Shown piece by piece: positions 1-64,000 of a stretch of DNA of 64,000 nt. The position numbers and the translations under genes were made by a program. The DNA lies in IMG/VR virus record IMGVR_UViG_3300025508_002497, positions 1 through 64,000 of that record; one strand, given 5' to 3'. This DNA comes from a virus. Numbering within the stretch: the stretch's first letter is position 1; each line of letters opens with the position of its first letter. The notes under the pieces are model-generated. The model did no database searches. It saw nothing but the letters and a program-made list of their open reading frames with translations, and was not told where the DNA came from.

Positions 1-748
1 CCGTAATAGGCCACTCGGGCAGTTGACTCGTATCTTCTATAAAATATACCCACCATTCATCTCCTGCTTCTAGTTCGGTAACTGCCCAACTTGGACCAGC
101 AACACCCCAATATGTTGACGCACCAAAGTAAGGACCATTGTCTGGTACTAAACATTCATTAGAATTAGATACTGTCTCGGTAGCATTTAACATATCAGAA
201 ACTGTTAGTTTATTTGTACCATCTTTTTTGCGATACTCAATAATCCATTCAGTATCTGTATTGTCTGTTTTCCATTCAGCAATGTTAGTGTATAGGTTAC
301 CAACACCCGTTCCTGATGGACCTGTCTTGCCTGTTGGGTCAAATGCTATTGAGTTTTGACCGAAGAATAAAAAACATAAACACCCATCTGTTCCAGACAG
401 ATAGATTGAATCGTCATCAAAAGAACTCATTTTACCTTTAGCAATGAATACTTCGGCATCACCATTTAATATTCTAAGAGTATTACCACCAGTTGGATTT
501 GTACTATATCCACCACCACCATTTACACCAGTGGCACTACCACCATCACTATAGGAACCTTTTGCTTGAATGTAAAATACATCAGTAGCATACTGCATCA
601 GTTCATGTCTTTGAAAGATAACTTCGGCAGTAGTACCATCATAGTACCAAACACCGTTTGCTTCTGCACTCGCACCATCTACCTTTGTAAAGAACTGTGA
701 AACTCTTGGTGCAGCACCTTCAAATTTTACATAAGGTTCTACTGCCAT
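1..748 (-). CDS. Putative virion structural protein, partial (runs off the left edge; missing from the ORF track)
   Basis: ATG at 748, just after the stop of 750..5258. Manual translation MAVEPYVKFEGAAPRVSQFFTKVDGASAEANGVWYYDGTTAEVIFQRHELMQY... stays open toward position 1. Gly/Thr/Ser-rich. Confidence 0.75.
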   Translation of the reverse strand, partial: MAVEPYVKFEGAAPRVSQFFTKVDGASAEANGVWYYDGTTAEVIFQRHELMQYATDVFYIQAKGSYSDGGSATGVNGGGGYSTNPTGGNTLRILNGDAEVFIAKGKMSSFDDDSIYLSGTDGCLCFLFFGQNSIAFDPTGKTGPSGTGVGNLYTNIAEWKTDNTDTEWIIEYRKKDGTNKLTVSDMLNATETVSNSNECLVPDNGPYFGASTYWGVAGPSWAVTELEAGDEWWVYFIEDTSQLPEWPIT

Positions 749-749
749 A

Positions 750-3700
750 TTAGTTTACTACCTCGATATAAAAGTCACCAGTTGCAGCAGATGATATCCA
801 AGAAGCGTCTGGACCACCAGTTCCGCCTGTCACTGTAACCGTAGGACCAATACCAGATCCAGTAGGACCAGTAGAACCAGCGGGACCATTGCCGCCAGTG
901 GGTCCAGTGGGTCCAGTAACACCACCACCACCAGCAGTGTTTTGGAATGTTCCATCAGCGAAGGTGATACCACCCCCCGATGCCATCGAGATACCTGCGA
1001 GGTAGTATAGTGCATTTCCAGATAACACTTCATAGGCATTGGGAATGTGAAATCGCGTGGTATAGAGTGTAGCGAGACTACTATCTTGAATCACTAGTCT
1101 ATTCGCACCACTCTGTCGTAATTTTATTTGTCCACCATCATAGGCATTCAGGATACCAGTATAATTCAAATCACCACCAGCAGTAATACCACCATCACTC
1201 GAAACACCAGCGACATGAACTATGGCGGTTGGATCTATACCTAGAGTAGATCCAGCGAGTGTCATACCTGCACCAGCAGTTATTGTAGATCCAGTAGGAG
1301 CAGTCGATTGGAAGGTTCCATCTGGGAAAGTGATTCCACCTGCGTCAAGAGAGATACCAGTTCCAGCGTGAACATATGTTGATGCTTTGACATATGTTCC
1401 TGCTTTAACAAAACCATTGTCTGCGTTAAATCCACTAGTAGTAATTGTTGCGTTGACTTGAGTGTTGCCGTTGGTCACTCTCCATGTGAAGTTACCATCA
1501 GTAAACCCATATTTAGAGTTTACATTACCTGAACTCTGAACCATAGCACCATAATTAATAAAATTACCACCAGCAGTAATTCCACCATCACTAGAGATAC
1601 CAGCAACATGAACTATGGCGGTTGGATCTATACCCAGAGTATGACCGACACCAGCAACGGTTGTTGATAATGTCATACCAGCACCAGCAGCAAGAGTAGT
1701 ACCACCACCACCACCTGCACCATCTTGACCAGCAGGTCCAGTTGGACCAGTAACACCATCAATACCAGAAATCTGCAACCAACCTAAAGTAGTTCCGTCA
1801 AAGACATTTGCGTAGTATAAACCAGTATCATTCTCATACCAGAAGTCTCCTGTTGCAGAACCCACAGGAGCAGTATTACCTGCGGTGTAACCAACGGAAG
1901 TACCATCAGAACCATCGGCACCAGTAGGACCAGTGGGACCAGTGGGACCAGTAACACCATCAGAACCATCGGCACCAGTAGGACCAGTGGGACCAGTTCC
2001 GCCACCAGCAGTATCTTGATAAGTTTCATCAGGGAAGGTGATACCTTTACCCAGCGTGATACCAGAACTTGCCGTCACTAGTCCAGCAAGAGTACTTGCA
2101 CTCCCTATCGAAATACTACCACCAGAGTAAAGTAAAGTAGGTGTTATTAAAGTGGAGAAGTTACCGCCGGGATTAAATCCGATTGTTCCCGCTCCCGCGC
2201 CTCCTCGATCCATTTCTATAAATGACGCCGCGCCGACTGCTCCGAAAACATCAGTTGAAATTCTGCCAGATGCGGTAATACCACCATCACTAGAAATACC
2301 AGCGACATGAACTACGGCGGTTGGATCTATACCTAGAGTAGATCCAGTTAGGACCATACCTGCACCAGCAGTTACACCAGATCCAGATGCGGCACTTGAT
2401 TGGAAGGTTCCATCAGGGAAGGTAATGCCAAGGGCATCCATTGAGATACCCTGTTTTGCATGGAAAAGTTCGTCTGCCTGAAGTTTTACATAAGCAATAA
2501 CACCACCAGACTCAACCTTCATTCTGGACTGTCCGCTAGTGTTCACATAAAAGTTATTGAGTCCACCATCTAGTATTATACCAGTAGTAGGATTACCTGC
2601 ACCACCAAGTATTTTAGTGGCATTCACGATACCGTCAAAAGTAGCACCACCATCACTAGAGATACCAGCGACATGAACTACGGCGGTTGGATCAATACCT
2701 AGAGTAGATCCAGCGAGTGTCATACCTGCACCAGCGACTATTTCAGATCCACTAGCGGCACTTGATTGGAAGGTTCCATCAGGGAAGGTAATGCCAAGGG
2801 CATCCATTGAGATACCTGCTCTTGCATGAATCAAGTTTGGTGTATCGTTTGCACGACCAGCACCGAGAACAAGAAGTGTTCCCGTAGAGGCATGAACTCT
2901 ACCCACACGACCGAGGTTCTGAATCAGATCAGTTGCACCAGAAGGTCTTGCGGCGGTAATCCCACCACCAACTCCAACATACACAGTATCGTTTGCGGTA
3001 AATCCTGATGTATCTGCGTCTCGAACAAGACCAGTGACAACCATGTAACCTTCGTCGTTCGTGGAGAATGCTCCAGTGACAATACCAGCAGCGGGCATCT
3101 TCGCTGAATCAGATGCGTCTGCCTTTCCGACTGTTACGCGATCGGATGCACCGACATTTCCTGTGATGTAAACTGGATCCAATGCTGCAAGTGCTTCGTC
3201 TGCTTTGATTGCCTTGAGAAGTTTACCTTCGATGTCTGCTTCTAGGTGAGGATGGTTTGTGTCCTGAGCAAAGAGAACCGAGTTGTCACCAGAGAATCCA
3301 GTACCATCGTGGTAGAGAACTTGATTAGTTGCGGCACCGTTGAAGTCAACCGACATGGTGTACCCAACACCTGCAACGATTGACGATAAGATTACTCCGT
3401 TACCAGCAGCAAGGGTAGCACCACCACCACCTGCACCATCTTGACCAGCAGGGCCAGTGGCCCCAGTAGTTCCGGGACGACCACTAACCTGCAACCATGC
3501 TAGTGTAGATCCATCATAGACATTTGCATAGTATAATCCAGTATCGTTTTCGTACCAGAAGTCTCCGGTATTAGAACCAGATGGTGCGGTATTTCCTGAT
3601 GTGAAACCAACGGAAGTACCATCAGAGCCATCGTCACCAGTAGGACCAGTAACACCATCAGAACCGGCACCAGTGGGACCAGTGGGACCAGTAACACCAT

Positions 3701-5258
3701 CAGAACCATCGGCACCAGTAGGACCAGTGTTACCCTTAGTTCCTTGATCACCAGTAGGACCAGTGTTACCAGTAGGACCATCGGCACCAGTAGGACCAGT
3801 AACACCATCAGAACCATCAGAACCATCGGCACCAGTGGGACCAGTGGGACCAGTAACACCATCAGAACCGGCAGAACCATCGGCACCAGTGGGACCAGTG
3901 GGACCAGTGGGTCCATCGGAACCATCGGCACCAGTGGGTCCAGTAACACCATCAGAACCATCGGCACCAGTAGGACCAGTAACACCATCAGAACCATCGG
4001 CACCAGTGGGTCCAGTAACACCATTAGAACCATCAGCACCAGTGGGCCCAGTCGGACCTTCTAGATCATTAGGTGTGAGGTTCTTGATTGTTACTTGACC
4101 ACCCATACCACTGTGGTATTGACATCTGTAGTATAGAGTATCAGGTGCATCATAAGGAACAGTAAATGTTATATCACCACTATCTGCTCCCGCATTTACA
4201 ACTCCCGTGGTGTATAGATTACCAGAATCGTAGGCACCACCATTGTCGGTGGTTTGTAGGTGGAATGGATGTCCACTTACACTTCCTGCAAGTGAGAAAA
4301 TATATTTCTGACCACGGAGAAGATAAATCGTATCTTGTTGAACAGTGTCGATAAAGTATTTGTTACCAGAGCCGGGATTACTTACAGTAACATCATAGGT
4401 TTTTGCTATAACTTGTTCACCCGTGGCACCAGTAGGACCAGTAACACCATCAGAACCATCGGCACCAGTAGGACCAGTAGGACCAGTAACACCATCAGAA
4501 CCATCGGCACCAGTAGGACCAGTGTTACCCTTAGTTCCTTGATCACCAGTAGGACCAGTGTTACCAGTAGGACCATCAGAACCATCGGCACCAGTAGGAC
4601 CAGTGTTACCCTTAGTTCCTTGATCACCAGTAGGACCAGTGTTACCAGTAGGACCATCGGCACCAGTAGGACCAGTAACACCATCAGAACCATCAGAACC
4701 ATCGGCACCAGTAGGACCAGTAACACCATCAGAACCATCGGCACCAGTAGGACCAGTAACACCATCAGAACCATCGGCACCAGTAGGACCAGTGTTACCC
4801 TTAGTTCCTTGATCACCAGTAGGACCAGTGTTACCAGTAGGACCAGCACCAGTGGCACCAGTTGCACCAACAGGACCAGTTGCACCACCACCCGCACCAG
4901 ATCCTAGTTCTTGCCAAGCGGTTCCATCGAACCCATAGAACTTAGAGTCACCCTCATTGAATACGATCGTACCATCTTGCTTGTTACTTGCATCCAAGAA
5001 AATCTCAAAAGCAGTTCCATTATATCGAACAATATCATTGTCCCCAACACCAGTAATCGTGCCGAAGTTTACATTCAGAGCGGACACATCTTCTAGGATG
5101 TATTTGTTATCTGTTGTTAGGCCTGGATTGAGAGTAGCATCTTCTTGGATTCCCTGAACCTTGAAGTTAACATCACCAGAATCAACCATGAAGAAGAAGT
5201 CACCACTGGTTGCGTCTCTATTCTGTTGTTTTAGAATGTCGATTAAGGTAATAGGCAT
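750..5258 (-). CDS. Collagen-like fibre protein (1502 aa): DUF2793-like N-terminus, Gly-X-Y repeats, cupredoxin-like domain, cement-like domain, repeated fibre joints
   Basis: Long [15 protein letters not shown] triplet runs; GHPFH...[12 protein letters not shown] motif; two copies of [16 protein letters not shown]; repeated GIDPTA(V/I)VHVAG(I/V)SSDGG. Confidence 0.85.
2337..2399. repeat. 63-bp exact direct repeat, copy 1
   Basis: agtagatccagttaggaccatacctgcaccagcagttacaccagatccagatgcggcacttga is identical to 28735..28797. Confidence 0.9.
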
Positions 5259-6940
5259 TAGGAAACCACCACTTCTGTTGATCCAAGACTTGCATTATCT
5301 GATCTGTAGATGAAATATGTTTCGGAGAATCCAGCACTGTTAGTATGTGCAGTTGCACCACCATGAAGTTTACTGAATCCGCCCGCAAATCCACCCACCG
5401 TGAAACTAGCATCTCCATAACTTGATGGATATGCATAATATATGTATTCACCCGCACCTGCGTTAACCGAGAAACTATAACTTCTATTGTTATCTAAGTT
5501 TGAACTCAGTGATGACAAGTCTGGACCAGTTAACCCAGCGTTACTCGAAACACCATAGTAGTTGTTATTTCTGAAAGTTATACTATCGGTTGATGTCGCA
5601 AAACTTCCATCACTACCCGTCGCACCCAGAGTGAATGTTACACTACTATTCTTACTTGCAGGGAATGCTATATTATTAGATGCGACTGATGCAGATCCAC
5701 TCGACAGATCCACAGGGAATCCAGAGTCGGAAGATGCATTGGTTGTTACATCGGCATCAGCAACCGAAATACTGCCGGGAGTTTGGTATGTTGCAGACAA
5801 ACTTCTACCAGTGAGACTGTAGTTGCCAGTGCCAATCAGTGCAGTCGAACTACCAGAGATACTGAACGAGTTGATACCAAAGACAAACTCGGAGTCTAGG
5901 AAAATATCTTGGGCACGAATGTAATCAAAAGTAACTCCACCATCTTCGAGCAAGACTGGGAACTTTCTACCCCCACCACTCACGGTGTTGATATTATCAA
6001 AGTTGATACTATGATCGAGTGAAGTTCCTGTTGCGAATGTGGTATCAAAGAGTCCGTCTCCTGTAGCACCAGTTGCTCCTGTAACACCAGCGGCGCCAGT
6101 TGCTCCTGTAGCACCAGTTGCTCCTGTAACACCAGCGGCGCCAGTTGCTCCTGTAGCACCAGCGGCGCCAGTTGCTCCTGTAGCACCAGCGGCGCCAGTT
6201 GCTCCTGTAGCACCAGTTGCTCCAATAGAACCATCTTCACCAGTAGGACCAGTATTACCAATAGGACCATCTTCACCAGTAGGACCAGTCACACCAGTAG
6301 GACCAGCAACAGTAGAAGCGGCACCAGTAGGACCAGTGTTACCAGTAGGTCCAATAGAACCATCTTCACCAGTAGGACCAGTGTTACCAATAGGACCAGT
6401 CACACCAGTAGGACCATCTTCACCAGTAGGACCAGTCACACCAGTAGGACCAGCAACAGTAGAAGCGGCACCAGTAGGACCAGTGTTACCAGTAGGTCCA
6501 ATAGAACCATCTTCACCAGTAGGACCAGTTACACCAATAGGACCAGTCACACCAGTAGGACCAGTCACACCAGTAGGACCAGCAACAGTAGAAGCGGCAC
6601 CAGTAGGACCAGTTACACCAATAGGTCCAATAGAACCATCTTCACCAGTAGGACCAGTGTTACCAATAGGACCAGTCACACCAGTAGGACCAGTCACACC
6701 TGTGGCACCTGTGGCACCTGTTGAACCAGTGACACCCACATCACCAATAAGGCCTTGTGGACCTTGTGCGCCTACTCCCGATGCTTGTAGAATTTTCACA
6801 ATCGCAGGCAAGTTTTGTTGACCATTAGGGGAAACTCCCCCTCCAACAGAAATTGCATTGGTACTACTAGTGATGACATTGACGCGAGTCGCTGTCTCAT
6901 CAACGTTTGTACTACTTGTGATAACTCTAACTTGGGGCAT
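5258..6940 (-). CDS. Collagen-like virion protein (560 aa) with C-terminal beta-rich domain
   Basis: [12 protein letters not shown] triplet runs at about aa 55-295; C-terminal YYGVS...[11 protein letters not shown]...TNSAG...YFIYRSDN domain resembling the C-terminus of 31713..32801. Confidence 0.85.
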
Positions 6941-7386
6941 TATCTAGTTACCTCAGCACGAACTTCAAAGCGGCCTTGTAATACTCTAGTGACAACCTCG
7001 CCGGCGATTAACTCAATGTCATATAAGTGTCTACCAGAAGGACAGTTTTTCATAGTTTCGGCATCAATGCTAACATAAACTCCACCAGTTGCACCTGTAG
7101 CACCTGTGAGTCCTCCATTGGAGGCGTTTAATAACATACCACCTGATCCCACAACACCATCTGGTTCTGTATAAGATCCTGTTGTACCACCACCCTTAAC
7201 CACACCAGAAGACGTATCTCCTGTTATACCAATCAAAATATCGGTAGCATAAGAAGAACGACGAACCTGCATTCTTCCTTGATATGAGTCTAGATCAATT
7301 GCTTCTTCACTATTAGTTTCATACAAAAAATAGAGAACATAGTTCGCACCTTGATCTGCTAAGATGTTAAATTGTCCAGCAGCCAT
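6940..7386 (-). CDS. Small beta-sandwich virion protein (fibre-attachment/adaptor type seen in T4-like phages)
   Basis: Pattern NI.ADQGA...IDL..Y.GRMQVR...YDIEL...VTRVLQG...V..EVTR; SD AGGAG upstream. Confidence 0.7.
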
Positions 7387-7405
7387 ATACTTCTCCTATT
7401 ATATT

Positions 7406-7414
7406 GTATATATG
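7406..7414 (-). promoter_or_regulatory. Putative gp55-type late promoter variant CATATATAC for fibre module 2
   Basis: Intergenic, 20 nt upstream of the ATG at 7386. The identical 9-mer lies upstream of fibre module 1 (32827..32835). Confidence 0.5.
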
Positions 7415-7417
7415 CTT

Positions 7418-8662
7418 TTAGGATCGAGCCTTTTTCTTCTTCTTGTACGTTTTGGTCTTGATTTTAGGAGGATTAACCGACGCTTTCTTCTGTTGCTTCT
7501 CCCATTCGGCTCTTTGATTCCTGATTTCCTTGACCTTTTCTTCGTAAAAAGGAAGATTACTCTTGATTCTTTCCATTTGATCAGCAGGAGCCTTGTTTTC
7601 CTTGAGGAGTCTTAGAGTTGCTTCGTATCCCTCTTCAAATCTGAACATATAGAAAGCGGTAGCAGATAGTTCGTCCAACGCTCTCCAATGATAGCAGTCC
7701 TCTGATACGAAAAGAATATCTTGGGGAGGAACTTGTAAGTCTACCGCCATCTTCGCATAGATGTATGCTGTTCTTGGACGATTATTCATACGATACAATC
7801 GTGATAGTTCTACCAGAGGCTCAGCACGGATTGGTCTATATTCAAATGACTGTAAGAGATGCTCTGTAACTTCATTGAAAGGTTTGTTTTGAATACCAGC
7901 GATCATCGCTCTTCTGAATAGTGAATAGAAGCACTCCTCTTCCCATCCACCCATCTCTACCCTCTTACCATAAGCCTCAAACGACTTCTCCCACTGCTGC
8001 GAATCAAAGTAAGATTGAGCGAGGTAGAATTGATACCGTTCGTTTGTTGGTTCGTAGTTTGGATCATCTGGATTGGTAAGAGCAGACAACAGAACTTCTG
8101 CGTCTCTACTATACTTTTCTTGTGGTGTGATTCCTACGTTGCGATTGCCCTCGGTTCTGGCGATAACGAAATAGTTACCATTAATTTTATCAACTCTTGT
8201 TTGTTCTTTTGGTTTGGCTGGACAGTGGGCATACTCATGAAGCACTCCCTTATACTCCCAACCAATACCCAACTTGAAGATTTGATTCCTCCACCACATA
8301 AACTCAGGACGACCAAGACGAATTGAATACGAGTCCGCATCCATCTTTGAGGGATACCTAAAATCACCATCGATGTAGTCATCTGCATCAATCATCCATG
8401 CATATTCGGCATCGCTACTCTCTGCGTTTCTTAATGCTTCTGTTCTTGAAGGACCAAAACCTTTCCAGTCAGACTGATGAACAGTGCCAGGAACACCCAA
8501 CTCATCCATTGTCTTCTTGATTAGATCTTGTGTTCCATCTGTAGAACCAGTATCAGTAATATCATATCGATCGACATACTTTGACATCGATCGAAGACAC
8601 TCTTCGATAATATGAGTCTCATCTTTTACGATCATACACAGGGTCACTTTTGGTCGGCTCAT
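7418..8662 (-). CDS. GT2 glycosyltransferase with C-terminal TPR repeats (SunS/SgtA-like architecture)
   Basis: LCMIVKDE...DTGSTDGT...W.GFG.SR..AL...DADD N-terminal domain; helical YLAQSYFD...EPLVELSRLYR TPR-like C-terminus. Confidence 0.88.
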   Translation of the reverse strand: MSRPKVTLCMIVKDETHIIEECLRSMSKYVDRYDITDTGSTDGTQDLIKKTMDELGVPGTVHQSDWKGFGPSRTEALRNAESSDAEYAWMIDADDYIDGDFRYPSKMDADSYSIRLGRPEFMWWRNQIFKLGIGWEYKGVLHEYAHCPAKPKEQTRVDKINGNYFVIARTEGNRNVGITPQEKYSRDAEVLLSALTNPDDPNYEPTNERYQFYLAQSYFDSQQWEKSFEAYGKRVEMGGWEEECFYSLFRRAMIAGIQNKPFNEVTEHLLQSFEYRPIRAEPLVELSRLYRMNNRPRTAYIYAKMAVDLQVPPQDILFVSEDCYHWRALDELSATAFYMFRFEEGYEATLRLLKENKAPADQMERIKSNLPFYEEKVKEIRNQRAEWEKQQKKASVNPPKIKTKTYKKKKKARS

Positions 8663-9537
8663 GATAAATCCTTAATCCATTCTTGTAAATTCACTTGTGG
8701 TTCCCAACCCAACTCTTTGATCTTCTCGATCATTGCTTGGGTGGCAAACACTTCTCCACTTCTCTCATTTATGTAGGTGATATTTTCTGAGATCATATTT
8801 GCGATCTCTTTGATCGAGTAACTCACACCAGATCCAACATTATACACTCTGGACGGTGTGGTATTCTTCTCGGCAACTAGTATGTTCGCATCAACCACAT
8901 CAGAAACATTAACGAAGTCTCTTCTCTGTTTACCCTCACCAGTCACAGTGAGTGGCAATCCTTCTTTATTCTGCTTCATGAAGACGCCCAACACTGGAGC
9001 ATACTGTCCTGTTGTGTGCTGTCGATTTCCATAGACATTGAAGTAACGCAGGATCGTGGTGTGCAATCCGTACAGTTTAGAATACATCCTACACAGATCT
9101 TCACCAGCGTACTTAGATGATGCGTATGGATTTAGTGTTGGGCAGAGTTTAGAACCTTCACTCTGTACCATGTGATCACATTCGTACACTGCCGAGGTAG
9201 ATGAAAATACAAAGTTTTTCACATTGTTATTTCTTGCTGCCTCTAACAATGTAGCAGTTCCAATCACATTCGTTTCATAGCAATCAATGGGATTTAGTAT
9301 AGCATCCTGAATCCTAACATCAGCAGCCATATGAAACACATAGTCTATGTCTTTCATTATTACATTGACTAAATCAAAATCACAAATATCACCAACCCAA
9401 TTCTTGGCTGACTCATTCCAATACGCAATAGTACTACCATTTATGTCTAGGCAAGTAACAGCATGACCCTGATCAATCAGACGATCTACTAAGTTACTTC
9501 CTATGAAACCTGCTCCACCTGTTACTAACACTCTCAC
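8659..9537 (-). CDS. NAD-dependent nucleotide-sugar epimerase/dehydratase (extended SDR)
   Basis: TGGAGFIGS, SSTSAVY, YASSK, LRYFNVYG, RDFVNVSDVV motifs. Confidence 0.93.
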   Translation of the reverse strand: MRVLVTGGAGFIGSNLVDRLIDQGHAVTCLDINGSTIAYWNESAKNWVGDICDFDLVNVIMKDIDYVFHMAADVRIQDAILNPIDCYETNVIGTATLLEAARNNNVKNFVFSSTSAVYECDHMVQSEGSKLCPTLNPYASSKYAGEDLCRMYSKLYGLHTTILRYFNVYGNRQHTTGQYAPVLGVFMKQNKEGLPLTVTGEGKQRRDFVNVSDVVDANILVAEKNTTPSRVYNVGSGVSYSIKEIANMISENITYINERSGEVFATQAMIEKIKELGWEPQVNLQEWIKDLS

Positions 9538-9755
9538 TTGAAGAAGACCTCAATACAAATAACATTTTTATCATTAATCATTATCATACTACCGTCAGAT
9601 CTTTCTAACTTAGTAAACTGTCCTTGCTTAATATTATCAGTTACTATGTCAGTGAATGTTCTCTTTTCTCCACCCATAAAATGAATTATCTGGGTGCATG
9701 TTTTTCCATTACTTGAAATAGTAGACTTAGTTTCTGTTTTCATACCGTTCAACAT
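9534..9755 (-). CDS. Hypothetical protein
   Basis: Fills the gap between overlapping neighbours; no recognised motif. Confidence 0.55.
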   Translation of the reverse strand: MLNGMKTETKSTISSNGKTCTQIIHFMGGEKRTFTDIVTDNIKQGQFTKLERSDGSMIMINDKNVICIEVFFK

Positions 9756-10185
9756 TTTCTTCTCTCCATCTCATAGGATTATCAGTGCATACTCCAGCAA
9801 CATTTATTTTATTTGGAATGGATTGACCATGATCTACCATGATGCCACCTTCAATTTCATGGCCAGGAAAACACCAAATATATCCCCTACTAGTTAAGGT
9901 CATTTGATCGGTTTCATGCCAGAACCAATGAATATCCTTTTCATTCCTTAGTAAATTAACCACCTCTTTATTTTTAGCGTGGACCCACACTCCAGATTGT
10001 TTTAAAAAATTCAAATCTATTCTGTAGTTAGGTTGATCGTGACCTAACCATAGATCAGTTTCACACAACCAGACATCCACTTCTACGTCAAAACCTTTTT
10101 GTAAAACTTCAATGACTTGTTTGGGGTGGTTTTCTGTTTCAGAATTCGCTCCATTAGTGTTTGCTCTGTGTGATATAATCATCAT
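9727..10185 (-). CDS. PLC-like/glycerophosphodiester phosphodiesterase-fold protein
   Basis: ISHRAN...EN.P...GFDVEVDVW...LGHD...HAKN motifs. Confidence 0.7.
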   Translation of the reverse strand: MMIISHRANTNGANSETENHPKQVIEVLQKGFDVEVDVWLCETDLWLGHDQPNYRIDLNFLKQSGVWVHAKNKEVVNLLRNEKDIHWFWHETDQMTLTSRGYIWCFPGHEIEGGIMVDHGQSIPNKINVAGVCTDNPMRWREENVERYENRN

Positions 10186-10841
10186 CTAGACTGCGCCCTT
10201 TCTGAGTATTCTTTACCCCATAACATATTATGATATTCAAAATTGTTCTCCAAAATGCTTTCAGTGTCAAGAGTTTCCCAATATGGATCTAAGAAAACCC
10301 ACTTCATTTTTTCTATCGTAGTATATCTAAGTTGGTCGTGACAAGCAAGTGTATTTTGAAAATTATCCATTCCATTTAAAGTATCATCCCACTTTAATAT
10401 ATTCCAGCCCTCAAGAAACACATCAATATCCCCGTACATACAAAGATCTCCAATGACAAAGGGGGTGCTTGGATGTGTTGTTACTAAAAACTTTTTATTG
10501 CCTAAAAGTGAATCATAATATGAGTGAACACCACTACATGCAAAAATACAATCTGCTCTTTGTTTTAAAACTCGTTCAAATCCTTGTTTCTTGGCAAACT
10601 CCAAACCTTCTCTCACACATTTTGGATGACCGTAACCAACTTCACCTGTTCGTATAGTATCTGACCACAAAACTTTATCACAATATTTTGTCGCATTTTT
10701 TGGAAACATGCCGTGACCAGATAAAATAATAAACGAGTCTGGATTGTGACGACGAAAATGCTTTAAGGCAAACGTCATAAGATCCTTTTTATAATCCTGA
10801 TCAACCCATATATGTGAAAACAAAGCACATTCAGAACTCAT
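10182..10841 (-). CDS. Hypothetical protein, possibly a glycosyltransferase (GT-A/WavE-like)
   Basis: Lies within the glycan island; VLKQRAD and IGDLCMYG resemble the K.R.D and D..F.G motifs of the neighbouring WavE-like protein. Start likely MSSECAL. Confidence 0.4.
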   Translation of the reverse strand: MSSECALFSHIWVDQDYKKDLMTFALKHFRRHNPDSFIILSGHGMFPKNATKYCDKVLWSDTIRTGEVGYGHPKCVREGLEFAKKQGFERVLKQRADCIFACSGVHSYYDSLLGNKKFLVTTHPSTPFVIGDLCMYGDIDVFLEGWNILKWDDTLNGMDNFQNTLACHDQLRYTTIEKMKWVFLDPYWETLDTESILENNFEYHNMLWGKEYSERAQSR

Positions 10842-11409
10842 ATTCAAACCTCTCAATATCTTGTGCATATAACATCTTAATTACATTTTTTGTATTACTG
10901 TTATACATCTCTTTGTGTCTGCTTTTAGGTCTTGATGATGTTCTGTGATGACCTATTTTTAGCGACACTCCTATCTTTTCAGATAGTATTGACATGTCTT
11001 CCCGTAAATTTTCATGTTTACCAATAAAATCTAAATCTCTCTTTGGTGATACAGTAAAATACACAGCAGGAAAAAAGTGAATAGATTCATGAGTGGGTAT
11101 TTTCTGTAACATATCGGGAAGGATCGTACTAACAAATTGATCAAAATCTTCGGCTGGTGTCTGTAGAAAAGGATCAAAGAAAGCAGATACTACCCTATCC
11201 CACGGATTCCTCACAAATGAAAAACCAAATATGTCTTTGTGGGGGGTGTTCTCAAGAAAATCGTTCCATGTTATGTGATGTTCAAGTGGCAGAGGATCAG
11301 TACGATCTATCAGGTTGTAGTGATCCTTAAACCAAACATGAATGGAACTACCAGCACATTTTGGAGTGTGAATAAAAACAAATTTGTTTTCTGGTTCATT
11401 AAACACCAT
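10831..11409 (-). CDS. Sulfotransferase family 2 (carbohydrate sulfotransferase)
   Basis: FIHTPKCAGSS (5'-PSB loop), FVRNPWDRVVSAF (3'-PB), DFIGKHENL..D. Confidence 0.85.
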   Translation of the reverse strand: MVFNEPENKFVFIHTPKCAGSSIHVWFKDHYNLIDRTDPLPLEHHITWNDFLENTPHKDIFGFSFVRNPWDRVVSAFFDPFLQTPAEDFDQFVSTILPDMLQKIPTHESIHFFPAVYFTVSPKRDLDFIGKHENLREDMSILSEKIGVSLKIGHHRTSSRPKSRHKEMYNSNTKNVIKMLYAQDIERFEYEF

Positions 11410-12334
11410 ATTCCCCCATATCGACTGTGGGATCGTCGCAATCTATAACTTGAGTAGAGTTGGTTATCTTCCAACTAAAGGGAAAATCTGGACTTCGCCA
11501 ATCAAGTTTCATGTGTTTCCAATGTACATGATAATCACCGAGAAGATTAATGTCTACAACAGAAAAAACTTCGGTCCATTTATTCCATTTAATATTATTT
11601 GCTGATAGATAAGAACAACATAGGACTTGTTCAGGAGATGTGTTAAAATTACAAACACTTAGGCCAAAAATAACTGCCTGTGACTGGTCAACATACATAA
11701 AATTTAGTCGTGAACTAGGAAAAAATGTATACTCTTTAATCATCCAAGTATATGTTTTCATCAGGTTTTCTGTTTTACCACAGAATACATGATCCCCAAT
11801 ATGAAACAAGTATTCAGATATGGGTTTATAAAATATGTTTCCAGTCGGACACGACCAGTCACCTAATTCAAGATGAGCATCAATCAACGGATCAAAATTT
11901 CCAAATCGCTCATCACTTCTTTGCTTAACAGTTATCTCTCCAGTTGCATTTTGCAGACCTAAAAAGGTAGAAATAATCGCATACCAAAAGGTAGTATCCT
12001 CGGGCATAGCCTGATTTGTAGGTGCATATGGTTTTGACTCATCTATCTTTATTGATGTGGGTAACTCCATATCAGTCCACCAATCATGAACCTCGAACTC
12101 GGTGTCTGTTGGATCTATCTTATATTTCATATCAGGAAGGGGACTACGAACAAAAACAACATGGTCGTGTTGCTCAAGCATTTCCAAGTAACCTTTGATT
12201 CGTTCGTCGATTTTATCATCTACCCAATGAGAGATAATGATCTGGTCAAACTTATTGATATGGTCGTCCTCGAAAATGCTACCGAGAGACGTATGACATA
12301 GTGGTCCTTGAATCAGAAGTGTTTTTGTTTTCAT
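11399..12334 (-). CDS. WavE-like polysaccharide synthesis protein (putative glycosyltransferase)
   Basis: LLIQGP...IIISHW...GL...VKQRSDE...DHVFCG...PEQVL pattern. Confidence 0.6.
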   Translation of the reverse strand: MKTKTLLIQGPLCHTSLGSIFEDDHINKFDQIIISHWVDDKIDERIKGYLEMLEQHDHVVFVRSPLPDMKYKIDPTDTEFEVHDWWTDMELPTSIKIDESKPYAPTNQAMPEDTTFWYAIISTFLGLQNATGEITVKQRSDERFGNFDPLIDAHLELGDWSCPTGNIFYKPISEYLFHIGDHVFCGKTENLMKTYTWMIKEYTFFPSSRLNFMYVDQSQAVIFGLSVCNFNTSPEQVLCCSYLSANNIKWNKWTEVFSVVDINLLGDYHVHWKHMKLDWRSPDFPFSWKITNSTQVIDCDDPTVDMGEYGV

Positions 12335-12810
12335 CGTGAAAGGTTCATATAGTATGGTTTAGGTGAGTAGATAAATTCTTTGAATTCTTCGTCTAAGTTG
12401 TCAACGGTAGGCCATGTCTTTTCGATATTTTCAAAACCTGATAGATGAATCTTATCGTCATGCGCCCAGTGTGACCAACCCAACCAGTCATAGTCTTTGT
12501 CTCTGCCGGCGCCGACTAGTTTGACTGGAATCTCGTCTCGCTCTAGGTAATTACGAATGAACTCGAATGGTCTGTATATTGTGAATGGTGTCATAGAATA
12601 AGCGACAGGGATTTTTCCCTGCAAAGCCATACCCACCGACGCACCCACCATTAGTTGTTCTGCGGCACCAACATTGATAAACCTATCGGGATAGGTTAGT
12701 CGGAGTTGATCAAAGTGTTTCCACCCCAGATCACCAACGACCAAAACGATTCTATCGTCTAGAGTCATTTCATCATATAGCAATTGTGTAAATCTTTTAC
12801 GAACGCTCAC
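12331..12810 (-). CDS. Transketolase pyrimidine-binding subunit (split, lacks the C-terminal domain)
   Basis: GDLG...RFINVGAAEQLMVG...G.AL.G..P...R.FEFIR...G.SH; only 159 aa. Confidence 0.88.
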   Translation of the reverse strand: MSVRKRFTQLLYDEMTLDDRIVLVVGDLGWKHFDQLRLTYPDRFINVGAAEQLMVGASVGMALQGKIPVAYSMTPFTIYRPFEFIRNYLERDEIPVKLVGAGRDKDYDWLGWSHWAHDDKIHLSGFENIEKTWPTVDNLDEEFKEFIYSPKPYYMNLSR

Positions 12811-13438
12811 CGTCTATCTCCTTCACTCCAAGTTCATACTGTTCTTTATTGAGTTTCATGTAATGGGCATCGATGCCTTTGAGAAAGGTAAACATTGCAA
12901 CCTTCGTTCGGTGGAACTTGATTGAAGGCAAAAATGCTTTGCATCTTCTCTCCAGATAATCGACATCAACAGGATCATAGCAAGCGTATCCATTCGCATT
13001 TACATGAACCTCGATGTTCTTGATGTTCTTTTCTTCGATGAGTCTAAGTGCCTCCCAAACCGAACCCTCTGCACATTCACCATCAGTGACAGTCACATAG
13101 AAGTTCTTCTCCGGACTTGCAAGTGCCATTCCAACCGCAACAGTGATCCCCTGACCCAAACTACCAGTCGAGCAGAAGATTCCGTTTTCTGGATCTAGGT
13201 TCGGATGACCTGCGTGCTTTTCGACAAGCATGTCTGCATCCACACCGAGATACTTTTCTAGGATTGCGTACAGTGCGTAACCTGCATGACCGTTTGATAG
13301 AATGAACACATCATCATCTCTTTTACGAGAGTAGATATCATCGATAATATCAATGCATGAGAAGCAACTACCAACATGCTCTTCTTCGTGATCGTACAGA
13401 AGTTTCAATAGTCTCTTGTGTAGGTTCTTGTCAATCAT
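12797..13438 (-). CDS. Transketolase ThDP-binding N-terminal subunit (split)
   Basis: HVGSCFS, FILSNGHA, STGSLGQG, TDGECAEGSVWEA...N (GDG-like ThDP motif). Confidence 0.9.
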   Translation of the reverse strand: MIDKNLHKRLLKLLYDHEEEHVGSCFSCIDIIDDIYSRKRDDDVFILSNGHAGYALYAILEKYLGVDADMLVEKHAGHPNLDPENGIFCSTGSLGQGITVAVGMALASPEKNFYVTVTDGECAEGSVWEALRLIEEKNIKNIEVHVNANGYACYDPVDVDYLERRCKAFLPSIKFHRTKVAMFTFLKGIDAHYMKLNKEQYELGVKEIDGERS

Positions 13439-14595
13439 CCGTAAATCGTCTTTCTCATTCTAGTCATGTGTCGTCCGCCATCGAACGAGTTGTTTTTCAG
13501 TTGGATGATAATCTTCTCAAGCATCTCACTGGAAACATACTTCTCTGGAATGCTGAAGAAGTTAGCACAATTGTGTCTTCGTGCCATTTCTGCCATGTAC
13601 TCGTCCAATAGCAACGCACCTCGAACACCATCGGAGTGGTTAGCGGCTAGATTGACACCTTGTCCTGTTCGACAGAATCCCATCGCAAAATCGCACACGT
13701 TTGTTTGAATCGCATTTGTTGCCTGTGAAACAAAGTCGTTGTAGTCCGAGTCTTTCGATACCACAGGACCAAAGTCAATATATGGGATATTGTGCTTATC
13801 CAAGATACGCTTGGTCTTTTCCTTTGTCTTGAATCCCGAGTGATCACCACAGAGTGCGATGGGTTTTTCACCAAACTCGTAACATACATTATCAACGAAA
13901 AACTCTAGTTCTTGTGGGGTTCCAAGTACATGCATCTTTTCCACTTGCTTGATCGTTACAGTCATACCGTCTCGGATCATGTAGTTGTACATCGGACAGA
14001 TGTAAAACTCGTCTTTTGTTCTTTCATTCTTGTTGACCATTTCTTCGGCATAATCGACAAACATGCGACCGCTCTTGTAGTAGTAAAGACCCACTGCTGC
14101 ATTCGCACTGATGACCGACTTTTCTGCTGTCCTCGTTGCAATACCATCCTTGTCCAGTTCGACGTAACTGTGAGCAGGACTGTTTGCCTTGAAGGTAAGA
14201 AGGAACCCATCACTGTCCTCGGGAATACTATCGGGATCGAATGTATTCTGGAAGTACACATCTGGGGTGTAGATGATAAGAGGCATATCGTTGTTGATCT
14301 GCTCTTTTGCAATCAGACATGTGGATACAGATCCATCGGTATCGTGATCTACCACTACGATTTGGATATCGTCTCCAAACTTTTCTCGCAGGATCTCATC
14401 GATTGCATGGTTGTTGATATGATCAAGACGAACAGCAAAAATCAGATTACAATCTGTAGTGTCAACTGATTCGAGTGACCAGTCAATAATTTGCTTTGTC
14501 TTTGCCATGATGAGAGGTTTAGGCATAGAGTAACCTTCATCAGCGAATCTTTGTGCCTTACCCGCGACTGGGATGAGCATGTTGTACTTTTTCAT
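13435..14595 (-). CDS. Sugar nucleotidyltransferase (BcbE-like) fused to a C-terminal RpiB/LacAB sugar-phosphate isomerase
   Basis: N-terminal IPVAGKAQRF...PKPLI, EKSVIS, EFYICPMYN, LGTPQEL; C-terminal DHSG, DY, CRTGQG, AAN, ARRHN.AN, F.GGRH..R (RpiB signature). Confidence 0.88.
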   Translation of the reverse strand: MKKYNMLIPVAGKAQRFADEGYSMPKPLIMAKTKQIIDWSLESVDTTDCNLIFAVRLDHINNHAIDEILREKFGDDIQIVVVDHDTDGSVSTCLIAKEQINNDMPLIIYTPDVYFQNTFDPDSIPEDSDGFLLTFKANSPAHSYVELDKDGIATRTAEKSVISANAAVGLYYYKSGRMFVDYAEEMVNKNERTKDEFYICPMYNYMIRDGMTVTIKQVEKMHVLGTPQELEFFVDNVCYEFGEKPIALCGDHSGFKTKEKTKRILDKHNIPYIDFGPVVSKDSDYNDFVSQATNAIQTNVCDFAMGFCRTGQGVNLAANHSDGVRGALLLDEYMAEMARRHNCANFFSIPEKYVSSEMLEKIIIQLKNNSFDGGRHMTRMRKTIYG

Positions 14596-15280
14596 GATGT
14601 CTCCTGATTAATTCACTAGTTGTTTTTTCTGATGTAAAAAGTGCGGCCTTCTGAAGTGAAGTATTATGATATTGTTTTAAGAAACAAACAGCAAAAATAT
14701 CACCTGCTCCATTGACACTTAAGTAATCTACGGGTTTTGTGTGACCTTCATATTTAATACTTCCTTCAACGACTACCTCACACCCATATTTATCATGGAA
14801 AACTAAAGGTGTCTTTGTCTTGATGTCTGCATAGAGATGTTTTCTTTCTCTTGAGTCAAACACTATTTCTGATGCGTCGATAACATCCTTAAACTGTTCA
14901 CGCGGTCTTGTCGTACAGAAGTCCAAACTCATTTTAGGTTGTATGTTTAGTAACCTTTCGATGTTTTCCATATCATCGACATACATCACATGAACCCAAT
15001 CAGAATTTTCTACGCCCCGTAACGACCTCTTGAGACAAGGAACTTCATCCCATGTAATAGAAGATCTCACACCCTCTTCCTTTTCCTCAAGAATGATCGC
15101 TCTCTTCTCTCCATCGGGCAAAAGATAGATTTCTAGATCTTTAATTTTGAGGTTATTTACATTATACATCCCACCATATTGCTGACCTAAAAACCTCGCG
15201 GCATTCGTTTCGTTCTTTACGAAACGTGATATTTGATAAATTGTATCCAAGTATCTTTTTCCTATTAGAGTGAGTTTCAT
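14558..15280 (-). CDS. PfkB/ribokinase-family sugar kinase (divergent)
   Basis: C-terminal VNGAGDIFA anion-hole motif; N-terminal IG..YLD and GGMYN. Start likely MKLTLIG at 15280 (TGATG overlap). Confidence 0.75.
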   Translation of the reverse strand: MKLTLIGKRYLDTIYQISRFVKNETNAARFLGQQYGGMYNVNNLKIKDLEIYLLPDGEKRAIILEEKEEGVRSSITWDEVPCLKRSLRGVENSDWVHVMYVDDMENIERLLNIQPKMSLDFCTTRPREQFKDVIDASEIVFDSRERKHLYADIKTKTPLVFHDKYGCEVVVEGSIKYEGHTKPVDYLSVNGAGDIFAVCFLKQYHNTSLQKAALFTSEKTTSELIRRHHEKVQHAHPSRG

Positions 15281-15816
15281 CAGAAGACCTCTTGCTTGTC
15301 TAGATTTTCGATGTCCTCCATTGTACAATCATCGATAAGTCTTTTGTCTAGAAGAATATAAAAAAGTTCTGCTACCACATTGTTTCCACCTACAGACTGC
15401 ATAAAGTTACCCTTCGAGTTACAGTGTTGGATTAGTTCCCTACTAGAGTCCGAAGGACAGTATGGGTGACTAACTGCTTCCATAATTGTTAGATCAAACA
15501 AGTCATCTCCAACATAAACCATGTTCTCTGGTTTCGTTTGAAATTGTTCACATAGTTCTGGAATGAACTCTGCCTTGTCTTTTCCTCTTGCAGAATAGAA
15601 AGGAATGTTTCTTTTTTCTGCCATTGCTTTGTTTACGTTCTCGTCACCAGACACAAAACAAACCGAGACTCCTGCTCCTCGCATTCTCTTAATTGCAGTA
15701 AAGTCTTTATCGCAATACGTCTTTGCAAATGGAACACCATCTATGCCATAGTATTTTCTGCCATCAGTCATTACACCATCGATGTCTAGAATAACTAGTT
15801 CTACTTTTTCTTTCAC
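15280..15816 (-). CDS. KdsC/YrbI-like HAD phosphatase
   Basis: DIDGVMTDG, VSG, K, YVGDDLFD, GGNNVV.E motifs. Confidence 0.88.
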   Translation of the reverse strand: MKEKVELVILDIDGVMTDGRKYYGIDGVPFAKTYCDKDFTAIKRMRGAGVSVCFVSGDENVNKAMAEKRNIPFYSARGKDKAEFIPELCEQFQTKPENMVYVGDDLFDLTIMEAVSHPYCPSDSSRELIQHCNSKGNFMQSVGGNNVVAELFYILLDKRLIDDCTMEDIENLDKQEVF

Positions 15817-16544
15817 TAAACTTCTCCTCTAATAGATGGATCTATTTTATATTCGTTAAATAAGATGTCAAGTTCTTTTTTGTATTCGGATGTGTTCCAC
15901 TTACCTCTGACTATTGCCGTCGCAATAAAAGGATAAATCCAACTATCGAAGTGATGTTGTCCCCTTTTAGGCTCACCTTCATAGATAAACCCACCAAATA
16001 AATTCATTTCCCTTGCATGTCTTTGTACAAGTGGTTCAAAATGATGAGCAGTTTTGTTTTTACAATTTTGTTTAGATCTTTCAAATAGTTCTTTTAGTTT
16101 TTTAGTTTTCCATATTGATGGTTGATATGCAAAAAGATATTCTGAGTCCAAAGGCACTCTATACATACCATCAATCCATAAAGGCAGATTAAGGGAATCA
16201 ATTCCCTTCATTAGTTTTACAAAATCAAGAGATGTTTTTTTTACTTCTTCATTTATTTGTTTTAACTTTTCTATATTAGGTTTATCATATAGAGGAAAGT
16301 CTTCTAAATTTATCATACACGTTTCGCTATCAACCTGTTCCAAACAGTGACAGACTTTTTCTGGATATGTCCATGAGTCGTCATAACATATTACATCCCA
16401 ACCATCTCTACTCCAATCAGTTGTATTTGTAAAAACAACCTTACGTTCAACATTAAGATACTTCTCGGTTTGTGAAGTAAACATTTCCCAAAGATCAGAA
16501 CAAGATGTGTGTGAGTACATAATAAAAGTAGTGTTAATCATCAT
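15816..16544 (-). CDS. Hypothetical protein, putative glycosyltransferase
   Basis: SHTSCSDLW...INLEDF...QPSIWK...AIVRGKW; island context. Confidence 0.45.
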   Translation of the reverse strand: MMINTTFIMYSHTSCSDLWEMFTSQTEKYLNVERKVVFTNTTDWSRDGWDVICYDDSWTYPEKVCHCLEQVDSETCMINLEDFPLYDKPNIEKLKQINEEVKKTSLDFVKLMKGIDSLNLPLWIDGMYRVPLDSEYLFAYQPSIWKTKKLKELFERSKQNCKNKTAHHFEPLVQRHAREMNLFGGFIYEGEPKRGQHHFDSWIYPFIATAIVRGKWNTSEYKKELDILFNEYKIDPSIRGEV

Positions 16545-16545
16545 A

Positions 16546-17346
16546 TCACCATTCTGCTATATCGACGAATCTAGATTTCTCATAAAGTCCAGTTTGTTTG
16601 AAGTGCCACTTGTATAATTTGTGATTGTCTATACATGCCCATCTCGGGTATGTCATCAATTTAGTTTGATTTGTATTTTCCTCAAACATTTGATTAGAAA
16701 ATTCGTCGGATGTATCACTATCAAACCAACCACTTTCAGTAACACTTTTTACATATTCACTAGTTGGTTGGTAATATTCAAACATACGATCGTATATACT
16801 TCCAACTGTTCTCATGTTCTCAACACCAGAATAAAACCAGTGATCAGCATAACCATGATTTAATTGATTCCAGTATGCACTGTATAAATATTCAGGGTTG
16901 TATTCCTCTGAAAAATTAAAGTTAGTTGCAAAGTAAGGACCAGCGGGTATGTGTTCTTTTCCTCTTTGTCCTAAATCAAATCTTGCAACCACTACTCTAT
17001 CATAATCATCTGGAACTAAATTGATAGAAGCCTTTCTCGAAAAATGAAAACTAAGACCTCTGAATAAAGTATTCCCTACAGGAGAGGTTCCGAAAAAAGA
17101 AGAATCAAACAACTTCTGTTCTTCGATGAACTCATTTTGTTTTTCTATAATAATTTGAACAGGGTTATATAACTCCTTAATAATCTCAGAGTTATCTACA
17201 TCCCAAGTATGAATAAAAACATCTGTATTGTTATCAATAATTTTTTCATGTATATACTCACTAGCGTTAAATGCGACTTCACTCCCCCCCGAACGTGAAA
17301 GGGCCTTCCCGTCAAAATAACCATGTAAACACAGTGCTGTTTTCAT
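16546..17346 (-). CDS. Hypothetical protein, putative glycosyltransferase
   Basis: ALCLHG...DVFIHTWD...YDRVVVARFDL...ADHWFY, a pattern common in phage and bacterial glycan loci. Confidence 0.5.
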   Translation of the reverse strand: MKTALCLHGYFDGKALSRSGGSEVAFNASEYIHEKIIDNNTDVFIHTWDVDNSEIIKELYNPVQIIIEKQNEFIEEQKLFDSSFFGTSPVGNTLFRGLSFHFSRKASINLVPDDYDRVVVARFDLGQRGKEHIPAGPYFATNFNFSEEYNPEYLYSAYWNQLNHGYADHWFYSGVENMRTVGSIYDRMFEYYQPTSEYVKSVTESGWFDSDTSDEFSNQMFEENTNQTKLMTYPRWACIDNHKLYKWHFKQTGLYEKSRFVDIAEW

Positions 17347-17945
17347 TTATTTTTAAATACCGTAAACTCTCGCAAGTCTCGGTATCCTCCTTCTTCAATA
17401 AGATCTGGTACGTTCTCTGGGTAGTTCTGCATCAGTGCAAGACCATGCGATGCCTGTTGTGGAGTCATGTACATGTTCCACCCGAGCATCGTAATATCGT
17501 CTTCCTTATATGGTACTGCGTGTCGGCCTTCGTATCGTGCAACACGAAGCCATTCAACAATATCTTTGTTGTCGGTTAGAACCATACCACCCTTACCAAT
17601 TGCAAGGTGCTTCTTGATATGAAAAGACAGACACATGTTTGTACCTTCAATATACATGTTAGAAGTAAATCGTTTAGCAGAATCGTAAATTGGATATGGT
17701 TTGAGTTGGTAGATACCCTCCCACTCATCATCGGTAAACTTTACATCACCACCCGAATGAATGATAGACTGAGGTACTGAGAGATAAGTCTTTGCGGGTA
17801 TCTCAACCTCATCAACATCAAAATACTTACAACAAAGAAACAGAGCATCGGTACATGATGTAACCGCAACGGCATACGGCGCACCTGTGTAATCAGCAAC
17901 TGTCTCTTCAAACATCTCTACAATTTTAAAAGGGTTATGTTTCAT
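17343..17945 (-). CDS. DegT/DnrJ/EryC1/StrS sugar aminotransferase (short form, ~200 aa)
   Basis: AVAVTSCTDAL, DSA, LSFHIKKHL..GKGGM (PLP lysine), GWNMYM. Start likely MKHNPF (ATGA overlap). Confidence 0.85.
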   Translation of the reverse strand: MKHNPFKIVEMFEETVADYTGAPYAVAVTSCTDALFLCCKYFDVDEVEIPAKTYLSVPQSIIHSGGDVKFTDDEWEGIYQLKPYPIYDSAKRFTSNMYIEGTNMCLSFHIKKHLAIGKGGMVLTDNKDIVEWLRVARYEGRHAVPYKEDDITMLGWNMYMTPQQASHGLALMQNYPENVPDLIEEGGYRDLREFTVFKNK

Positions 17946-18325
17946 CTTTCCATTAACCAATACTTAATTTTAAATCCGCAACTTTCAAATAGTTTTCTAC
18001 TTGCTTCGTTTTCAATTTTCACTTTAGCAAAAGAATCTGGGAATCTTTCCATCAATTCTGTTATTAGAACTTTTCCTACACCTTTACCCTGATAATCAGG
18101 ATGTACACACACGCGAATGTCATTATCTAAAGACCCCGCAAACCCAGCAGGTTCATTATTGTACAAGGCGACAATGTATTTGGAACGATGCTTCCGCATG
18201 TATTTATCCTGTTGATTTTTGGTTATGTTCACGACTTCTATGAATCCATCTTGGACTCTCGGATCACTACGAAGTAATCGTATGAAATCATAATACTTAG
18301 GATCATTGTTAACTACTTTCACCAT
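17942..18325 (-). CDS. GNAT N-acetyltransferase
   Basis: VHPDYQGKGVG acetyl-CoA motif; NEASRKLFESCGF. Confidence 0.88.
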   Translation of the reverse strand: MVKVVNNDPKYYDFIRLLRSDPRVQDGFIEVVNITKNQQDKYMRKHRSKYIVALYNNEPAGFAGSLDNDIRVCVHPDYQGKGVGKVLITELMERFPDSFAKVKIENEASRKLFESCGFKIKYWLMER

Positions 18326-19110
18326 GTCTCACCACTTACTATGTCCTGTGATGTGTCGAGATAACCTCTCCATAATTCTTTATTCCAAGCACACAGATAT
18401 CCTCTGTCGCAAGATAGTTTAAAATCTGGATTTAGCGAAGACCCCACATCAATGTAAGTATTATTTGGTGCGACCTCATGTAGTTTATGAATACACATAT
18501 TACCAAGACTACTGGCAGCAAACAAAAACAAATGACCTTCAGGTTTCGTTTCCCTAACCCACTCTACCATCTCTTCAACTTTGTCTAAATCATTTACAAT
18601 ACAATTTGATCCAACCCTGAAGTCTTTTACAACAGAATCAAAAAGAGAATCATCTAGACTACACTTTTCATTACACAGAGTAACCATTTTATAACCTTTA
18701 TATAAAGGTAACATTTCTTCTCGGTAACGTGTGTAGTTTGAGTTGATCAAAACATTAGCGAATGTAACATTGTCCAGACCAGAACCGCTCTCTTCAATCA
18801 TCCAGTCCCTTGTAGAGAATCCTCCATGATTTTCTGGTGGCATATCACCGTTGGTTATGATACCAATGTAATAATTTTCTGAACCATATCGAAGTGCATC
18901 CCATAACTTTTCAGTAACAATCTTATCTCTTTCAGCGTGAAAGTTCTTTTGATCTTCTTCATTCACATATCCATGTGAAGTGGGACTAAGAGAATATGAC
19001 TTACCTTGAAGGATCCATAGTTCACCATCCGCCCACCTAGAGAAAGCAAAAGGCTCTTTAGTCTTTACACGATTTAGTATTTTATAGAACTCATCCTGAA
19101 AACTTTTCAT
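18319..19110 (-). CDS. GT-D fold (DUF1792-like) glycosyltransferase
   Basis: FSRWADGE near the N-terminus; LFAAS.LG and IDVGS near the C-terminus. Confidence 0.65.
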   Translation of the reverse strand: MKSFQDEFYKILNRVKTKEPFAFSRWADGELWILQGKSYSLSPTSHGYVNEEDQKNFHAERDKIVTEKLWDALRYGSENYYIGIITNGDMPPENHGGFSTRDWMIEESGSGLDNVTFANVLINSNYTRYREEMLPLYKGYKMVTLCNEKCSLDDSLFDSVVKDFRVGSNCIVNDLDKVEEMVEWVRETKPEGHLFLFAASSLGNMCIHKLHEVAPNNTYIDVGSSLNPDFKLSCDRGYLCAWNKELWRGYLDTSQDIVSGETW

Positions 19111-20062
19111 TTAGTATTCCTAAAATTTTCTCGGCGGACTTACCATCCCCAAAGGGACAAGGTTTATTTATTGTAACATCTTTTGTAATCATGTCAACTA
19201 GATTAGAAAGATTTTCTGGCTTCTCACAAAGAACACCATGATGTTCCAATACCTCTGGTCGTTCTGTTGTCTCTCGGCAGATAATAATTTTCTTATTGAA
19301 AAACGACCCTTCTTCTTGTAGTCCCCCACTATCTGTAATCAGAAACTTACAGTTTGCAATTCGCTCAACCATCTTGTCATGAGACAAAGGATCAATCACA
19401 TTTACATTCTTCAGTTTATCTACGGCAGTCATAACAACAGGATTGGGATGTCGAATCACTGTGACGTTTTCATCTAGACTGTCCAGTTCTCTCATCCAAT
19501 CGTCAATGATGTGGTGGTTCTCTCGACGATGAATGGTCACAAGAACTTCGTCACCATAAGACGATTTAACATCAACTAGGTTATCTAGAACAGTATTTCC
19601 CACGACATGAATCTCACCACCGACAGAATCACGAAACAAATGAGTCTTTGCAATCTTAGTAGGACAGAGATGAATATCAGTAATGCGAGAGAGCATCTGT
19701 CGGTATCCCTCTTCGGGGTATGGATGTTCAAGATCGTAAGTTCGCAGTCCCGCTTCCAAATGAATCACGGGAACCTTGTGGTTGAAGGCAGACAGACCAA
19801 CTGCAAGACAAGTCGCAGTATCACCCTGTACCAGAACGGCACTCACTCCATTGAAGTCCATGTTATTCATTACAGAAGAGAAGATCGAATCTAGACGATT
19901 GGTTCCTTCAGTGATCTTCAACTTATCATGAAACCAACCACCAGAAATATCTGCGTGTTGTCCAGTGAACAAGACTCGGTAGGGAATCTTACCCTCGAAG
20001 GCTTTGATCAGAGGTTTAATTTTTATCCACTCGGGTCGAGTACCATAGCATAGTAAAATCAT
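19091..20062 (-). CDS. wecB: UDP-N-acetylglucosamine 2-epimerase (non-hydrolysing)
   Basis: GTRPE, TGQH, QGDT, HLEAGLRT, PYPEE, HRREN, TDSGGLQEE, TERPE, PFGDG motifs. Confidence 0.93.
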   Translation of the reverse strand: MILLCYGTRPEWIKIKPLIKAFEGKIPYRVLFTGQHADISGGWFHDKLKITEGTNRLDSIFSSVMNNMDFNGVSAVLVQGDTATCLAVGLSAFNHKVPVIHLEAGLRTYDLEHPYPEEGYRQMLSRITDIHLCPTKIAKTHLFRDSVGGEIHVVGNTVLDNLVDVKSSYGDEVLVTIHRRENHHIIDDWMRELDSLDENVTVIRHPNPVVMTAVDKLKNVNVIDPLSHDKMVERIANCKFLITDSGGLQEEGSFFNKKIIICRETTERPEVLEHHGVLCEKPENLSNLVDMITKDVTINKPCPFGDGKSAEKILGILNEKFSG

Positions 20063-20784
20063 TTGATTAATTTAAATCCTTCTGACACACATCTCTTCAA
20101 ATACTCACCCATCATCGGGACAGCAAAGTTAGCAGTGGCATTTGCATCTCCACCATATTGAACTGCCTTTAGACTACCCCACAACCTTCTGTCTTCAGGA
20201 GGATGTGGAGGAACCCAAGTACCCATGTCTGTGTATTTCTGAATCATATGAGAGAAGTGAATATCTTCGCCCACTAAGAACGATTCATCAACCGATGGTA
20301 GTTCTCTCCAGAATACGGAGAGTAGATCTCTATGGAAGAACCAATTATGTCCTACGATATCAACCTTCTTTACTTCTGTATTATTATTATCCCAACCAAA
20401 CCTATTCTCACCCAACACACCATAAGTATCGTTTTCAAATATCAATCCAATAGTTCCTAACAAGCCAGGATGAGTTTCATAAGTGTTAACACAGTTTTCA
20501 ATCCACCTATCGCCTGGAATAGTATCATCATCTATAACACAAACGTAGTCAGTCTTAGCATTAAGAGCATAGGCGAATCTCGCCCAAACCCCATAGTTCT
20601 TAGTCGAAACTGCAATATCATGTCCCCCATCAACCAGAGAAGATAAGTCATATCTAAGTTGACTAGTATTCTGCCAATACATGATAGTATCGACTTTGTG
20701 TGTTTGATTCTCTACCGCTTCGACTTGTTCTCTAAGAGTATGGTTTCTCTTATAACCATTCAATATAACACTAACTGTTTTCAT
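20059..20784 (-). CDS. GT2-family (GT-A) glycosyltransferase
   Basis: VSVILNGYKR, IDDD (DxD), GEDIHFS motifs. Confidence 0.75.
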   Translation of the reverse strand: MKTVSVILNGYKRNHTLREQVEAVENQTHKVDTIMYWQNTSQLRYDLSSLVDGGHDIAVSTKNYGVWARFAYALNAKTDYVCVIDDDTIPGDRWIENCVNTYETHPGLLGTIGLIFENDTYGVLGENRFGWDNNNTEVKKVDIVGHNWFFHRDLLSVFWRELPSVDESFLVGEDIHFSHMIQKYTDMGTWVPPHPPEDRRLWGSLKAVQYGGDANATANFAVPMMGEYLKRCVSEGFKLIK

Positions 20785-21425
20785 TGTGTTTTCCTTTTAA
20801 TATAAAGTGCATCACCCCATGTATCACCAGCCCAGTTAGTATCTACTCGTTCAAAGTTATACTCAGACAAGAACTGATCAATCTCTTCCACCATAGGACA
20901 ACCCTCATAAACTTCTGCTCTGTTTACTTCAGAGTAGATGAACTGAATATGAGGTAAAAACTTAGAGGCGCCCTTCATGACTTCTAACTCATAACCCTGA
21001 ACATCAATGTTCATGAAGTTAAAGTCTTCGGGTACGATCTCATCTTCTTCTGCTAGAATATCAAGGGTGGTAACTTCAACCTCGATACTTTCGTTGAACT
21101 TTATATGTGGATATTGTTCTAGATGAATCGAAGGTTTCAATAGAGAGGTAGACATTCCCTTATACAGTTCAGCATTTTGCCCTTCAAAATCTGATACGTT
21201 CATTTGCATTGTCTTCTCTTCAGATCCAAGAGCAACTTGATACAAAGTAATATCATCATCACGAAAGTCTTCTGTGATTTTTTCAACGTGTTCTGGGACA
21301 GGTTCAAACAAAGCAATATTTTTAATACCGCTATTGATATACTGTCTAACCTCTTGTCCGTGGTGCGCCCCAATGTGAAGAACACCCTTCACATGCGGGT
21401 ATAGATTCTCAAGATTCATTAACAT
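20781..21425 (-). CDS. FkbM-family methyltransferase
   Basis: LHIGAHHGQE, FEPVP, IDVQGYELEVMKGA, WGDALY. Confidence 0.9.
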   Translation of the reverse strand: MLMNLENLYPHVKGVLHIGAHHGQEVRQYINSGIKNIALFEPVPEHVEKITEDFRDDDITLYQVALGSEEKTMQMNVSDFEGQNAELYKGMSTSLLKPSIHLEQYPHIKFNESIEVEVTTLDILAEEDEIVPEDFNFMNIDVQGYELEVMKGASKFLPHIQFIYSEVNRAEVYEGCPMVEEIDQFLSEYNFERVDTNWAGDTWGDALYIKRKTQ

Positions 21426-22284
21426 TGTGACTCATCTCCAATAGTTTCACATATTCACTCGCACACTTCTCTAGCGTCAGGTTGTCTAGTATGTATTGTC
21501 GCGGATCATACTTAGATTTGTTCAAGACCTTTTCCATGAAGAGTTCGTCTATAAACTCTTCGAGTCGAGAAAGATCAGGACACTTTATTCCACACCTATC
21601 ATCAAAATACGGCGCTGATGTAGCAGGAAAAGTATGTTGTGGTTGATCATCCCAGACTGGTTTATCAATGACGTAACAAGGAACGCCCATCGAAAGAATT
21701 TCTTGATAAGCAATACCTTGACTCTCGGTTCCTGTGATCGTGACACAGAATCTAGATCGTCTTGCAACATCAATCAACTGTTCTTCTGTATAACTACCAT
21801 AACTAATCAGTTCATACGAAAGTTCATAAACATCAAGAAGACGAATCAACTCTTGCTTTGTTTCCTCTGATCCTCGCTTAAAGTAGATCAAACAATCATT
21901 GTCTTTAGATACCCATCCAGGCGAAAACTTATCAGTATCAATACCAACGGGCCAAACATGAATGTTTACGTTCTCGGTAATTTCAAAAGTTTCATACATG
22001 TCCTTCACCCACTGACAGGGAACAAGAACATCCTTGAAGTGATACCATAACTGCGGGATATCTGTGGGGACAACAACGAGATTGGGACCAACCAAAGTAT
22101 TCTTTGGGAGATCCATAAACCTCGGACCCCATGCAGTCAAGCAACCATTCAGATCTGCTTCTTGATTCACAACATAAGGAACGCCTAGTTTGTGTAAACT
22201 GTGCATCAGGTTGTATGCTACTTTTCCTGGCCCATTGTTGTTACCACACCCACCGTGAAATAATCCAATCATACCTTTATCCAA
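21409..22284 (-). CDS. GT-B glycosyltransferase (GT4-like)
   Basis: GPGKV, WPVGIDT..F, ESQGIAYQEILSMGVP (E-x7-E motif). Confidence 0.75.
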   Translation of the reverse strand: MDKGMIGLFHGGCGNNNGPGKVAYNLMHSLHKLGVPYVVNQEADLNGCLTAWGPRFMDLPKNTLVGPNLVVVPTDIPQLWYHFKDVLVPCQWVKDMYETFEITENVNIHVWPVGIDTDKFSPGWVSKDNDCLIYFKRGSEETKQELIRLLDVYELSYELISYGSYTEEQLIDVARRSRFCVTITGTESQGIAYQEILSMGVPCYVIDKPVWDDQPQHTFPATSAPYFDDRCGIKCPDLSRLEEFIDELFMEKVLNKSKYDPRQYILDNLTLEKCASEYVKLLEMSHNVNES

Positions 22285-23078
22285 TCTTCACAATAAATAT
22301 CTCTCCAACTTTCTTCTGGAGATGTTCCAAGCCATTTCTTCGGAGCAATGATTGTATCGGCATGTGGATTCAAGTATGCTCCCCACCAACTAAAAGAACT
22401 GTTCGCCATTATAACATTCTTACACATACTAATCAAGCACATATCTTGAAACTGGTTCATTCCTTCAGAGAAAAAGAACTGTTTGTTATCATCACTAACA
22501 AACTTTTCCTTACACCATTCTATGTCATCAGATAAGATAACATACTTACCAGATCCTATGTTACTAATCGCTTCGTTATAGTAATCCATACCTAACATAT
22601 TATGCCAACCATTAGACTTAGCATAGTCTGTTCTTCTAACATGAACGGCAGACACTTGAAAATCCCTGTCAAAAGAACTTAGTTTCTCCCAACAGCGTTC
22701 GGTGGTTTCTAATGTAAAGGCAAACTCATCTTTTATCTTATCACTACAATGATCAAAAAACTTAGGAACCTGAAAGTAACCAGACATAGTAATATTATCT
22801 GGAACATCAAACACTCTTTCATCATACTTATTTTCATAGTATGCTAACATATTAAATGGTGTAAACCCTGTGCTATCTTTAGCAGAGATATTAAACTCAT
22901 CCATCAGTTCTAACTTTTCTTTGTGACCGTATGGCTGAGTCGTCTTCGATCTTCTGGCGTTCTCATATGGAATACCATACTCGTAATGATTTTTAGTGGC
23001 AATACCAACCAATGCTGCATACTGAAACATCTGATTTGCTAGTCTACCTAAGTATCCTATTTCCTGATTTACAATCAT
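22269..23078 (-). CDS. GT11 alpha-1,2-fucosyltransferase-like
   Basis: GRLANQMFQYA, GYFQ, HVRRTDY, SDDIEWC, NSSFSWWGAYL. Confidence 0.92.
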   Translation of the reverse strand: MIVNQEIGYLGRLANQMFQYAALVGIATKNHYEYGIPYENARRSKTTQPYGHKEKLELMDEFNISAKDSTGFTPFNMLAYYENKYDERVFDVPDNITMSGYFQVPKFFDHCSDKIKDEFAFTLETTERCWEKLSSFDRDFQVSAVHVRRTDYAKSNGWHNMLGMDYYNEAISNIGSGKYVILSDDIEWCKEKFVSDDNKQFFFSEGMNQFQDMCLISMCKNVIMANSSFSWWGAYLNPHADTIIAPKKWLGTSPEESWRDIYCEDWIKV

Positions 23079-23695
23079 TTATCTACTTTCACATTAGTCC
23101 AAGGAATGTTTCTTGGATCATCCTGATAAAACCACGCTCGTCCAAAAGGAACTACCACGTTGAAATCAGACTGAACTTCAGCAGTCGCAACATCACAGTG
23201 CCATTTCTTTTCTTGCACCCATTCATTCATTGAGTCGATACACTTACTCGCATACTCTTCGCTCAGGTAGAGAACGGCATGAAGAGATGTCATGTATGAT
23301 ACCTTTGCAAAGTTATCATCATACACTCGCATCTCTAACGCCCTCGACATTTTAGAAGACGCCGCTCGTTCTTCTGTCGCACTCCATGTTGTCCACCCAA
23401 GATAAACTGCGTCTACTTCATCTGGAACATCGATCGTAGGTTTGAATGTATCGTTGAAAGTAACGTCATCTTCCAGAACGAGGAAAGGCGTTCCTTCCTC
23501 TAAACCTCTCTCTAGGGTCTTGACATGACTCATACCACAACCAAAGTAATACGGCTGTGCTTTGATAGCAGACACCCTCTCTACGTTATTCATACCAAGT
23601 CTAGTAAACAACCTTATCATACTGTCTTGTCTGTCAGTACGATCATCTAGATTAATCCAGTATGTCTTGAGTGTCGAGAGATCAAGATGCTTCAT
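23075..23695 (-). CDS. GT25 glycosyltransferase
   Basis: YWINLDDRTDR, GCGMSH, LVLEDD, AVYLG motifs. Confidence 0.82.
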   Translation of the reverse strand: MKHLDLSTLKTYWINLDDRTDRQDSMIRLFTRLGMNNVERVSAIKAQPYYFGCGMSHVKTLERGLEEGTPFLVLEDDVTFNDTFKPTIDVPDEVDAVYLGWTTWSATEERAASSKMSRALEMRVYDDNFAKVSYMTSLHAVLYLSEEYASKCIDSMNEWVQEKKWHCDVATAEVQSDFNVVVPFGRAWFYQDDPRNIPWTNVKVDK

Positions 23696-24344
23696 AGTTC
23701 ATTCCAACCTTACCGACTGCGGTTTCGGTGCTACCCCAGAACTGATCTGCATATGGTTCAAAGGGACCATTGTACGGATTCATTTTAGTGTAGTGATTTG
23801 GAATGAAGTAGAAACTTGGATAGACTGCCAACTTGATATAAGCAAGTTCATGTACCGTCTTGGTTAGGAACACTGGACCAACAGTCTTCCAAGCAGAGAG
23901 AGGGCCCTCATGCAAAGTCTGTCCTTCGAGTGTGTGAAGACGATTGACGAGATGATTCATCAACTCACAACCCTTCACACAACCGAGATAACCTGCGGCG
24001 ATTAGTTGGCCACGAATCAGTTCGTTTTCATAACAACTAAAACTATCGTTCTCTAGAAGATAATCATCGAGTGGTCGCTTGCACACACAGTCAGCATCGA
24101 GAAAGAACCCACCAAACTTTTGGAGGATTTCATAACGAGCAATATCGCACTTACCATTCCACTCTGGCATGGCGTCGTATTGTTTCTGATTGTGTAGTCC
24201 GTTTGGAAAGTGTTCTGCGATGGACTCTTCGTTCCAGAACATATACTCATAGTCTGGATGGGCATCTTTCCATGTGTTCATCAGATGCAGAGGTGCAGGC
24301 TTTGGTCCTACCCACAGTTGGTGGATAATCTTTGGGATACTCAT
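23682..24344 (-). CDS. GT32 (OCH1-like, DxD) glycosyltransferase
   Basis: IPKIIHQLW, DIARYEIL..FGGFFLDAD, GPVFLT. Confidence 0.88.
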   Translation of the reverse strand: MSIPKIIHQLWVGPKPAPLHLMNTWKDAHPDYEYMFWNEESIAEHFPNGLHNQKQYDAMPEWNGKCDIARYEILQKFGGFFLDADCVCKRPLDDYLLENDSFSCYENELIRGQLIAAGYLGCVKGCELMNHLVNRLHTLEGQTLHEGPLSAWKTVGPVFLTKTVHELAYIKLAVYPSFYFIPNHYTKMNPYNGPFEPYADQFWGSTETAVGKVGMNYEAS

Positions 24345-24366
24345 AATAAAAAAGACCTTTCAATAT

Positions 24367-24774
24367 TTACTTACGCTTACCTATATGATATTTAGGTATC
24401 AATTCCCAGTTCTTCTTTTCAGAGTGGGGTAGAATCTTTAGTTGAGCGAGACTCACTTGTGGTTCGGCATACTCTTCATCATCAATCACCTGAACCAGTC
24501 CCCACTCAACCAGAAGTTTTACAATTGTATTTCTTCTACCTATATCAGTATCTGAAATATCACTATCCAACCCATCTAAAGAGAATAATTCTTTGAAGTG
24601 AAGTATAGCATACTTTCCTCGCTTATGCAAGATATGACAGGACTGATATAGTTTATTTTCTCTACGAGAAGAAACACCTAGTCTAGTAAGAGTTTCCTTA
24701 ACCTTTAGGAAGTCGTCTCTTTCCTTGAGAGTAATCTCTACTCCATAACCTTCAAATAAATCTTCGCTTTCCAT
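24367..24774 (-). CDS. regA: Translational repressor RegA
   Basis: DDFLKVKETLTRLGV, LYQSCHILHKRG.Y...HFKELF, RRNTI..LL.EWGL, PKY.IG. Confidence 0.96.
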   Translation of the reverse strand: MESEDLFEGYGVEITLKERDDFLKVKETLTRLGVSSRRENKLYQSCHILHKRGKYAILHFKELFSLDGLDSDISDTDIGRRNTIVKLLVEWGLVQVIDDEEYAEPQVSLAQLKILPHSEKKNWELIPKYHIGKRK

Positions 24775-24810
24775 GTGATCTCTCTCAATGAAATAACCAT
24801 TATAACTGTT

Positions 24811-25230
24811 TTATTTAGGGTTTTTCATCTTTTGAGTACCACCAGTATACATTTCAGCCTGCATAGACTCAATGTTCTCATCTGTAAGGATGTCGGCGAC
24901 ATCAATTGCCTTTGTATCTGAGTAACCAAAATACTGCTTGATTACATCAATCTTGTCAACCTTTGTCTTCTTCAACCACGGACTGAACCTTTTCTTCTTC
25001 CTAATTCCTAACCGCAGAAAATCAAACTGCATATTCTTGGGTAGCGTATGATAATGATTCATCTCATTAACGAAGTAGATAGTATCAGGGAAGAACGAGA
25101 GGCACCGATTAACCACAAAAGGAGGGTACTCCTTTTCAACCGACTCATCGTCAGTCTCCATAAGAGGCTCCTTGCTGTGGTTAATGGCGTTGAGATACTC
25201 AGTCAGTTTCACCGACGACTCCCAGAACAT
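24811..25230 (-). CDS. 62: Clamp loader small subunit gp62
   Basis: YLNAIN..K, YPPFVVNRCLS, NEMN, QFDF, RKKKRFSPW, YFGYS..KA; T4 synteny. Confidence 0.92.
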   Translation of the reverse strand: MFWESSVKLTEYLNAINHSKEPLMETDDESVEKEYPPFVVNRCLSFFPDTIYFVNEMNHYHTLPKNMQFDFLRLGIRKKKRFSPWLKKTKVDKIDVIKQYFGYSDTKAIDVADILTDENIESMQAEMYTGGTQKMKNPK

Positions 25231-25489
25231 GCTCTTGGTTTAGAATAACAAAACCACCAAACGTGCTATACCCATCCTTCTTAGAGAAAAGAACCTTAGT
25301 TCCAACATCAATACCCAGAGGAACTTCCGTTCCATTAGAAAGAACTCTTGGAGAACCAATACTATGCACTACACCAATCCCATGAACTTTACTTTCCTTC
25401 TCTTGGTAGATGATACCATTCGTGGTTTCATTCTTAGCAGCCTCCTCTTTGATGGCTACCTTTCCTCTTGTCACATATAAACTACTCAT
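25199..25489 (-). CDS. groES: GroES/Cpn10-like co-chaperonin
   Basis: T.NGII mobile loop, G.V..IG, VG.KVLF, IL...VLGV; 96 aa. Confidence 0.8.
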   Translation of the reverse strand: MSSLYVTRGKVAIKEEAAKNETTNGIIYQEKESKVHGIGVVHSIGSPRVLSNGTEVPLGIDVGTKVLFSKKDGYSTFGGFVILNQEHVLGVVGETD

Positions 25490-26436
25490 TTAAATTCACA
25501 CTCCATCATAATTTGAACCAGACACGCAGTCATGTTGATCTCTGTGTCGGCAACGAAAGCAGCCTTGTAAAGATACTCACCACAGATTAGGATCGCCTGC
25601 GGAATCGATCCTGGCTTCATGTACTCATACATCGAGTCGTAGAGATTACGAATCAAGTCTTCCTGTGAGTTGTCAAGGTTCTCAACCACCCACTTCCGAA
25701 CCTCGGTGAAGTTCTTTTCCTTCATCGACTTCATCAAAGACTTGACGCGGATCTCGCCGATTTGTGCAAGAATACCTGTATCAATCACACCAGAAACCGA
25801 GTAGCGTTGGAGTTCGTTTAGAATCCTACGAATGTCGGGGAAGTGCTTCTTGATAAGTTCAAGCAGAACAGGACGCTCATACTTGACACCCTCTGCCGTG
25901 AGGATGGTTTCGATTCGCTCAAGAATACCAACAGCGAGCGTCGGCTTTTCATTGTTAGGAATCTTGAACTCCACCGTAGTGCATCGGGAGTGCAACGGTT
26001 GAATGATTCGGTTCTTGTAGTTACAAGTGAGAACGAACCTACAACTGTTAGCAAACTCCTCGATTGCACCACGAAGGGCTGGTTGAATGCTCTGGGCATT
26101 ACTATAGTCAAATTCGTCTAGGATCACAATCTTCTTCTGTCCCGTCATCGAGACAGTGCTTGCGAAGTTACGAATGGTTGTGCGAAGAGTATCAATGTTA
26201 CCCTCCTCTGAACAGTTGATCAGTATATAATCAAGATCAAGTTCATTACACAACGCTTTGGCTACAGTTGTCTTACCACAACCAGCACCACCCGAAAGCA
26301 GAAGGTTCTGAACTTCTCCGTTCTTTACCATCTGCTTAAAGGTGGTTTTGATCTCAACTGGAAGAATACAATCATCAATCTTCTGTGGGCGATACTTCTC
26401 CACCCACAGATAGTTTTTCACATCGGTCATTATCAA
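25486..26436 (-). CDS. 44: Clamp loader large subunit gp44 (AAA+)
   Basis: LWVEKYRP, GGAGCGKTT, DEFD, LHSRC, FPDIRR..NELQRY. Confidence 0.96.
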   Translation of the reverse strand: MIMTDVKNYLWVEKYRPQKIDDCILPVEIKTTFKQMVKNGEVQNLLLSGGAGCGKTTVAKALCNELDLDYILINCSEEGNIDTLRTTIRNFASTVSMTGQKKIVILDEFDYSNAQSIQPALRGAIEEFANSCRFVLTCNYKNRIIQPLHSRCTTVEFKIPNNEKPTLAVGILERIETILTAEGVKYERPVLLELIKKHFPDIRRILNELQRYSVSGVIDTGILAQIGEIRVKSLMKSMKEKNFTEVRKWVVENLDNSQEDLIRNLYDSMYEYMKPGSIPQAILICGEYLYKAAFVADTEINMTACLVQIMMECEFK

Positions 26437-26443
26437 TCCTTAG

Positions 26444-27136
26444 TCAAGCGTTGTAAGTTGAATCAGTTTCCAGTGCGATCCAATACTTGACATCAGTGTT
26501 CGTGTTCGTAAAGGAACTCACAACAGATTCACAGATCTCAACATCATAATCTCCAGGCAGGAGTTTGAGGTTGTCAATCTTGAAGTTGAACTCAAAGTTG
26601 GGAGTGTCTCCAAGAACATCACCGACCGCAACAGAATAGTCGTTGGATGTAGGATCCTTCTTGTCCCGAACAACAGCGAGAATGTTCTCACCACCCATCG
26701 AGGTAAACGAAAGGTCGGGAAGTTGAAGAACAGAAGCAGCACGCTGAAGATCAGCGAACACACTCTGAGTCAGACTGAGATTGATTACAGTCTCAGGCAT
26801 CTGAACCTGCTTGTTGATCGTAGTAAGAAGACTGGGTTCAGAGTAGTAGTAAGTAACTGCTCGCCCACCTTCTCCTGAGATCTTCACGGACTTTTCACCA
26901 AACACACATGTTGGTGAATCAAAAAGTGACAGCGTACCGAGAAACTTGTTCAGATCCCAGATACCAAACTCGACAGGGAAGTCTTCCTGAACCGTTGCTT
27001 GTGCCATAACGTTCTTGGCGCCAGTGACCGTGTTGATCACATTGCCAGGACGAACGAGAAGGTTAGAGTTGAGTTGAGAAAAGTTCTTCAGAATCGAGAG
27101 TGTTTCTTGCGAAATACTAGTGCTTGTCATAACCAT
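26444..27136 (-). CDS. 45: Sliding clamp gp45
   Basis: LS.ETL.ILKNF..NSN, FGIWDLN.FL, NLKLLPGDY.V, YWIALE. Start adjusted to the ATG with a GGAG SD. Confidence 0.95.
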   Translation of the reverse strand: MVMTSTSISQETLSILKNFSQLNSNLLVRPGNVINTVTGAKNVMAQATVQEDFPVEFGIWDLNKFLGTLSLFDSPTCVFGEKSVKISGEGGRAVTYYYSEPSLLTTINKQVQMPETVINLSLTQSVFADLQRAASVLQLPDLSFTSMGGENILAVVRDKKDPTSNDYSVAVGDVLGDTPNFEFNFKIDNLKLLPGDYDVEICESVVSSFTNTNTDVKYWIALETDSTYNA

Positions 27137-27162
27137 TACAAATAAATCTCCAGTTGGGATGT

Positions 27163-27354
27163 TCAATCATCATATGAATCAAATTCTAGATACTCATCTA
27201 GATCATTAGAGTCTACAAGACCATGATTAACTTTGTCAATCATAATCTTTGTGTTGTGTCGAGAAGATCTTTTAGCCTGTTTCTTCTGACTGCGGGTGCC
27301 ATTTTTAGGTCCACTATCCTCTCTATAAGGATTATCTTTTGGGTTACGTCCCAT
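27163..27354 (-). CDS. Hypothetical small protein (basic N-terminus, acidic C-terminus)
   Basis: SD GGAG; first ORF after a sigma70 promoter. Confidence 0.6.
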   Translation of the reverse strand: MGRNPKDNPYREDSGPKNGTRSQKKQAKRSSRHNTKIMIDKVNHGLVDSNDLDEYLEFDSYDD

Positions 27355-27377
27355 TTATAAACTCCATTTCAATATGT

Positions 27378-27405
27378 ATTATATCTCACTTCACGGAATT
27401 GTCAA
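27378..27405 (-). promoter_or_regulatory. Consensus sigma70-type early promoter for the gp45-44-groES-62-regA operon
   Basis: Minus strand TTGACA (27405-27400), 16 nt, TATAAT (27383-27378); intergenic. Confidence 0.85.
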
Positions 27406-27418
27406 GTGATAATTTAGA

Positions 27419-27879
27419 TTAAGCCCAGTTAAGTTTAATTTGTGTTGTTTCTCCGGTAGCCAATGTATTCCAAAAGTTGATTACATCTGTAGAAGATCCA
27501 TTCCAACGAACCCTCAAAATTGTACCCGAATTAGAACCAAAAGTGTGAGTTATTGAAGTAGCATTAAAGGCTGCTCCATCATGGGTCCAAGTGCTATCTG
27601 CGGTAATGATACCACCAGCATTAGTCACAACAGTCTCCCATGCTCCGGCGTTAACGTAGTCGCCAGATGATTTTACTCTAAGTAACCACTCTATGTAAGT
27701 AGAACTAATGTCTTTCCGTAAAGGCGTGGAACTATAAAGTTCATAATTGTTTGCCACATCATCAGTACCAGACAGTGTTGAATTTGTTAGATTAAAAAAA
27801 CCACGGGCAGCCACTAACTCTGCGTCGAGTTGTAGTTTTACGCCAGCAGGAGTAGGAAATAATAACCAATGAGGAGGAG

Positions 27880-27883
<4 letters not shown>
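27419..27883 (-). CDS. Hypothetical protein downstream of the fibre (possible tip or chaperone)
   Basis: ATGA overlap with the fibre gene; Thr/Ser/Trp-rich, beta-type composition. Confidence 0.6.
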
Positions 27884-31712
<3,829 letters not shown>

Positions 31713-31713
<1 letters not shown>

Positions 31714-32801
31714 TATGTATTAACCCTCATTGAAACTTCACCCGCAAAGTTATTGGTAGATTCCCAAATATCATAAAGGATATCAAGACCATACTCATTT
31801 GTATGTGTAAATGAACCAGTGAGACCAAAGGGGAAACCCAATCCATTTGCAGTATTAGTCATCGTTAAAGTTCCTGAATACTCACTCTGTGGTAGTATGA
31901 AGAAACCTTTATTCCCAGGCGAGACAGCAGGGAAAGTGAAAGTCCAGTTATCTGGGGATGTTCTACTGAGAGTATCAGTAAAACCTTGTGCTGTTAAACC
32001 TGTCCCATCAAAACCAGTCGCAGTTCTACCACTGAAGTATCTATAACGCCAGTTCATGGTATCAGTTTTAGTTGGATTACTTCCACTTGCCTGCTCACCC
32101 TCAATCGTGAAGGTAAGAGTTTTTTCTACATTGAAGTTATACGCCCCATGAGAAATCGATTGAGGTGAACCATCGTAGTTCAAACCAGAGACAAGAGTTC
32201 CAACACTCTGATTTGCAGAGATTGAAAGGGAACCAGCAACCCAGTTTGCGTTTGGACCAGCAGTAGACCAAGTAGAGTTTACCGTTGTATTACCAGCGGT
32301 TTGTCCAACTTCATATGGTCCAGAAGAAAGTCCAATATCAAAGGCGGAGAACGAAACTGGTTGGTATGCGAAGAGTAAAGTTTCTAAGATTTCAATGGCA
32401 GTAGTTCCATCACTAAATGATGTTCCTGCTACAATACCACCAAGACTATCTGGGAATGTTTCACCACCTCTAGTCCAACCTCGAACCGCAAAAGTAGGAC
32501 CGTTTAGAGTCAGTCCTGTACCAGCAACATATGTGTCACCTGTGCCATCCGCTCCAGTCACACCTGCGGGTCCAGTGGGTCCAGTGGGTCCGTCAGCACC
32601 ACTCCCGCCACTTCCACCACTACCACCAGCACCAAGTGAAACCCACCCAACACGGGTGCCGTGTTCGGGTGAGTGACCGATGATAGTATCTGTTGCTAGA
32701 TAATATAATCCATTCTTTCTAACAACATCACCGGGATTATAAGTTATTAGGTTACCGTTTGCATCTACTGCCTTGTAATAACCTCGATATTTATTTCCCA
32801 T
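31713..32801 (-). CDS. Virion protein with a short collagen segment, probable paralogue of 5258..6940
   Basis: [13 protein letters not shown]; C-terminal YFSG...FFILP...[15 protein letters not shown] resembles the C-terminus of 5258..6940. Confidence 0.72.
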
Positions 32802-32826
32802 AGGATTCTTCCATAAAGAATACCTA

Positions 32827-32835
32827 GTATATATG
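32827..32835 (-). promoter_or_regulatory. Putative late promoter variant CATATATAC for fibre module 1
   Basis: Intergenic; the same 9-mer as 7406..7414. Confidence 0.5.
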
Positions 32836-33537
32836 TTATGAATATGTCCTCAGAATCACAGTATCCTTATTGATTCTACCTGTAGGGATAGCGTTTTTCG
32901 TTTTAATGTTATTGATAACACGCTTGGTATAATCGATACGTCCCTCTGTTATATTACTAAGAAGAGTCAAGTTATTCTTTCTGATAGTCTTAGTAACAGA
33001 ACTTTCAGAAAAATTTTGAATAGTAGTTCCCTTGACACTAAGACCTTCCTTAGTACTAGCCTCAAACAGAGTTAGTTTCTTGGTCTTAGTGTTGAAACAG
33101 AGAAGGCCACTAGCACCCACGATGTTGACAGGATCGATCGATTCTAGATTGAACTCTTTTGATTCAGGCATATACTGAACCGACTTCACGAGTTTATTGG
33201 GATCGACCTTTCGTTTGCGTCGAGTGATCTTAGACTTCGCTTCTAGAACTTCAATCAAAGAGTCCAGATATTCGTCTAGTTTCTTCAACTTAGTAGTCGA
33301 AAGAAACGAGTAACCTTCCACCAAGTCCTCGTCGGTTTTGTTGATGGCTCCAGTGATCTCACCTCGTACTTCAATGAAGTGATCTCTTAGGAGTTTGATT
33401 TCTCTTTTAGTTGGTTTGTAAGACTTGATCGCATTCTCGAAGTTGGGCTTTCTAATCGAACCACCATCAGAGAGTTTACCCATATAATCGTCCAAGAATC
33501 GTTCAAGAATATTACCAAATTCGGTGTCTTGTTTCAT
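32836..33537 (-). CDS. Conserved hypothetical protein of T4-like phages
   Basis: SIDP..IVGA..L..FNTKTKKL...GLSVKGTTI.NF...KTIRK...TGRINKD pattern. Confidence 0.65.
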   Translation of the reverse strand: MKQDTEFGNILERFLDDYMGKLSDGGSIRKPNFENAIKSYKPTKREIKLLRDHFIEVRGEITGAINKTDEDLVEGYSFLSTTKLKKLDEYLDSLIEVLEAKSKITRRKRKVDPNKLVKSVQYMPESKEFNLESIDPVNIVGASGLLCFNTKTKKLTLFEASTKEGLSVKGTTIQNFSESSVTKTIRKNNLTLLSNITEGRIDYTKRVINNIKTKNAIPTGRINKDTVILRTYS

Positions 33538-35108
33538 TATGCTTTCCGAAAAACAAAGATAGGTTCATACTTCAAATATCTGCCGTTCACTTGACAGAAG
33601 TTTTTGCACTTTGGTTTGCCGTCTTCACCCACGCGGTTCTGACCAGGCATTCCTTCTAGTGCCATTTTCATTTTGTATTTATATTCTACACCAAGTTCAC
33701 CCAGTATGTCAATAGAGTCTTGCTCTAAAGGCAGATATTCTCCCTTGATCAATATATCTGCAATGTTCCATAGGAGATAGCCGCCTGGTCGTAACCATTC
33801 AGCACAAGTGGAAAGTGTCGGTCGCAAGAATCCATCACGCCATGACTCATATGAACTTCCATACTTCTTGTAACTCTGGTTTTCATCTTCACTATAAGCC
33901 TCTCGATTAAAATAAGGAGGAGAAGTGAAGACCACATCAATCTCGCCTCTGTGCTTTTGAAAATCTTTGTCATACTGAATCTCCTCGGAACCTAGTTGGA
34001 AGACTTCGTATGTATGTGTGCTTGAAAAGAATGGGTTTGATCTGTATGTTTTTGTGTTGTAAAAATCTGCGAGATCACTATAACGAGAACTTCCATCATT
34101 ATTAAAGTTATCAGGATTGGGGTCAGTGCCAATGTAATGCAGAGTGCGATCATCACGGACAGCCATAGCCCCAAGGATACGACCACCCCAGCCACTGCTC
34201 GGATCATAGATCTTAATCGGTCTGTCTTTGATGTGGTTAGTGAATCGCTCATACAAGTATTTAGCAGTCATCGGTGGGAAGTTTACTGCGGGTTGAATGT
34301 AGCCGATACGAAACGACTTGAACCCGCCAGGAAAAATCTTCTTACCTTTATCATACAAACGAATGGCATAGACAGACTCATCGTCCATGTTGTCGATGTC
34401 AAACGTCGAGTGGTGTCGATACTCCAGACGATCGCGGAACTCTTCGACTTCTTCTTTTGTTAACTGAAGAATGTTTGTTTGCTCTACTTGATGATAGCCT
34501 GTATTCAGTCCTTCTCGGATCTTGACTTGTTCGAGCAGGAAGTCCTTGCCCGCAAACATCGTCGGATTCTCAAAAAACGCGAGGATCCAATCCCTAGCAG
34601 AATCAACAGATACAACGCTATGCTTCCTCGAACGCTTGAGGGTGGAGACAGCATGAGAATAAAAAGAGTCCCTACGAAAGTGCCGAAGAGAACCTTTATA
34701 CACTCGATCAAAATAGTCTGGGTTGGCGACAAGATCGTAGATCGAGTGTCCATTGTCTTTCTCCGTATAGTTGATTCTTGTCTTAAACATATTGTCGAAG
34801 AACTGATCGGCTTCAACACCAAGTCGAGACTTGTTGATGATCACATCTTTCGGTGTGTCACTTAGTTCGTCATCGAACTCAAACTGATGAGCAGGAAACT
34901 CCGACATGCGGTTGAACGCAGTAACAATATCCTCTTCGTTCTTTCCCGTTCGAGGAGGACAGCCGTTGTTGTCCCACGCGGCAGTCAACTCTTCACGAAG
35001 TTGAATCACCCAATCTTTGAACTGATCGGGTGTCATCTCTAGAAGGTCTTCAAAGTTTACATTGACATCACTATTAATGATGGCATCATTTCGTTCGTAA
35101 AATCTCAT
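33537..35108 (-). CDS. SAM-dependent amino (N4-C/N6-A) DNA methyltransferase-like protein
   Basis: YDPSSGWGGR (motif I) precedes FTSPPYF (motif IV); LRPGG. Start likely MRFYERN at 35108 (ATGA overlap). Confidence 0.8.
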   Translation of the reverse strand: MRFYERNDAIINSDVNVNFEDLLEMTPDQFKDWVIQLREELTAAWDNNGCPPRTGKNEEDIVTAFNRMSEFPAHQFEFDDELSDTPKDVIINKSRLGVEADQFFDNMFKTRINYTEKDNGHSIYDLVANPDYFDRVYKGSLRHFRRDSFYSHAVSTLKRSRKHSVVSVDSARDWILAFFENPTMFAGKDFLLEQVKIREGLNTGYHQVEQTNILQLTKEEVEEFRDRLEYRHHSTFDIDNMDDESVYAIRLYDKGKKIFPGGFKSFRIGYIQPAVNFPPMTAKYLYERFTNHIKDRPIKIYDPSSGWGGRILGAMAVRDDRTLHYIGTDPNPDNFNNDGSSRYSDLADFYNTKTYRSNPFFSSTHTYEVFQLGSEEIQYDKDFQKHRGEIDVVFTSPPYFNREAYSEDENQSYKKYGSSYESWRDGFLRPTLSTCAEWLRPGGYLLWNIADILIKGEYLPLEQDSIDILGELGVEYKYKMKMALEGMPGQNRVGEDGKPKCKNFCQVNGRYLKYEPIFVFRKA

Positions 35109-35872
35109 GCTCCTACATTCCAAAAAAGTGCGCCAGGTGACGCATGATCCTTGATAAACTCCCACGCTTTTGCGTCGTAGGTTGGTGCGGACGGGAATGG
35201 GGGCAACACTTTGGTTGCTTTGTTGAAGGCGTATTTCGACTGGTAGGTCTTAGCCTTTCCGTACTCGCCGCTATGTCCCACACGGACGCAGTGAAAGGAG
35301 GATCCTTGCCATGCGAGTTGTAGTCCTCTGGTGAGTGTTCCACTTGATCCTACCGTCCAAACTTCATCTGGACATACATCCATGTTACGAGCCACCCTAA
35401 TGATGGAAGCGATAACAGTAGGATGGTCAAAACCAATAGGAAGTAATCTGCGATGCTTTGGATCTTCTGCAACATAATCTCTTGCCCTTTTTTCGGTCAC
35501 ACTAAGCATCCCGTTTGGGATCCAGTGCATTATAGCACCTGCTTCGATTGCTTGCAACTGATAAGGGTGTCTTTTTTCGACAGCACGATCTGCCATGAAG
35601 ATCACCGCCTTCTTGTCATACCTGCCACACAGATGTGCAAGTGAGATCTGAGCATAACCAGTGGCAGGTGAACTGCCATACACCCACTCATCAATCTCAG
35701 GCTGTGACTGGATCAGGTAGTCGGCGAATCGCATCTTCGACCCACCACCGATGAGATCATCACGGACGACGAGGATCCCCTCATGCTCCTCCACGATGGG
35801 AGCAGGGAGGGAATCCGTCCAATCACCGATCATCTCTAAGTAGTCTTCTGCTGTCTCTGTGAATAGACTCAT
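35105..35872 (-). CDS. PLP-dependent fold-type II enzyme (ACC deaminase/D-Cys desulfhydrase-like)
   Basis: VRDDL.GGGSKMR (PLP lysine), VGSSGTL phosphate loop, PTYDAK, FWNVG. Start MSLFTET has a GGAG SD. Confidence 0.8.
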   Translation of the reverse strand: MSLFTETAEDYLEMIGDWTDSLPAPIVEEHEGILVVRDDLIGGGSKMRFADYLIQSQPEIDEWVYGSSPATGYAQISLAHLCGRYDKKAVIFMADRAVEKRHPYQLQAIEAGAIMHWIPNGMLSVTEKRARDYVAEDPKHRRLLPIGFDHPTVIASIIRVARNMDVCPDEVWTVGSSGTLTRGLQLAWQGSSFHCVRVGHSGEYGKAKTYQSKYAFNKATKVLPPFPSAPTYDAKAWEFIKDHASPGALFWNVGA

Positions 35873-35882
35873 TTTTCTCCGA

Positions 35883-36701
35883 TCATAGATGATAACATAA
35901 GTTCCTACAGATATTAACATTCATATCATAATCATCGGTGGGATCTATTAGTGTCTGAACTTCATTACCTACAAACTGCTGTATTCCATTTTTTCTAGCA
36001 GAGGCAGAAAAAGTTACATACTCCATTTGAACACCGTCCGTGGTGTAATCTAATCCTTTATGAATTTGATCTGTTCTAATCATGTAACACATATGAACTA
36101 GATCAACAGCAAAAGTTCCAATAAGAGTTTTATTCCATATTGGTCTAGACATATTCTTATTTTCTTCTGAACCATCATAGTAACCATTTGAAGAACACCT
36201 CAAATAAAATCCTCTAGGAAAAGCACCATCATTATGCACCATCATAGGCGCAAAAATAGGTTTGTTTTCACGCACACAATACTTTATAGTTTCTGGTGGG
36301 AAAAAATTATCCCCATCACAAACGAAGTAATAGTCACACCCAGTATTTAAGGCATGGTACATACTTGCATTTCTTATTTTCCCGAGTGTACTGAGTCTAA
36401 TCCCACCTTCTGCGTACCACGCCTCTTCTCCACCGGGACCAGCCGAAACACCATCTAACTCATGAAAATATTCTTCAAGAAAAGTTACCGAACGATACTT
36501 TCCAGACTCATCTATTTTTTTACACCAGTCTCTAAGTTTTACGTTGGTGTTATCACTATTGTTATTTGTATGAACATAGATCGACAGATATTCAGGATCA
36601 TAATCAATATTTTCTACGCACTTTAAAAACATGGACAATTTATTTTCCATGTCTCTTACTAGTATTGTAATTTGCACTATTGGCATCAATCCTCTAGACA
36701 T
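35883..36701 (-). CDS. GT-A protein resembling the N-terminal domain of procollagen galactosyltransferase (COLGALT) and PLOD GT-like domains
   Basis: Colinear motifs NNNSDNT..LRDW, YRSV, CDYYFVCDGDN, ENKPIFAPMM, SSNGYY, GTFAVDLVHMCYMI, FSASARKNGIQQFVGN. Confidence 0.75.
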   Translation of the reverse strand: MSRGLMPIVQITILVRDMENKLSMFLKCVENIDYDPEYLSIYVHTNNNSDNTNVKLRDWCKKIDESGKYRSVTFLEEYFHELDGVSAGPGGEEAWYAEGGIRLSTLGKIRNASMYHALNTGCDYYFVCDGDNFFPPETIKYCVRENKPIFAPMMVHNDGAFPRGFYLRCSSNGYYDGSEENKNMSRPIWNKTLIGTFAVDLVHMCYMIRTDQIHKGLDYTTDGVQMEYVTFSASARKNGIQQFVGNEVQTLIDPTDDYDMNVNICRNLCYHL

Positions 36702-36729
36702 CTAACATCTCCATTATATGTTATTATAC

Positions 36730-38451
36730 TCATACTATCTTCAACTTACTAAAGTTATTCTTCTTATTAAATACCATCATGTTATTAAACTTATCTGCTA
36801 ACTGATCTGCCTTGTGACTAATAATATAAACATTACATCGAGAGCCTAGGTTATGAAGTAGTTTCATAAACTCGTCTGTACCCCCTGAATCTAAAGACGA
36901 ATCAAACACCTCATCAAGAATCAATAAGTTGGTGTTGGCACTGTTCTTCAACCTAGCAATCTCTCGCCATGTTAATAGTATTGCTAAGTCGATCCTAAGT
37001 TTTTCGCCTTCACTGAAACTCATATAACTAAAGTCATCTCGGTGCCTTGACTTGATAGTTTCATTGAAGTTTTCGTCTAGATTGAACTGGGCAAAGAAAT
37101 CCATAACAGTTAGATACTTGTTAATGAGTTTGTTCATGGTTGGGAGGTAGTGTCGGATGATCTTAGATTTGATCCCACTGTCCTTTAATAGTGCCATAGC
37201 ATACTCGGCGAGAACCTTTTCCTCTTTTAGTTCTTGCTGCTTCTCTACTTGTTCCTTGCCTTCCTTCGCAAGATTCTTAAGGATGTCCTTCTCCTTGAGG
37301 TTCTCTTTATCGATGGACATGAGCCTACTATACTCTTTCTGGTTCTTCGTGATGTAACTCTGGTTGGCTCGGATCGTCGTGTTGTGGTTACTAATTTCCT
37401 TTTCTTTCTCGCGGATTCGGCCGAGTGTTTCCGTGTACTCATCTAACTTCTTCTCCACAGCATCAATGCTTGTTTCATGTTCAACTCGAATTTTATTCTT
37501 CTCGTCCTGCTCCTCTGTAATCAACGAACAAATTTTATCCTTATGATCATCGGCGATTGGCTGACGACAAGTCGAGCAGTTGTCATTCTCTGTATAGAAC
37601 TTCATCTCTTTTTCTAGACGATTTAACATCTGCTCAGTCTGATTCAACTTCTTTGTCAGTTCCTTGAATGTCTTTTTAGTTTCATCCTGTTCACTCAGAC
37701 CGAGCAACAGGCTGTCAACCTCTACTTGTAGAACCTCAATCTTAGATTCAAGTTCTTTGATGTTGTCTTCTGTGTTCTTGATGTCGGTCATGATCACTTC
37801 GAGGTTGTCTTCGTTTTGTTTCTGTAGCGTCTCGATCATTTTCTTGTGAACAGAAACCTTCTCCACAATCACTTCGATCTTTTGATCTATAATGCCAATA
37901 CTTTCCTTCACTTCAGAATATTTACTTTTCATAAGTGTATTCATTGTGGAGAAAATCTGGATATCTAGAATGTCCTCGATCACTTCTCTGCGATCTGCGG
38001 CAGGTAACTGCATGAAAGGAACGAATGATGAACTACCAAGAATCACCACCTGAGTAAATGACTTGTAGTTCATCTTCAGGATTTGCTCCTCAAGCATTCG
38101 CTGATAGTCTTTCGCCTTGGCATCCTGATGTAGCATTACATCGTTCTTGTAGATCTCAAAGATCTTTGGTGCCAGACCACGACGAACCTTGTAGTCATCT
38201 TTACCAATCGAGAACTCGACCTCAACCACGCAATGCTTCTGGTTGATGCTGTTGACCAACTGAGGAATGTTTACCTTACGAAACGGCTTACCAAACAGAC
38301 CGAATGTAATAGAATCAAGCAGGGCAAAAGACTTACCCTGACCGTTCGATCCTGACACTAGAACCATAGAATATTTGTCGAGATATATTTCTGTGAAATA
38401 GTTTCCGAAAGAACCGAAGTTCTTAAATCGGACAGTTTTAAATTCAATCAT
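36730..38451 (-). CDS. 46: Recombination endonuclease subunit gp46 (Rad50/SbcC-like)
   Basis: GSNGQGKS, CSTC zinc hook, coiled coil, FSEGEK, LILDEVFD, IISH. Confidence 0.96.
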   Translation of the reverse strand: MIEFKTVRFKNFGSFGNYFTEIYLDKYSMVLVSGSNGQGKSFALLDSITFGLFGKPFRKVNIPQLVNSINQKHCVVEVEFSIGKDDYKVRRGLAPKIFEIYKNDVMLHQDAKAKDYQRMLEEQILKMNYKSFTQVVILGSSSFVPFMQLPAADRREVIEDILDIQIFSTMNTLMKSKYSEVKESIGIIDQKIEVIVEKVSVHKKMIETLQKQNEDNLEVIMTDIKNTEDNIKELESKIEVLQVEVDSLLLGLSEQDETKKTFKELTKKLNQTEQMLNRLEKEMKFYTENDNCSTCRQPIADDHKDKICSLITEEQDEKNKIRVEHETSIDAVEKKLDEYTETLGRIREKEKEISNHNTTIRANQSYITKNQKEYSRLMSIDKENLKEKDILKNLAKEGKEQVEKQQELKEEKVLAEYAMALLKDSGIKSKIIRHYLPTMNKLINKYLTVMDFFAQFNLDENFNETIKSRHRDDFSYMSFSEGEKLRIDLAILLTWREIARLKNSANTNLLILDEVFDSSLDSGGTDEFMKLLHNLGSRCNVYIISHKADQLADKFNNMMVFNKKNNFSKLKIV

Positions 38452-39503
38452 ACAGACAACGACTCCATATACAAATCACGAATCATCAGTTTTAATTTTG
38501 TCTTCTGCTCTTGGTTCAGTTCCTTCATATCTTCAACCTCATTCGATATGATTGAAACAGTATCCAAAGACAGATCAACGTCCTCTTCAATTTCATCTTC
38601 GCCACCGAAGTCTTCGACTACCGTAACATTAGACACTGGTACATCATATAGATTATCAAGGAACCTGTCAAACAAATATGGTTTAGTTTTATTGTCAACG
38701 AACAACTTGACATAGGCGTTTTTGTATTCGCCGAATGGGAACTTGCTGATGTCAAAGTCTTGGCTGTCGTCGTATGAGATCTTAAAGAACTTCTTTCGTG
38801 GGTTCTCCACAAACTCCAAGTCTCTCGTCTCTGTGTCAAAGACATGAAAGCCTTTTCTGTCGTTGAGATCACTGAAGGTAATCTGATATTGAGTACCAAG
38901 ATATGTAACATTGTTCTGGACGCTACGGCTGTGGAAGTGTCCAGACAGAACCATATCGAACCTTCGCAAAGGTTCATCCGACATACCACCATCAAAAGGC
39001 AGTCCTCGCATCACCTCATACCCATTGAGTTCAAAGTGACCACAGATGATGTTGCTCTTTGTATTCTTTAGATACTCTAAAGTCTTCTCACGATTCTCGC
39101 TGTTTACCCACGGAACCATACCAACTTTTACGCCATCAAATTCTAGATCAATCGGCTGTTGGTAGATAAAGAAGTTTGAATAACGATCACCGAACAACTC
39201 GTTAACCGAGTTAAGATCATTGGTATTCTTATAGAACGTATCATGATTGCCTAGAATACAATGAACGACGATGCCTTCACGAAGCAGTGGCTCCATGAAC
39301 TCACTACGAACAGTATTCAGTGTATTGAAGTTGACAAACTTTCGTCTGTCCATAAGATCACCTAAATGAAGAACAGTATCAATGTTGTTCTCCTTCAAAT
39401 ACGGAAAGAACTGTTCACGAAAAAAGTCCGTGAAGTATTCTAGGAATATTTGACTATCTGATCTTGCACCCCAATGAGTATCATTTATTATTGCTATCTT
39501 CAT
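38448..39503 (-). CDS. 47: Recombination endonuclease subunit gp47 (Mre11/SbcD-like)
   Basis: DTHWG, LGDLMDRRK, GNHD, GHFEL, SGHFH. Confidence 0.96.
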   Translation of the reverse strand: MKIAIINDTHWGARSDSQIFLEYFTDFFREQFFPYLKENNIDTVLHLGDLMDRRKFVNFNTLNTVRSEFMEPLLREGIVVHCILGNHDTFYKNTNDLNSVNELFGDRYSNFFIYQQPIDLEFDGVKVGMVPWVNSENREKTLEYLKNTKSNIICGHFELNGYEVMRGLPFDGGMSDEPLRRFDMVLSGHFHSRSVQNNVTYLGTQYQITFSDLNDRKGFHVFDTETRDLEFVENPRKKFFKISYDDSQDFDISKFPFGEYKNAYVKLFVDNKTKPYLFDRFLDNLYDVPVSNVTVVEDFGGEDEIEEDVDLSLDTVSIISNEVEDMKELNQEQKTKLKLMIRDLYMESLSV

Positions 39504-40047
39504 TTACATCCTCAAAACATGAAGTCAAACCGGCTTGATTTTTCTTCTTACTCTTTTTAGGCTCAAACTTCTTCAAGTCATTATCATTTAACTGAAAGAA
39601 CTCTTTCATTGCATCATTTGGATTCTTATCAAAGTAATTCTCCTTGAACCACTTGTGGATATGACCAGCGTGATCACCTTCTTCAATCATCTTGAACTTA
39701 ACGTATGACTGCTTCTTTTCTTTCTCGATACGTCTGAGAAAGGCATAGTAAATAATTTGAGTGAAATATGAGAAAGGATTCTTCGACTTCTCGGGATTGA
39801 AATTGTGTGCATATAGAATACAATTCTCAATCGCATCGCCGATCATTTCATCGACGAAGGAGTAGTTCATGAAGTTAGGCTTCATCGCAAGATTGGTTGC
39901 GATCTTGATAAAGCACTCACCGATATACTCTGTAATGGGAGGTTTGGGATCTCCGTTACTTTCGGCAAGGACTACCTGCTCTTTCCAGTCGGACATCTTA
40001 TCGAAGAACAATTTGTTATCGATATAGTGGTTTGATTTCTTCGCCAT
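39481..40047 (-). CDS. 55: Late-transcription sigma factor gp55
   Basis: HYIDNK.F, YIGECF.KIA, PNF.NY, DAIENC, NPFSYFTQIIYYAFLRRI.KEKKQ. Confidence 0.96.
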   Translation of the reverse strand: MAKKSNHYIDNKLFFDKMSDWKEQVVLAESNGDPKPPITEYIGECFIKIATNLAMKPNFMNYSFVDEMIGDAIENCILYAHNFNPEKSKNPFSYFTQIIYYAFLRRIEKEKKQSYVKFKMIEEGDHAGHIHKWFKENYFDKNPNDAMKEFFQLNDNDLKKFEPKKSKKKNQAGLTSCFEDVNEDSNNK

Positions 40048-40067
40048 GTGAATCACTTCCTTTTGTC

Positions 40068-40097
40068 ATAATATACCCTCTAAAAAATTATTGTCAA
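40068..40097 (-). promoter_or_regulatory. Sigma70-type promoter for gp55-47-46
   Basis: TTGACA (40097-40092) with TATATT at 16 nt or TATTAT at 18 nt spacing. Confidence 0.75.
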
Positions 40098-40105
40098 GTT
40101 TTTCC

Positions 40106-40133
40106 TTGACAGTTTTCCAAACCCCCATATAAT
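40106..40133 (+). promoter_or_regulatory. Consensus sigma70 promoter on the + strand, antisense to the HNH gene and late operon
   Basis: TTGACA 40106-40111, 16 nt, TATAAT 40128-40133; no credible + strand gene downstream. Confidence 0.7.
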
Positions 40134-40179
40134 TCGACTTGTCGAGAGGAAAAGGGATACCTCCGGATACCGGATACTG

Positions 40180-40695
40180 TTAGGTTGGTATCCACCGTTT
40201 CCAAATACGAAGCAACTCATCTTGTATCTCAGCCAACTGCATCTCTAGATGCTTTGGTTTTCTTGGTTTGTTGATCAGGGGCATCTTACATTCTTTAGGT
40301 TTTCGATTTCCCTTCTTTGAGTTACAAGGCGCACAAGCAGTTGTAAGATTTGTCCAAGAAGAATCACCACCTCTTGATCTAGGCATAACGTGATCAATTG
40401 TTAATGTCTTATTGTTTTTCGATTTCAAACCACAGTATTGGCAAGTCCAGTTATCTCTCTTGAAGATATTTCTTCTTGTGGGTAGATGTGATTGATGTGG
40501 TGTGAGAACATATCGAATCAGTACTAGTGCTGCGGGTAGTGGATATGTTCCCTTTGGTGTTTTAATCTTATAAGTCTTGGAAAAGGAATAAGGTTTTATT
40601 GCCTTTCCAGATTCTAAAAGTGCTACTGCTTTTTTCCAATCGATCACATTTAATACTTCCTCAGAAGCGTTCAAGAGCAAGACTTCTCGATCCAT
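40180..40695 (-). CDS. HNH endonuclease (bacterial HNH_5/McrA-like type)
   Basis: VLLLNAS, RRNIFKRD..TCQYCG, TIDHVMPRSRGG, NL.TAC..CN.KKG. Confidence 0.92.
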   Translation of the reverse strand: MDREVLLLNASEEVLNVIDWKKAVALLESGKAIKPYSFSKTYKIKTPKGTYPLPAALVLIRYVLTPHQSHLPTRRNIFKRDNWTCQYCGLKSKNNKTLTIDHVMPRSRGGDSSWTNLTTACAPCNSKKGNRKPKECKMPLINKPRKPKHLEMQLAEIQDELLRIWKRWIPT

Positions 40696-40707
40696 GTGGT
40701 CTCCAAA

Positions 40708-41421
40708 TTAGTTAAGGTAATCGTCGATGTCCGAACTCCAGTCAGTTAATCTATTGCCAAAGTCTGGATGATTTTTATCATCCCCAGTGTATTCCTCTGT
40801 GATCTTTTCTGAGTTCATGTTCTCAAATAAGAACTCAGACATCTGATCAGGCTTAATGATACCCTGATCTAACATCTTCTTTAACATCTCAGGTGGAATC
40901 ATTAGAGTCATCACGATGAACTCTTGCATTTCATCCTCATCTAAATCATCCAGTCCATCTACACCATCAAGTTGATCTGCCAATTCGTCGTACATCTTTT
41001 TCATGGCATCGTCAACATTTTTGTTCACATCAAACAAATCACCCAAAGGATTCTTTAGTGGGGGTGAGTTTGGATTTTCTTCGTCATTGTAGTTGATTAC
41101 ATTTCTTTTCTTCTTGAGTTCTTCTTCCCTCTTCTTCTCTATAGTATAGAGTTTTTCTGTTTCCCCAGTGGGATTCAAAAAGGCAAGAATATTCTCCTGT
41201 TGAATTGTAATCTCATCACCATCAGCAAAAGCGGTCCAACTCTGAAGCATGGTAACGTCTTTCTTCATGCCGCTCATCGGATCGATTACTGATTGTGTTC
41301 TGAATAAGAAGGGTTTATGTAGAGTCAGTTTCTTTCGATCTGACTTTACAATCTTTGCTATCACATCATCTCCATTTTTCAATCGGATGATTCTGCTCGT
41401 AATCTCATCAGTCATAATCAT
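40708..41421 (-). CDS. Hypothetical protein downstream of uvsW (Sm-like N-terminus, acidic C-terminus)
   Basis: IIRLKNGDDVIA...L..P...W pattern; typical position in T4-like phages. Confidence 0.6.
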   Translation of the reverse strand: MIMTDEITSRIIRLKNGDDVIAKIVKSDRKKLTLHKPFLFRTQSVIDPMSGMKKDVTMLQSWTAFADGDEITIQQENILAFLNPTGETEKLYTIEKKREEELKKKRNVINYNDEENPNSPPLKNPLGDLFDVNKNVDDAMKKMYDELADQLDGVDGLDDLDEDEMQEFIVMTLMIPPEMLKKMLDQGIIKPDQMSEFLFENMNSEKITEEYTGDDKNHPDFGNRLTDWSSDIDDYLN

Positions 41422-42917
41422 CTCCTTATATGAATTTTCGATATCTCATAATCAAACTTCTCACTAGTATATATTTTGATTCTTTCTCCAAGATGTCGGA
41501 AAGTATGATTTTCATATTTTCCTATGGTAAGATCATCTGAAAGATCAAACAACTTTACTTTCTGTTTCCTATCTGATTTTCGTAGTCCTCTGCCTATACT
41601 TTGAAGAACTCTTACAACAGATTTAGAAGGGCTAGCGAAAACAATGTTATCAATATTCCTAATATTAATGCCAGTAGAGCAGGTTCCGTAAGACGCAACC
41701 AAAACCGAGTTAGTTTTCCTATCAACGATCTTGCGAATCTCTTCCCGTTGTATGACATCTGTTGCTCCGTGTATGAGGAAAGTCTCTTTATCTCCTTGAC
41801 TAATCAATTCATACAACGGTTTCCCGTGCTTCTCCACATAGTTGAAGAGGACTAGAGTATTACCCTTTAACCTGTTGGTTAGTTCGGCAATAAACTGGTT
41901 TCTCTTCTCATGAGTAACAATCCATTCTATTTCATCCTGATATTTTTTTCTCTTCATAAACTCCTTCTCGTCCTTAGTATACTGCAATGAAATGCAGTTG
42001 ATTGATAAGGTTGAGAGAAGATTCTTATCCATTAAGTTCTTGGTTGTCGTAACCTGAAACACCCTACCAAAGAGTCCTTCAATTACGAGTTTGTGTGTCT
42101 GTGTTCCATCGAGTGTGCCTGTAGTTCCTATTCGATAGTAGCAGTCATCTAGATTCGACATTAACGTCGAGAGTGATTTGGCTTTAAATAAGTGGCATTC
42201 ATCTCCAAACACACAACCGAATTTTGAAAAATATTCTTTTGGCATTTGGTATAAACTCTGCCAAGTTGAGATGACAATTCTCTTATCTGTTTCTTTCGAC
42301 TGCCCACTGAACACTTGATGGCAGTTAGACATACAATCCCAGTCGTCGTTAGACGAATAGTCTTTGAAGTCCTCAAGCATCTGTGATACTAGACCTGTGG
42401 TTGGTACAATGATCAGTAACTTCTTCTCTGGGGGCAGCAGTTCCATATAGTAACGCATCAGTGTATAGATGATCAGCGACTTCCCAGACGCAGTAGGAGA
42501 GAGCAGGAGACATCTCTTGGTATTCAATGCGTGTTGAATAGCATTCACTTGATGTAAGTGTGGTTTAATTGCTTTATTATTTGCTACGATGGACAGGGAG
42601 TCAATAAAGTCCGTAACGTCGCTCTGAGAGAACTCTGAGGACGGTAGAGAGTCCTTCAGCGTTTCCTCTAACTGGATACTATATTTTCTATCCTTAGCGA
42701 ACTGAATTACATAATCCAGTAAGCCTCGGTATATAGTCTGCTTGTATAGGTTGAATAACTTGATAGTGCCGTCCCACTGCTTCTTTTTGTAAGCGGGACT
42801 GAACTCATGGTTTGGAACTTTGAACGTGAAGAAGTCGGATAACTCTTTTGCTATCCACCTCTCACAATCCAATTTCACATATACAGAATCTAAATGTAGA
42901 ACAGAAATATCACTCAT
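41418..42917 (-). CDS. uvsW: UvsW SF2 DNA helicase
   Basis: WDG.IKLF, SPTASGKS, DECH, GTTGT, QSIGRGLR. Confidence 0.96.
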   Translation of the reverse strand: MSDISVLHLDSVYVKLDCERWIAKELSDFFTFKVPNHEFSPAYKKKQWDGTIKLFNLYKQTIYRGLLDYVIQFAKDRKYSIQLEETLKDSLPSSEFSQSDVTDFIDSLSIVANNKAIKPHLHQVNAIQHALNTKRCLLLSPTASGKSLIIYTLMRYYMELLPPEKKLLIIVPTTGLVSQMLEDFKDYSSNDDWDCMSNCHQVFSGQSKETDKRIVISTWQSLYQMPKEYFSKFGCVFGDECHLFKAKSLSTLMSNLDDCYYRIGTTGTLDGTQTHKLVIEGLFGRVFQVTTTKNLMDKNLLSTLSINCISLQYTKDEKEFMKRKKYQDEIEWIVTHEKRNQFIAELTNRLKGNTLVLFNYVEKHGKPLYELISQGDKETFLIHGATDVIQREEIRKIVDRKTNSVLVASYGTCSTGINIRNIDNIVFASPSKSVVRVLQSIGRGLRKSDRKQKVKLFDLSDDLTIGKYENHTFRHLGERIKIYTSEKFDYEISKIHIRR

Positions 42918-42934
42918 ACACTATATGTATGAGT
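42912..42934 (-). promoter_or_regulatory. 9-bp hairpin covering the uvsW start codon, overlapping a late-promoter-like CATACATA
   Basis: actcataca (42912-42920) pairs with tgtatgagt (42926-42934); ATG at 42917-42915. Confidence 0.55.
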
Positions 42935-43368
42935 TATCCGCCGTTAGAAAATTTAGCCCAGTCGATTGCGGATCGAATATACCACTGTCGGTTGTTGATG
43001 ATCTTTACTACCCCTTCAAGATACTTGACCTTTTCTTCCTGTAGGGCAAGACGATGCGACTGAATGATCAGTTCACGATCTGATTCTATAAACTGATCGA
43101 TATCGGCACGCAGAACATTGAGAGGGAAAGGTTCCCACCCTCGCTCTTTCAGTTCGTCGTCACCCATTTTACCAGTGTAGTAAAGCCACTTATCCTTGCG
43201 GAGTGTCTTGTATTCTGCCTGCATCTTCTTATACAACAACGTCTCATCCGTGAATAGGATAAGATACTTGTTGTGGAGTTGGGGTGTTTTGATGGACTCG
43301 ATATCCAGTTCGGTTCGATCCATCTCTAGGTCTTTGTTGACCATCTCACGAATATCATTTAGGTTCAT
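42934..43368 (-). CDS. uvsY: Recombination mediator UvsY
   Basis: D....D..ES...P.LH.KY, W.YYTGK, R.W.I..AI.W.KF..G. Confidence 0.93.
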   Translation of the reverse strand: MNLNDIREMVNKDLEMDRTELDIESIKTPQLHNKYLILFTDETLLYKKMQAEYKTLRKDKWLYYTGKMGDDELKERGWEPFPLNVLRADIDQFIESDRELIIQSHRLALQEEKVKYLEGVVKIINNRQWYIRSAIDWAKFSNGG

Positions 43369-43856
43369 AGTTTAGTGATTTTCAATCCAGTAAATCTAAA
43401 TTCTGTACTTATGATTATAGGGTCTGGATCGGTGGTTGTCAAATCAAATCCGATTTCATCTAGCCTAACTGGGAAAATATCCTGATACTGAACTTCAATA
43501 TTGGGTCTACTCTTGTTGTCCATGACTATAAGAATGCCACTTGCTAGTGAATCTGCATCTCTGAGTGGAGGACTATCTTCTACGGGAACTTGACCTCTTA
43601 TCCAGTTGTATATTTCCATATAGTTAGCCATGTCTTCGTCAACGATGAACGAGAGATTCAATGAACCATATGTAATCCTTCCGCCTGTGTCATAGACAGG
43701 CTGAGCATATAGACTTTTAGTTTCTATATTATCAACATCTATCGATGGGATATTTGCTTGCTGAATATAGAAGTTTACATTTGGGATTCTCGGAATCTCA
43801 AACTTGAAGCCATTATTCTTCAGATAGTTTACTGAATCTGGTGCTTTACCTGACAT
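43365..43856 (-). CDS. 3: Tail tube terminator/completion protein gp3
   Basis: NYL...GFKF...P.V.F..Q.ANIP, L...FIVDEDM.NY.EIYNW, FP..L..I.F. Confidence 0.9.
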   Translation of the reverse strand: MSGKAPDSVNYLKNNGFKFEIPRIPNVNFYIQQANIPSIDVDNIETKSLYAQPVYDTGGRITYGSLNLSFIVDEDMANYMEIYNWIRGQVPVEDSPPLRDADSLASGILIVMDNKSRPNIEVQYQDIFPVRLDEIGFDLTTTDPDPIIISTEFRFTGLKITKL

Positions 43857-43873
43857 AATATTCTCCCAATAAA

Positions 43874-43882
43874 GTATGTATA
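43874..43882 (-). promoter_or_regulatory. Late promoter variant TATACATAC upstream of gp3
   Basis: One mismatch to T4 TATAAATA; lies directly after the gp23 terminator. Confidence 0.65.
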
Positions 43883-43883
43883 T

Positions 43884-43916
43884 AAAAAAACACAGCCCCC
43901 CGTGAGGGAGGCTGTG
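43884..43916 (-). terminator. Rho-independent terminator after gp23
   Basis: Minus strand CACAGCCTCCC-TCAC-GGGGGGCTGTG followed by T7. Confidence 0.9.
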
Positions 43917-43940
43917 CTTTATGCTACCTTTGAACTACAC

Positions 43941-45383
43941 TCAGAGTGCAGTGTTCTGACCGTGGAGATTAAGAATCTCGAAGATACGGTAGTACTGGTT
44001 GACACCAGTGGTCTCAATGTTGTTGGTACTTGCAGTTCCAACGAAGGGGTTGGTGACCATTCCGTAGCGGGTCTTGAACCCGATACGGGGCTGGAAGGTA
44101 TCCTCACCGACCGCACGGACCATCTGTAGTGGAACGTAGGGGCAGTAGAACATACCAGCATCGTAAGGCGAAGAACCTCTGTAACCGACACAGACGAAGT
44201 TACGAGTACCAGCGTAGGGATCGATGTAGACCTTCATCTTACCGTTAAGAACACCAGCGAAGGTGCTAGCAGTATCGTCAACGTTGAGGCTGACGTTTAG
44301 TGCTGGTGAGATGTTGAGGAATCCACCCATTGCGAGGGCTGAAGCAACGTCGGAAGAGACGATGCAGAAGTTACCCTTACCGCGTCGAGTTTCCTTAGCG
44401 ATTACGTTGGCTTCACGCTCTAACTGGAACATGAGACCACGGAAACGCTCTGCGGACCAACGACCATCAGCATCTCTGTTGATGTCGTAGATACCACCAG
44501 TGACACCCTGACGAACGTGGGGTGTGACTAGGACACCATCATTAGTGATACCAGCCTCTGTCTTGGTGCCAGAGAAGGTAAGGTCAGTCTGTAGAGCGCC
44601 GAGTTTAGCATTGTTGTAGATCTTACGAATGACTTCGCGGTTGATTTCAGCAAGGATTTCGGTGGAGAGGATGTTAGAGAGTTCAGTCTCTGCATCAAGT
44701 CCGTGAACAGCCTTGAGATCCTGTGCGAGTTCAGTGGTGTACTGAGCCTTGAGGGCACGGGTTCTTGCTTCAACAGCAACACGCTCGATGGTGAATCCCA
44801 TTTCGCGGAATGCTTGGTCGTTTCCTTCACCAAGACGCTCGGAGTTGGCGACAAGCATACCAGGCTTCTGGGCGGCACTATTAGCAGCATGTCCACTACC
44901 GAAGGGATCGGTGCTGATGGAGGCGGCTGAGGCGAAGTCACCACCAGTATGACCTGCACGGGTGTCGGCCTCTTGGAAGAGACCCTCTTCACCGAAGGTT
45001 GCATTACCACTGGAAATGTTAGCGTACTTGGTACGCATTGCGAAGATCAAGCCAGTGGGAGCAGACATGGGCTGCACACCACAAACGTCGTATGCCATTA
45101 GGTTGGGCATAGCACGACGAACGAGGCTGATGAGAACGGGATCAAAACCAGCGTAGTTGCTGGAGTTACCTGAAACAGCACCGCCACCGAGGTTACCACC
45201 AAGAGCGTTCATGGGGGTTTCGGTTAGGTTCTGCTCACGAAGAGCCTTCTCTTCGTTTTCGAGAAGGACAGCGGTGACCTTTCTCTTATAAGGATCTTGA
45301 ATTGGCTCAAGATCGCTATGTTCTAGAATGGGAGTCCACTTTTCTTCAAGTGAATCCATTGGTGTGATGTTATCGAAATCCAT
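43941..45383 (-). CDS. 23: Major capsid protein gp23
   Basis: DPVLISLVRRAMPNLMAYDVCGVQPM, ELAQDLKAVHGLDAE, YCPYVPLQM, FQPRIGFKTRYG. Confidence 0.98.
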   Translation of the reverse strand: MDFDNITPMDSLEEKWTPILEHSDLEPIQDPYKRKVTAVLLENEEKALREQNLTETPMNALGGNLGGGAVSGNSSNYAGFDPVLISLVRRAMPNLMAYDVCGVQPMSAPTGLIFAMRTKYANISSGNATFGEEGLFQEADTRAGHTGGDFASAASISTDPFGSGHAANSAAQKPGMLVANSERLGEGNDQAFREMGFTIERVAVEARTRALKAQYTTELAQDLKAVHGLDAETELSNILSTEILAEINREVIRKIYNNAKLGALQTDLTFSGTKTEAGITNDGVLVTPHVRQGVTGGIYDINRDADGRWSAERFRGLMFQLEREANVIAKETRRGKGNFCIVSSDVASALAMGGFLNISPALNVSLNVDDTASTFAGVLNGKMKVYIDPYAGTRNFVCVGYRGSSPYDAGMFYCPYVPLQMVRAVGEDTFQPRIGFKTRYGMVTNPFVGTASTNNIETTGVNQYYRIFEILNLHGQNTAL

Positions 45384-45413
45384 TTTGACTTCTCCTTTGT
45401 TAGTTTATTTGAT

Positions 45414-46376
45414 TCAGCGGGTTCTAGCGATTGCGTTTGCGTAACCTTCCATAATCGAGTTAGTCTCGGTTACGGTAGGTGTTCCTTCGTTGTTGTCGTC
45501 GGCAACAGTTTCTGTATCGACGGCATCATTGAAGTATGATTCCTTGACAATATTGAGTTTTTCAGCGTACTCATCGATGTCGGCATGTTCGATACCTTCT
45601 GCAAGGGTCTTGAATCTTTCGACTTCAGTGTCAACAAGACCTTCGCACATATCGTGGAACACGATCTCACGCTGGAACTCAAGAAGATTCTCGGATAGAT
45701 CCATAACTTTCTGGATCTCATCGTTGAGTCTGGTGACGAGTTCCTCGTTCTCTTCAGCGAGTTCGTCAACAAGGTCAACCTTGCTCTCGGGAACTTCGAT
45801 GTAGTGATCGTGGAATAACTGGTGGAGTCCATTCATGAATGACTCACTGACTTCGGTACGAATGCCCTGCTCAACAGAGAGTTCGTTCTCCTGTAGCCAA
45901 GTCTGGACTGCGTAATCGAGATACTCATCAATCTTGTTGGTGAGTTCTTCGGTAACTTCAGCAACTTCCTCGGCGAGAGCAACGTTATATGCCTCTTCGA
46001 GTTCAGCGACTTCGGCCGAGACCTTCTCAGCAATAGCAGCCTCGAAGATGGTGATTGCCTTTACCTTGAAATCTTCGGTAAGATCTTCACCATCAAAGAG
46101 AACGCTTAGATCCTCAGTGACGCCACCACCAGCCTGGTTTCCACCAGCGGGGAGGACTTCAGGAACCTTCTTCTCGGGTTTGGCCGCAGAGGGCTTAGCG
46201 TCGATGCTCTTCTTGTTCTTCTTTGCGTTGTTTGGACCCTCATCGGTGTGAACCTCATCACCCTTGCCGGTGGCGTCCTTGTTGTATGTTTCTGAGTCAA
46301 GAACTGGTTTCTCTTCGTCGATTGACTCGATCTTTTCGAGAATAGTTCTTGCTGTGTCTACGGGATTCTGGCTCAT
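45414..46376 (-). CDS. 22: Prohead core scaffold protein gp22
   Basis: LF.GE.L.EDFK.KA..IFEAA, YLDY...W..EN, F..HYIEVPE.K; highly acidic. Confidence 0.93.
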   Translation of the reverse strand: MSQNPVDTARTILEKIESIDEEKPVLDSETYNKDATGKGDEVHTDEGPNNAKKNKKSIDAKPSAAKPEKKVPEVLPAGGNQAGGGVTEDLSVLFDGEDLTEDFKVKAITIFEAAIAEKVSAEVAELEEAYNVALAEEVAEVTEELTNKIDEYLDYAVQTWLQENELSVEQGIRTEVSESFMNGLHQLFHDHYIEVPESKVDLVDELAEENEELVTRLNDEIQKVMDLSENLLEFQREIVFHDMCEGLVDTEVERFKTLAEGIEHADIDEYAEKLNIVKESYFNDAVDTETVADDNNEGTPTVTETNSIMEGYANAIARTR

Positions 46377-46411
46377 GAAAGGGACTCCTTTTTATTCGTT
46401 GCTAGCGTCAT

Positions 46412-46419
46412 TATTTATA
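46412..46419 (-). promoter_or_regulatory. T4 late promoter TATAAATA upstream of gp22/gp23
   Basis: Exact consensus; overlaps the gp21 stop. Confidence 0.85.
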
Positions 46420-47077
46420 CTTTTCCAAGTTTTGACATGAAGGAAGCGTATACTTCCATCAGTTTAGTTTCTCTGTTTCTTTGTGTGGTATACGCATCTT
46501 CAATATCCTCTTGGAAAGACTGAATATCTCTCTCCTTGAGAAGACCGTTATCCCAGATCCACTCCTTACCTTCCATGATACCGTTGACAAAGGCATCAGG
46601 AGCAGAAGGATCTGCCACAATATCTACTGCGGAAAGCATGAAATCCTTTTGGACTTCGTTGATTCCGTTTCTCTCCTTGAGTGATCCCATACCTCTAGAG
46701 GATACACCAAGTTTGGCACCCTCATCCATAAGGTTCTTTACGATCTTACCCATAGGAGTTTCCATGATTTTTGCTTTACCTACAAGGTTATCGCCGTCTT
46801 CTTTGAGTTCTTTGATAATGTGTGATACACGATCAAGGTTTACGGTTGGACCTTGTGGGTGGTTGAGTTCACCGAACGCTCTGTTCTCATCAACATAAGT
46901 CTTGATATAACGCTTTGCTTCTCCGAAAAGAATGTTTCTTTCGTAGATGCGGTTGTTTCGATTAGGCTTGTTGGCTTGCATGAAGACACCTTCGATGAAG
47001 TAGTTCTTCTTGCCATCTTCTGTTGCTTCCGTGATAATACGGACATCATCAGTTGTAGTTTCGGTGATAAGTAGCAT
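46415..47077 (-). CDS. 21: Prohead protease gp21
   Basis: IEGVFMQ, NRN.RIY, GELNHP, LGVSSRGMGSL, DIVADPSAPDAFV.GIME. Confidence 0.97.
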   Translation of the reverse strand: MLLITETTTDDVRIITEATEDGKKNYFIEGVFMQANKPNRNNRIYERNILFGEAKRYIKTYVDENRAFGELNHPQGPTVNLDRVSHIIKELKEDGDNLVGKAKIMETPMGKIVKNLMDEGAKLGVSSRGMGSLKERNGINEVQKDFMLSAVDIVADPSAPDAFVNGIMEGKEWIWDNGLLKERDIQSFQEDIEDAYTTQRNRETKLMEVYASFMSKLGKV

Positions 47078-47080
47078 GTG

Positions 47081-47245
47081 CTATTCCTCTTCTTGTGGTT
47101 TTTCGATTTCTTCTACCTCATCATGACTTGGGTATTGACTCTTAATACCATTTGCCATCTTGGCATATAGAATATCTTTGATATTTTTCTCTGCTTCGAC
47201 GTAATTTTTATCTAGTAAATTATTTATAATTTCAGCCGGTTTCAT
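47081..47245 (-). CDS. Small prohead core protein (gp67/68 position)
   Basis: Start likely MKPAEIIN; acidic tail; lies between portal and protease. Confidence 0.6.
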   Translation of the reverse strand: MKPAEIINNLLDKNYVEAEKNIKDILYAKMANGIKSQYPSHDEVEEIEKPQEEE

Positions 47246-47486
47246 TTGGATCCTCGCTTTCGCTGTCATCAACTTCAATATATTCTCGCTCTTCGTCCTC
47301 AATCTCTTCGATTTCGGGTTCTTCGACCTCTGGTTCTTGCTTGGTGACTAGATTTGCCACAACGTCTGGGGTGATTGCCCCTGTGGCATCTTGAACCTTC
47401 ATCTTGAAAGTATCACCAAATGTTTGCTGAAACTTTTCCATGTTGTCGTCAAGCATACTCTTTAATAGTTCTTCTGCTGGTTTCAT
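47232..47486 (-). CDS. Small acidic prohead core protein (gp67-like position)
   Basis: MKPAEELL...; Glu-rich tail; ATGA overlap with gp20. Confidence 0.65.
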   Translation of the reverse strand: MKPAEELLKSMLDDNMEKFQQTFGDTFKMKVQDATGAITPDVVANLVTKQEPEVEEPEIEEIEDEEREYIEVDDSESEDPNETG

Positions 47487-49000
47487 AGTTCATCCTCTGT
47501 AGGGGGAGGTGGTTCCGCCGCCATTTCTTTAGCGATTTCTTCCATCTCCTTTTCACTTTGCTTTAAAATATTCTTTCGTACCCAGTTATCTGAGTAGAAT
47601 CTTCCGAGATATGGCTCTACGCTTTGAAGCATCTCAAGACGCTCTCGCATAATCTCTGCTTCTTTGAGTTCTGTAAAATAAGAGTCCTTCTGATAATCAA
47701 AGTAGATATCTTGAACAATCCTATTCCAGTCATCTTCTTTCATAATACCCTTGAGAAGACATTGAGTTCTCATCAACTGAATAAACAGATCCGAAAAACG
47801 TTGACGAAGACGATCGATAAACTTGAAGAAGTTCAGTTCGTCTCGGCTGATTTCAGAAGATCGTCCCATGTTGAAGCCGTTTTCTGCATCCATTCGGGAG
47901 GTAGGGACATGAAGGGCGCGATATACTTTCTTGAGGAAGTAATCAACATCTTCCATCTCACCGAGGTTCTGTCCACCATCAAGAGTGCTGATTTCAGTTC
48001 CTCTACCACCTTCTCGCCTTGGTAGCCAATAATCTTCAAGCATGTTCATATGCTTACGATCATCTTTGATCTCACCAGTGCTGGCATCATAGACCAACTT
48101 GTTCTGGTATCGATTCATGATGTCCTTGAGATACTGTTCTGCCTTCTGCTTGGGTAGGTTACCTACGTCAATATAGAAGATACGACGCTCTGGCGCACGG
48201 GAGATACGATAAACTACAGTGGCATCTTCTGTCTGTCGAAGCATGTTCAATGGACGGATTGCCTTCTGAAGATATCCAACAACTCGCTTGGTTCCTGAAT
48301 CAATAATACCAGAGTGAACATAACAGATAGAATCAGGAGCGATCTTCAATCCTGACTGTGATGTCTGGAAGGAGGACTGCTTGTCTAGGTTTGTATAAAG
48401 ATAAAACTCTTGAACGTTTTTAACAACGGCAACTTGAGTTCCATTCACACTCTCTTGTGCTTTCTGAACGTTACGAACTTTCTTAATTTTTGCTGGATCA
48501 ATAGCACGAAGTTCAATGATACCTTTATTCTTATTTGATTCATCTAGAATAATATGGTAATAGATCTTGCTATCGATGTACCATCTTCTAAAAATTTCAT
48601 ATGCTTTTTGATTAAACTTGAGTAGTCTAAGTATTCCCTCAAACTCATCCTTCATTTTATTTTTGATAGAAACTGGCATATCAACTTTATCTAAATCAAT
48701 AGAGACTATTGTTCTGTCTTGACCGTGAACAATAGCCTCTGTTGTAATATCATCGATCGCAAGATCGACTTCGGGATATAGTGCCATACTTCTGTAACGG
48801 GCGATCAGATCATTTTCTGATTTGAAACCACCCTGAAAGTCAACGTACTGACCAAAAACTCCACCACCATCTACGGTGAATGTTCCATCATATTCGTCTG
48901 GACCAACAAATGACGCTGCTTTTGAGTCAGCGCCATTTGTTGATTTTCCTGTTAGTTTTCCATTACGACCAATGGTAAAACCAAATAAATCAATTGCCAT
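47483..49000 (-). CDS. 20: Portal protein gp20
   Basis: FRRWYID, YRISRAPERRIFYIDVGNLPK.KAEQY, EDYWLPRREGGRGTEI.TL.GG.NLG. Confidence 0.98.
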   Translation of the reverse strand: MAIDLFGFTIGRNGKLTGKSTNGADSKAASFVGPDEYDGTFTVDGGGVFGQYVDFQGGFKSENDLIARYRSMALYPEVDLAIDDITTEAIVHGQDRTIVSIDLDKVDMPVSIKNKMKDEFEGILRLLKFNQKAYEIFRRWYIDSKIYYHIILDESNKNKGIIELRAIDPAKIKKVRNVQKAQESVNGTQVAVVKNVQEFYLYTNLDKQSSFQTSQSGLKIAPDSICYVHSGIIDSGTKRVVGYLQKAIRPLNMLRQTEDATVVYRISRAPERRIFYIDVGNLPKQKAEQYLKDIMNRYQNKLVYDASTGEIKDDRKHMNMLEDYWLPRREGGRGTEISTLDGGQNLGEMEDVDYFLKKVYRALHVPTSRMDAENGFNMGRSSEISRDELNFFKFIDRLRQRFSDLFIQLMRTQCLLKGIMKEDDWNRIVQDIYFDYQKDSYFTELKEAEIMRERLEMLQSVEPYLGRFYSDNWVRKNILKQSEKEMEEIAKEMAAEPPPPTEDEL

Positions 49001-49035
49001 CTAGATTCTCCGTTCAATAATAAATAAATCAAATA

Positions 49036-49551
49036 TCAATCAAAGGTCCAGTGATCGAACCCGATTGTAACACTAAACTCAGCAACTGCATCGGTAGTGT
49101 CATAAGAAAGATCAATGGTTCCAACTTCGATTGGCCAACAATCAATGAGTTTGATTGTTTTACCAGCGGGAATATCACTACCTAGAGAAGTGTTGTTAGC
49201 AAGAGCGACACTCAAAGGAGCAACAGTCCACTGAGCATAAGCCAAACCTCTTGTGGTATCCTCTAGACCCATGAATGTTTGTGACCATTCGATGAACTTC
49301 TCATGAATAGCATTTTCTTCATCACAAAGAACACTGATAGTCCAATCAGGGAAAGTTCTATCTCCTGCTCTCTTTACTTCTCTTCCCTTGAAAGGTACAG
49401 TGACAGTACCAAGTGAAGCAGAAGGCATAGCAGCGGTTTTGATTAAAAGACTTTCGTCTTGTGTTAATGTAAAGCCGTCACTTGATGTGACTGTATAAAG
49501 ATTTGGTCTGATACCTTGACCAAATTTTCCTTTAAAATCTCCTAGTGCCAT
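49036..49551 (-). CDS. 19: Tail tube protein gp19
   Basis: RPNL, PF.GR..K.AGDRTF.DW, WP..VG.IDLSYD, EF.V. Confidence 0.93.
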   Translation of the reverse strand: MALGDFKGKFGQGIRPNLYTVTSSDGFTLTQDESLLIKTAAMPSASLGTVTVPFKGREVKRAGDRTFPDWTISVLCDEENAIHEKFIEWSQTFMGLEDTTRGLAYAQWTVAPLSVALANNTSLGSDIPAGKTIKLIDCWPIEVGTIDLSYDTTDAVAEFSVTIGFDHWTFD

Positions 49552-49578
49552 TTAAACGCTCCTTTGTTCTAGTATGTA

Positions 49579-51408
49579 TCAGCCTTCTGAGAAGAATGAT
49601 CCTGAGTTGTTTGCGACGAAGTTGAGTTTGACGAACTGAACTGACTTGGTGGGCTGTAGGAAGATGTCGCAAACGAACTCACCTCTATCTACGACCGAGC
49701 CTGGGTTGTTTGATTCGTCACAAACAATCCTATAGTTTTCAAGACCTCTCTTGTTTTGAACCTCTCTTAGAACTGGATCGATTTGGTTCACGAAACTACG
49801 TCTAGTGAACGCATCATTTTGTTCAAAGAGAATGAAGTTTGCTGATGTAGCAAAGGACTTCTCTAGGATGTTAAAGAGTCTTCTTACTTGGATTCTATCA
49901 AAGGCACTTGGCTTAGTCTGAAGTGTCTTGTCTCCCCAGAGAACTGTACCAGAGCCAGGGAAGGCTACGACGTTGTTGATTCCAGCAGAGTAGATAAGAT
50001 CTCTCTGTGCCTTGGATGGGTTGAATGCTAGTTTATTGACATTCAAGATGCTACCTCTAGCATAACCACCTGGCGAGAACCAAGCACCGAAGTCGGTTTC
50101 TGTTCTGGCAAGAAGTCCAGCGATGTCACCATTTAGCGGAAGCCATCTGGTGATACCGTTGTAACTATCGCTCTGCTGCTTCCAGTTACCATCCATTGCA
50201 GCGTATGAAGTGTCTCTATTGAGATCATTGTTCCTAGAATCAATGACTGTCTGGAAGGTAACATCTGATAGAGTTGCTTTGTTGGCGAGTGATGCTGTAT
50301 CGGCGAAACCAGAACCAACTGGCTGCGAGATGACTGCCATGCAATCCTTACGAGTAGCAGCGATATCAATGACCTTCCGGTTAAGTGCGTCGTCTGCGTC
50401 TCCTGCGATGAGGATACTCACATCAGCAACATCAGGATCGGCGAAGTAAGTGTCCCATGCGGTTTGCTTATTGGAAGAAGTGACCGCAGTACCATATGCA
50501 CCACCCTGAAGTGTGTAGGTGTATGGATTAACAATACCCTTGCGTGCGTTTGTGGTCGCTTCGTGTGCGTCAAGAGGAACTCTATCGAAGTTGGTCTTGG
50601 TGCTTACGAGGGCTCCGCTTGCGTCCAAGTCAGCAGATCCGACTGTAACATCAACACCTAAAGTAATTCCAATGGCTCCTATGGCGCCGGCGCTATAATC
50701 AGCAGAGGCTCCAGTGAGTCCAGAGAATCCAAAGATACTCTCAAACTCACCGACTCCATCGTCGATCTTGATGTAATCTGAGTTGGCGATTTGATACTTG
50801 TAGTAAAGTGCAGTTCCGTTGTCGTCAACTGCGTTGATGATTGAACTCATTCCCTCGTAAAGTTCTAAGACAGAACCACTAGGACCATAAACACCCTTGC
50901 GATCAATAACGGCGAGTGAAAGTTCATCACCACTAGCACCGAAACGAGCAGCATATGAGGAAGTTGCTGGTCTGAATGTAAATGCGTCAGTGGTTGTTCC
51001 TGCGTCATATGTCATACCAGCAGTTACGACTTGAATTTCAAGAGCGCCGTTAACCTGTGCGCCTTCATCCTTTGATCTGAATGTAAAGAATGTTGGTCCA
51101 CCGGGGTATTCCGCAGTCAAACCAGCAGAACCAGAAGTTGCTCCTGATCCTGCGACGTTTACGACTGTTAGGTTGTTTCCGTACTGTAGGAAGTTATAGC
51201 AGGTCCACCAATCGGAGCCATAACGCTCAACGCTTGGAGTACCAAATGTTTCCTGTAGTTCCTTGACACTACTGATTAAAATACGTTCGTTGACTGGTCC
51301 CTTGTCGAAACGACCGACAAAGGCAGCGGGTGTAGTAGCGACAAGTGATACGATACCCGAGAAGTCTCGTTCGGTAACGTCTACACTGGGACTTAAAGTA
51401 AATGCCAT
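49579..51408 (-). CDS. 18: Tail sheath protein gp18
   Basis: SPSV.V.E.D, F.KGP, WFSPGG..RG, WGDKT, SAFDRI.VRRLF, FEQND.FTR, CDE.NN. Confidence 0.97.
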   Translation of the reverse strand: MAFTLSPSVDVTERDFSGIVSLVATTPAAFVGRFDKGPVNERILISSVKELQETFGTPSVERYGSDWWTCYNFLQYGNNLTVVNVAGSGATSGSAGLTAEYPGGPTFFTFRSKDEGAQVNGALEIQVVTAGMTYDAGTTTDAFTFRPATSSYAARFGASGDELSLAVIDRKGVYGPSGSVLELYEGMSSIINAVDDNGTALYYKYQIANSDYIKIDDGVGEFESIFGFSGLTGASADYSAGAIGAIGITLGVDVTVGSADLDASGALVSTKTNFDRVPLDAHEATTNARKGIVNPYTYTLQGGAYGTAVTSSNKQTAWDTYFADPDVADVSILIAGDADDALNRKVIDIAATRKDCMAVISQPVGSGFADTASLANKATLSDVTFQTVIDSRNNDLNRDTSYAAMDGNWKQQSDSYNGITRWLPLNGDIAGLLARTETDFGAWFSPGGYARGSILNVNKLAFNPSKAQRDLIYSAGINNVVAFPGSGTVLWGDKTLQTKPSAFDRIQVRRLFNILEKSFATSANFILFEQNDAFTRRSFVNQIDPVLREVQNKRGLENYRIVCDESNNPGSVVDRGEFVCDIFLQPTKSVQFVKLNFVANNSGSFFSEG

Positions 51409-51443
51409 TTTCTGTTCTCCTTAGATACGCTGCGTAATCACTT

Positions 51444-51451
51444 TATTTATA
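51444..51451 (-). promoter_or_regulatory. T4 late promoter TATAAATA upstream of gp18
   Basis: Exact consensus; intergenic. Confidence 0.88.
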
Positions 51452-51462
51452 CTTTTACATAT

Positions 51463-53151
51463 TTAGAAAAGACCACTATCATTGGTATTCTGATCAGAAT
51501 ACCATCTATCTTTTCCATCCCAAACGCTGTCTTCTCCACCAGCATCACTAATAAATCCAAAGGGAGACATATCTTCTTCTAATTGTTCTATGTCTTCTTT
51601 GTATATATCTGTTCTAACGTCAACGTCTGTGAGGTTCTTGAAATACTCTTGTCGTGTGAGCCACCCAAACAACACTAAACACATCACCAAATCGTCGTGG
51701 TGTCCATCATCTGCCTCATATGACTGTTTTTTTGCCACAAACGTGGTGAGTTCTCCCACGATTTCTTGATCTTCTACTAGTAGTTTGTCTTCTTCTATAA
51801 GACTCTTCAACACAGAACAGCCTAGTTTCTTGACCACCTGTGATGTCCGAACACCAAACTGAACTGTTCCCTTACCGAAACCACCACTAATGGTCTGTCC
51901 CTTTCTGCCTTGGTGGGAACACATCAACACGTTTTCATACTCAAGATCTGAGTACAAAACGTCTGCTACCTGACCACCGATATCGTTAATCTCAACCAGG
52001 CAGAATGCGTTGTTATACTGCTCTGCTAGTCTCTTAACGACGGTTGGGTAAACCATAGGTGAAATAAGGTTGTTTCTAAAGCGTGCTACAACTTTATATG
52101 GGGGATTTGTTATGTCAATCACACAGAACGCACTGTAGTCCTTTCCCTGACCTCTGGAGGTATCCACAGTGATCACATAGGTATGTCCCTCTACAGGATC
52201 ATCATAAACACAAAGTCCATCTGCGTTTTTGATCTTAGGCTTCACCCAAGCAAGGGAGTGAATCTTGTGTGAGGATATCAAGGTGTTACTGGAGCCGATG
52301 AAGTCACACTCAAACTCTGACTGGAACTGCTGCTCGCTGGTGTTGGCAATGGTTTCATTCATCCATGCCTCATCACGGAGAGGACCGCCTGGATACTTAG
52401 GAACCTGAGACCAATGGACCTCGATCGGAATATATTCATTCTTTCCAGACTCTCCCACCTCCTTGATGGCGTGCTTCCAATAATGATAGAACATGTTCAG
52501 TCCATTTGGAGTGGATACCATAAGCACCTTTGTGTTCTGTCCAGATGTCACGGTGGGATATACAGAACTAAAGAACTCTTCGGCAATATTATTTGGAACG
52601 TGAGCAAATTCGTCAAGGAAGATCATGTTAAACGAACCACCACGAATGGCAGATGATGATGTAGCAGAAGCAAGAACCTTGGATCCATTCTCTAGAATGA
52701 TAGATCCCTTGTTCCATTCCACAATCCCTTGCTGTAGCCATAGGGGTAGATACTCGTATGCAAGTTTAAGACGAGATAGAATCTCGCGGGAGGTAGCCTG
52801 CTTGTTGGCGAGAATACCAACAGTCATTGACTGGTTGAATAAAATGTAGTGGAGAATGTAGGATACAATCGTGGTTGATTTACCGCTCTGTCTCGGTAAT
52901 TTGGCAATCACAAAACGATTATTGTGAACCTTATTGATAATATCTTCTTGATAATCGTAGAGTTCAAATGGAATCAAACCCTCATCTAGAGAGACAACCT
53001 TAACATACTCTTTGATAAAGTAGTTTGGATCTTGGGCACACTTCATGTACTCTTTGACTTGCTTTTTTGTAAAGTTCTGTTCACGCCCCGACTCTTTTAA
53101 GTTGGGGTTTCCCAGATAACCACTTTTCTTATCCGTCATCCTTTGGTTCAT
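51463..53151 (-). CDS. 17: Terminase large subunit gp17
   Basis: YLGNPNLK, PRQSGKST, FLDEFAH, STPNG.N.F, DYSAF, HDDLVM. Confidence 0.98.
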   Translation of the reverse strand: MNQRMTDKKSGYLGNPNLKESGREQNFTKKQVKEYMKCAQDPNYFIKEYVKVVSLDEGLIPFELYDYQEDIINKVHNNRFVIAKLPRQSGKSTTIVSYILHYILFNQSMTVGILANKQATSREILSRLKLAYEYLPLWLQQGIVEWNKGSIILENGSKVLASATSSSAIRGGSFNMIFLDEFAHVPNNIAEEFFSSVYPTVTSGQNTKVLMVSTPNGLNMFYHYWKHAIKEVGESGKNEYIPIEVHWSQVPKYPGGPLRDEAWMNETIANTSEQQFQSEFECDFIGSSNTLISSHKIHSLAWVKPKIKNADGLCVYDDPVEGHTYVITVDTSRGQGKDYSAFCVIDITNPPYKVVARFRNNLISPMVYPTVVKRLAEQYNNAFCLVEINDIGGQVADVLYSDLEYENVLMCSHQGRKGQTISGGFGKGTVQFGVRTSQVVKKLGCSVLKSLIEEDKLLVEDQEIVGELTTFVAKKQSYEADDGHHDDLVMCLVLFGWLTRQEYFKNLTDVDVRTDIYKEDIEQLEEDMSPFGFISDAGGEDSVWDGKDRWYSDQNTNDSGLF

Positions 53152-53599
53152 CCACTAGTTCACTAACGATCTTCTTCGTGCTTCTATTGGCATTAATCAG
53201 GTTCTGTAACTCTGATGTTGATCCAATGAAGATTGAATTGTTAGTTGTTTCATTATTTTCAACTTTGGTGACTTCAACATCCTTGACCTTCTTATGAATG
53301 TCAATAAGATCTTTGTTCACATCTGCAACAGTCTTGATGAGTTGTGCAACGACTTCATATGCCCGAGGATGCTCACCCTCTTCTGCTACGTTCATAATCC
53401 CCTGAATGGCGTCCTTACCGTTGTCGATAAGATCCATTAGGTTCTTTCGTGTAGCAAGATAGTCCTTCTTGAGATCAGGATCCTGAATATCCTTATGATC
53501 GACTTTGATCTCAGTTGGTTTTTTCTTTACTATCTCTTTCTTTTCTTTTTCTTCAAAATCCACGCCTAACGCCTTTGCTAGATTTTTGTTGGGATCCAT
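53129..53599 (-). CDS. 16: Terminase small subunit gp16
   Basis: DY...R.NL, HPRAYEV, NN.IFIGSTSELQ. Confidence 0.93.
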   Translation of the reverse strand: MDPNKNLAKALGVDFEEKEKKEIVKKKPTEIKVDHKDIQDPDLKKDYLATRKNLMDLIDNGKDAIQGIMNVAEEGEHPRAYEVVAQLIKTVADVNKDLIDIHKKVKDVEVTKVENNETTNNSIFIGSTSELQNLINANRSTKKIVSELVDEPKDDG

Positions 53600-53607
53600 A
53601 ATAATTC

Positions 53608-54432
53608 CTATCCATAAGTGGGACCAATGTAGTTCCCGTAAGTATCTATCGCTCCAGTTACGCCGTAGTTTCCTAGTTCATAGTTATACTCATATGTGTC
53701 GAAGGTAGAACCTGAAGTATATCCTGAGATACCACCAGAAACACCTGTCTCGAAGAACTCCATAGCACCAGACTTTCCTGTGATATAGTTCCAACTGCGA
53801 ACATTGGTATCACTAATGAGTTTACCTGTTTTCTCTGGTCCGTAGATATATGTTTTTGCTGTGAAGTCGAATGTTAATAGAATATTTCTACGAGTATCAA
53901 AATCACCATCGTAGTCTTCTGCCAAAGTTGTGTCATTAAGAACAATAGGAATATCTACCTTCTTAAATAAATCGGTGAAGTTTACTGTGATGGTAAAATC
54001 TGGGGAGAACATTGGAAGAATCTGTTCCATAATCTGGAATCCATCATCCATATTTCTAACCATAGCATACAAAGAAAATGTTATATTATATGGCACTTCT
54101 GAATATGAAAATGTAGTATTTCCATTTGTGTCTGTGGCAGTGCAAGTTCGATTTAATCTATTCTTTGCTCTAGTTGGATCATATGATATAGCAGTAATCT
54201 CAAAGGACATTCGAGGTAATGTTATTTCTACTGTGGTTTGATTTTCATTGATACTACTAGGCTGATCTAGTCTCATCAAAAACTTTTCTGATGGACCATA
54301 AGCAAGAGGAACTCTAATACGATCGATTTGTGTTCCTTCGTTGTTTACACGGCGAATAACAATATTGTCGAATAGACTACCAAATCCAACAACCAGTTTT
54401 CTTACCGCAGCGTTATAATAAGTGCTAAACAT
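53608..54432 (-). CDS. 15: Tail sheath stabiliser/terminator gp15
   Basis: FGSLF.NI, VPLAYGP..KF, LPRMSFE, QI.EQILP.F.P, F.AKTYIYGP. Confidence 0.94.
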   Translation of the reverse strand: MFSTYYNAAVRKLVVGFGSLFDNIVIRRVNNEGTQIDRIRVPLAYGPSEKFLMRLDQPSSINENQTTVEITLPRMSFEITAISYDPTRAKNRLNRTCTATDTNGNTTFSYSEVPYNITFSLYAMVRNMDDGFQIMEQILPMFSPDFTITVNFTDLFKKVDIPIVLNDTTLAEDYDGDFDTRRNILLTFDFTAKTYIYGPEKTGKLISDTNVRSWNYITGKSGAMEFFETGVSGGISGYTSGSTFDTYEYNYELGNYGVTGAIDTYGNYIGPTYG

Positions 54433-55349
54433 CAGTAGTTACCCTCCGAGAATGGATCGGTTTCTGAGAAGTCTAACACACCTTGTTTCTCTACACCAAA
54501 TGTATCGGCATCTCCATCTGGAGTATCTGTTACGACATTTTCTGGTACGACAAGATTTGTTAATGTGCTTCCTGTTAGATAGTATTCTGTACCCGACTTT
54601 TCACCTTGAATACTTTGCGTAGCACCGACAACGAATGGAGTTTTACTTATACTAGACACAGTTAACGTGCTTGTATCAAGTGACCAACCAACAATAGTTC
54701 CTGTTGATGTGGCTTGTCCTAGTGTTGCTCCTGTGATTCCAGCAGCCTGGAAAACTGTTTCACCCAAGTAGAATCCAGATCCTTCGGTTACTGCGGTGCT
54801 TACGGTAAACTCTGTGGCATATTCCTTCGTGTTTGTCATCTCGTCTGGACCACAAACACCAGTATCGAACTTCTCTAGTGAGTATGTGAAAAGTTCTGCT
54901 TGAAGTAAATAAGTTTGATTCTTACCTAACTGATAAAATGGATTTTCGTGTTCAACGAAGTTGATTTCAAACAAATAGTTACCAAGAGGGAAGTAAATCA
55001 AATCACCTTCCCGTGGTCTTGATAGTGGCTCTAGGTTTCCAACCTCGTCCATAAACCTTCTTCTAGAAACAACCATTTCAACTTTATCTTTAATCTCCAG
55101 TCCATACTTTGCTAGAATATCACCTTCACCTTCAAAGCCATCAACGCTCTGTAGATACATTTCTATTTCATAAGTCTTATCAAACTGACTAAGAACATCT
55201 TCACCAAATAGTCTGTCCTTCTTCACATACTCTCGGGGAAGATATAGAACATCCATACCCATCGTTTTGATTGCTTCGATGGTTAGGTCTTCCATTAGAT
55301 TTTGTTCAGTGGAAGTGCTTTTAAAGTTGAAGTATGGATTTGTTGCCAT
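54432..55349 (-). CDS. 14: Neck protein gp14
   Basis: NPYF, EQ.L.EDL..E.IK..G, YLPR, RPREGDLIYFP, FEI.FVEHE.PFYQLGK, DFSE.DPF. Confidence 0.95.
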   Translation of the reverse strand: MATNPYFNFKSTSTEQNLMEDLTIEAIKTMGMDVLYLPREYVKKDRLFGEDVLSQFDKTYEIEMYLQSVDGFEGEGDILAKYGLEIKDKVEMVVSRRRFMDEVGNLEPLSRPREGDLIYFPLGNYLFEINFVEHENPFYQLGKNQTYLLQAELFTYSLEKFDTGVCGPDEMTNTKEYATEFTVSTAVTEGSGFYLGETVFQAAGITGATLGQATSTGTIVGWSLDTSTLTVSSISKTPFVVGATQSIQGEKSGTEYYLTGSTLTNLVVPENVVTDTPDGDADTFGVEKQGVLDFSETDPFSEGNY

Positions 55350-55352
55350 TTA

Positions 55353-56159
55353 TTACCCTGTCATGAAGTCGATAGGAAGTTCGTATTGTAATCTGATCTC
55401 TTCTTCAAGACGTTCGACCTCTTGCTCTGCTTGCTGGTATATCTCTCCACCCTTGAGACTGACTCCGCCAGGTAACTGAATACCATCATACTTGAGCATG
55501 TTCATACCCCACTGCTTCTTCAACAAGGCAGTAAAGTATTTCTTCACCATTCGATCATTGAAAATCTCAGTGAAGGTGTTTGGGTTCAGAGCGGCATACG
55601 CTTCAACTACAATATAGTCTCCAACAACCGCATCCGTAGACCAGTCCATATCGATGTGTAGTCTATTTGTAACCTTACTGAAACGTATAGCCTTATCTGG
55701 ATTGAAGAAGTCATTGATCAGACTATTGTAACGTTTAAAGATATCATAAGAAGCAAGAGGTTCAGAACCTCCACCAAAGGCGTTTCCTGTGTTGATACCA
55801 AATACGTCGTTCAATGCCCACTGATAACGAACATCAAACATGTTTGATGAAGAAGATTCCATGCGGAAGATTCTAACCACAGAAACAATATCAGATCCAT
55901 CAGGTCCATTTCCAGTAGGACCATCAACGGGTGGTAAAGACGTAGTTGAGATATATTCGTTATCGATGTCAGTCTGTGTTATCTGATGTTTAAAGTAACA
56001 TCGTTCAACACCATCAAAGTGTCGTTCGGTAAAATAATCCAACGCTTCGTCTAGTCGATCTTCTGCCTGCTGGTAATCTACATTGATTTCAACAACAGGC
56101 GCACCGAGTTTACGCATGGCATAATCAATCAACTGACTTCTGGATGCGGGTGATGCCAT
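55353..56159 (-). CDS. 13: Neck protein gp13
   Basis: R.LGAPVVEINV, HFDG, K.QWG.N..KY.G.QLPGGV.L.G. Confidence 0.95.
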   Translation of the reverse strand: MASPASRSQLIDYAMRKLGAPVVEINVDYQQAEDRLDEALDYFTERHFDGVERCYFKHQITQTDIDNEYISTTSLPPVDGPTGNGPDGSDIVSVVRIFRMESSSSNMFDVRYQWALNDVFGINTGNAFGGGSEPLASYDIFKRYNSLINDFFNPDKAIRFSKVTNRLHIDMDWSTDAVVGDYIVVEAYAALNPNTFTEIFNDRMVKKYFTALLKKQWGMNMLKYDGIQLPGGVSLKGGEIYQQAEQEVERLEEEIRLQYELPIDFMTG

Positions 56160-56165
56160 TAAAAA

Positions 56166-56205
56166 ATCTCCTATGTTCTAATGTATGTATAAGAACATAG
56201 GAGAT
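56166..56205 (-). promoter_or_regulatory. 14-bp SD-sequestering hairpin with late promoter TATACATA in its loop (gp13 leader)
   Basis: atctcctatgttct (56166-56179) and agaacataggagat (56192-56205) form a perfect inverted repeat. The AGGAG SD is in the 3' arm; the promoter motif is at 56184-56191. Confidence 0.8.
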
Positions 56206-56225
56206 CGTTTAGATTTTAGAAAGGT

Positions 56226-56768
56226 TTACTTTTTGTTTGTATCCAGAGGAGTTCCATTGACTGTCACATTAACACTATCAACATCTTTCATATCCATCTG
56301 TTCAATGTAATGTCTTCTAGTAATAGGAGATTTTGCCTCATCTGGTGATGATGGTTCATAGTTGGTAAATCCAGGCATCTTTAGAGGACATGATACCTTC
56401 GGATAATCAAGTTTACCATATTCATTTCCATCCGAAACTAACCATGTTTGTTTACGATCACCACACCCACAACCACCGCAAAAACTTTCTTTAGGATTTA
56501 CCTTACTTTGACGTAGGTATTCACATGGAGGTAGTTCACCTTTACCATGACAAGACAACACACGGAGTTGCTTAGTCTTCTTATCAATCCTATTATTATT
56601 GATTCCTCTAGAAGCCATAGCCATAGCAAAGGAACCAACCATTCCTATTCTATCTTTAAGACTTTTCTTTGTTACATCTTTTGCAGGGGCAAACTTTACT
56701 TTTTTTTCGTTTGCTTTCTTCTTTGCTTTTTGTTTTTCGATTCGCTTGTTGATGTCATCCTTGGACAT
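56226..56768 (-). CDS. Hypothetical Cys-cluster protein
   Basis: SCHG...PPC...FCGGCGCGD...SCPL; Lys-rich N-terminus; GGAG SD. Confidence 0.65.
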   Translation of the reverse strand: MSKDDINKRIEKQKAKKKANEKKVKFAPAKDVTKKSLKDRIGMVGSFAMAMASRGINNNRIDKKTKQLRVLSCHGKGELPPCEYLRQSKVNPKESFCGGCGCGDRKQTWLVSDGNEYGKLDYPKVSCPLKMPGFTNYEPSSPDEAKSPITRRHYIEQMDMKDVDSVNVTVNGTPLDTNKK

Positions 56769-56780
56769 AAAGAGACTCCA

Positions 56781-59700
56781 CTAGATAATAAAGGACATTC
56801 TGTTTAAGACTTGTTGAATAATACTCAGACTACTATAGTCTACACTACTATTTATACCAGTCAAGATTATTCTTATTTTTTCGGTATGTTGAATCCGATC
56901 AGCGTTTGTAATACCGCCAAAGATATATTCAAGTATCTTCTTGACACTAGCAGTATCACCCTCAACTGTATCTATTACATTACTCAGATCGATTGTTTCA
57001 CAGTACACGGGGTTATCCCCTCTATTTTCAAAGTTACCAACGGCATTAAAGGTAGTATTGTTTAGATTAGTAAATCTAGTTATAGCAATAGTATCAGCCA
57101 TCTTCTTTACAAAATCATCATAACCTGTTGCTTGAACATTATTGTTTCTGAAACTAAATCTGTTTAATGCAGGGTTTGTATCTGGAATCACTGCACCTGA
57201 TATACTATCAGGAAGACTTCTAATCGTTCTGTTTGTTTGATTAGGTAATACAAACGAATCAAGAACAGTTGATGCAGTTACACAGTCATCTAGATTAATA
57301 TAATCAATCGATGGACAAGAAGATAAATCTAAACTAGAAAGAGAACTATTTCTTTGTAGTTGAACTTCAAGTAAGAAAGGCATATTGCTAAAGTCTAAAG
57401 TGTTGAAGTTACATCTCTGTGCATAGAATGTTTCCAGTTGTGGATATGATCCTGAGATGCTTGATAGATTTTCATTATATCCTACTCTTAGATCCGCAAG
57501 ATAAATACTATCATCTGCAAAAGTTAGGCTGCTCAGATTATTGTATGTGACATCTACACTTGTGATATTAGGGTTATTAGATAAGTTTAAAGTAGTAATC
57601 TCATTATCGCTCAGTGCAAGTCTTTCTAGTTTTGGACACCCAATAAGACTCAGTTCTTCTGTTAATCCACTTCTTCTAAAATCTAAAGCAGTTAGTTCTG
57701 GGAAGATTGCGACCTCGAAGTCAGTTTGTAACTCTTCATAAGAAGAACCTTGGAGTCCTAGTTGTCTTAGTTGATTCATTCCTATAAAGTTAACATACTT
57801 AATTTTTCTATTTTCTTCAGGAAGTCCAAATCCACCTGTCCAATAGAAACTAGGATAGTTCAAAATCAATCTAGTGATTGTATCACGGGGTTGATTTGTT
57901 TCTAACGTAACACCCTTAATCTCTCGTAATGTTTCTGAAGAGAATGGAATAGTAAATGGTTCTTGTTTATCTACTCTGAAGAAAAGTTGTTGTGAATCTT
58001 GAATAACAATATCATCTAAGAACGTTCCAGTTCCGTCTTCCAGAGCAGATACGATAAACGTTGTAAATGGTTCATTGGAATAGTTATACTTTAAATCACC
58101 GATGGGTCTACTATCAGTGTATATTTCTTCATTTTCAAACGGGCCACCTATATTGGGTGGATCAATGTAAGTAACCATGATATTCTTTGAGAAGTTTGTT
58201 TCATCATAATACGGAATAGCATCTACTGTGGGATCACCACAAGTAGATCCTGCCCATATATCTCGTTCATTTTGTCCGTCTTGTCTTGCAAAAACTCTCA
58301 AGGCTGTTTCAGTTGGTTCTTCATCAACAACACACTTACACGAAGCGGTTCCGAGATTTTCTTCTGGAGTTACTGGTTCTAGGAACGCTACCATACCACA
58401 ATCTCTATTCGCACATGAAGTTCCAGGCCCGTGGAAAAATCCTTGCTGTCCTTGACACTCTAGATAAGTTTTACCATCTAAACATGTATTTGCATCGGTG
58501 CAACAAGAACCTCGTTCTGTTGGTCTGGTTAATCCTACATCATCACAAGTCTGACAACCAGAATGCCATTCACCGTGAATAAGTTCACAGTCTGGTTTTG
58601 TAAAGTTGTCGAGACAGGCGGTTTGTCTGCCTGTATTATACCTGTAGTTAGTTAGACTTCTATTACTACCTGTGCCGTCAACATAAGTACCATCTTTTGT
58701 TGTACTGATCTCACATCTTCCTAGAGTGATATCTGAATCAAGATTTACTTCATTTCCACAACTAGGATCTGAACATTTTCTTCCGGGTCTCCACGTTACT
58801 TTTAACCTATTATTAATATCATTCTCATTCCAGTTGACGTTATTTTGTGCCTCTAATACTTGTAGATAATAATCACGCCTTCTTTGTAGGGCATTAAAAC
58901 ACTGAAACTCTGTTTTCATGTCACCACACTCTAGGTCTGGATTTCTTCCATCAGAAAGTACAGAGTCTTCGAGGCGACAAGAACCTGCTAAATATCTATC
59001 ACCGATTCCACTTGGTTTAACGGTATCAAATAGTAATCCAGAAGCGGGAGCAGATCGTATATCATCACAATAGATTCCAGGCCACCATTTTCCTTCTAAC
59101 TGTGAACACTCTTCTGATGTTTTTGATTCGCAAAGATAATGTCCATTTGAGGTTGGATATTGACAACCACCCCACATAGTTGCCTTACTTATATCACCAT
59201 CAGTTGATGATATAATACCACCGGGACATTCTCCTGCGGTATTAACTAAAGTAACCCATACAGGTTCTTTTGAATATGTTGGACCGGGAGTTCCGTTCCA
59301 TTTACCTGAAGTTGGTTCACCGCCTACATTTGAATCATAATAGTACTTTTTGGGAGTTGGTCTTGAACATACTAACTGTCCACCACCGAAGTTACCATTT
59401 GAATCTCTGTTCTGTTGTTGATCAGGGATTTCTCTTCGTCTTTCCTCTATAAATGTTCCTGTCCTACAATCATAATCGATAGAACAATCTGCATTGATGA
59501 TCCACTCACCATTATTACGAGTAACACAATCTGCTTCTGTCATTTGACCAATACAAACTCCAGCCCTACAACAAGCACTGGTTTCTGTAATATTATTTAA
59601 GTTACCGCAAGGATTGGAGGCACACTGAAGTTCTGTTCCTGTTTGAATACCATCGTGAAATACTCCACCAAGTGAGGCACAATAATCAGAGTTACAAGTG

Positions 59701-60119
59701 TCGAAGCAAGATCCATCACCGATGCAGCAGGCATATTTTTGATCTTTGATTGAAGATAGTTTTTCTCTTTCTACTTCGGTACAAACTCTACCCTCAAAAA
59801 ACTCAGCATCAAAATTTTCTTGAGTTATACAATCTGCCTCTAAAATATTGTTAGTGCAACTACTACACGTTTTACATGCTCCGTGTAAGTCTGAGTTTAA
59901 TGGTGCTGGTGGTTTGATTGCATCACCGCCAGGACATCCTTGAACTTCACATGTAGAATCTTTACCTCTAAAAATACCCAAGTCTCTTTTACAATCAAGG
60001 TACTTTACATTGTCTTCACAAACAAATGTATTATTAGTTTCATCTACGGTACAACAAGCGCCAACATCGTTGCCGTTTGGTTGAATTGCTTTTGATCTTG
60101 TTCTAAACTCTATAGCCAT
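56781..60119 (-). CDS. Large Cys-rich 'GACC'-repeat protein with C-terminal leucine-rich repeats (1112 aa)
   Basis: Repeats of G[AS]CC-x-C-x-C-x-G-x-[FW]-x-C; LRR units such as LERLALSDNEITTLNLSNNPNITSVDVTYNNLSSL. Confidence 0.8.
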   Translation of the reverse strand: MAIEFRTRSKAIQPNGNDVGACCTVDETNNTFVCEDNVKYLDCKRDLGIFRGKDSTCEVQGCPGGDAIKPPAPLNSDLHGACKTCSSCTNNILEADCITQENFDAEFFEGRVCTEVEREKLSSIKDQKYACCIGDGSCFDTCNSDYCASLGGVFHDGIQTGTELQCASNPCGNLNNITETSACCRAGVCIGQMTEADCVTRNNGEWIINADCSIDYDCRTGTFIEERRREIPDQQQNRDSNGNFGGGQLVCSRPTPKKYYYDSNVGGEPTSGKWNGTPGPTYSKEPVWVTLVNTAGECPGGIISSTDGDISKATMWGGCQYPTSNGHYLCESKTSEECSQLEGKWWPGIYCDDIRSAPASGLLFDTVKPSGIGDRYLAGSCRLEDSVLSDGRNPDLECGDMKTEFQCFNALQRRRDYYLQVLEAQNNVNWNENDINNRLKVTWRPGRKCSDPSCGNEVNLDSDITLGRCEISTTKDGTYVDGTGSNRSLTNYRYNTGRQTACLDNFTKPDCELIHGEWHSGCQTCDDVGLTRPTERGSCCTDANTCLDGKTYLECQGQQGFFHGPGTSCANRDCGMVAFLEPVTPEENLGTASCKCVVDEEPTETALRVFARQDGQNERDIWAGSTCGDPTVDAIPYYDETNFSKNIMVTYIDPPNIGGPFENEEIYTDSRPIGDLKYNYSNEPFTTFIVSALEDGTGTFLDDIVIQDSQQLFFRVDKQEPFTIPFSSETLREIKGVTLETNQPRDTITRLILNYPSFYWTGGFGLPEENRKIKYVNFIGMNQLRQLGLQGSSYEELQTDFEVAIFPELTALDFRRSGLTEELSLIGCPKLERLALSDNEITTLNLSNNPNITSVDVTYNNLSSLTFADDSIYLADLRVGYNENLSSISGSYPQLETFYAQRCNFNTLDFSNMPFLLEVQLQRNSSLSSLDLSSCPSIDYINLDDCVTASTVLDSFVLPNQTNRTIRSLPDSISGAVIPDTNPALNRFSFRNNNVQATGYDDFVKKMADTIAITRFTNLNNTTFNAVGNFENRGDNPVYCETIDLSNVIDTVEGDTASVKKILEYIFGGITNADRIQHTEKIRIILTGINSSVDYSSLSIIQQVLNRMSFII
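56849..56856 (-). promoter_or_regulatory. Possible T4 late promoter TATAAATA
   Basis: Exact consensus ~80 nt upstream of 56768, but inside the upstream CDS. Confidence 0.5.
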
Positions 60120-60128
60120 AATCTACCT

Positions 60129-63100
60129 TTAGATAAATCTCATTTCGTAAACATTGTCTCTTTGTGTAATTAAAATCTTCACATCAGTATTTATTCGTCT
60201 AAAATCTCGTCCGCCGGCGGGAAGTCTTGGAATCCCGGGATTGTTGGTAGTAAACGGATTATTCCACTCCGAAGGAACACGGGGATCCTTGATTGCTGGT
60301 CCCCACACCTCTGCTGCACGATCCTTACAAACTCCATTTCCTCCACCTGAACTAGCGGTTGAGTTTGAACCCAAACCATTTCCTCCAGTAGCAGGAACTC
60401 CTATTGGTGAGGATGCTGGTTGAGTTCCTTGACAACTCGATCCAACTTGATCCGATCCAAAACCTTTGGGTGCTTTTGTTCTGTCGTGAATAAATCGGCA
60501 ACTACTAAAGACGTATTGTTCACATGGACCATCGGGACAAGTACTAAATGTTGGCGGGGGAAGACAGTTACAACCCTCACATGCTGTGAGTTCTGATATA
60601 TCATCTAGAGTTCCTGCTGTTGCTTTCGTTGTATTGTTTTTAAACGGATCACATGGTCTACCGTCCTGTTCGCAAATGGTCTGCTTATCGCATTGTCCAC
60701 ATACACTCTCTGCTTCACGAACTGGATCTACACAAGCGGCAGGTTCAGTTGTATTACCATCTACAATATTACACCAATCAGTAATATCGTTCAAATTGTT
60801 TGAACAGGCGGATGGGAACCCGCCACCGTCACCACATTGCTCTGTCTTGTGATAGAAAACACCAAGTTCTTCTAGTTTTACTCTATCCTCCATAGGACAT
60901 GGTTTCGCCTTACATCCGCCAGGGTTCTTGCAACAATCTTGCCATCTATAGGGAAGTTCAAGACCTTGTGGAGTGACATAAGGTCTTCCACTTTCTCTTA
61001 CCTTATGATCCGTTGGATCAAAAACATCGTTAGGATATTGACTTGGTTTATATGGACCACTTCTACCGTCCCAAGGTCGGTTCCAGCCTGGAATGTCACC
61101 ATCAAAATCACAGTTACTGCAAGTTATTTTAATATCATCCACTATACAGTCTTCACACGAATTCGCATTACTAGTACTGAATACATCGTTGTTAGGACAG
61201 AACAGAGTCCAATACATGCAACAACATGCACCAATGAACTTAGTTTTAGGACAACCAGACATAAAGCAAGGATCAGTACTGAACTTCCCCTTACATCCTG
61301 TATTAGTGTTTGGGTTATAGGCTGAGTTGTTTCTTGATACGATGAAAGATCCATCATAGCAGTTACCACCAAAGAAACAGCAAGAACCAGTTAACCAGTC
61401 GCTGCGTGGATCTATTCCACCGCCGCCACCTCCGCCGCCGACGCCACCAAAGCCTCCGAATCCTGCGAAGTCAAAACCATCACTATCTCTCTCTGGTTTG
61501 ATACCATCATCATCATCATCATCATCATCACAACCGTCCGGACCTGGCGGTTGTCCAGTTTCTTCACAACAATCCACGGGACCATTACAACCACACCCCG
61601 GTGGATCATCACAACAATCATCTCCATCACAACAGTCATTTCCTGCATCCGGATCACAACAAGGACTTCGATTTGGATGTCCAGGCGGACAGTCACAACA
61701 ATCATCTTCTACACAGTCACAAGGACATTCTCCTGCTTGATAACAACTTACACTTTCGCATTGTGACTCATCACCCATGAACAGTCCACCAACAGCGGAA
61801 CATTGTTGTGGTGTTATATCATCAATACACTGATCCACACAAAGGCAACATGCTCCTCGATATTCTTTCTGAGGACAACAGATATCACAGTCTTCTACAT
61901 TTGGTGTCCACTCGCCACTGAATACATCGCATTGAACCTTTGTTGTGATTCCGAAACATTCACCAGAGAACTCGTTGCAGCAAGTACCAAACTCAAAAGG
62001 CTGACAAGCGTCAAGACCATCACAGATATCACAAGGAGTCTGTGGAGGTATTACGCTACTTTCTGGAACAAAGTAACCATTAATGAGATTACAAGAAAGT
62101 GCAGTTGCTGGTGTCAAACATATAGGTCTTGCTACTGTGTTTAATACTACACCTTCGCAATCTGCACAGTCGTCCTTGATTCCGCCAGGACATATAACCG
62201 AAGTAATATCATCAGGAAGATTTCCATATATTGTTAGACACGCACCATCAACTGAACAGTCTTGACAACATTTTTTACTGTTACCTCCCGTAAAACAGAA
62301 ATCTGGCTCACCAGCGTTGGGACTACTAGGGGGTAGGATGGGGGATCCACGGTCTGCACAAACCACACCGGGAATATAACCACCATCCAAAAAATTGCAC
62401 TGATCACGTTGACAACTGTCACTGATATTAACACAAACATGTCCTCCGTCTGGAATGCTTGCGTCGTACAAACAACAAGATCCGAGTTCTTGCGTACAAA
62501 CACCACAGTCTCCATCGGGACAACAGGACAGAGGATTTGCTTCACTACCACATTCACCAAAACAAGCCCATGACTGACATACTGGATTCTGATCGGGACA
62601 GTCGATGGTGCCGCCGTCAATCTGCTGACAATCGGGATCGTCTGGATTATCTACACAATAGCAGTTATCTTTTACTGGCCCATCACTATCATCACAAACA
62701 TATTCTATTGTAGTTTCTCCTACACCAGTGCAACATGCACCCTGTTCGCCCGCACCACAAACATCATCTGTTCTATTTGCACATGCAACATTTAGTTCAA
62801 ATGATCCTCCATCACCGAGACGATCACAATATTCTTCACTTACAAAATCAACGCAGTTCAAGTTATTACAACAAGAACCCAAGTTACTAGTCTTGAATAC
62901 ATCAACATCCCACCCATAACCAGTCATTGTTGCATACCAAGTTTCACCATTATCAATAGATGCTAAGTTTACAATATCAATACCACTAGTGAAAGTTGGT
63001 TTTCCTGCGAAGAAAACATTATCAGGGAATGCTATATTTTCTGGTCCGCCTTCTACGACTATGGTGATGTTTTTCATTTCAGCATAATCAAGACCGTCAT

Positions 63101-64000
63101 CTGCGGCGAGTGAAAGGCCAGGACGTTGCTCGTATGACCAAGTAATACCTGCGATCTGGAAAGGTGCTTGCACCTGAAAGAAGTTGGTATTTGTGATATC
63201 TAGATTTATTCTACCCGTAACTGTTTCTATTGAAGTTGTTGCAGAACCACATGTATTAGTACAACACTGAGTTTCAGTATGGTCACAACCACAAACAGAT
63301 TTACAACCAATCTGAAATCCATACTCAGGCTTTAGATCGACTTGATCTTCACCACAAGAAGGCATAACAACCATACGAATCTTACCATACCAAGGATCTA
63401 AAGTATTCTCAGACTCGAACATGTCTTGGGTGATTCGTAAACAATAAGATGCGGCAGTATATCCTGCAATCTTAAGTGGACCAGCAGTGCAGAAATCTTT
63501 GCCTCTGAACTTTGCTCCTATGAAATCATCGTTGGATCTACATCCACTATCATAGATTATGGTTGGGTGTTGACCTTGATCAGTATCAGAATCAGATGGA
63601 CAAGGAATCGGATCGCCTGAATCTGCTACGTTCCAAGTTTGTGGGTGGACATTAGACTCAAAACCATCACCAGAAAAATATCCTTCTGATGCGTTGATGT
63701 ATGGAGTATTGAAGTTAACAATATCTCGTCTAGTTTCCTCATCACCATATCCTTCATCAGAGAAAGATACAGTTCCCGAAAGAGGATCGTCAAAGTTAAT
63801 CTCTGTCGCACCCCATAAAGGATATTTAAGTTTCTCTGTTATAGTTGTATTTGGATGTTTTGTTCTTAGTAAAACAATACGATCTTCTTGATTTTCTGTT
63901 GTGACACTTATACACAGATTTCCGTATGTGATACCATCACCATCAACGTATCGACATATGGAGGATACATCTAAAATATACTCTCTTAGATTATCATTGC
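60129..64000 (-). CDS. Very large Cys-rich 'GACC'-repeat protein, 5' partial (at least ~1290 aa)
   Basis: Manual translation shows the frame stays open from 63422 to the window edge. Many G[AST]CC repeats, a fibre-type NFF...P.FT.G.DI...DNG.TWY domain, and poly-Asp/poly-Gly tracts. Confidence 0.8.
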   Translation of the reverse strand, partial: NDNLREYILDVSSICRYVDGDGITYGNLCISVTTENQEDRIVLLRTKHPNTTITEKLKYPLWGATEINFDDPLSGTVSFSDEGYGDEETRRDIVNFNTPYINASEGYFSGDGFESNVHPQTWNVADSGDPIPCPSDSDTDQGQHPTIIYDSGCRSNDDFIGAKFRGKDFCTAGPLKIAGYTAASYCLRITQDMFESENTLDPWYGKIRMVVMPSCGEDQVDLKPEYGFQIGCKSVCGCDHTETQCCTNTCGSATTSIETVTGRINLDITNTNFFQVQAPFQIAGITWSYEQRPGLSLAADDGLDYAEMKNITIVVEGGPENIAFPDNVFFAGKPTFTSGIDIVNLASIDNGETWYATMTGYGWDVDVFKTSNLGSCCNNLNCVDFVSEEYCDRLGDGGSFELNVACANRTDDVCGAGEQGACCTGVGETTIEYVCDDSDGPVKDNCYCVDNPDDPDCQQIDGGTIDCPDQNPVCQSWACFGECGSEANPLSCCPDGDCGVCTQELGSCCLYDASIPDGGHVCVNISDSCQRDQCNFLDGGYIPGVVCADRGSPILPPSSPNAGEPDFCFTGGNSKKCCQDCSVDGACLTIYGNLPDDITSVICPGGIKDDCADCEGVVLNTVARPICLTPATALSCNLINGYFVPESSVIPPQTPCDICDGLDACQPFEFGTCCNEFSGECFGITTKVQCDVFSGEWTPNVEDCDICCPQKEYRGACCLCVDQCIDDITPQQCSAVGGLFMGDESQCESVSCYQAGECPCDCVEDDCCDCPPGHPNRSPCCDPDAGNDCCDGDDCCDDPPGCGCNGPVDCCEETGQPPGPDGCDDDDDDDDGIKPERDSDGFDFAGFGGFGGVGGGGGGGGIDPRSDWLTGSCCFFGGNCYDGSFIVSRNNSAYNPNTNTGCKGKFSTDPCFMSGCPKTKFIGACCCMYWTLFCPNNDVFSTSNANSCEDCIVDDIKITCSNCDFDGDIPGWNRPWDGRSGPYKPSQYPNDVFDPTDHKVRESGRPYVTPQGLELPYRWQDCCKNPGGCKAKPCPMEDRVKLEELGVFYHKTEQCGDGGGFPSACSNNLNDITDWCNIVDGNTTEPAACVDPVREAESVCGQCDKQTICEQDGRPCDPFKNNTTKATAGTLDDISELTACEGCNCLPPPTFSTCPDGPCEQYVFSSCRFIHDRTKAPKGFGSDQVGSSCQGTQPASSPIGVPATGGNGLGSNSTASSGGGNGVCKDRAAEVWGPAIKDPRVPSEWNNPFTTNNPGIPRLPAGGRDFRRINTDVKILITQRDNVYEMRFI

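Follow-up and report, generated by a model that had tools for sequence, protein, structure and literature searches.

The window analysed here, 64,000 nucleotides of a 97-kb contig (~54% complete) of an uncultured aquatic T4-like phage, appears to encode a phage-borne cytoplasmic protein O-glycosylation system acting on the phage's own outer virion proteins, a reading which we favour with modest confidence. Because the sugar-gene block ends in a protein-type glycosyltransferase just ahead of Thr-rich collagen-like fibre genes, it is probably its own fibres, and not the surface of its host, that the phage coats with sugars. It is likely that one glycosyltransferase, GT2-TPR (7418-8662), glycosylates the virion fibre proteins; that the whole adjoining sugar island serves the fibre glycan is a more tentative proposal, with the balance slightly against it.

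All genes across 1-40 kb, including every feature discussed below, are located on the minus strand. The island (7418-24344, ~17 kb) comprises about 25 soluble sugar-pathway genes without a true intergenic gap, and its description as contiguous and co-oriented in an earlier sequence-only reading was confirmed, as an apparent gap (189 bp, 9538-9726) contains a small ORF. GT2-TPR is, as had been stated, the last gene of the island, which runs via a 31-bp spacer (7387-7417) and the gene of a 148-aa protein into the collagen genes; three Thr-rich collagen-like genes were found in the fibre modules. The spacer carries CATATATAC, a sequence that occurs on the minus strand only twice, at 7414 and, before the second fibre module, at 32835. 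Related ATATATA(C/G) motifs occupy the same spacer in relatives, and CATATATAC is probably a late promoter-like motif. The island itself follows regA at a spacing of 22 bp, with no promoter-like gap, and may differ from the fibre module, which has its own motif, in the timing of expression.

The claim that membrane proteins are not evident was borne out by a crude Kyte-Doolittle hydropathy scan (not TMHMM), in which no annotated ORF reached a 19-residue mean of 1.6 and no sizeable multi-pass protein was detected on the ~54% complete contig. This absence is weak evidence, because solubility is also a property of cytoplasmic O-antigen transferases. The same 97 kb contain no gene for an initiating enzyme, a flippase, a polymerase or a ligase; the missing flippase and polymerase genes are compatible with the use of host machinery.

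GT2-TPR is a 414-aa protein with a Lys-rich basic C-terminal tail, matched by PHROG 13126 over its full length and by Pfam GT2 at residues 8-100. Its AlphaFold model (pLDDT 92.4) consists of a GT-A domain (residues 1-170) and a helical repeat domain (180-396), which is clear in the model, although the Pfam matches behind the TPR label have E-values of only 0.016-0.15. Residues D92-A-D94-D95, H142 and E143 are invariant across 38 homologues. A profile search of the PDB retrieved GmaR (3e-14), SunS (2e-8) and ThuS (8e-7); Foldseek gave full-length alignments with SunS and ThuS (E 1e-14), and teichoic-acid transferases matched the GT-A half of the model only. The best viral structural matches are GT2 proteins of giant viruses (30-35% identity, TM 0.8), the hosts of which lack LPS. 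The closest solved relatives, SunS, ThuS and GmaR, all glycosylate proteins or peptides. The assignment of GT2-TPR to the protein/peptide-glycosyltransferase type, as first proposed, is thus supported by the profile matches to all three and by the predicted SunS/ThuS fold.

By analogy, the phage locus matches the SgtA-BclA3 system of C. difficile in architecture and gene order. SgtA (CD3350) combines a GT-A domain with TPRs, is encoded directly upstream of bclA3 and in vitro transfers beta-O-GlcNAc onto Thr of GPT repeats; its substrate BclA3 is a collagen-like glycoprotein of the exosporium, which is primed in the cytoplasm and whose glycan is extended by other enzymes (PMC7157674). In both systems the enzyme is soluble, with GT-A at the N-terminus and TPRs at the C-terminus, and is encoded upstream of a Thr-rich collagen gene, and the parallel drawn by the sequence-only reading therefore stands as regards the build of the enzyme and its place before a GPT collagen (PMC7157674). 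The phage differs in that it is a lytic T4-like phage, in which a virion fibre would take the place of the spore coat as substrate, in its shorter catalytic domain (~170 aa versus 260 aa reported for SgtA), in the 148-aa gene between enzyme and collagen, and in the 16-kb sugar island attached to the enzyme gene. The best full-length structural matches, the glycocin S-/O-glycosyltransferases SunS and ThuS (PDB 7MSN and 7MSK), share the length (~415-420 aa) and the GT-A plus helical-repeat build, and modify a peptide whose gene adjoins that of the enzyme. However, they are 15-18% identical to GT2-TPR in sequence, the phage enzyme reaches 23.5 bits with the NCBIfam SunS model (cut-off 350), and the phage locus lacks glycocin precursor, thiol-disulfide and ABC exporter genes. 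Among solved structures, GmaR, the flagellin O-GlcNAc transferase of Listeria monocytogenes, is closest in sequence (over the first ~100 residues); in it a GT domain is followed by TPRs, and its cytoplasmic activity glycosylates the protein of a surface filament (PMC9638930). GmaR has 637 aa, an anti-repressor domain and a place in the flagellar regulon, and neither of the latter two features is found in the phage.

Viruses that decorate their own particles are also known. Mimivirus glycosylates its fibrils and collagens, L230 modifying viral collagen-like proteins (PMC9614988), and it likewise encodes both transferases and sugar-nucleotide enzymes; L230, however, acts on hydroxylysine, and the ~54% complete phage contig yielded no PF13640 2OG-oxygenase. 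Mycobacteriophages modify their virions with transferases and sugar-nucleotide enzymes of their own (Freeman et al. 2023); the transferases act on the C-termini of capsid and tail-tube proteins and are absent from the GT2-TPR homologues found.

The genes that follow GT2-TPR look structural, as far as homology to a PaBG tail protein and a predicted T5 tail-tip-like fold indicate. The 148-aa Ig-like virion protein (6940-7386), matched by PHROG 1084 and 3304, was modelled with a pLDDT of 92.5 and has Gly/Thr-rich loops; in the PDB it is matched best by ~140-aa chains from the T5 and DT57C tail tip and by a baseplate chain of 80alpha, and it probably serves as an anchor of the fibres or as a collar protein. 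It contains five G-x-T-[GA] motifs, where 0.37 are expected. The next gene (5258-6940) encodes a collagen-like fibre protein of 560 aa (Pfam Collagen, 2e-31), in which Thr takes the Y position of 49 of the 75 G-X-Y triplets and which matches PHROG tail-fibre families, mostly via the repeats. A larger collagen-like fibre protein of 1502 aa (750-5258; Pfam Collagen, 3e-39) has Thr at this position in 59/108 triplets, interrupted by globular domains; its first 125 aa share 35% identity with the 'structural tail protein' of Pseudomonas phage PaBG, and residues 33-119 match PHROG 16122, a virion structural protein. The last visible gene of the module, an ORF of at least 249 aa at the contig end (2-748), gave no family match in Pfam and PHROG searches, and in a related locus its homologue also comes after a collagen gene. 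The second fibre module (27880-32801), located between gp46 and gp45, encodes proteins of 362 and 1277 aa, the latter collagen-like (27880-31713; Pfam Collagen, 2e-72) with 167 triplets and Thr (83), Lys (38) and Gln (35) at the Y positions. Outside the collagen runs, G-x-T-[GA] is over-represented in the fibre ORFs and in large structural ones; the island enzymes and replication proteins up to 41 kb contain a single motif, in WecB.

Gene order ties GT2-TPR to fibre and collagen genes across the phage clade, of which it is a backbone gene. Downstream sequence of at least 2.5 kb is available for 61 related phage loci: the 148-aa virion gene directly follows GT2-TPR in 34 of them, and in 27 there is a collagen-like gene within the next three genes; upstream of GT2-TPR a collagen-like ORF was found in none of 80 loci. 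On the family tree the association occurs in scattered places (20 state changes are needed), and a clade of 15 phages has the order regA, GT2-TPR, dUTPase-like gene, with neither island nor fibre adjoining. In one member of this clade the sugar and collagen genes lie 17-25 kb from GT2-TPR, the displaced island being ~4 kb from the collagen genes. As most phage collagens adjoining GT2-TPR are almost devoid of Thr, G-X-T cannot be the universal acceptor, and the expected co-occurrence of GT2-TPR with G-X-T collagens is weak in the phage clade but was found in bacteria. There, a Thr-rich collagen-like gene lies within 5 kb of a GT2-TPR homologue (36-43% identity) in 19 of 64 loci, and a Thr-poor one in a single locus. 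Five of the Thr-rich ORFs were confirmed by Pfam, among them those of a PE-collagen protein and a TPS/ESPR-collagen exoprotein; the bacterial neighbours are therefore cellular surface proteins, not prophage fibres. Since whole genomes hold only ~2-10 collagen places per 3.4-9.9 Mb, the probability of chance adjacency is below ~1%; the linkage to Thr-rich collagen-like genes, independent of that in phages, extends over at least two bacterial phyla. Fusions to GT25, GT10 fucosyltransferase, FkbM or other methyltransferase domains are frequent among the bacterial homologues; these functions are separate genes in the phage island, and the fusions tie its GT25, fucosyltransferase and methyltransferase families to the GT2-TPR pathway.

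Of the family labels in the island, those of 14 genes were upheld by Pfam/NCBIfam matches, while support was weaker for the TPR, GT-B, WavE-like, PfkB-like and GT-D-like labels. The block directly after regA (20059-24344) contains transferases: a second, small GT2 (20059-20784), an FkbM methyltransferase (20781-21425), a GT-B candidate (u291, 21409-22284; E 0.01), a GT11 fucosyltransferase (22269-23078), a GT25 (23075-23695) and a GT32-type Gly_transf_sug protein (23682-24344). The order regA, GT32, GT25, GT11 recurs in loci L010, L031 and L032, the block being 89.5% identical in L010. The amino-sugar block (17343-20062) consists of a short DegT-like protein (17343-17960; Pfam DegT, 4e-24), a GNAT (17942-18325; 7e-15), a possible GT-D-like enzyme (u263, 18319-19110; an Atlas language-model lead only, score 0.93-0.96) and the UDP-GlcNAc 2-epimerase WecB (19091-20062; Pfam Epimerase_2, 7e-59; NCBIfam wecB 203.9 bits versus a cut-off of 210). 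The interior (9727-17346), annotated by Pfam, NCBIfam and PHROG matches, is a swappable cassette: in locus L009 nothing matches window positions 9758-17313 at the nucleotide level, whereas both flanks are 93-96% identical (the amino-sugar block 96.5%). It encodes u152, u228, a Sulfotransfer_2 sulfotransferase (10831-11409), a WavE-like protein (u311, 11399-12334; E 0.02), a split transketolase (12331-13438), a nucleotidyltransferase-RpiB fusion (13435-14595), a PfkB-like protein (u256, 14558-15328; E 0.12), a KdsC-like HAD phosphatase (15280-15816), u242 and u266. Next to GT2-TPR lies a GalE-like SDR nucleotide-sugar epimerase/dehydratase (8659-9537; Pfam Epimerase, 4e-60; NCBIfam GalE and dTDP-glucose dehydratase at 7e-46, under the cut-off), the stop of which overlaps the start of GT2-TPR and which is immediately upstream in 25/76 related loci. 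It is uncertain whether an Anp1 (GT62)-like GT-A transferase adjoining gp46 (35883-36701; Pfam Anp1, 2e-9) is part of the glycan system.

The role of the other ~23 island genes may, with a lower probability that is still worth weighing, be a different one: GT2-TPR and the SDR would add a simple sugar to virion proteins, and the rest would remodel LPS, capsule or another envelope glycan of the host via its lipid-carrier, flippase and export machinery, possibly for superinfection block or altered recognition by grazers. GT11, GT25, GT32, WavE-like and KdsC-like families are typical of LPS/O-antigen pathways, and the occurrence of GT25, GT11, WavE-like and KdsC-like genes in the island fits such a division of labour, as do the island-less GT2-TPR of the 15-phage clade, the sugar genes 17 kb off in one relative, the swapping of the interior independently of the GT2-TPR/fibre end, and an island abutting early/middle replication genes without the promoter motif that the fibres have. 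Marine T4-like cyanomyophages and pelagimyophages likewise carry large hypervariable glycosyltransferase and nucleotide-sugar blocks, often near fibres, which are usually taken for host-surface ('LPS' or cell-wall) modifiers and have also been read as DNA modifiers (PMC7029224, PMC12801897); unlike the present phage, their cultured representatives yielded no close GT2-TPR homologue in the homologue search. The bacterial fusions argue for a common product instead; the proximity of the displaced island to collagen genes and the lack of initiating, flippase, polymerase and ligase genes on the partial contig also count against such a division.

To extend host-surface modification to the whole block, GT2-TPR included, as the label 'LPS-modifying AMG island' would have it, is improbable. 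Fibre adjacency would then only reflect a common hypervariable gap from regA to DNA polymerase, which is a clear plasticity hotspot among the related loci compared, and fibres and glycosyltransferases do share hypervariable host-recognition regions in pelagimyophages and cyanomyophages (PMC7029224). However, the predicted fold and the relatives of GT2-TPR are those of protein/peptide transferases rather than of lipid-linked glycan transferases, bacterial chromosomes, which have no phage hotspot, show the family linked to Thr-rich collagen genes as well, and homologues occur in giant viruses of eukaryotes. T-even glucosyltransferases attach sugars to modified bases of phage DNA, and evasion of restriction by such hypermodification could agree with the Lys-rich tail, with the place of GT2-TPR in a replication/nucleotide-metabolism module in the island-less clade and with a nearby cluster of methyltransferase-like, PLP-enzyme and GT genes (33537-36701). 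It is nevertheless very improbable: no ThyA-family hydroxymethylase was found in the ~54% complete contig or in five relatives, one of them complete at 147 kb, the fold class and TPR domain indicate protein substrates, and the bacterial homologues adjoin surface-protein genes.

The cytoplasmic O-glycosylation of the virion, as originally proposed, thus agrees with the enzyme type, the predicted fold, the collagen linkage and the fusions, but less well with the weak G-X-T co-occurrence in phages. From these data we infer what the acceptor and the sugars are and how the other island genes take part, as follows. GT2-TPR would be the priming transferase, its helical domain holding an unfolded or trimerising fibre chain while the DxD catalytic domain attaches an initial sugar to Thr, or perhaps Ser, in the collagen-like G-X-T repeats; the Gly-x-Thr-Gly loops of the 148-aa anchor protein are a possible further acceptor. 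The donor sugar is probably made by the overlapping SDR. The upstream block, with its GT32, GT25, GT11, GT-B-like, GT-D-like, FkbM, WecB, DegT-like, GNAT and sulfotransferase proteins and the swappable sugar-phosphate cassette, would provide unusual nucleotide sugars and lengthen and decorate the glycan, which, to judge from these enzyme families, could be methylated, acetylated and sulfated. The fibres of the phage would thereby carry a coat of glycans that varies between strains.

The island lies in the genome of a T4-like myovirus, the window being the first 64 kb of a linear 97,163-bp IMG/VR virus contig with an estimated completeness of 54%. Every gene of the region is carried on the minus strand. 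Backbone genes include gp47 (38448-39503), gp46 (36730-38451), gp45 (26444-27166), gp44 (25486-26436), gp62 (24811-25230) and regA (24367-24774), together with a Cpn10/GroES-like co-chaperonin gene (25199-25489, Pfam 1.7e-10), which separates the clamp-loader genes gp44 and gp62. The identity of gp44 to its counterparts in cyanomyophages, pelagiphage HTVC008M and Methylophilales phages is only about 56%, and megablast with 17-20 kb pieces returned no nucleotide match to cultured phages; a complete relative with terminal repeats has a size of 147 kb. Right after gp46 there is a close-packed trio of genes (33537-36701), which starts with an Anp1/GT62-like transferase and also encodes a PALP-fold enzyme (threonine dehydratase according to PHROG) and a 542-aa protein with an N6/N4 methylase-like domain at its C-terminus.

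The sequence-only reading had described a contiguous, co-oriented block of sugar genes (7418-24344) leading into collagen genes, and Pfam and NCBIfam bore out its families, its orientation and the collagen genes. The block follows regA after 22 bp and has no gaps; an apparent gap of 189 bp is occupied by a candidate ORF of about 48 codons (9540-9686, approximate coordinates read by eye), the stop of which overlaps the start of the SDR gene (8659-9537). Both databases support two GT2 genes, GT11, GT25 and a GT32-type transferase, as well as WecB, an SDR epimerase/dehydratase, a short DegT-like protein, GNAT, FkbM, a sulfotransferase, a split transketolase, a nucleotidyltransferase-RpiB fusion and a KdsC-like phosphatase. 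The GT-B, WavE-like and PfkB-like labels have E-values no better than 0.01-0.12, and the GT-D-like label comes solely from a language-model lead; since single-sequence PDB searches with the GT-D-like, WavE-like and GT-B-like ORFs (u263, u311 and u291) gave no match, these three assignments remain weak. The DegT-like protein (17343-17960) has only 205 aa against the 360 positions of the Pfam DegT profile, and the retention of this short form in several related phages indicates that it is not a pseudogene. The claim that membrane proteins are missing also held, as in a hydropathy scan no annotated ORF in 2-36701 contained a hydrophobic segment passing the threshold; no sizeable multi-pass protein was found on the 97-kb contig, 54% complete as it is.

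The last gene of the island (7418-8662) encodes a 414-aa enzyme, GT2-TPR. Its metagenomic homologues number about 3000 (50-63% identity), and cultured phages have only distant relatives. Its N-terminal GT2 domain is recognised by Pfam, and the metal-binding DxD motif (D92-A-D94-D95) is invariant in an alignment of 38 homologues. In the AlphaFold model (pLDDT 92.4) the GT-A fold is followed by an all-helical repeat at residues 180-396. Foldseek matched this model to TPR proteins and to the TPR domain of OGT, Pfam TPR by itself being sub-threshold, and the profile of the 38-homologue alignment matched designed TPR proteins in the PDB (E 1e-4). The best solved relative of this profile is GmaR (E 3e-14), followed by SunS and ThuS; the latter two match the model over its full length (E 1e-14), and teichoic-acid transferases match it in the catalytic half only. 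Among viral models, the best matches are giant-virus GT2 proteins (30-35% identity, TM 0.8). The fold and nearest kin of GT2-TPR thus lead to the prediction that it is a protein- or peptide-directed glycosyltransferase. The C-terminus (7418-7465) is a Lys-rich, low-confidence tail (…KTYKKKKKARS), and a basic tail is conserved in homologues.

The enzyme nevertheless differs from its solved relatives. With the NCBIfam family TIGR04195 of SunS and ThuS, for which the cut-off is 350 bits, GT2-TPR scores 23.5, although the fold matches at full length; it is accompanied by SDR, a virion protein and collagen fibres instead of glycocin precursor, export or disulfide genes, and no ABC or membrane protein is present near it. 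GmaR, the flagellin O-GlcNAc transferase of Listeria, is larger (637 aa), is homologous in the first ~100 residues only and has an anti-repressor domain and a flagellar context, neither of which is seen in this phage genome. The likeness to SgtA of C. difficile is one of organisation. SgtA consists of a GT-A domain and four TPRs, is encoded immediately upstream of bclA3 and in vitro, with Mn2+, transfers beta-O-GlcNAc onto Thr (and Ser) in the GPT repeats of collagen; other enzymes then extend the BclA3 glycan (PMC7157674). GT2-TPR similarly combines an N-terminal GT-A (GT2) domain bearing DxD with a C-terminal TPR/helical repeat, and its gene lies upstream of Gly-X-Thr collagen genes, with a 148-aa gene between. 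The phage arrangement matches SgtA-bclA3 in architecture and gene order, and the region is best read as an SgtA-like fibre O-glycosylation system of an aquatic T4-like phage, in which the attached sugar island probably supplies and extends the fibre glycan. Literature searches turned up no earlier proposal that phage collagen fibres are glycosylated in the manner of SgtA. Virus-encoded glycosylation of particles has precedents in mycobacteriophages and in giant viruses (PMC9614988).

In the window, GT2-TPR is followed by a 31-bp spacer, the 148-aa gene (6940-7386) and two Thr-rich collagen genes (5258-6940 and 750-5258); a second fibre module occupies 27880-32801. Three collagen-like genes have strong Pfam matches, as expected from the sequence-only reading, with Thr at the Y position in 59 of 108 triplets for 750-5258, 49 of 75 for 5258-6940 and 83 of 167 for the collagen gene of the second module. 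At its N-terminus, the 1502-aa collagen protein resembles the structural tail protein of phage PaBG. The 148-aa protein has a high-confidence Ig-like fold, closest to a chain of ~140 aa in the tail-tip structures of T5 and DT57C, which in T5 we take to be the collar protein anchoring the side fibres. From this modelled fold, a structural anchor seems more likely than a chaperone. The PHROG 3304 label, tail-fibre assembly chaperone, was rejected for this protein, its fold being instead that of the small Ig-like T5 tail-tip chain.

The motif CATATATAC is found in exactly two copies on the coding strand (7406-7414 and 32827-32835, minus strand), each in the short spacer that precedes a fibre module. 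Similar motifs occupy the equivalent spacer of related phages, so the fibres are probably served by a separate promoter, likely a late one. Related ATACATA/ATATATA motifs stand before several structural genes at 41-56 kb, and the T4 late promoter TATAAATA is absent in or before the island and fibre genes; it is possible that CATATATAC is a late-promoter consensus unlike TATAAATA of T4.

Acceptors might include more than the collagen repeats. The 148-aa protein contains five G-x-T-[GA] motifs in Gly/Thr-rich loops (0.37 expected; homologues average about three) and is possibly a second acceptor for the neighbouring transferase. Outside the collagen runs, the motif exceeds the composition expectation in fibre proteins too, and reaches 3-4 times the level of composition-matched shuffles in very large family-less ORFs (1518, 1944, 387, 431 and 911 aa) located at 60129-75761 and 92725-94203 of the whole contig. 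Among the island enzymes and replication proteins (to 41 kb) there is a single motif, in WecB. This enrichment fits a broader set of acceptors, but could equally come from structural repeats. A route through collagen lysine hydroxylation was discarded, PF13640 oxygenase being absent from the contig.

Gene contexts in IMG/VR and GTDB loci bear on the expectation that GT2-TPR would co-occur with G-X-T collagens. In all 80 related phage loci from IMG/VR, GT2-TPR forms the downstream end of a variable gap after regA. Downstream sequence suffices in 61 loci; the gene next to GT2-TPR on that side is homologous to the 148-aa gene in 34 of these, and a collagen-like gene is one of the three genes downstream in 27; no collagen-like ORF was found upstream (0/80), where the direct neighbour is SDR in 25 of 76 loci. 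The linkage therefore recurs in the phage clade but is not universal, and the adjacent collagens are mostly Thr-poor: the majority represent a protein that is conserved, charged and nearly free of Thr in its roughly 55 triplets. Moreover, one clade of 15 phages has the order regA, GT2-TPR and a gene that, from its motifs, looks dUTPase-like, with no adjoining island or fibre. These two observations limit the idea of the sequence-only reading, and the clade identifies GT2-TPR as a backbone gene that often, though not invariably, clusters with sugar genes and fibres. Distant homology between the ~165-aa dUTPase-like gene and the 148-aa gene was considered and dismissed (hhalign probability 0.1). 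In one island-less genome, sugar and collagen genes lie 17-25 kb from GT2-TPR, yet about 4 kb from each other. In an island-less relative (locus L089, G002:59000-78400) the sugar genes precede gp41 and gp61, and the conserved ~55-triplet collagen protein comes after a gene labelled ThyX-like by sequence alone; the clade thus places the same parts in different hypervariable slots.

More than 400 prokaryotic homologues of GT2-TPR (36-43% identity) were found, with one genome taken per species, in Mycobacterium, Streptomyces, other Actinomycetota, Burkholderiales and other groups; none of the 80 prokaryote loci returned belongs to Clostridioides. In 19 of 64 loci the homologue has a collagen-like ORF with Thr-dominated Y positions (G-A-T or G-P-T) no more than 5 kb away, often at 30-300 bp; only one of the 64 has a Thr-poor collagen. 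Whole genomes of 3.4-9.9 Mb contain about 2-10 collagen places, one or two of them at the enzyme gene, so that adjacency by chance would be expected in less than about 1% of cases, against the 30% observed. In the enzyme tree phage and cellular sequences are cleanly apart, and the collagen linkage is spread across many branches. Five of the Thr-rich bacterial ORFs were confirmed as collagen by Pfam; they include a PE-domain fusion and an ESPR/TPS exoprotein, indicating that the collagen neighbours are cellular surface proteins. Together, bacterial GT2-TPR and Thr-rich collagen may constitute a so far uncharacterised cellular glycoprotein system. According to Pfam, the bacterial enzymes often form fusions with GT25, GT10 fucosyltransferase, FkbM or further methyltransferase domains; in the island, GT25, GT11 fucosyltransferase and FkbM each have a gene of their own. 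No stronger argument than this fusion pattern is at hand for the view that some of the island, at least, acts on the same product as GT2-TPR. A phmmer comparison of the island proteins with the bacterial loci missed the fused domains, which Pfam detected. Thr-rich collagen-like surface proteins beside GT2-TPR-FkbM/GT10/GT25 fusions were seen in three bacterial loci (L091:5915-10379, L146:3942-9125 and L125:5048-11522); among the bacterial examples, an Actinomycetota MAG supplies a PE-collagen fusion and Giesbergeria an ESPR/TPS-collagen exoprotein.

A contig carrying a 99% identical GT2-TPR (L009) has flanks 93-96% identical to the window, and an unrelated 6.4-kb cassette (L009:2522-8905) in place of 9758-17313 in the middle of the island, where the window carries the sulfotransferase, split transketolase, nucleotidyltransferase-RpiB fusion and KdsC-like phosphatase. 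A second relative (L010) has in common with the window only the transferase block on the regA side and the GT2-TPR end. The island therefore consists of conserved ends and a swappable centre, as in serotype loci, and such dynamics are as compatible with a virion glycan that varies as with a varying modifier of the host surface.

Sugar islands beside fibres are known in pelagimyophages and cyanomyophages and have been read as modifiers of the host O-chain or of DNA (PMC7029224, PMC12801897). The island resembles an O-antigen/LPS cluster in its nucleotide-sugar enzymes, several glycosyltransferases, conserved ends and variable centre; it differs in that no initiating polyprenyl-phosphate transferase, Wzx/Wzy or ABC exporter, for which host genes could substitute, was found on the 97-kb contig (54% complete). 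The proposal that the whole block modifies the host surface is nevertheless improbable, as it leaves unexplained the GT2-TPR fold, the bacterial collagen linkage and the giant-virus homologues. Glycosylation of DNA, as in T-even phages, is unlikely because the ThyA-family pyrimidine hydroxymethylase (PF00303) is absent from the contig and from five relatives, including the complete genome, and because the enzyme class of GT2-TPR indicates proteins.

The fibre-glycosylation proposal of the sequence-only reading is thus partly supported: the GT2-TPR fold and the phage and bacterial collagen linkage speak for it, and the Thr-poor phage collagens and the island-less clade against it. The serious alternative is a mixed arrangement, in which GT2-TPR primes the fibres and the remaining island targets the host envelope. 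That the entire 17-kb island is a virion-glycan factory, placing a fucosylated, methylated, possibly sulfated, N-acetylated oligosaccharide on fibre Thr and on G-x-T-G loops of outer proteins, with serotype-like cassette exchange between near-identical phages, is suggested tentatively, as something short of an even chance.

To our knowledge, sugar-gene islands are among the commonest unexplained features of marine T4-like phages and are routinely classed, with no evidence, as modifiers of host LPS. If the virion-glycan reading is true, many of these 'LPS AMG islands' have been misread, and marine phage particles bear a variable glycocalyx of their own, with possible effects on adsorption, stickiness, grazing or decay. 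Islands that coat the virion would change the counts of auxiliary metabolic genes as well as the view of phage host range and of particle fate in seawater, and abundant aquatic myoviruses would join mycobacteriophages, chloroviruses and mimiviruses as examples of virus-encoded protein glycosylation. As a side result, the bacterial loci may define a widespread surface-glycoprotein system of Mycobacterium, Streptomyces and Burkholderiales, in which GT2-TPR stands beside Thr-rich collagen-like PE/TPS proteins.

Follow-up and report, generated by a model that had tools for sequence, protein, structure and literature searches.

A stand-alone homologue of the COLGALT1 N-terminal domain in a marine T4-like phage, with a possible role in glycosylation of collagen-like fibres

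Here we report that a tailed phage encodes, as a protein on its own, a specific homologue of the N-terminal (GT1) domain of the collagen galactosyltransferase COLGALT1 and of the accessory (AC) domain found in LH3/PLOD3 and in mimivirus R699. The gene (35883..36701, here called the target) lies in a window of 64,000 nucleotides, positions 1 to 64,000 of the IMG/VR record IMGVR_UViG_3300025508_002497, which is part of a 97-kb contig estimated to represent 54% of a phage genome. The target and its relatives share homology, fold and conserved ligand-binding residues with these domains; in bacteria they recur in fusions with other glycosyltransferases and are linked to collagen-like genes. With a probability that we put at about one half, the target takes part in Thr O-glycosylation of the collagen-like fibres of its own phage.

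Results

The target is a single-domain GT-A protein in a variable slot of a T4-like phage

The source phage, a marine T4-like myovirus, shares 66-68% identity with Synechococcus phages in its gp46 DNA, and its portal protein is equally close (~52% identity) to those of phages infecting Pelagibacter, Methylophilales and cyanobacteria. The minus strand carries every gene of the target region, in which the target is contiguous with a PLP-like gene and this one, in turn, with a methyltransferase gene:

33537..35165, minus strand: methyltransferase with an N6/N4 DNA methylase signature
35105..35872, minus strand: PLP-like enzyme
35883..36701, minus strand: target, ATG-started ORF for a stand-alone GT-A protein of 272 aa

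The ATG of the target is preceded by GGAG, 8 nt before it, and stands 28 nt past the stop codon of gp46 (SbcC-like). The gene thus occupies the variable slot between gp46 and gp45, as does the first of the two fibre modules described below, from which it is separated by three unrelated genes. A promoter and terminator scan of 27000..38600 revealed promoter-like sites that are no commoner than in shuffled sequence and no clear intergenic terminator.

The product consists of a single domain. Pfam and the AlphaFold2 model place no catalytic GT25 domain in the same polypeptide, nor does the protein have a TPR part, the GT2+TPR architecture being that of a separate gene (7418..8662); the sequence has neither a signal nor a membrane segment. 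The Pfam match is to Anp1 (PF03452; 37.8 bits against a gathering score of 28.8, E 1.9e-9). The AlphaFold2 model (pLDDT 94.3) has a Rossmann-like GT-A fold, in which, together with the alignment, the DxD motif corresponds to D129/D131 and the C-terminal His to H203. Across the 63 aligned phage, viral and bacterial sequences, 14 residues never vary, D129, D131 and E227 among them; H203 comes close to invariance, being kept in at least 90%, and the TNNNSD motif (T45-D50) is conserved across the family. D129/D131 align with Asp166/Asp168 of COLGALT1, and E227 with its Asp265, a residue that contacts the galactose of UDP-Gal (PMC12003778).

The target is specifically related to COLGALT1, LH3 and R699

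The initial annotation had read in this gene seven ordered motifs like those of the human COLGALT1 N-domain. All seven are found in the target translation, in the same order, and the human strings given for comparison are present in the HMMER alignments against PDB chains 9evj/9u7j. The homology that it drew from them is borne out at every level of comparison. Searched by phmmer against all PDB sequences, the target sequence by itself matches COLGALT1 (E 3e-14, residues 7-210) and the accessory domain of LH3/PLOD3 (E 9e-6). A family profile (A3) made from 63 phage, viral and bacterial homologues matches COLGALT1 (E 3e-46, 228 of 229 positions), LH3 (E 2e-21) and, in mimivirus R699, the AC part (E 4e-10), with nothing significant in the PDB beyond these three. 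Foldseek ranks COLGALT1 first for the target model (E 7e-21, TM 0.79). Structural alignment by VIA-align gives Z 28.4 for COLGALT1 residues 46-319 (250 aligned residues, 26% identity), 25.4 for LH3 residues 293-542 and 20.5 for R699, and the structural hits as a whole are GT-A structures; in a viral structure library the best matches to the model are PLOD-like proteins of giant viruses. A domain homologous to the target is therefore present in three of the three solved collagen-glycosylating enzymes, as GT1 in COLGALT1 and as AC in LH3 and R699.

Two other affiliations were considered. The target could have been merely a generic GT2/Anp1 protein, but yeast Mnn9 (Z 21.4) and generic GT2 enzymes (Z 17-19) score clearly lower than COLGALT1, and since the specific affinity of the target is for the COLGALT/PLOD domain, its similarity is not of the generic GT2/Anp1 kind alone. 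The GT62 mannosyltransferases were likewise rejected as its closest relatives: COLGALT1 and LH3 outrank Mnn9 both by sequence and by structure, and Mnn9 gives no sequence-level match in the PDB to the target or to profile A3.

The family is abundant in bacteria and phages

A word-indexed search returned 40 stand-alone homologues of the target from marine metagenomes (31-97% identity), none of them named. In a profile search of 1.84 billion cluster representatives, 1755 clusters from bacteria and phages, again unnamed, were retrieved at E <= 1e-3 and 392 at E <= 1e-30, mostly of multidomain proteins. By a motif-seeded scan of prokaryotes, using one genome per species, we confirmed 130 loci and kept 80 (identity 28-37% among those kept), from Alphaproteobacteria (Mesorhizobium, Methylobacterium), Chlamydiota, Dependentiae, Bacillota, Actinomycetota and others, and a further 120 family loci were confirmed in IMG/VR. 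Aligned with the domain as it occurs fused in bacterial proteins, the target shows 30-37% identity, with E values from 1e-30 to 1e-42. With the family so abundant in bacteria and other phages, the target is no animal-type gene peculiar to this phage, and its domain is no speciality of animals and giant viruses. For comparison, BLAST with the GT1 domain in the COLGALT1 structure paper returned only animals and giant viruses (PMC12003778).

Cultured phages yielded no match when 50,697 phage records were searched by tblastn with the target as query. PHROGs and NCBIfam hold no family model for it, cluster look-ups of its relatives gave 'hypothetical protein' as the sole annotation, and in the literature we found no description of the family or of glycosylation of phage collagen fibres.

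In a maximum-likelihood tree of 63 prokaryotic and viral sequences, which is unrooted in effect and leaves out the animal COLGALT/PLOD sequences, 12 marine phage sequences form one clade (100/100 support) on a branch of 1.04 substitutions per site. With bacterial homologues included, this clade stands separate from all bacterial and other viral rows. Since it sits on a long branch, apart from the collagen-linked bacterial sequences, its function could have drifted, as judged from sequence. The closest homologues of the target (~52-76% identity) come from 18 marine metagenome contigs, most of them of 1-7 kb and six of 5-7 kb, whose short flanks carry small ORFs, a phrog_3704 protein and a SpoU methylase, and contain no collagen gene, GT2+TPR module, GT25, PLP-like enzyme or methyltransferase. 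Flanks as short as these say little on a link to fibres, and they argue against a fixed module of glycosyltransferase, PLP-like enzyme and methyltransferase. The longer neighbourhoods of the marine clade represent one phage type, found in the window and at two further loci (L082 and L083).

Bacterial relatives are fused to other glycosyltransferases

We examined 54 bacterial multidomain proteins with the target domain. An N-terminal GT2 is present in 48, a GT25 in 12, a methyltransferase in 7 and a PLOD-type GT in 1. This sole PLOD-type case is a Chlamydiae protein with the order GT2-TPR-domain-GT_PLOD, and in it the target domain and the PLOD-type GT follow each other in the opposite order to LH3. 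Some bacterial proteins contain two or three copies of the target domain. Writing N for the GT2+TPR module and T for the target domain, the top 150 cluster representatives comprise 93 with T alone or with unmodelled parts, 36 with N-T and 6 with N-T-GT25; N is fused ahead of T in 53 of the 150, and stand-alone proteins of up to 330 aa account for 18.

The N module has a recognisable character. Its profile matches Listeria GmaR (E 1e-20) and SunS (E 2e-12), and NCBIfam also reports SunS-family similarity. GmaR is a flagellin O-GlcNAc transferase and SunS a peptide glycosyltransferase; by sequence, the N module is thus most probably of the protein/peptide glycosyltransferase type.

The family is linked to collagen-like genes in bacteria

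Using a six-frame scan for runs of at least 10 G-X-Y triplets, we found a collagen-like ORF within 6 kb of the target homologue at 44 of the 80 bacterial loci, and also at 15 of 78 other viral loci. Among the 44 bacterial cases, 41 have their collagen gene upstream of the glycosyltransferase gene (27 co-directional, 14 divergent), a bias seen although the total downstream flank sequence is longer. The partner collagens are nearly pure G-X-Thr (GAT, GST, GPT, GDT) and Lys-free: Thr takes the Y position in 233 of 233 triplets at a Mesorhizobium locus (L036), in 266 of 266 at L040 and in 283 of 284 in Paenibacillus (L063). All the Collagen-Pfam matches listed for two Mesorhizobium genomes of 8.7 Mb correspond to one gene, the one adjoining the glycosyltransferase, and the chance of that gene falling in a random 13-kb window is ~0.2%. 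In Mesorhizobium sp. AR07 the neighbour of the collagen-like gene is an 819-aa N-T-GT25 protein (L036:4789-7245), and in Paenibacillus the order is collagen gene, SgtA-like GT2+TPR, IS605 transposase, stand-alone T, and acetyltransferase-GT genes.

Because 42 of the 44 collagen-positive bacterial loci also carry a fused N module, the bacterial linkage to collagen is inseparable from this module. The collagen-glycosylating role put forward by the initial annotation gains from these results, since the family is linked to collagen-like genes; its animal-type chemistry does not, as the G-X-Thr collagens point away from hydroxylysine.

The phage has its own collagens, N module and glycan island

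The components of the window that bear on this role are the following:

750..5258, minus strand: long collagen-like fibre protein of module 2, 1502 aa; 137 triplets, T at Y in 72
5258..6940, minus strand: collagen-like protein of module 2, 560 aa; 76 triplets, T at Y in 49, no Lys-type repeats
7418..8662, minus strand: GT2+TPR protein glycosyltransferase (N module), 414 aa; 34% identity, E 4e-59, to L036:4789-7245
8659..24344, minus strand: sugar-nucleotide and glycan island, 17 kb, lying between the N and T modules
23075..23695, minus strand: stand-alone GT25 inside the glycan island, 206 aa; PF01755, E 1.1e-9
27880..31713, minus strand: collagen-like fibre protein of module 1 with G-X-Y triplets, 1277 aa; likely acceptor
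31713..32801, minus strand: short fibre protein of module 1, 362 aa; weak tail-fibre PHROG match, short G-X-Y run

As had been noted, a collagen lies close to the target: following transcription, the ORF at 27880..31713 begins 4.2 kb downstream. Its repeat units are GDQ-G[TIV]K-GET-G[PS]T, and among its 167 G-X-Y triplets Y is T in 83, K in 38 and Q in 35. Thr is the commonest Y residue in three of the three large phage collagens, and only the module-1 collagen is also rich in Lys, those of module 2 having almost no Lys repeats.

The GT2+TPR protein, encoded directly upstream of fibre module 2, can be aligned to residues 1-369 of the Mesorhizobium fusion, and the top folds for its model (pLDDT 91.6) are SunS/ThuS, matched at full length over ~400 columns. 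Given this alignment with the N-terminus of the fusion (E 4e-59), the phage encodes N and T in two separate genes, both of which lie upstream of a fibre module, one for each. The island between them comprises an epimerase/dehydratase, a sulfotransferase, a split transketolase, an RpiB fusion, a HAD protein, a DegT aminotransferase, a GNAT protein, a UDP-GlcNAc 2-epimerase, a GT2, an FkbM methyltransferase, a GT4-like protein, a GT11, the GT25 and a Gly_transf_sug protein, and may provide donors as well as additional transferases.

The GT25 called by the initial annotation is indeed present, but its standing as the other half of a split COLGALT is weak: it lies 12 kb away from the target, compared with the GT25 domains of bacterial fusions it shares the generic motif only (E 7e-5 over 36 aa), and in the PDB it has no match to COLGALT1 and a weak one to mimivirus R655. 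Homologues of this GT25 occur in the cultured cyanophages P-SSM2, P-SSM5 and S-CAM7, all of which are devoid of the target gene. It is possible, through a weak link, that it acts as a further transferase of the same pathway; judged by sequence comparison, the GT2+TPR gene is the better-supported split partner of the target. The 97-kb contig, which covers about half of the genome, gave no match to lysyl hydroxylase or PLOD GT models (PF13640, PF03171, PF25342) and contains no thymidylate-synthase or hydroxymethylase-type gene.

Discussion

We propose that the target would be a soluble, cytoplasmic, metal- and UDP-sugar-dependent GT-A glycosyltransferase, which, inside the infected cell, would bind UDP-sugar and divalent cation and act on the collagen-like fibre proteins ahead of their assembly. 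The first sugar would be placed on the Thr of the G-X-Thr repeats by the GmaR/SunS/SgtA-type enzyme encoded at 7418..8662; in a second step, the target would add a further sugar to this Thr-linked one, and other transferases of the island, perhaps the GT25, would extend the chain. In this scheme the nature of the acceptor, the sequence of steps, the sugar donated and the catalytic competence of the target are putative assignments. SgtA, a GT-A+TPR enzyme of C. difficile, puts beta-O-GlcNAc on Thr of the collagen repeats of BclA3 and is encoded by a gene that adjoins bclA3 (PMC7157674), and it is the experimental precedent for loci that pair a glycosyltransferase with a collagen. O-glycosylation of Thr is more likely than galactosylation of hydroxylysine, since the family's partner collagens carry Thr at Y and the contig has yielded no lysyl hydroxylase.

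Conservation of residues is no proof of catalysis, as COLGALT1 and LH3 have these motifs in their homologous domains too, and both domains are reported as non-catalytic (PMC12003778). The main rival reading therefore makes the target an accessory protein of this pathway: sequence does not decide on catalysis, and the human GT1 keeps its residues while being reported inactive. The target would then bind UDP-sugar and metal structurally and serve as a scaffold, a dimerisation or a substrate-presenting partner for the GT2+TPR protein or the GT25. That the closest solved relatives are all described as non-catalytic in spite of their DxD, His and acidic residue speaks for such a role, and so does the bacterial domain, which nearly always shares its chain with another glycosyltransferase domain. 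We nevertheless consider it rather unlikely, for three reasons: (i) stand-alone proteins of ~270 aa, with 14 invariant residues, account for 18 of the top 150 representatives and for all of the marine phage clade; (ii) the two or three copies of the domain in some bacterial proteins fit successive transfers better than scaffolding; and (iii) there is no sign of a physical partner for the target.

An acceptor other than protein has also to be weighed. The target and the 17-kb island could jointly build a free or lipid-linked glycan, in a remodelling of the host LPS/O-antigen or capsule. Marine T4-like phages do carry LPS-type glycosyltransferase islands, which are thought to alter the host surface (PMC7029224), the window has an island of this kind, and Anp1, the Pfam family matched by the target, is one of polysaccharide mannosyltransferases. 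What makes this improbable is, first, the position of the target, which is outside the island and in the gp46-gp45 slot together with fibre module 1, and second, the company that the family keeps, namely collagen-like genes and GT2+TPR enzymes of the protein/peptide type, and not polysaccharide export or polymerase genes.

Improbable as well, in our view, is an animal-type enzyme split in two, with the target and the GT25 galactosylating hydroxylysine at the G-[TIV]-K-G sites of the module-1 fibre. This fibre offers 38 Lys at Y, bacterial fusions of the target domain with GT25 do exist and follow the COLGALT order, and a hydroxylase could sit in the part of the genome beyond the contig. Yet the 97 kb at hand have neither a 2OG-Fe(II) oxygenase nor a PLOD GT, the collagens linked to the family are free of Lys, those of fibre module 2 have almost no Lys repeats, and the GT25, with its generic similarity and its place in the island, belongs also to phages that have no target. 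Finally, a DNA hypermodification pathway made up of the target, the PLP-like enzyme and the methyltransferase is hardly credible: although the three genes are contiguous and tightly spaced and the last has a DNA methylase signature, only L082 and L083, of the same phage type, show a PLP-like or methyltransferase gene among ~200 loci with a homologue of the glycosyltransferase, the contig lacks the thymidylate-synthase or hydroxymethylase-type gene, and the PLP-like/methyltransferase pair is a module of its own, since homologues of the PLP-like ORF are found inside DNA-methylase genes of Erythrobacter and Microcystis phages that have no such glycosyltransferase.

Thr O-glycosylation of the fibres thus remains our preferred reading, and from it a broader one can be drawn, which we hold only tentatively and think somewhat less likely to be right than wrong. 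The target family would be the active, free-living ancestor of the 'dead' domains of animals and giant viruses (COLGALT GT1, LH/PLOD AC and R699 AC); with a GmaR/SunS-type initiator, often joined by a GT25 or a PLOD-type GT, the family would make up a conserved system for O-glycosylation of G-X-Thr collagen-like proteins; the domain order of COLGALT, with GT25 after the target domain, and the pairing with a PLOD-type GT, here in the reverse of the LH3 order, would have arisen in bacteria ahead of animals; and tailed phages would use the system to sugar-coat their fibres.

A domain of the COLGALT1 GT1 type is common in bacteria and in tailed phages and is tied there to collagen-like proteins (compare PMC12003778), and its animal partner domains, GT25 and the PLOD-type GT, recur in the bacterial fusions. 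Should the family prove active, experiments would gain a tractable single-domain model of a domain that plays an unclear part in the biosynthesis of human collagen and in disease, and a bacterial origin of the collagen glycosylation machinery would be indicated. The collagen-like fibres of phages would then be predicted glycoproteins, with a bearing on host recognition and fibre stability and on how the 'LPS-type' glycosyltransferase islands of marine phages are read.

There are precedents for O-glycosylation of collagen-like proteins (SgtA/BclA3; COLGALT/PLOD) as well as for phage-encoded glycosyltransferases. What is new is that the COLGALT-GT1/PLOD-AC domain has a specific form which stands alone in phages and bacteria, that its family is systematically linked to collagen-like genes of the G-X-Thr type, that it is fused outside animals to GT25 and to PLOD-type GTs, and that it occurs in a split arrangement in a tailed phage. 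The systems to which the target can be compared show both similarities and differences: (i) Yeast Anp1/Mnn9 (GT62, PF03452; PDB 3zf8) shares the GT-A fold with the target (Z 21.4), but is a Golgi mannan mannosyltransferase with 13% identity to it. (ii) The AC domains of LH3/PLOD3 and mimivirus R699 are homologous to the target and sit in collagen-glycosylating enzymes; they differ in being the inactive middle or C-terminal domain of a multidomain enzyme, with 13-20% identity. (iii) COLGALT1/GLT25D1 GT1 (PDB 9evj, 8zgc) resembles the target over the whole domain, with the DxD, the C-terminal His and the acidic residue kept, and both are associated with collagen-type substrates (PMC12003778). 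However, COLGALT1 is a two-domain ER enzyme, whose GT1 is reported as non-catalytic, binding Ca2+ and UDP-Gal structurally (PMC12003778), and whose catalytic GT25 acts on hydroxylysine, whereas the target is stand-alone, cytoplasmic and likely to work in a G-X-Thr context. (iv) In the SgtA/BclA3 system of C. difficile, a cytoplasmic GT-A+TPR enzyme is encoded beside a G-X-Thr collagen-like surface protein that is O-glycosylated on Thr (PMC7157674). By its architecture, and by the SgtA-like neighbour of the family in Paenibacillus, SgtA is to be likened to the phage N module (7418..8662) and not to the target, and no second enzyme resembling COLGALT GT1 has been described in that system. (v) The nearest functional context is that of the 819-aa fusion of Mesorhizobium sp. 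AR07, in which GT2+TPR, target domain and GT25 stand beside a G-X-T collagen; there the modules form one chain, whereas the phage has the first two as separate genes beside its collagen fibre genes.

The phage and the setting of its glycosyltransferase gene

47483..49000, minus strand: portal protein gp20
33537..35872, minus strand: PLP-like ORF and methyltransferase gene, after the target gene
7418..24344, minus strand: 17-kb glycan island, with genes for transferases and for sugar-nucleotide synthesis

The portal protein is equally close (~52% identical) to those of phages of Methylophilales, Pelagibacter, Prochlorococcus and Synechococcus; the phage belongs to a lineage with no close relative in culture. 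Two loci, L082 and L083, belong to the same phage type, with core genes 97–99.8% identical at the protein level to those of the window. Their copies of the target gene, the stand-alone COLGALT-GT1-like glycosyltransferase, are 96.7% identical to ours, and their long collagen fibre (L082/L083:14968-16425, against 27880..31713 in the window) is only 84–86% identical. The collagen fibre is the fast-evolving part of this phage type. The G+C content is 0.34–0.36 over the target gene and 0.40–0.47 in the flanks on either side (window 36000..37200), a composition compatible with the gene having a separate origin or having arrived recently.

The PLP-like ORF has a weak PALP match and matches PHROG 7093 (E 1e-35); its start codon is probably the ATG at 35872, preceded by GGAG, and not the position 35920. 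The methyltransferase that follows the target gene is of the N6/N4 type (542 aa). Erythrobacter phages R6L and ZS04 and Microcystis phage Mae-JY30 have homologues of the PLP-like ORF, all under features annotated as DNA methylase, and for this reason the pair looks like a single DNA-modification unit, independent of the target glycosyltransferase.

The island encodes an epimerase/dehydratase, a sulfotransferase, a split transketolase, an RpiB fusion, HAD, DegT and GNAT proteins and a UDP-GlcNAc 2-epimerase, together with GT2, FkbM methyltransferase, GT4-like, GT11, GT25 and Gly_transf_sug genes. It ends with the protein-type GT2+TPR gene, which adjoins fibre module 2.

Relatives beside collagen-like genes

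L063:1..10362, Paenibacillus medicaginis: collagen-like gene with glycosyltransferase and acetyltransferase genes
L036, Mesorhizobium sp. AR07 chromosome 2237071..2247370: collagen-like gene and glycosyltransferase fusion, divergent
L006:4855-8445, Chlamydiae MAG OFTM85: 1197-aa protein, GT2 / TPR / COLGALT-GT1-like domain / PLOD-type GT domain

The target family has a second viral clade, on IMG/VR contigs L086-L161, several of them >100 kb; its 12 rows in the tree group with two actinobacterial sequences, and several contigs carry a G-X-T collagen-like ORF ~6–7 kb upstream of the glycosyltransferase.

The Paenibacillus locus runs from a G-A-T collagen-like gene through an SgtA-like GT2+TPR gene (SunS-family match, E 1e-32), an IS605/TnpB-type transposase, a stand-alone target-type glycosyltransferase, a hexapeptide acetyltransferase and a hexapeptide+GT2 fusion to a fusion of a second target-type domain with a hexapeptide acetyltransferase. 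This gene order suggests that the collagen-like protein carries an acetylated glycan.

In Mesorhizobium sp. AR07, an 819-aa GT2+TPR / COLGALT-GT1-like / GT25 fusion is transcribed divergently from a collagen-like gene (open frame of ~2183 aa, DUF4347 N-terminal part, G-X-T in 233/233 triplets), an arrangement shared by several species of the genus. Among the matches listed, all Collagen-Pfam matches of strain AR07 fall within this gene.

The chlamydial protein, whose PLOD-type domain matches PF25342 (E 1.4e-34), is encoded next to a GPT-rich collagen-like ORF. The N-terminal half of animal LH3 comprises the same two domain types, but their order is reversed in the bacterial protein.

Follow-up and report, generated by a model that had tools for sequence, protein, structure and literature searches.

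In an uncultured T4-like phage, a putative protein O-glycosyltransferase of the GT2-TPR type is encoded in one cassette with a Thr-rich collagen-like fibre and, judged from sequence, this pairing of enzyme and collagen is solid and widespread. We give about an even chance to the explanation that the enzyme acts chiefly on the collagens, that a few motifs in collagen register on other virion proteins would be its secondary acceptors, and that most G-x-T motifs of gp13, gp14, gp18 and gp23 would not be dedicated to it. The window, that is, the whole stretch of DNA analysed, comprises positions 1 to 64,000 of IMG/VR record IMGVR_UViG_3300025508_002497. The feature under study is 49579-56159, and gp13, gp14, gp15, gp18 and gp23 form the core set of five proteins (Table 1). 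The sequence-only reading had proposed G-x-T as a glycosylation sequon of the whole virion. Such a sequon is not established: the excess of the motif is small and partly common to phages that lack the enzyme, and thus a particle glycosylated all over is only an idea. What we observed are the counts of the motif, the architecture of the enzyme, the conserved cassette and the comparison with other phages; any glycosylation at all is inferred.

Table 1. Features of the window, with G-x-T counts (expected counts in brackets)
Feature	Position	Strand	Length	G-x-T	Remark
gp18 tail sheath	49579..51408	-	609 aa	8 (4.5; p 0.067)	phrog_23, E 1.6e-102
gp18 variable outer region	50662..51144	-	aa 89-249	7 of the protein's 8	scan statistic
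gp18 loop tag GFSGLTGAS	50704..50730	-	aa 227-235		three Gly-x-y triplets; pattern match G.[TS]G.[ST]GA[ST]
gp17 large terminase	51463..53151	-		2 (2.0)	non-virion control in interval
gp16 small terminase	53129..53599	-		1 (0.3)	control
gp15 tail sheath stabilizer	53608..54432	-	274 aa	5 (2.6)	phrog_227 over aa 2-211 only
gp15 C-terminal tail	53611..53799	-	aa 212-274	4	Gly register G254/G257/G260
gp14 neck protein	54432..55349	-	305 aa	5 (3.2)	all C-terminal (aa 196-260); phrog_460 over aa 1-202
gp13 neck protein	55353..56159	-	268 aa	1 (0.9)	aa 80
gp23 major capsid protein	43941..45383	-	480 aa	4 (3.5)	
148-aa protein	6940..7386	-	148 aa	7 (2.0; p 0.0015)	middle gene of cassette
GT2-TPR glycosyltransferase	7418..8662	-	414 aa		presumed enzyme; PF00535
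Collagen-like fibre	5258..6940	-	560 aa	54	PF01391
Collagen-like fibre	750..5258	-	1502 aa	109	
Collagen-like fibre	27880..31713	-	1277 aa	98	

A GT2-TPR enzyme in a conserved collagen cassette

The premise that the phage has an O-glycosyltransferase of its own was borne out by a protein-type candidate, which combines a GT2 domain with TPR repeats in the manner of SgtA and GmaR. The GT2 domain (PF00535, E 3.8e-8, aa 8-100) was found in 26 of 26 relatives, and the acidic motif D92-A-D94-D95 (DADD) is invariant in 26 enzyme sequences. In the 414-aa protein itself the TPR signal is only sub-threshold (ANAPC3, E 0.016); among the relatives, which are 56-89% identical, ANAPC3 was detected in 21, TPR_2 in 17 and TPR_14 in 12 of 26. 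The sole PDB match of the enzyme is the glycosyltransferase domain of GmaR (E 3e-7, aa 3-99), and about 3000 relatives occur in metagenomes.

The genes of the cassette follow the order GT2-TPR enzyme, 148-aa protein, Thr-rich collagen. The same order recurs in two further lineages whose enzyme is 45-50% identical, and three other deep lineages conserve the cassette, with identities of 45-53%. Two distant lineages have an orthologue of the 148-aa protein (47-48% identity) at the equivalent place. This protein contains a short collagen-like run and is significant alone for G-x-T. The collagens carry Thr at about 50-64% of their Y positions (49 of 76 in the 560-aa fibre).

G-x-T counts in the core proteins exceed chance only when pooled

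All motifs listed in the sequence-only reading were found where it had placed them, chiefly in loops of variable sequence, in insertions and in tails. They lie at aa 89, 96, 104, 131, 137, 230 and 247 of gp18, with one more at 418; at 237, 241, 257 and 270 of gp15, in the tail that the PHROG match does not reach, with one more at 104; at 196, 204, 207, 242 and 260 of gp14; within DGPTG of gp13; and at 144, 196, 278 and 293 of gp23. Our counts also agree that the motif is sparse in gp17, gp20, gp21, gp44 and gp46 (2, 1, 1, 1 and 1). Composition shuffles revealed that these sparse proteins are at their own low expectation and, therefore, about three quarters of the raw contrast between structural and non-structural proteins reflects Gly/Thr content.

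The proposed enrichment over composition-shuffled controls is borne out only in part, for the pool and not for the counts of its members. The five core proteins together contain 23 G-x-T against 14.7 expected (p about 0.02), an excess that persists under 10-aa local shuffles and is limited to the i/i+2 spacing, since G-T, G-xx-T and T-x-G showed no excess in the same proteins. No core protein was individually significant by count in whole-protein or 10- to 100-aa local shuffles, and only the cluster in gp18 stands out (7 G-x-T within 163 aa, scan statistic p 0.001-0.005). Among i/i+2 residue pairs in the five proteins, G-x-T ranks 6 of 254. The extended motif G-x-T-(G/A) occurs 7 times against 2.3 expected (3.0x, p 0.015).

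Site conservation is confined to the gp15 tail

The AF2 model of gp18 matches T4 gp18; in it, the sites fall within loops of the variable region or at the edges of its strands, with pLDDT <50 at aa 100-103 and 232-238; aa 226-249 are hypervariable among close relatives. The eight sites are retained in 16, 6, 6, 12, 2, 3, 11 and 13 of 17 close relatives, and no conservation above background, which is 0.86 for Gly and 0.73 for Thr, was found in this set. Relatives at 66-87% identity lose them freely, one lineage (L019) retaining 1. The gp23 and gp14 sites are likewise conserved at, and not above, background level among close relatives.

The sites of the gp15 tail are the only conserved core sites, being retained in 7-8 of 8 close relatives. 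All 28 sequences compared keep G257 and G260; Ser or Thr occupies position 259 in 25 of them and position 272 in every one. This Gly register and these Ser/Thr positions hold throughout the clade. The predicted structure of the tail has pLDDT <50. This type of tail is absent from the cultured and from the cassette-less phages compared.

Phages without the enzyme share part of the excess

We found neither a GT2 gene nor a collagen in seven complete phages (T4, S-WAM1, phiN3, X1, ACP17, P-RSM4 and Mosig), and the GT2-TPR protein as a query gave no match in five of them. If G-x-T served the enzyme, the excess should be missing from the orthologues of phages that lack it. This expectation fails for gp18, gp23, gp14 and gp13, in which ACP17, S-WAM1, P-RSM4 and RHph_Y68 overlap with or exceed the window. 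ACP17, devoid of a GT2 gene, has 22 G-x-T against 12.2 expected overall, and eight in its sheath protein fall within 163 aa. The gp14 of cassette-less S-WAM1 (5 against 2.8) equals that of the window in count; T4 gp23 has four against 3.1; and in gp18 and gp23 together RHph_Y68, X1, GR28A and P-RSM4 reach 1.3-1.5x, with a general excess of about 1.2x over eleven cultured phages. What survives of the orthologue comparison is a lower mean excess without the enzyme, which does not vanish, and a separation in gp15 only (21 against 8.9 expected in cassette-bearing phages, 8 against 13.3 in cassette-less ones). By sequence, then, the gp15 tail is the only candidate that combines site conservation with an excess confined to enzyme-bearing phages.

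For G-x-T-(G/A), core proteins of cassette-bearing phages contain 34 against 9.7 expected (3.5x) and those of nine cassette-less phages 31 against 18.9 (1.6x), a comparison in which the ranges overlap, ancestry is a confounder and very few independent lineages contribute, the portal tree leaving undecided whether the cassette-bearing lineages form a single clade. The difference runs in the same direction in gp14, gp15, gp18 and gp23. Short contigs of close relatives were uninformative as to whether the cassette is present. The pattern G-x-[ST]-G (12 against 2.4) was discarded as evidence because it is equally strong in the enzyme-less cyanophages P-RSM4 (8 against 2.1) and S-WAM1 (7 against 2.0). 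To take the comparison with the seven cultured phages as refuting the sequon outright would be too strong, as the pair ranking in relatives and G-x-T-(G/A) leave a residual difference.

The excess recurs in relatives, survives local shuffles, is specific to i/i+2 and, for G-x-T-(G/A), is about twice as strong with the cassette, which speaks against our preferred explanation. Recurrence, spacing specificity and the stronger cassette-linked G-x-T-(G/A) form the pattern expected from selection for acceptor sites.

In its strong form, the sequon hypothesis holds that exposed G-x-T, especially G-x-T-(G/A), is a selected acceptor for the GT2-TPR enzyme and that O-glycans cover the whole particle surface. 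We consider this unlikely. It gains from the enrichment of the extended motif in the window and in cassette-bearing phages, and from four related uncultured lineages (L044, L049, L071 and L073) in which G-x-T takes the top rank of about 250 spaced pairs. The sites are mostly lineage-specific (among 109 alignment columns with G-x-T, 84 are each found in a single lineage), as expected of independent gains; they sit in loops and low-confidence segments of the models; orthologues of gp19, the buried tube protein, are depleted (18 against 75.9 expected); and SgtA takes short peptides with one Thr or Ser. However, no core protein of the window is significant alone, the gp18 sites are readily lost, and the contrast between phage groups comes from very few independent lineages. 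Moreover, ACP17, S-WAM1 and P-RSM4 reach 2.4-2.8x for G-x-T-(G/A) without any GT2 gene, and the late-promoter motif TATAAATA, looked for ahead of the enzyme gene, was not found there.

To the opposite possibility we assign the same low probability, namely that the core motifs are functionless, Gly-rich turns followed by beta-branched residues being a structural habit, and that the enzyme targets something other than virion proteins, such as host surface molecules or non-structural proteins. The modest rank of G-x-T in the window, the general excess in cultured phages and the enrichment of G-x-[ST]-G in enzyme-less cyanophages are all consistent with it, whereas in deep lineages the GT2-TPR gene has a fixed place beside the 148-aa gene and a collagen rich in Thr, the enzyme relatives of known function act on proteins, and the gp15 tail register with its conserved Ser/Thr is restricted to the clade.

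A possible collagen-register tag on neck, sheath and baseplate proteins

Long uninterrupted Gly-x-y runs were absent from the core proteins; gp18 has three runs and gp15 one, each of three triplets. When scanned against PHROG, the neck, sheath and capsid proteins matched their own virion families only and nothing collagen-like. The gp18 loop tag has 18 identical bases in common with the gene of a baseplate wedge protein encoded outside the window, and it was found only in relatives at at least 91% identity. In the wedge protein, the register tag lies at aa 48-56 and is conserved in orthologues down to 74% identity.

These observations would fit a portable tag of mini-collagen type, G-x-[ST]-G-x-[ST]-G-A-S, displayed on flexible tails or loops, that marks non-collagen virion proteins for O-glycosylation by the GT2-TPR enzyme. 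The tag occurs clade-wide in the gp15 C-terminal tail and in baseplate wedge orthologues down to 74% identity, and it would have been copied recently into the hypervariable sheath loop. We regard this as rather improbable; if true, neck, sheath and baseplate would be glycosylated alongside the collagen fibres.

It is very improbable that these short tags of gp15, gp18 and the baseplate wedge serve in docking or nucleation of the collagen-like fibres and not in glycosylation: Gly is invariant at i, i+3 and i+6 of the gp15 tail and conserved more than the hydroxyl residues, the tag is kept in the wedge orthologues and no fibritin-like gene was recognised beside the neck genes, but a run of three triplets falls short of what a stable collagen triple helix needs, gp15 forms a hexamer ring in T4, and the gp15 tail is modelled only with low confidence.

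Discussion

Taken together, our data favour the collagens as the principal acceptors. Most G-x-T motifs of gp13, gp14, gp18 and gp23 would be by-products of surface loops and insertions that are rich in Gly and Thr and evolve fast, and that T4-like structural proteins appear to have with or without a glycosyltransferase. The cognate acceptors of the GT2-TPR enzyme are most likely the Thr-rich collagen-like fibres together with short collagen-like tracts, namely those in the 148-aa protein and at the N-terminal ends of the giant fibre proteins. Copies of the collagen register G-x-[ST]-G-x-[ST]-G seem to be present in the gp15 C-terminal tail, gp18 227-235, gp14 204-209 and the baseplate wedge aa 48-56, and these sites are the only plausible secondary acceptors.

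Two bacterial enzymes resemble the phage protein. In the SgtA-BclA3 system of C. difficile, Thr residues of G-x-T triplets are O-GlcNAcylated, and SgtA accepts Thr or Ser of G-x-T triplet peptides in vitro (PMC7157674), which provides a precedent for G-x-T as an acceptor context. The likeness to SgtA lies in the architecture, in which TPR repeats come after an N-terminal GT-A/GT2 domain (PMC7157674), and in the gene layout, the enzyme gene standing beside a collagen-like gene, which for BclA3 is one rich in GPT and GAT triplets. However, SgtA is bacterial and has 358 aa instead of 414, the phage has the 148-aa gene between enzyme and collagen, and the known activity of SgtA is limited to collagen-repeat peptides and does not extend to folded proteins of sheath or capsid. 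GmaR, the flagellin O-GlcNAc transferase of Listeria monocytogenes, likewise carries TPR repeats C-terminal to its glycosyltransferase domain; its target is a folded structural protein that polymerises and is modified at surface-exposed residues (PMC9638930). It differs from the phage enzyme in its 637 aa, an antirepressor domain and no known G-x-T context, and the match between them covers only about 100 residues.

Bacillus anthracis BclA, an exosporium collagen of GPT repeats, bears O-glycans on Thr at the Y position of the triplets. The likeness is to the surface-fibre collagens only, BclA being a bacterial spore protein and not a core virion protein. Among phages, Freeman and colleagues (2023; cited in PMC11256854) are reported to have demonstrated, by mass spectrometry, that mycobacteriophage Che8 and its relatives glycosylate their own virion subunits with phage-encoded glycosyltransferases, reportedly at acceptors on terminal extensions, resembling the idea of an acceptor tail on gp15. 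Those phages are siphoviruses that infect Actinobacteria; the targets are reportedly subunits of capsid and tail tube, the transferases belong to other families, and neither a collagen nor a G-x-T register is known for them, whereas for the window phage we infer glycosylation only.

Virion glycosylation has been proven experimentally in very few phages. The basis for extending it here from collagens to core virion proteins would be an excess of the motif, 1.5- to 3-fold, which is weaker but present without the enzyme, and our analysis narrows the candidate targets from the whole particle to three short peptides. If T4-like marine phages do glycosylate sheath, neck or capsid by way of a simple Gly-x-Thr context, this would offer a new view of adsorption, of stickiness to marine gels, and of the grazing on and recognition of particles, and it would bear on the sugar islands of phage genomes, many of which lack an explanation.

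A candidate O-glycosyltransferase encoded beside Thr-rich collagens

The GT2 gene codes for a 414-aa protein whose GT2 domain carries D-A-D-D as an invariant motif; TPR-type families were found in 17-21 of 26 relatives. The protein's one match among solved structures is to the glycosyltransferase domain of Listeria GmaR, which adds O-GlcNAc to flagellin (PMC9638930). The domain layout is that of C. difficile SgtA, which combines a GT-A domain with TPR; its gene lies immediately upstream of that for BclA3, a collagen-like protein rich in GPT, and the enzyme puts O-GlcNAc on peptides of G-x-T triplets, at Thr or Ser, a single acceptor sufficing (PMC7157674). The window collagens carry Thr at 50-64% of Y positions. 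The order GT2-TPR, 148-aa protein, collagen was found again in two distant lineages (enzyme 45-50% and small protein 47-48% identical to those of the window), and an enzyme 53% identical is present in a third lineage. Metagenomes contain about 3000 relatives of this enzyme family; none was found in cultured T4-like phages. These features bear out the proposal, made by the sequence-only reading, that the phage has its own candidate O-glycosyltransferase. Together, the domains, the SgtA-like layout, the GmaR match and the recurring gene order give a cognate enzyme-collagen pairing good support from gene context.

The cassette keeps its order and orientation, with a small protein of 148 or 154 aa, across lineages whose sheath proteins are only ~40% identical. 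All window genes lie on the minus strand, and PHROG scans recognised a T4-like late module (gp23, gp22, gp21, gp20, gp19, gp18, gp17, gp16, gp15, gp14 and gp13); a sugar-metabolism island is also present. The 97-kb source contig covers part of an uncultured phage, whose sheath protein has its closest cultured relatives at just 35-40% identity. The gp18 and gp22 starts are each preceded, at a distance of 36 bases, by the T4-type late promoter motif TATAAATA; no such motif was found ahead of the collagen genes, the 148-aa gene or the GT2-TPR gene. Separate from the main sugar island, a 272-aa protein matching the Anp1 mannosyltransferase family (E 1.9e-9) adjoins a PALP-like enzyme and a methylase-like protein. 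The helicase region and the gene for the late sigma factor gp55 flank an HNH endonuclease gene.

Features in the window and in further pieces of the contig (L086, L087) or other cassette-bearing lineages (L089, L090)
Feature	Position	Strand	Remark
Collagen-like gene	750-5258	-	
Collagen-like gene	5258-6940	-	
Collagen-like gene	27880-31713	-	
GT2 gene	7418-8662	-	
Cassette	6940-8662; L089:2383-6344; L090:2185-7285		
Anp1-type protein	35883-36701	-	
HNH endonuclease	40180-40695	-	
gp23	43941-45383	-	PHROG scan
Late promoter motif, gp22	46412-46419		
gp19	49036-49551	-	
gp18	49579-51408	-	PHROG scan
gp18 hypervariable loop, aa 226-249	50662-50733	-	
Shared 18 bases, gp18 loop	50697-50714		
Shared 18 bases, baseplate wedge gene	L086:17971-17988		contig 77971-77988, outside window
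Late promoter motif, gp18	51444-51451		
gp15	53608-54432	-	PHROG scan
gp15 C-terminal tail, aa 212-274	53611-53799	-	
gp14	54432-55349	-	PHROG scan
gp13	55353-56159	-	PHROG scan
Fibre-like protein, 1518 aa	L086:129-4685		starts within window at 60129
Fibre-like protein, 1944 aa	L086:4711-10545		
Fibre-like protein, 387 aa	L086:10567-11730		
492-aa protein	L087:14725-16203	+	contig 92725-94203

G-x-T enrichment is real but modest

The sequence-only reading took Gly-any-Thr (G-x-T) triplets for a possible virion-wide O-glycosylation sequon. All the motifs it listed were found at the checked positions: gp18 has sites at aa 89, 96, 104, 131, 137, 230 and 247, plus 418; four lie in the gp15 tail, past the family core (aa 2-211), and five in gp14 from aa 196 to 260; and gp13, gp23 and the 148-aa protein have one, four and seven, respectively. 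The reported sparseness in gp17, gp20, gp21, gp44 and gp46 holds as a count (one or two apiece), but these counts equal the proteins' own low expectation because they contain less Gly and Thr. On a contig-wide count, the motif density expected from composition alone is ~0.76 per 100 residues for the five named proteins versus 0.25-0.33 for non-structural classes, and the visible structural/non-structural contrast is therefore mostly compositional.

Shuffled controls left an excess in the five proteins pooled (23 versus 14.7 expected, p about 0.02), which persists when shuffling is limited to 10-100 residues and is restricted to i/i+2 spacing. However, none of the five is significant individually (gp18, 8 versus 4.5, p 0.067; gp15, 5 versus 2.6; gp14, 5 versus 3.2; gp13, 1 versus 0.9; gp23, 4 versus 3.5), and G-x-T ranks 6th of the 254 spaced residue pairs that had a sufficient expected count, which is within what multiple testing allows. 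The gp18 cluster of seven motifs in 163 residues is unusual by scan statistic (p 0.001-0.005), and G-x-T-(G/A) in the window stands at 7 versus 2.3 (p 0.015, or 0.04 with local shuffling). The G-x-T observation is real but modest.

Proteins of 148, 362 and 387 aa contain short collagen-like tracts, as do the giant fibre proteins at their N-termini. These tracts account for much of the fibre-class excess, which after masking is 107 versus 77. The fibre-like proteins of 1518, 1944 and 387 aa have their G-x-T tracts at aa 11-46; a 1097-aa ORF of the window proved to be the C-terminal part of the first. A 492-aa protein with no family match has 18 G-x-T versus 7.6 expected and a short collagen-like run at aa 105-122. 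Tube protein gp19 orthologues of <60% identity (compared pieces L001-L079) are strongly depleted in G-x-T, with 18 observed versus 75.9 expected, and portal and gp13 are likewise under expectation.

Comparison with phages lacking the enzyme

Neither the GT2 gene nor collagen was found in T4, S-WAM1, phiN3, X1, ACP17, P-RSM4 or pelagiphage Mosig. A direct search with the enzyme sequence gave no match in five of these seven; the same search does recover the enzyme in lineages carrying it. The pooled G-x-T ratio of the five proteins is 0.48 to 1.80 in the seven enzyme-less phages and 1.57 in the window. For gp18 plus gp23, it is 1.23 pooled over eleven cultured phages (RHph_Y68, 1.51; ACP17, 1.74) and 1.54 in the window. 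The ACP17 sheath, with 8 motifs within 163 residues, exceeds that of the window, while gp14 counts are equal in S-WAM1 and the window, as are gp23 counts in T4 and the window. Therefore, the window is indistinguishable from enzyme-less phages for gp18, gp23, gp14 and gp13, and for these four of the five proteins the virion-wide sequon fails the orthologue check that the sequence-only reading had itself set as a refutation test.

Several patterns would nevertheless favour such a sequon. G-x-T is the most over-represented of about 250 spaced pairs in four related lineages of uncultured phages, two of them proven cassette carriers, and this excess persists under 10-residue shuffles; its rank in cultured phages is 2 (ACP17), 30, 40, 77, 204 and 209. 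G-x-T-(G/A) stands at 34 versus 9.7 in four cassette-bearing genomes, 31 versus 18.9 in nine cassette-less phages and 48 versus 15.7 in further relatives of unknown cassette status, the contrast having the same direction in gp14, gp15, gp18 and gp23. Moreover, 84 of 109 alignment columns with sites are private to one lineage, which would fit repeated gain. However, cassette-bearing lineages and the cyanophage/pelagiphage clade form an unresolved polytomy in the portal tree, leaving very few independent contrasts, and shared ancestry may cause the group contrast. A virion-wide sequon is not established.

Sites in the sheath protein

The gp18 sites are retained in 2 to 16 of 17 sequences (relatives of 66-98% identity), no better than background Gly and Thr, and one 66%-identity relative has a single G-x-T across the whole sheath. 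An AF2 model of gp18 (mean pLDDT 74) agrees with T4 gp18; in it, the motifs are predicted to lie within the variable region, in loops or along the edges of strands. One loop there, aa 226-249, is hypervariable: relatives that otherwise share 80-98% identity differ in its length and sequence, while its flanks (GEFES.FG and G.DVTV) are strictly conserved.

Collagen-register elements in gp15, gp18 and the baseplate wedge

Cultured phages align to gp15 only as far as aa 211 and have 0-1 motif in their tails; the window-type tail was not found in any cultured T4-like phage examined. Pelagiphage Mosig has an unrelated 300-aa extension in its place. The 28 uncultured-clade sequences all have G257 and G260, and nearly all have G237, G254, Y268 and G270. 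Ser/Thr stands at position 256 in 21 of them, at 259 in 25 and at 272 in all 28; distant lineages have the element G-[IV]-[TS]-G-P-S-G-A-S-S. From these alignments, the tail reads as a conserved three-triplet element in collagen register, present only where the cassette occurs. Its AF2 pLDDT is below 50, and it is probably flexible.

Non-collagen proteins of the contig contain five matches to the pattern G.[TS]G.[ST]GA[ST], where 0.009 would be expected. Three copies lie inside short collagen-like tracts; the two isolated ones are at gp18 aa 227-235 and at aa 48-56 of a baseplate wedge protein. These two have 18 bases in common, CTGGAGCCTCTGCTGATT, coding for the peptide G-A-S-A-D, which lies within GFSGLTGASADYS in the sheath and within GFTGSSGASADSS in the baseplate wedge. 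The baseplate wedge tag is kept in orthologues down to 74% identity, whereas the sheath tag is confined to relatives of 91% identity or more; the sheath tag thus looks like a recent short-patch copy into the hypervariable loop.

Taken together, the enzyme and its putative collagen substrates form a credible SgtA-BclA3-like pair, and the gp15 tail and the few collagen-register tags are candidate places for secondary glycosylation or fibre docking that are worth testing.
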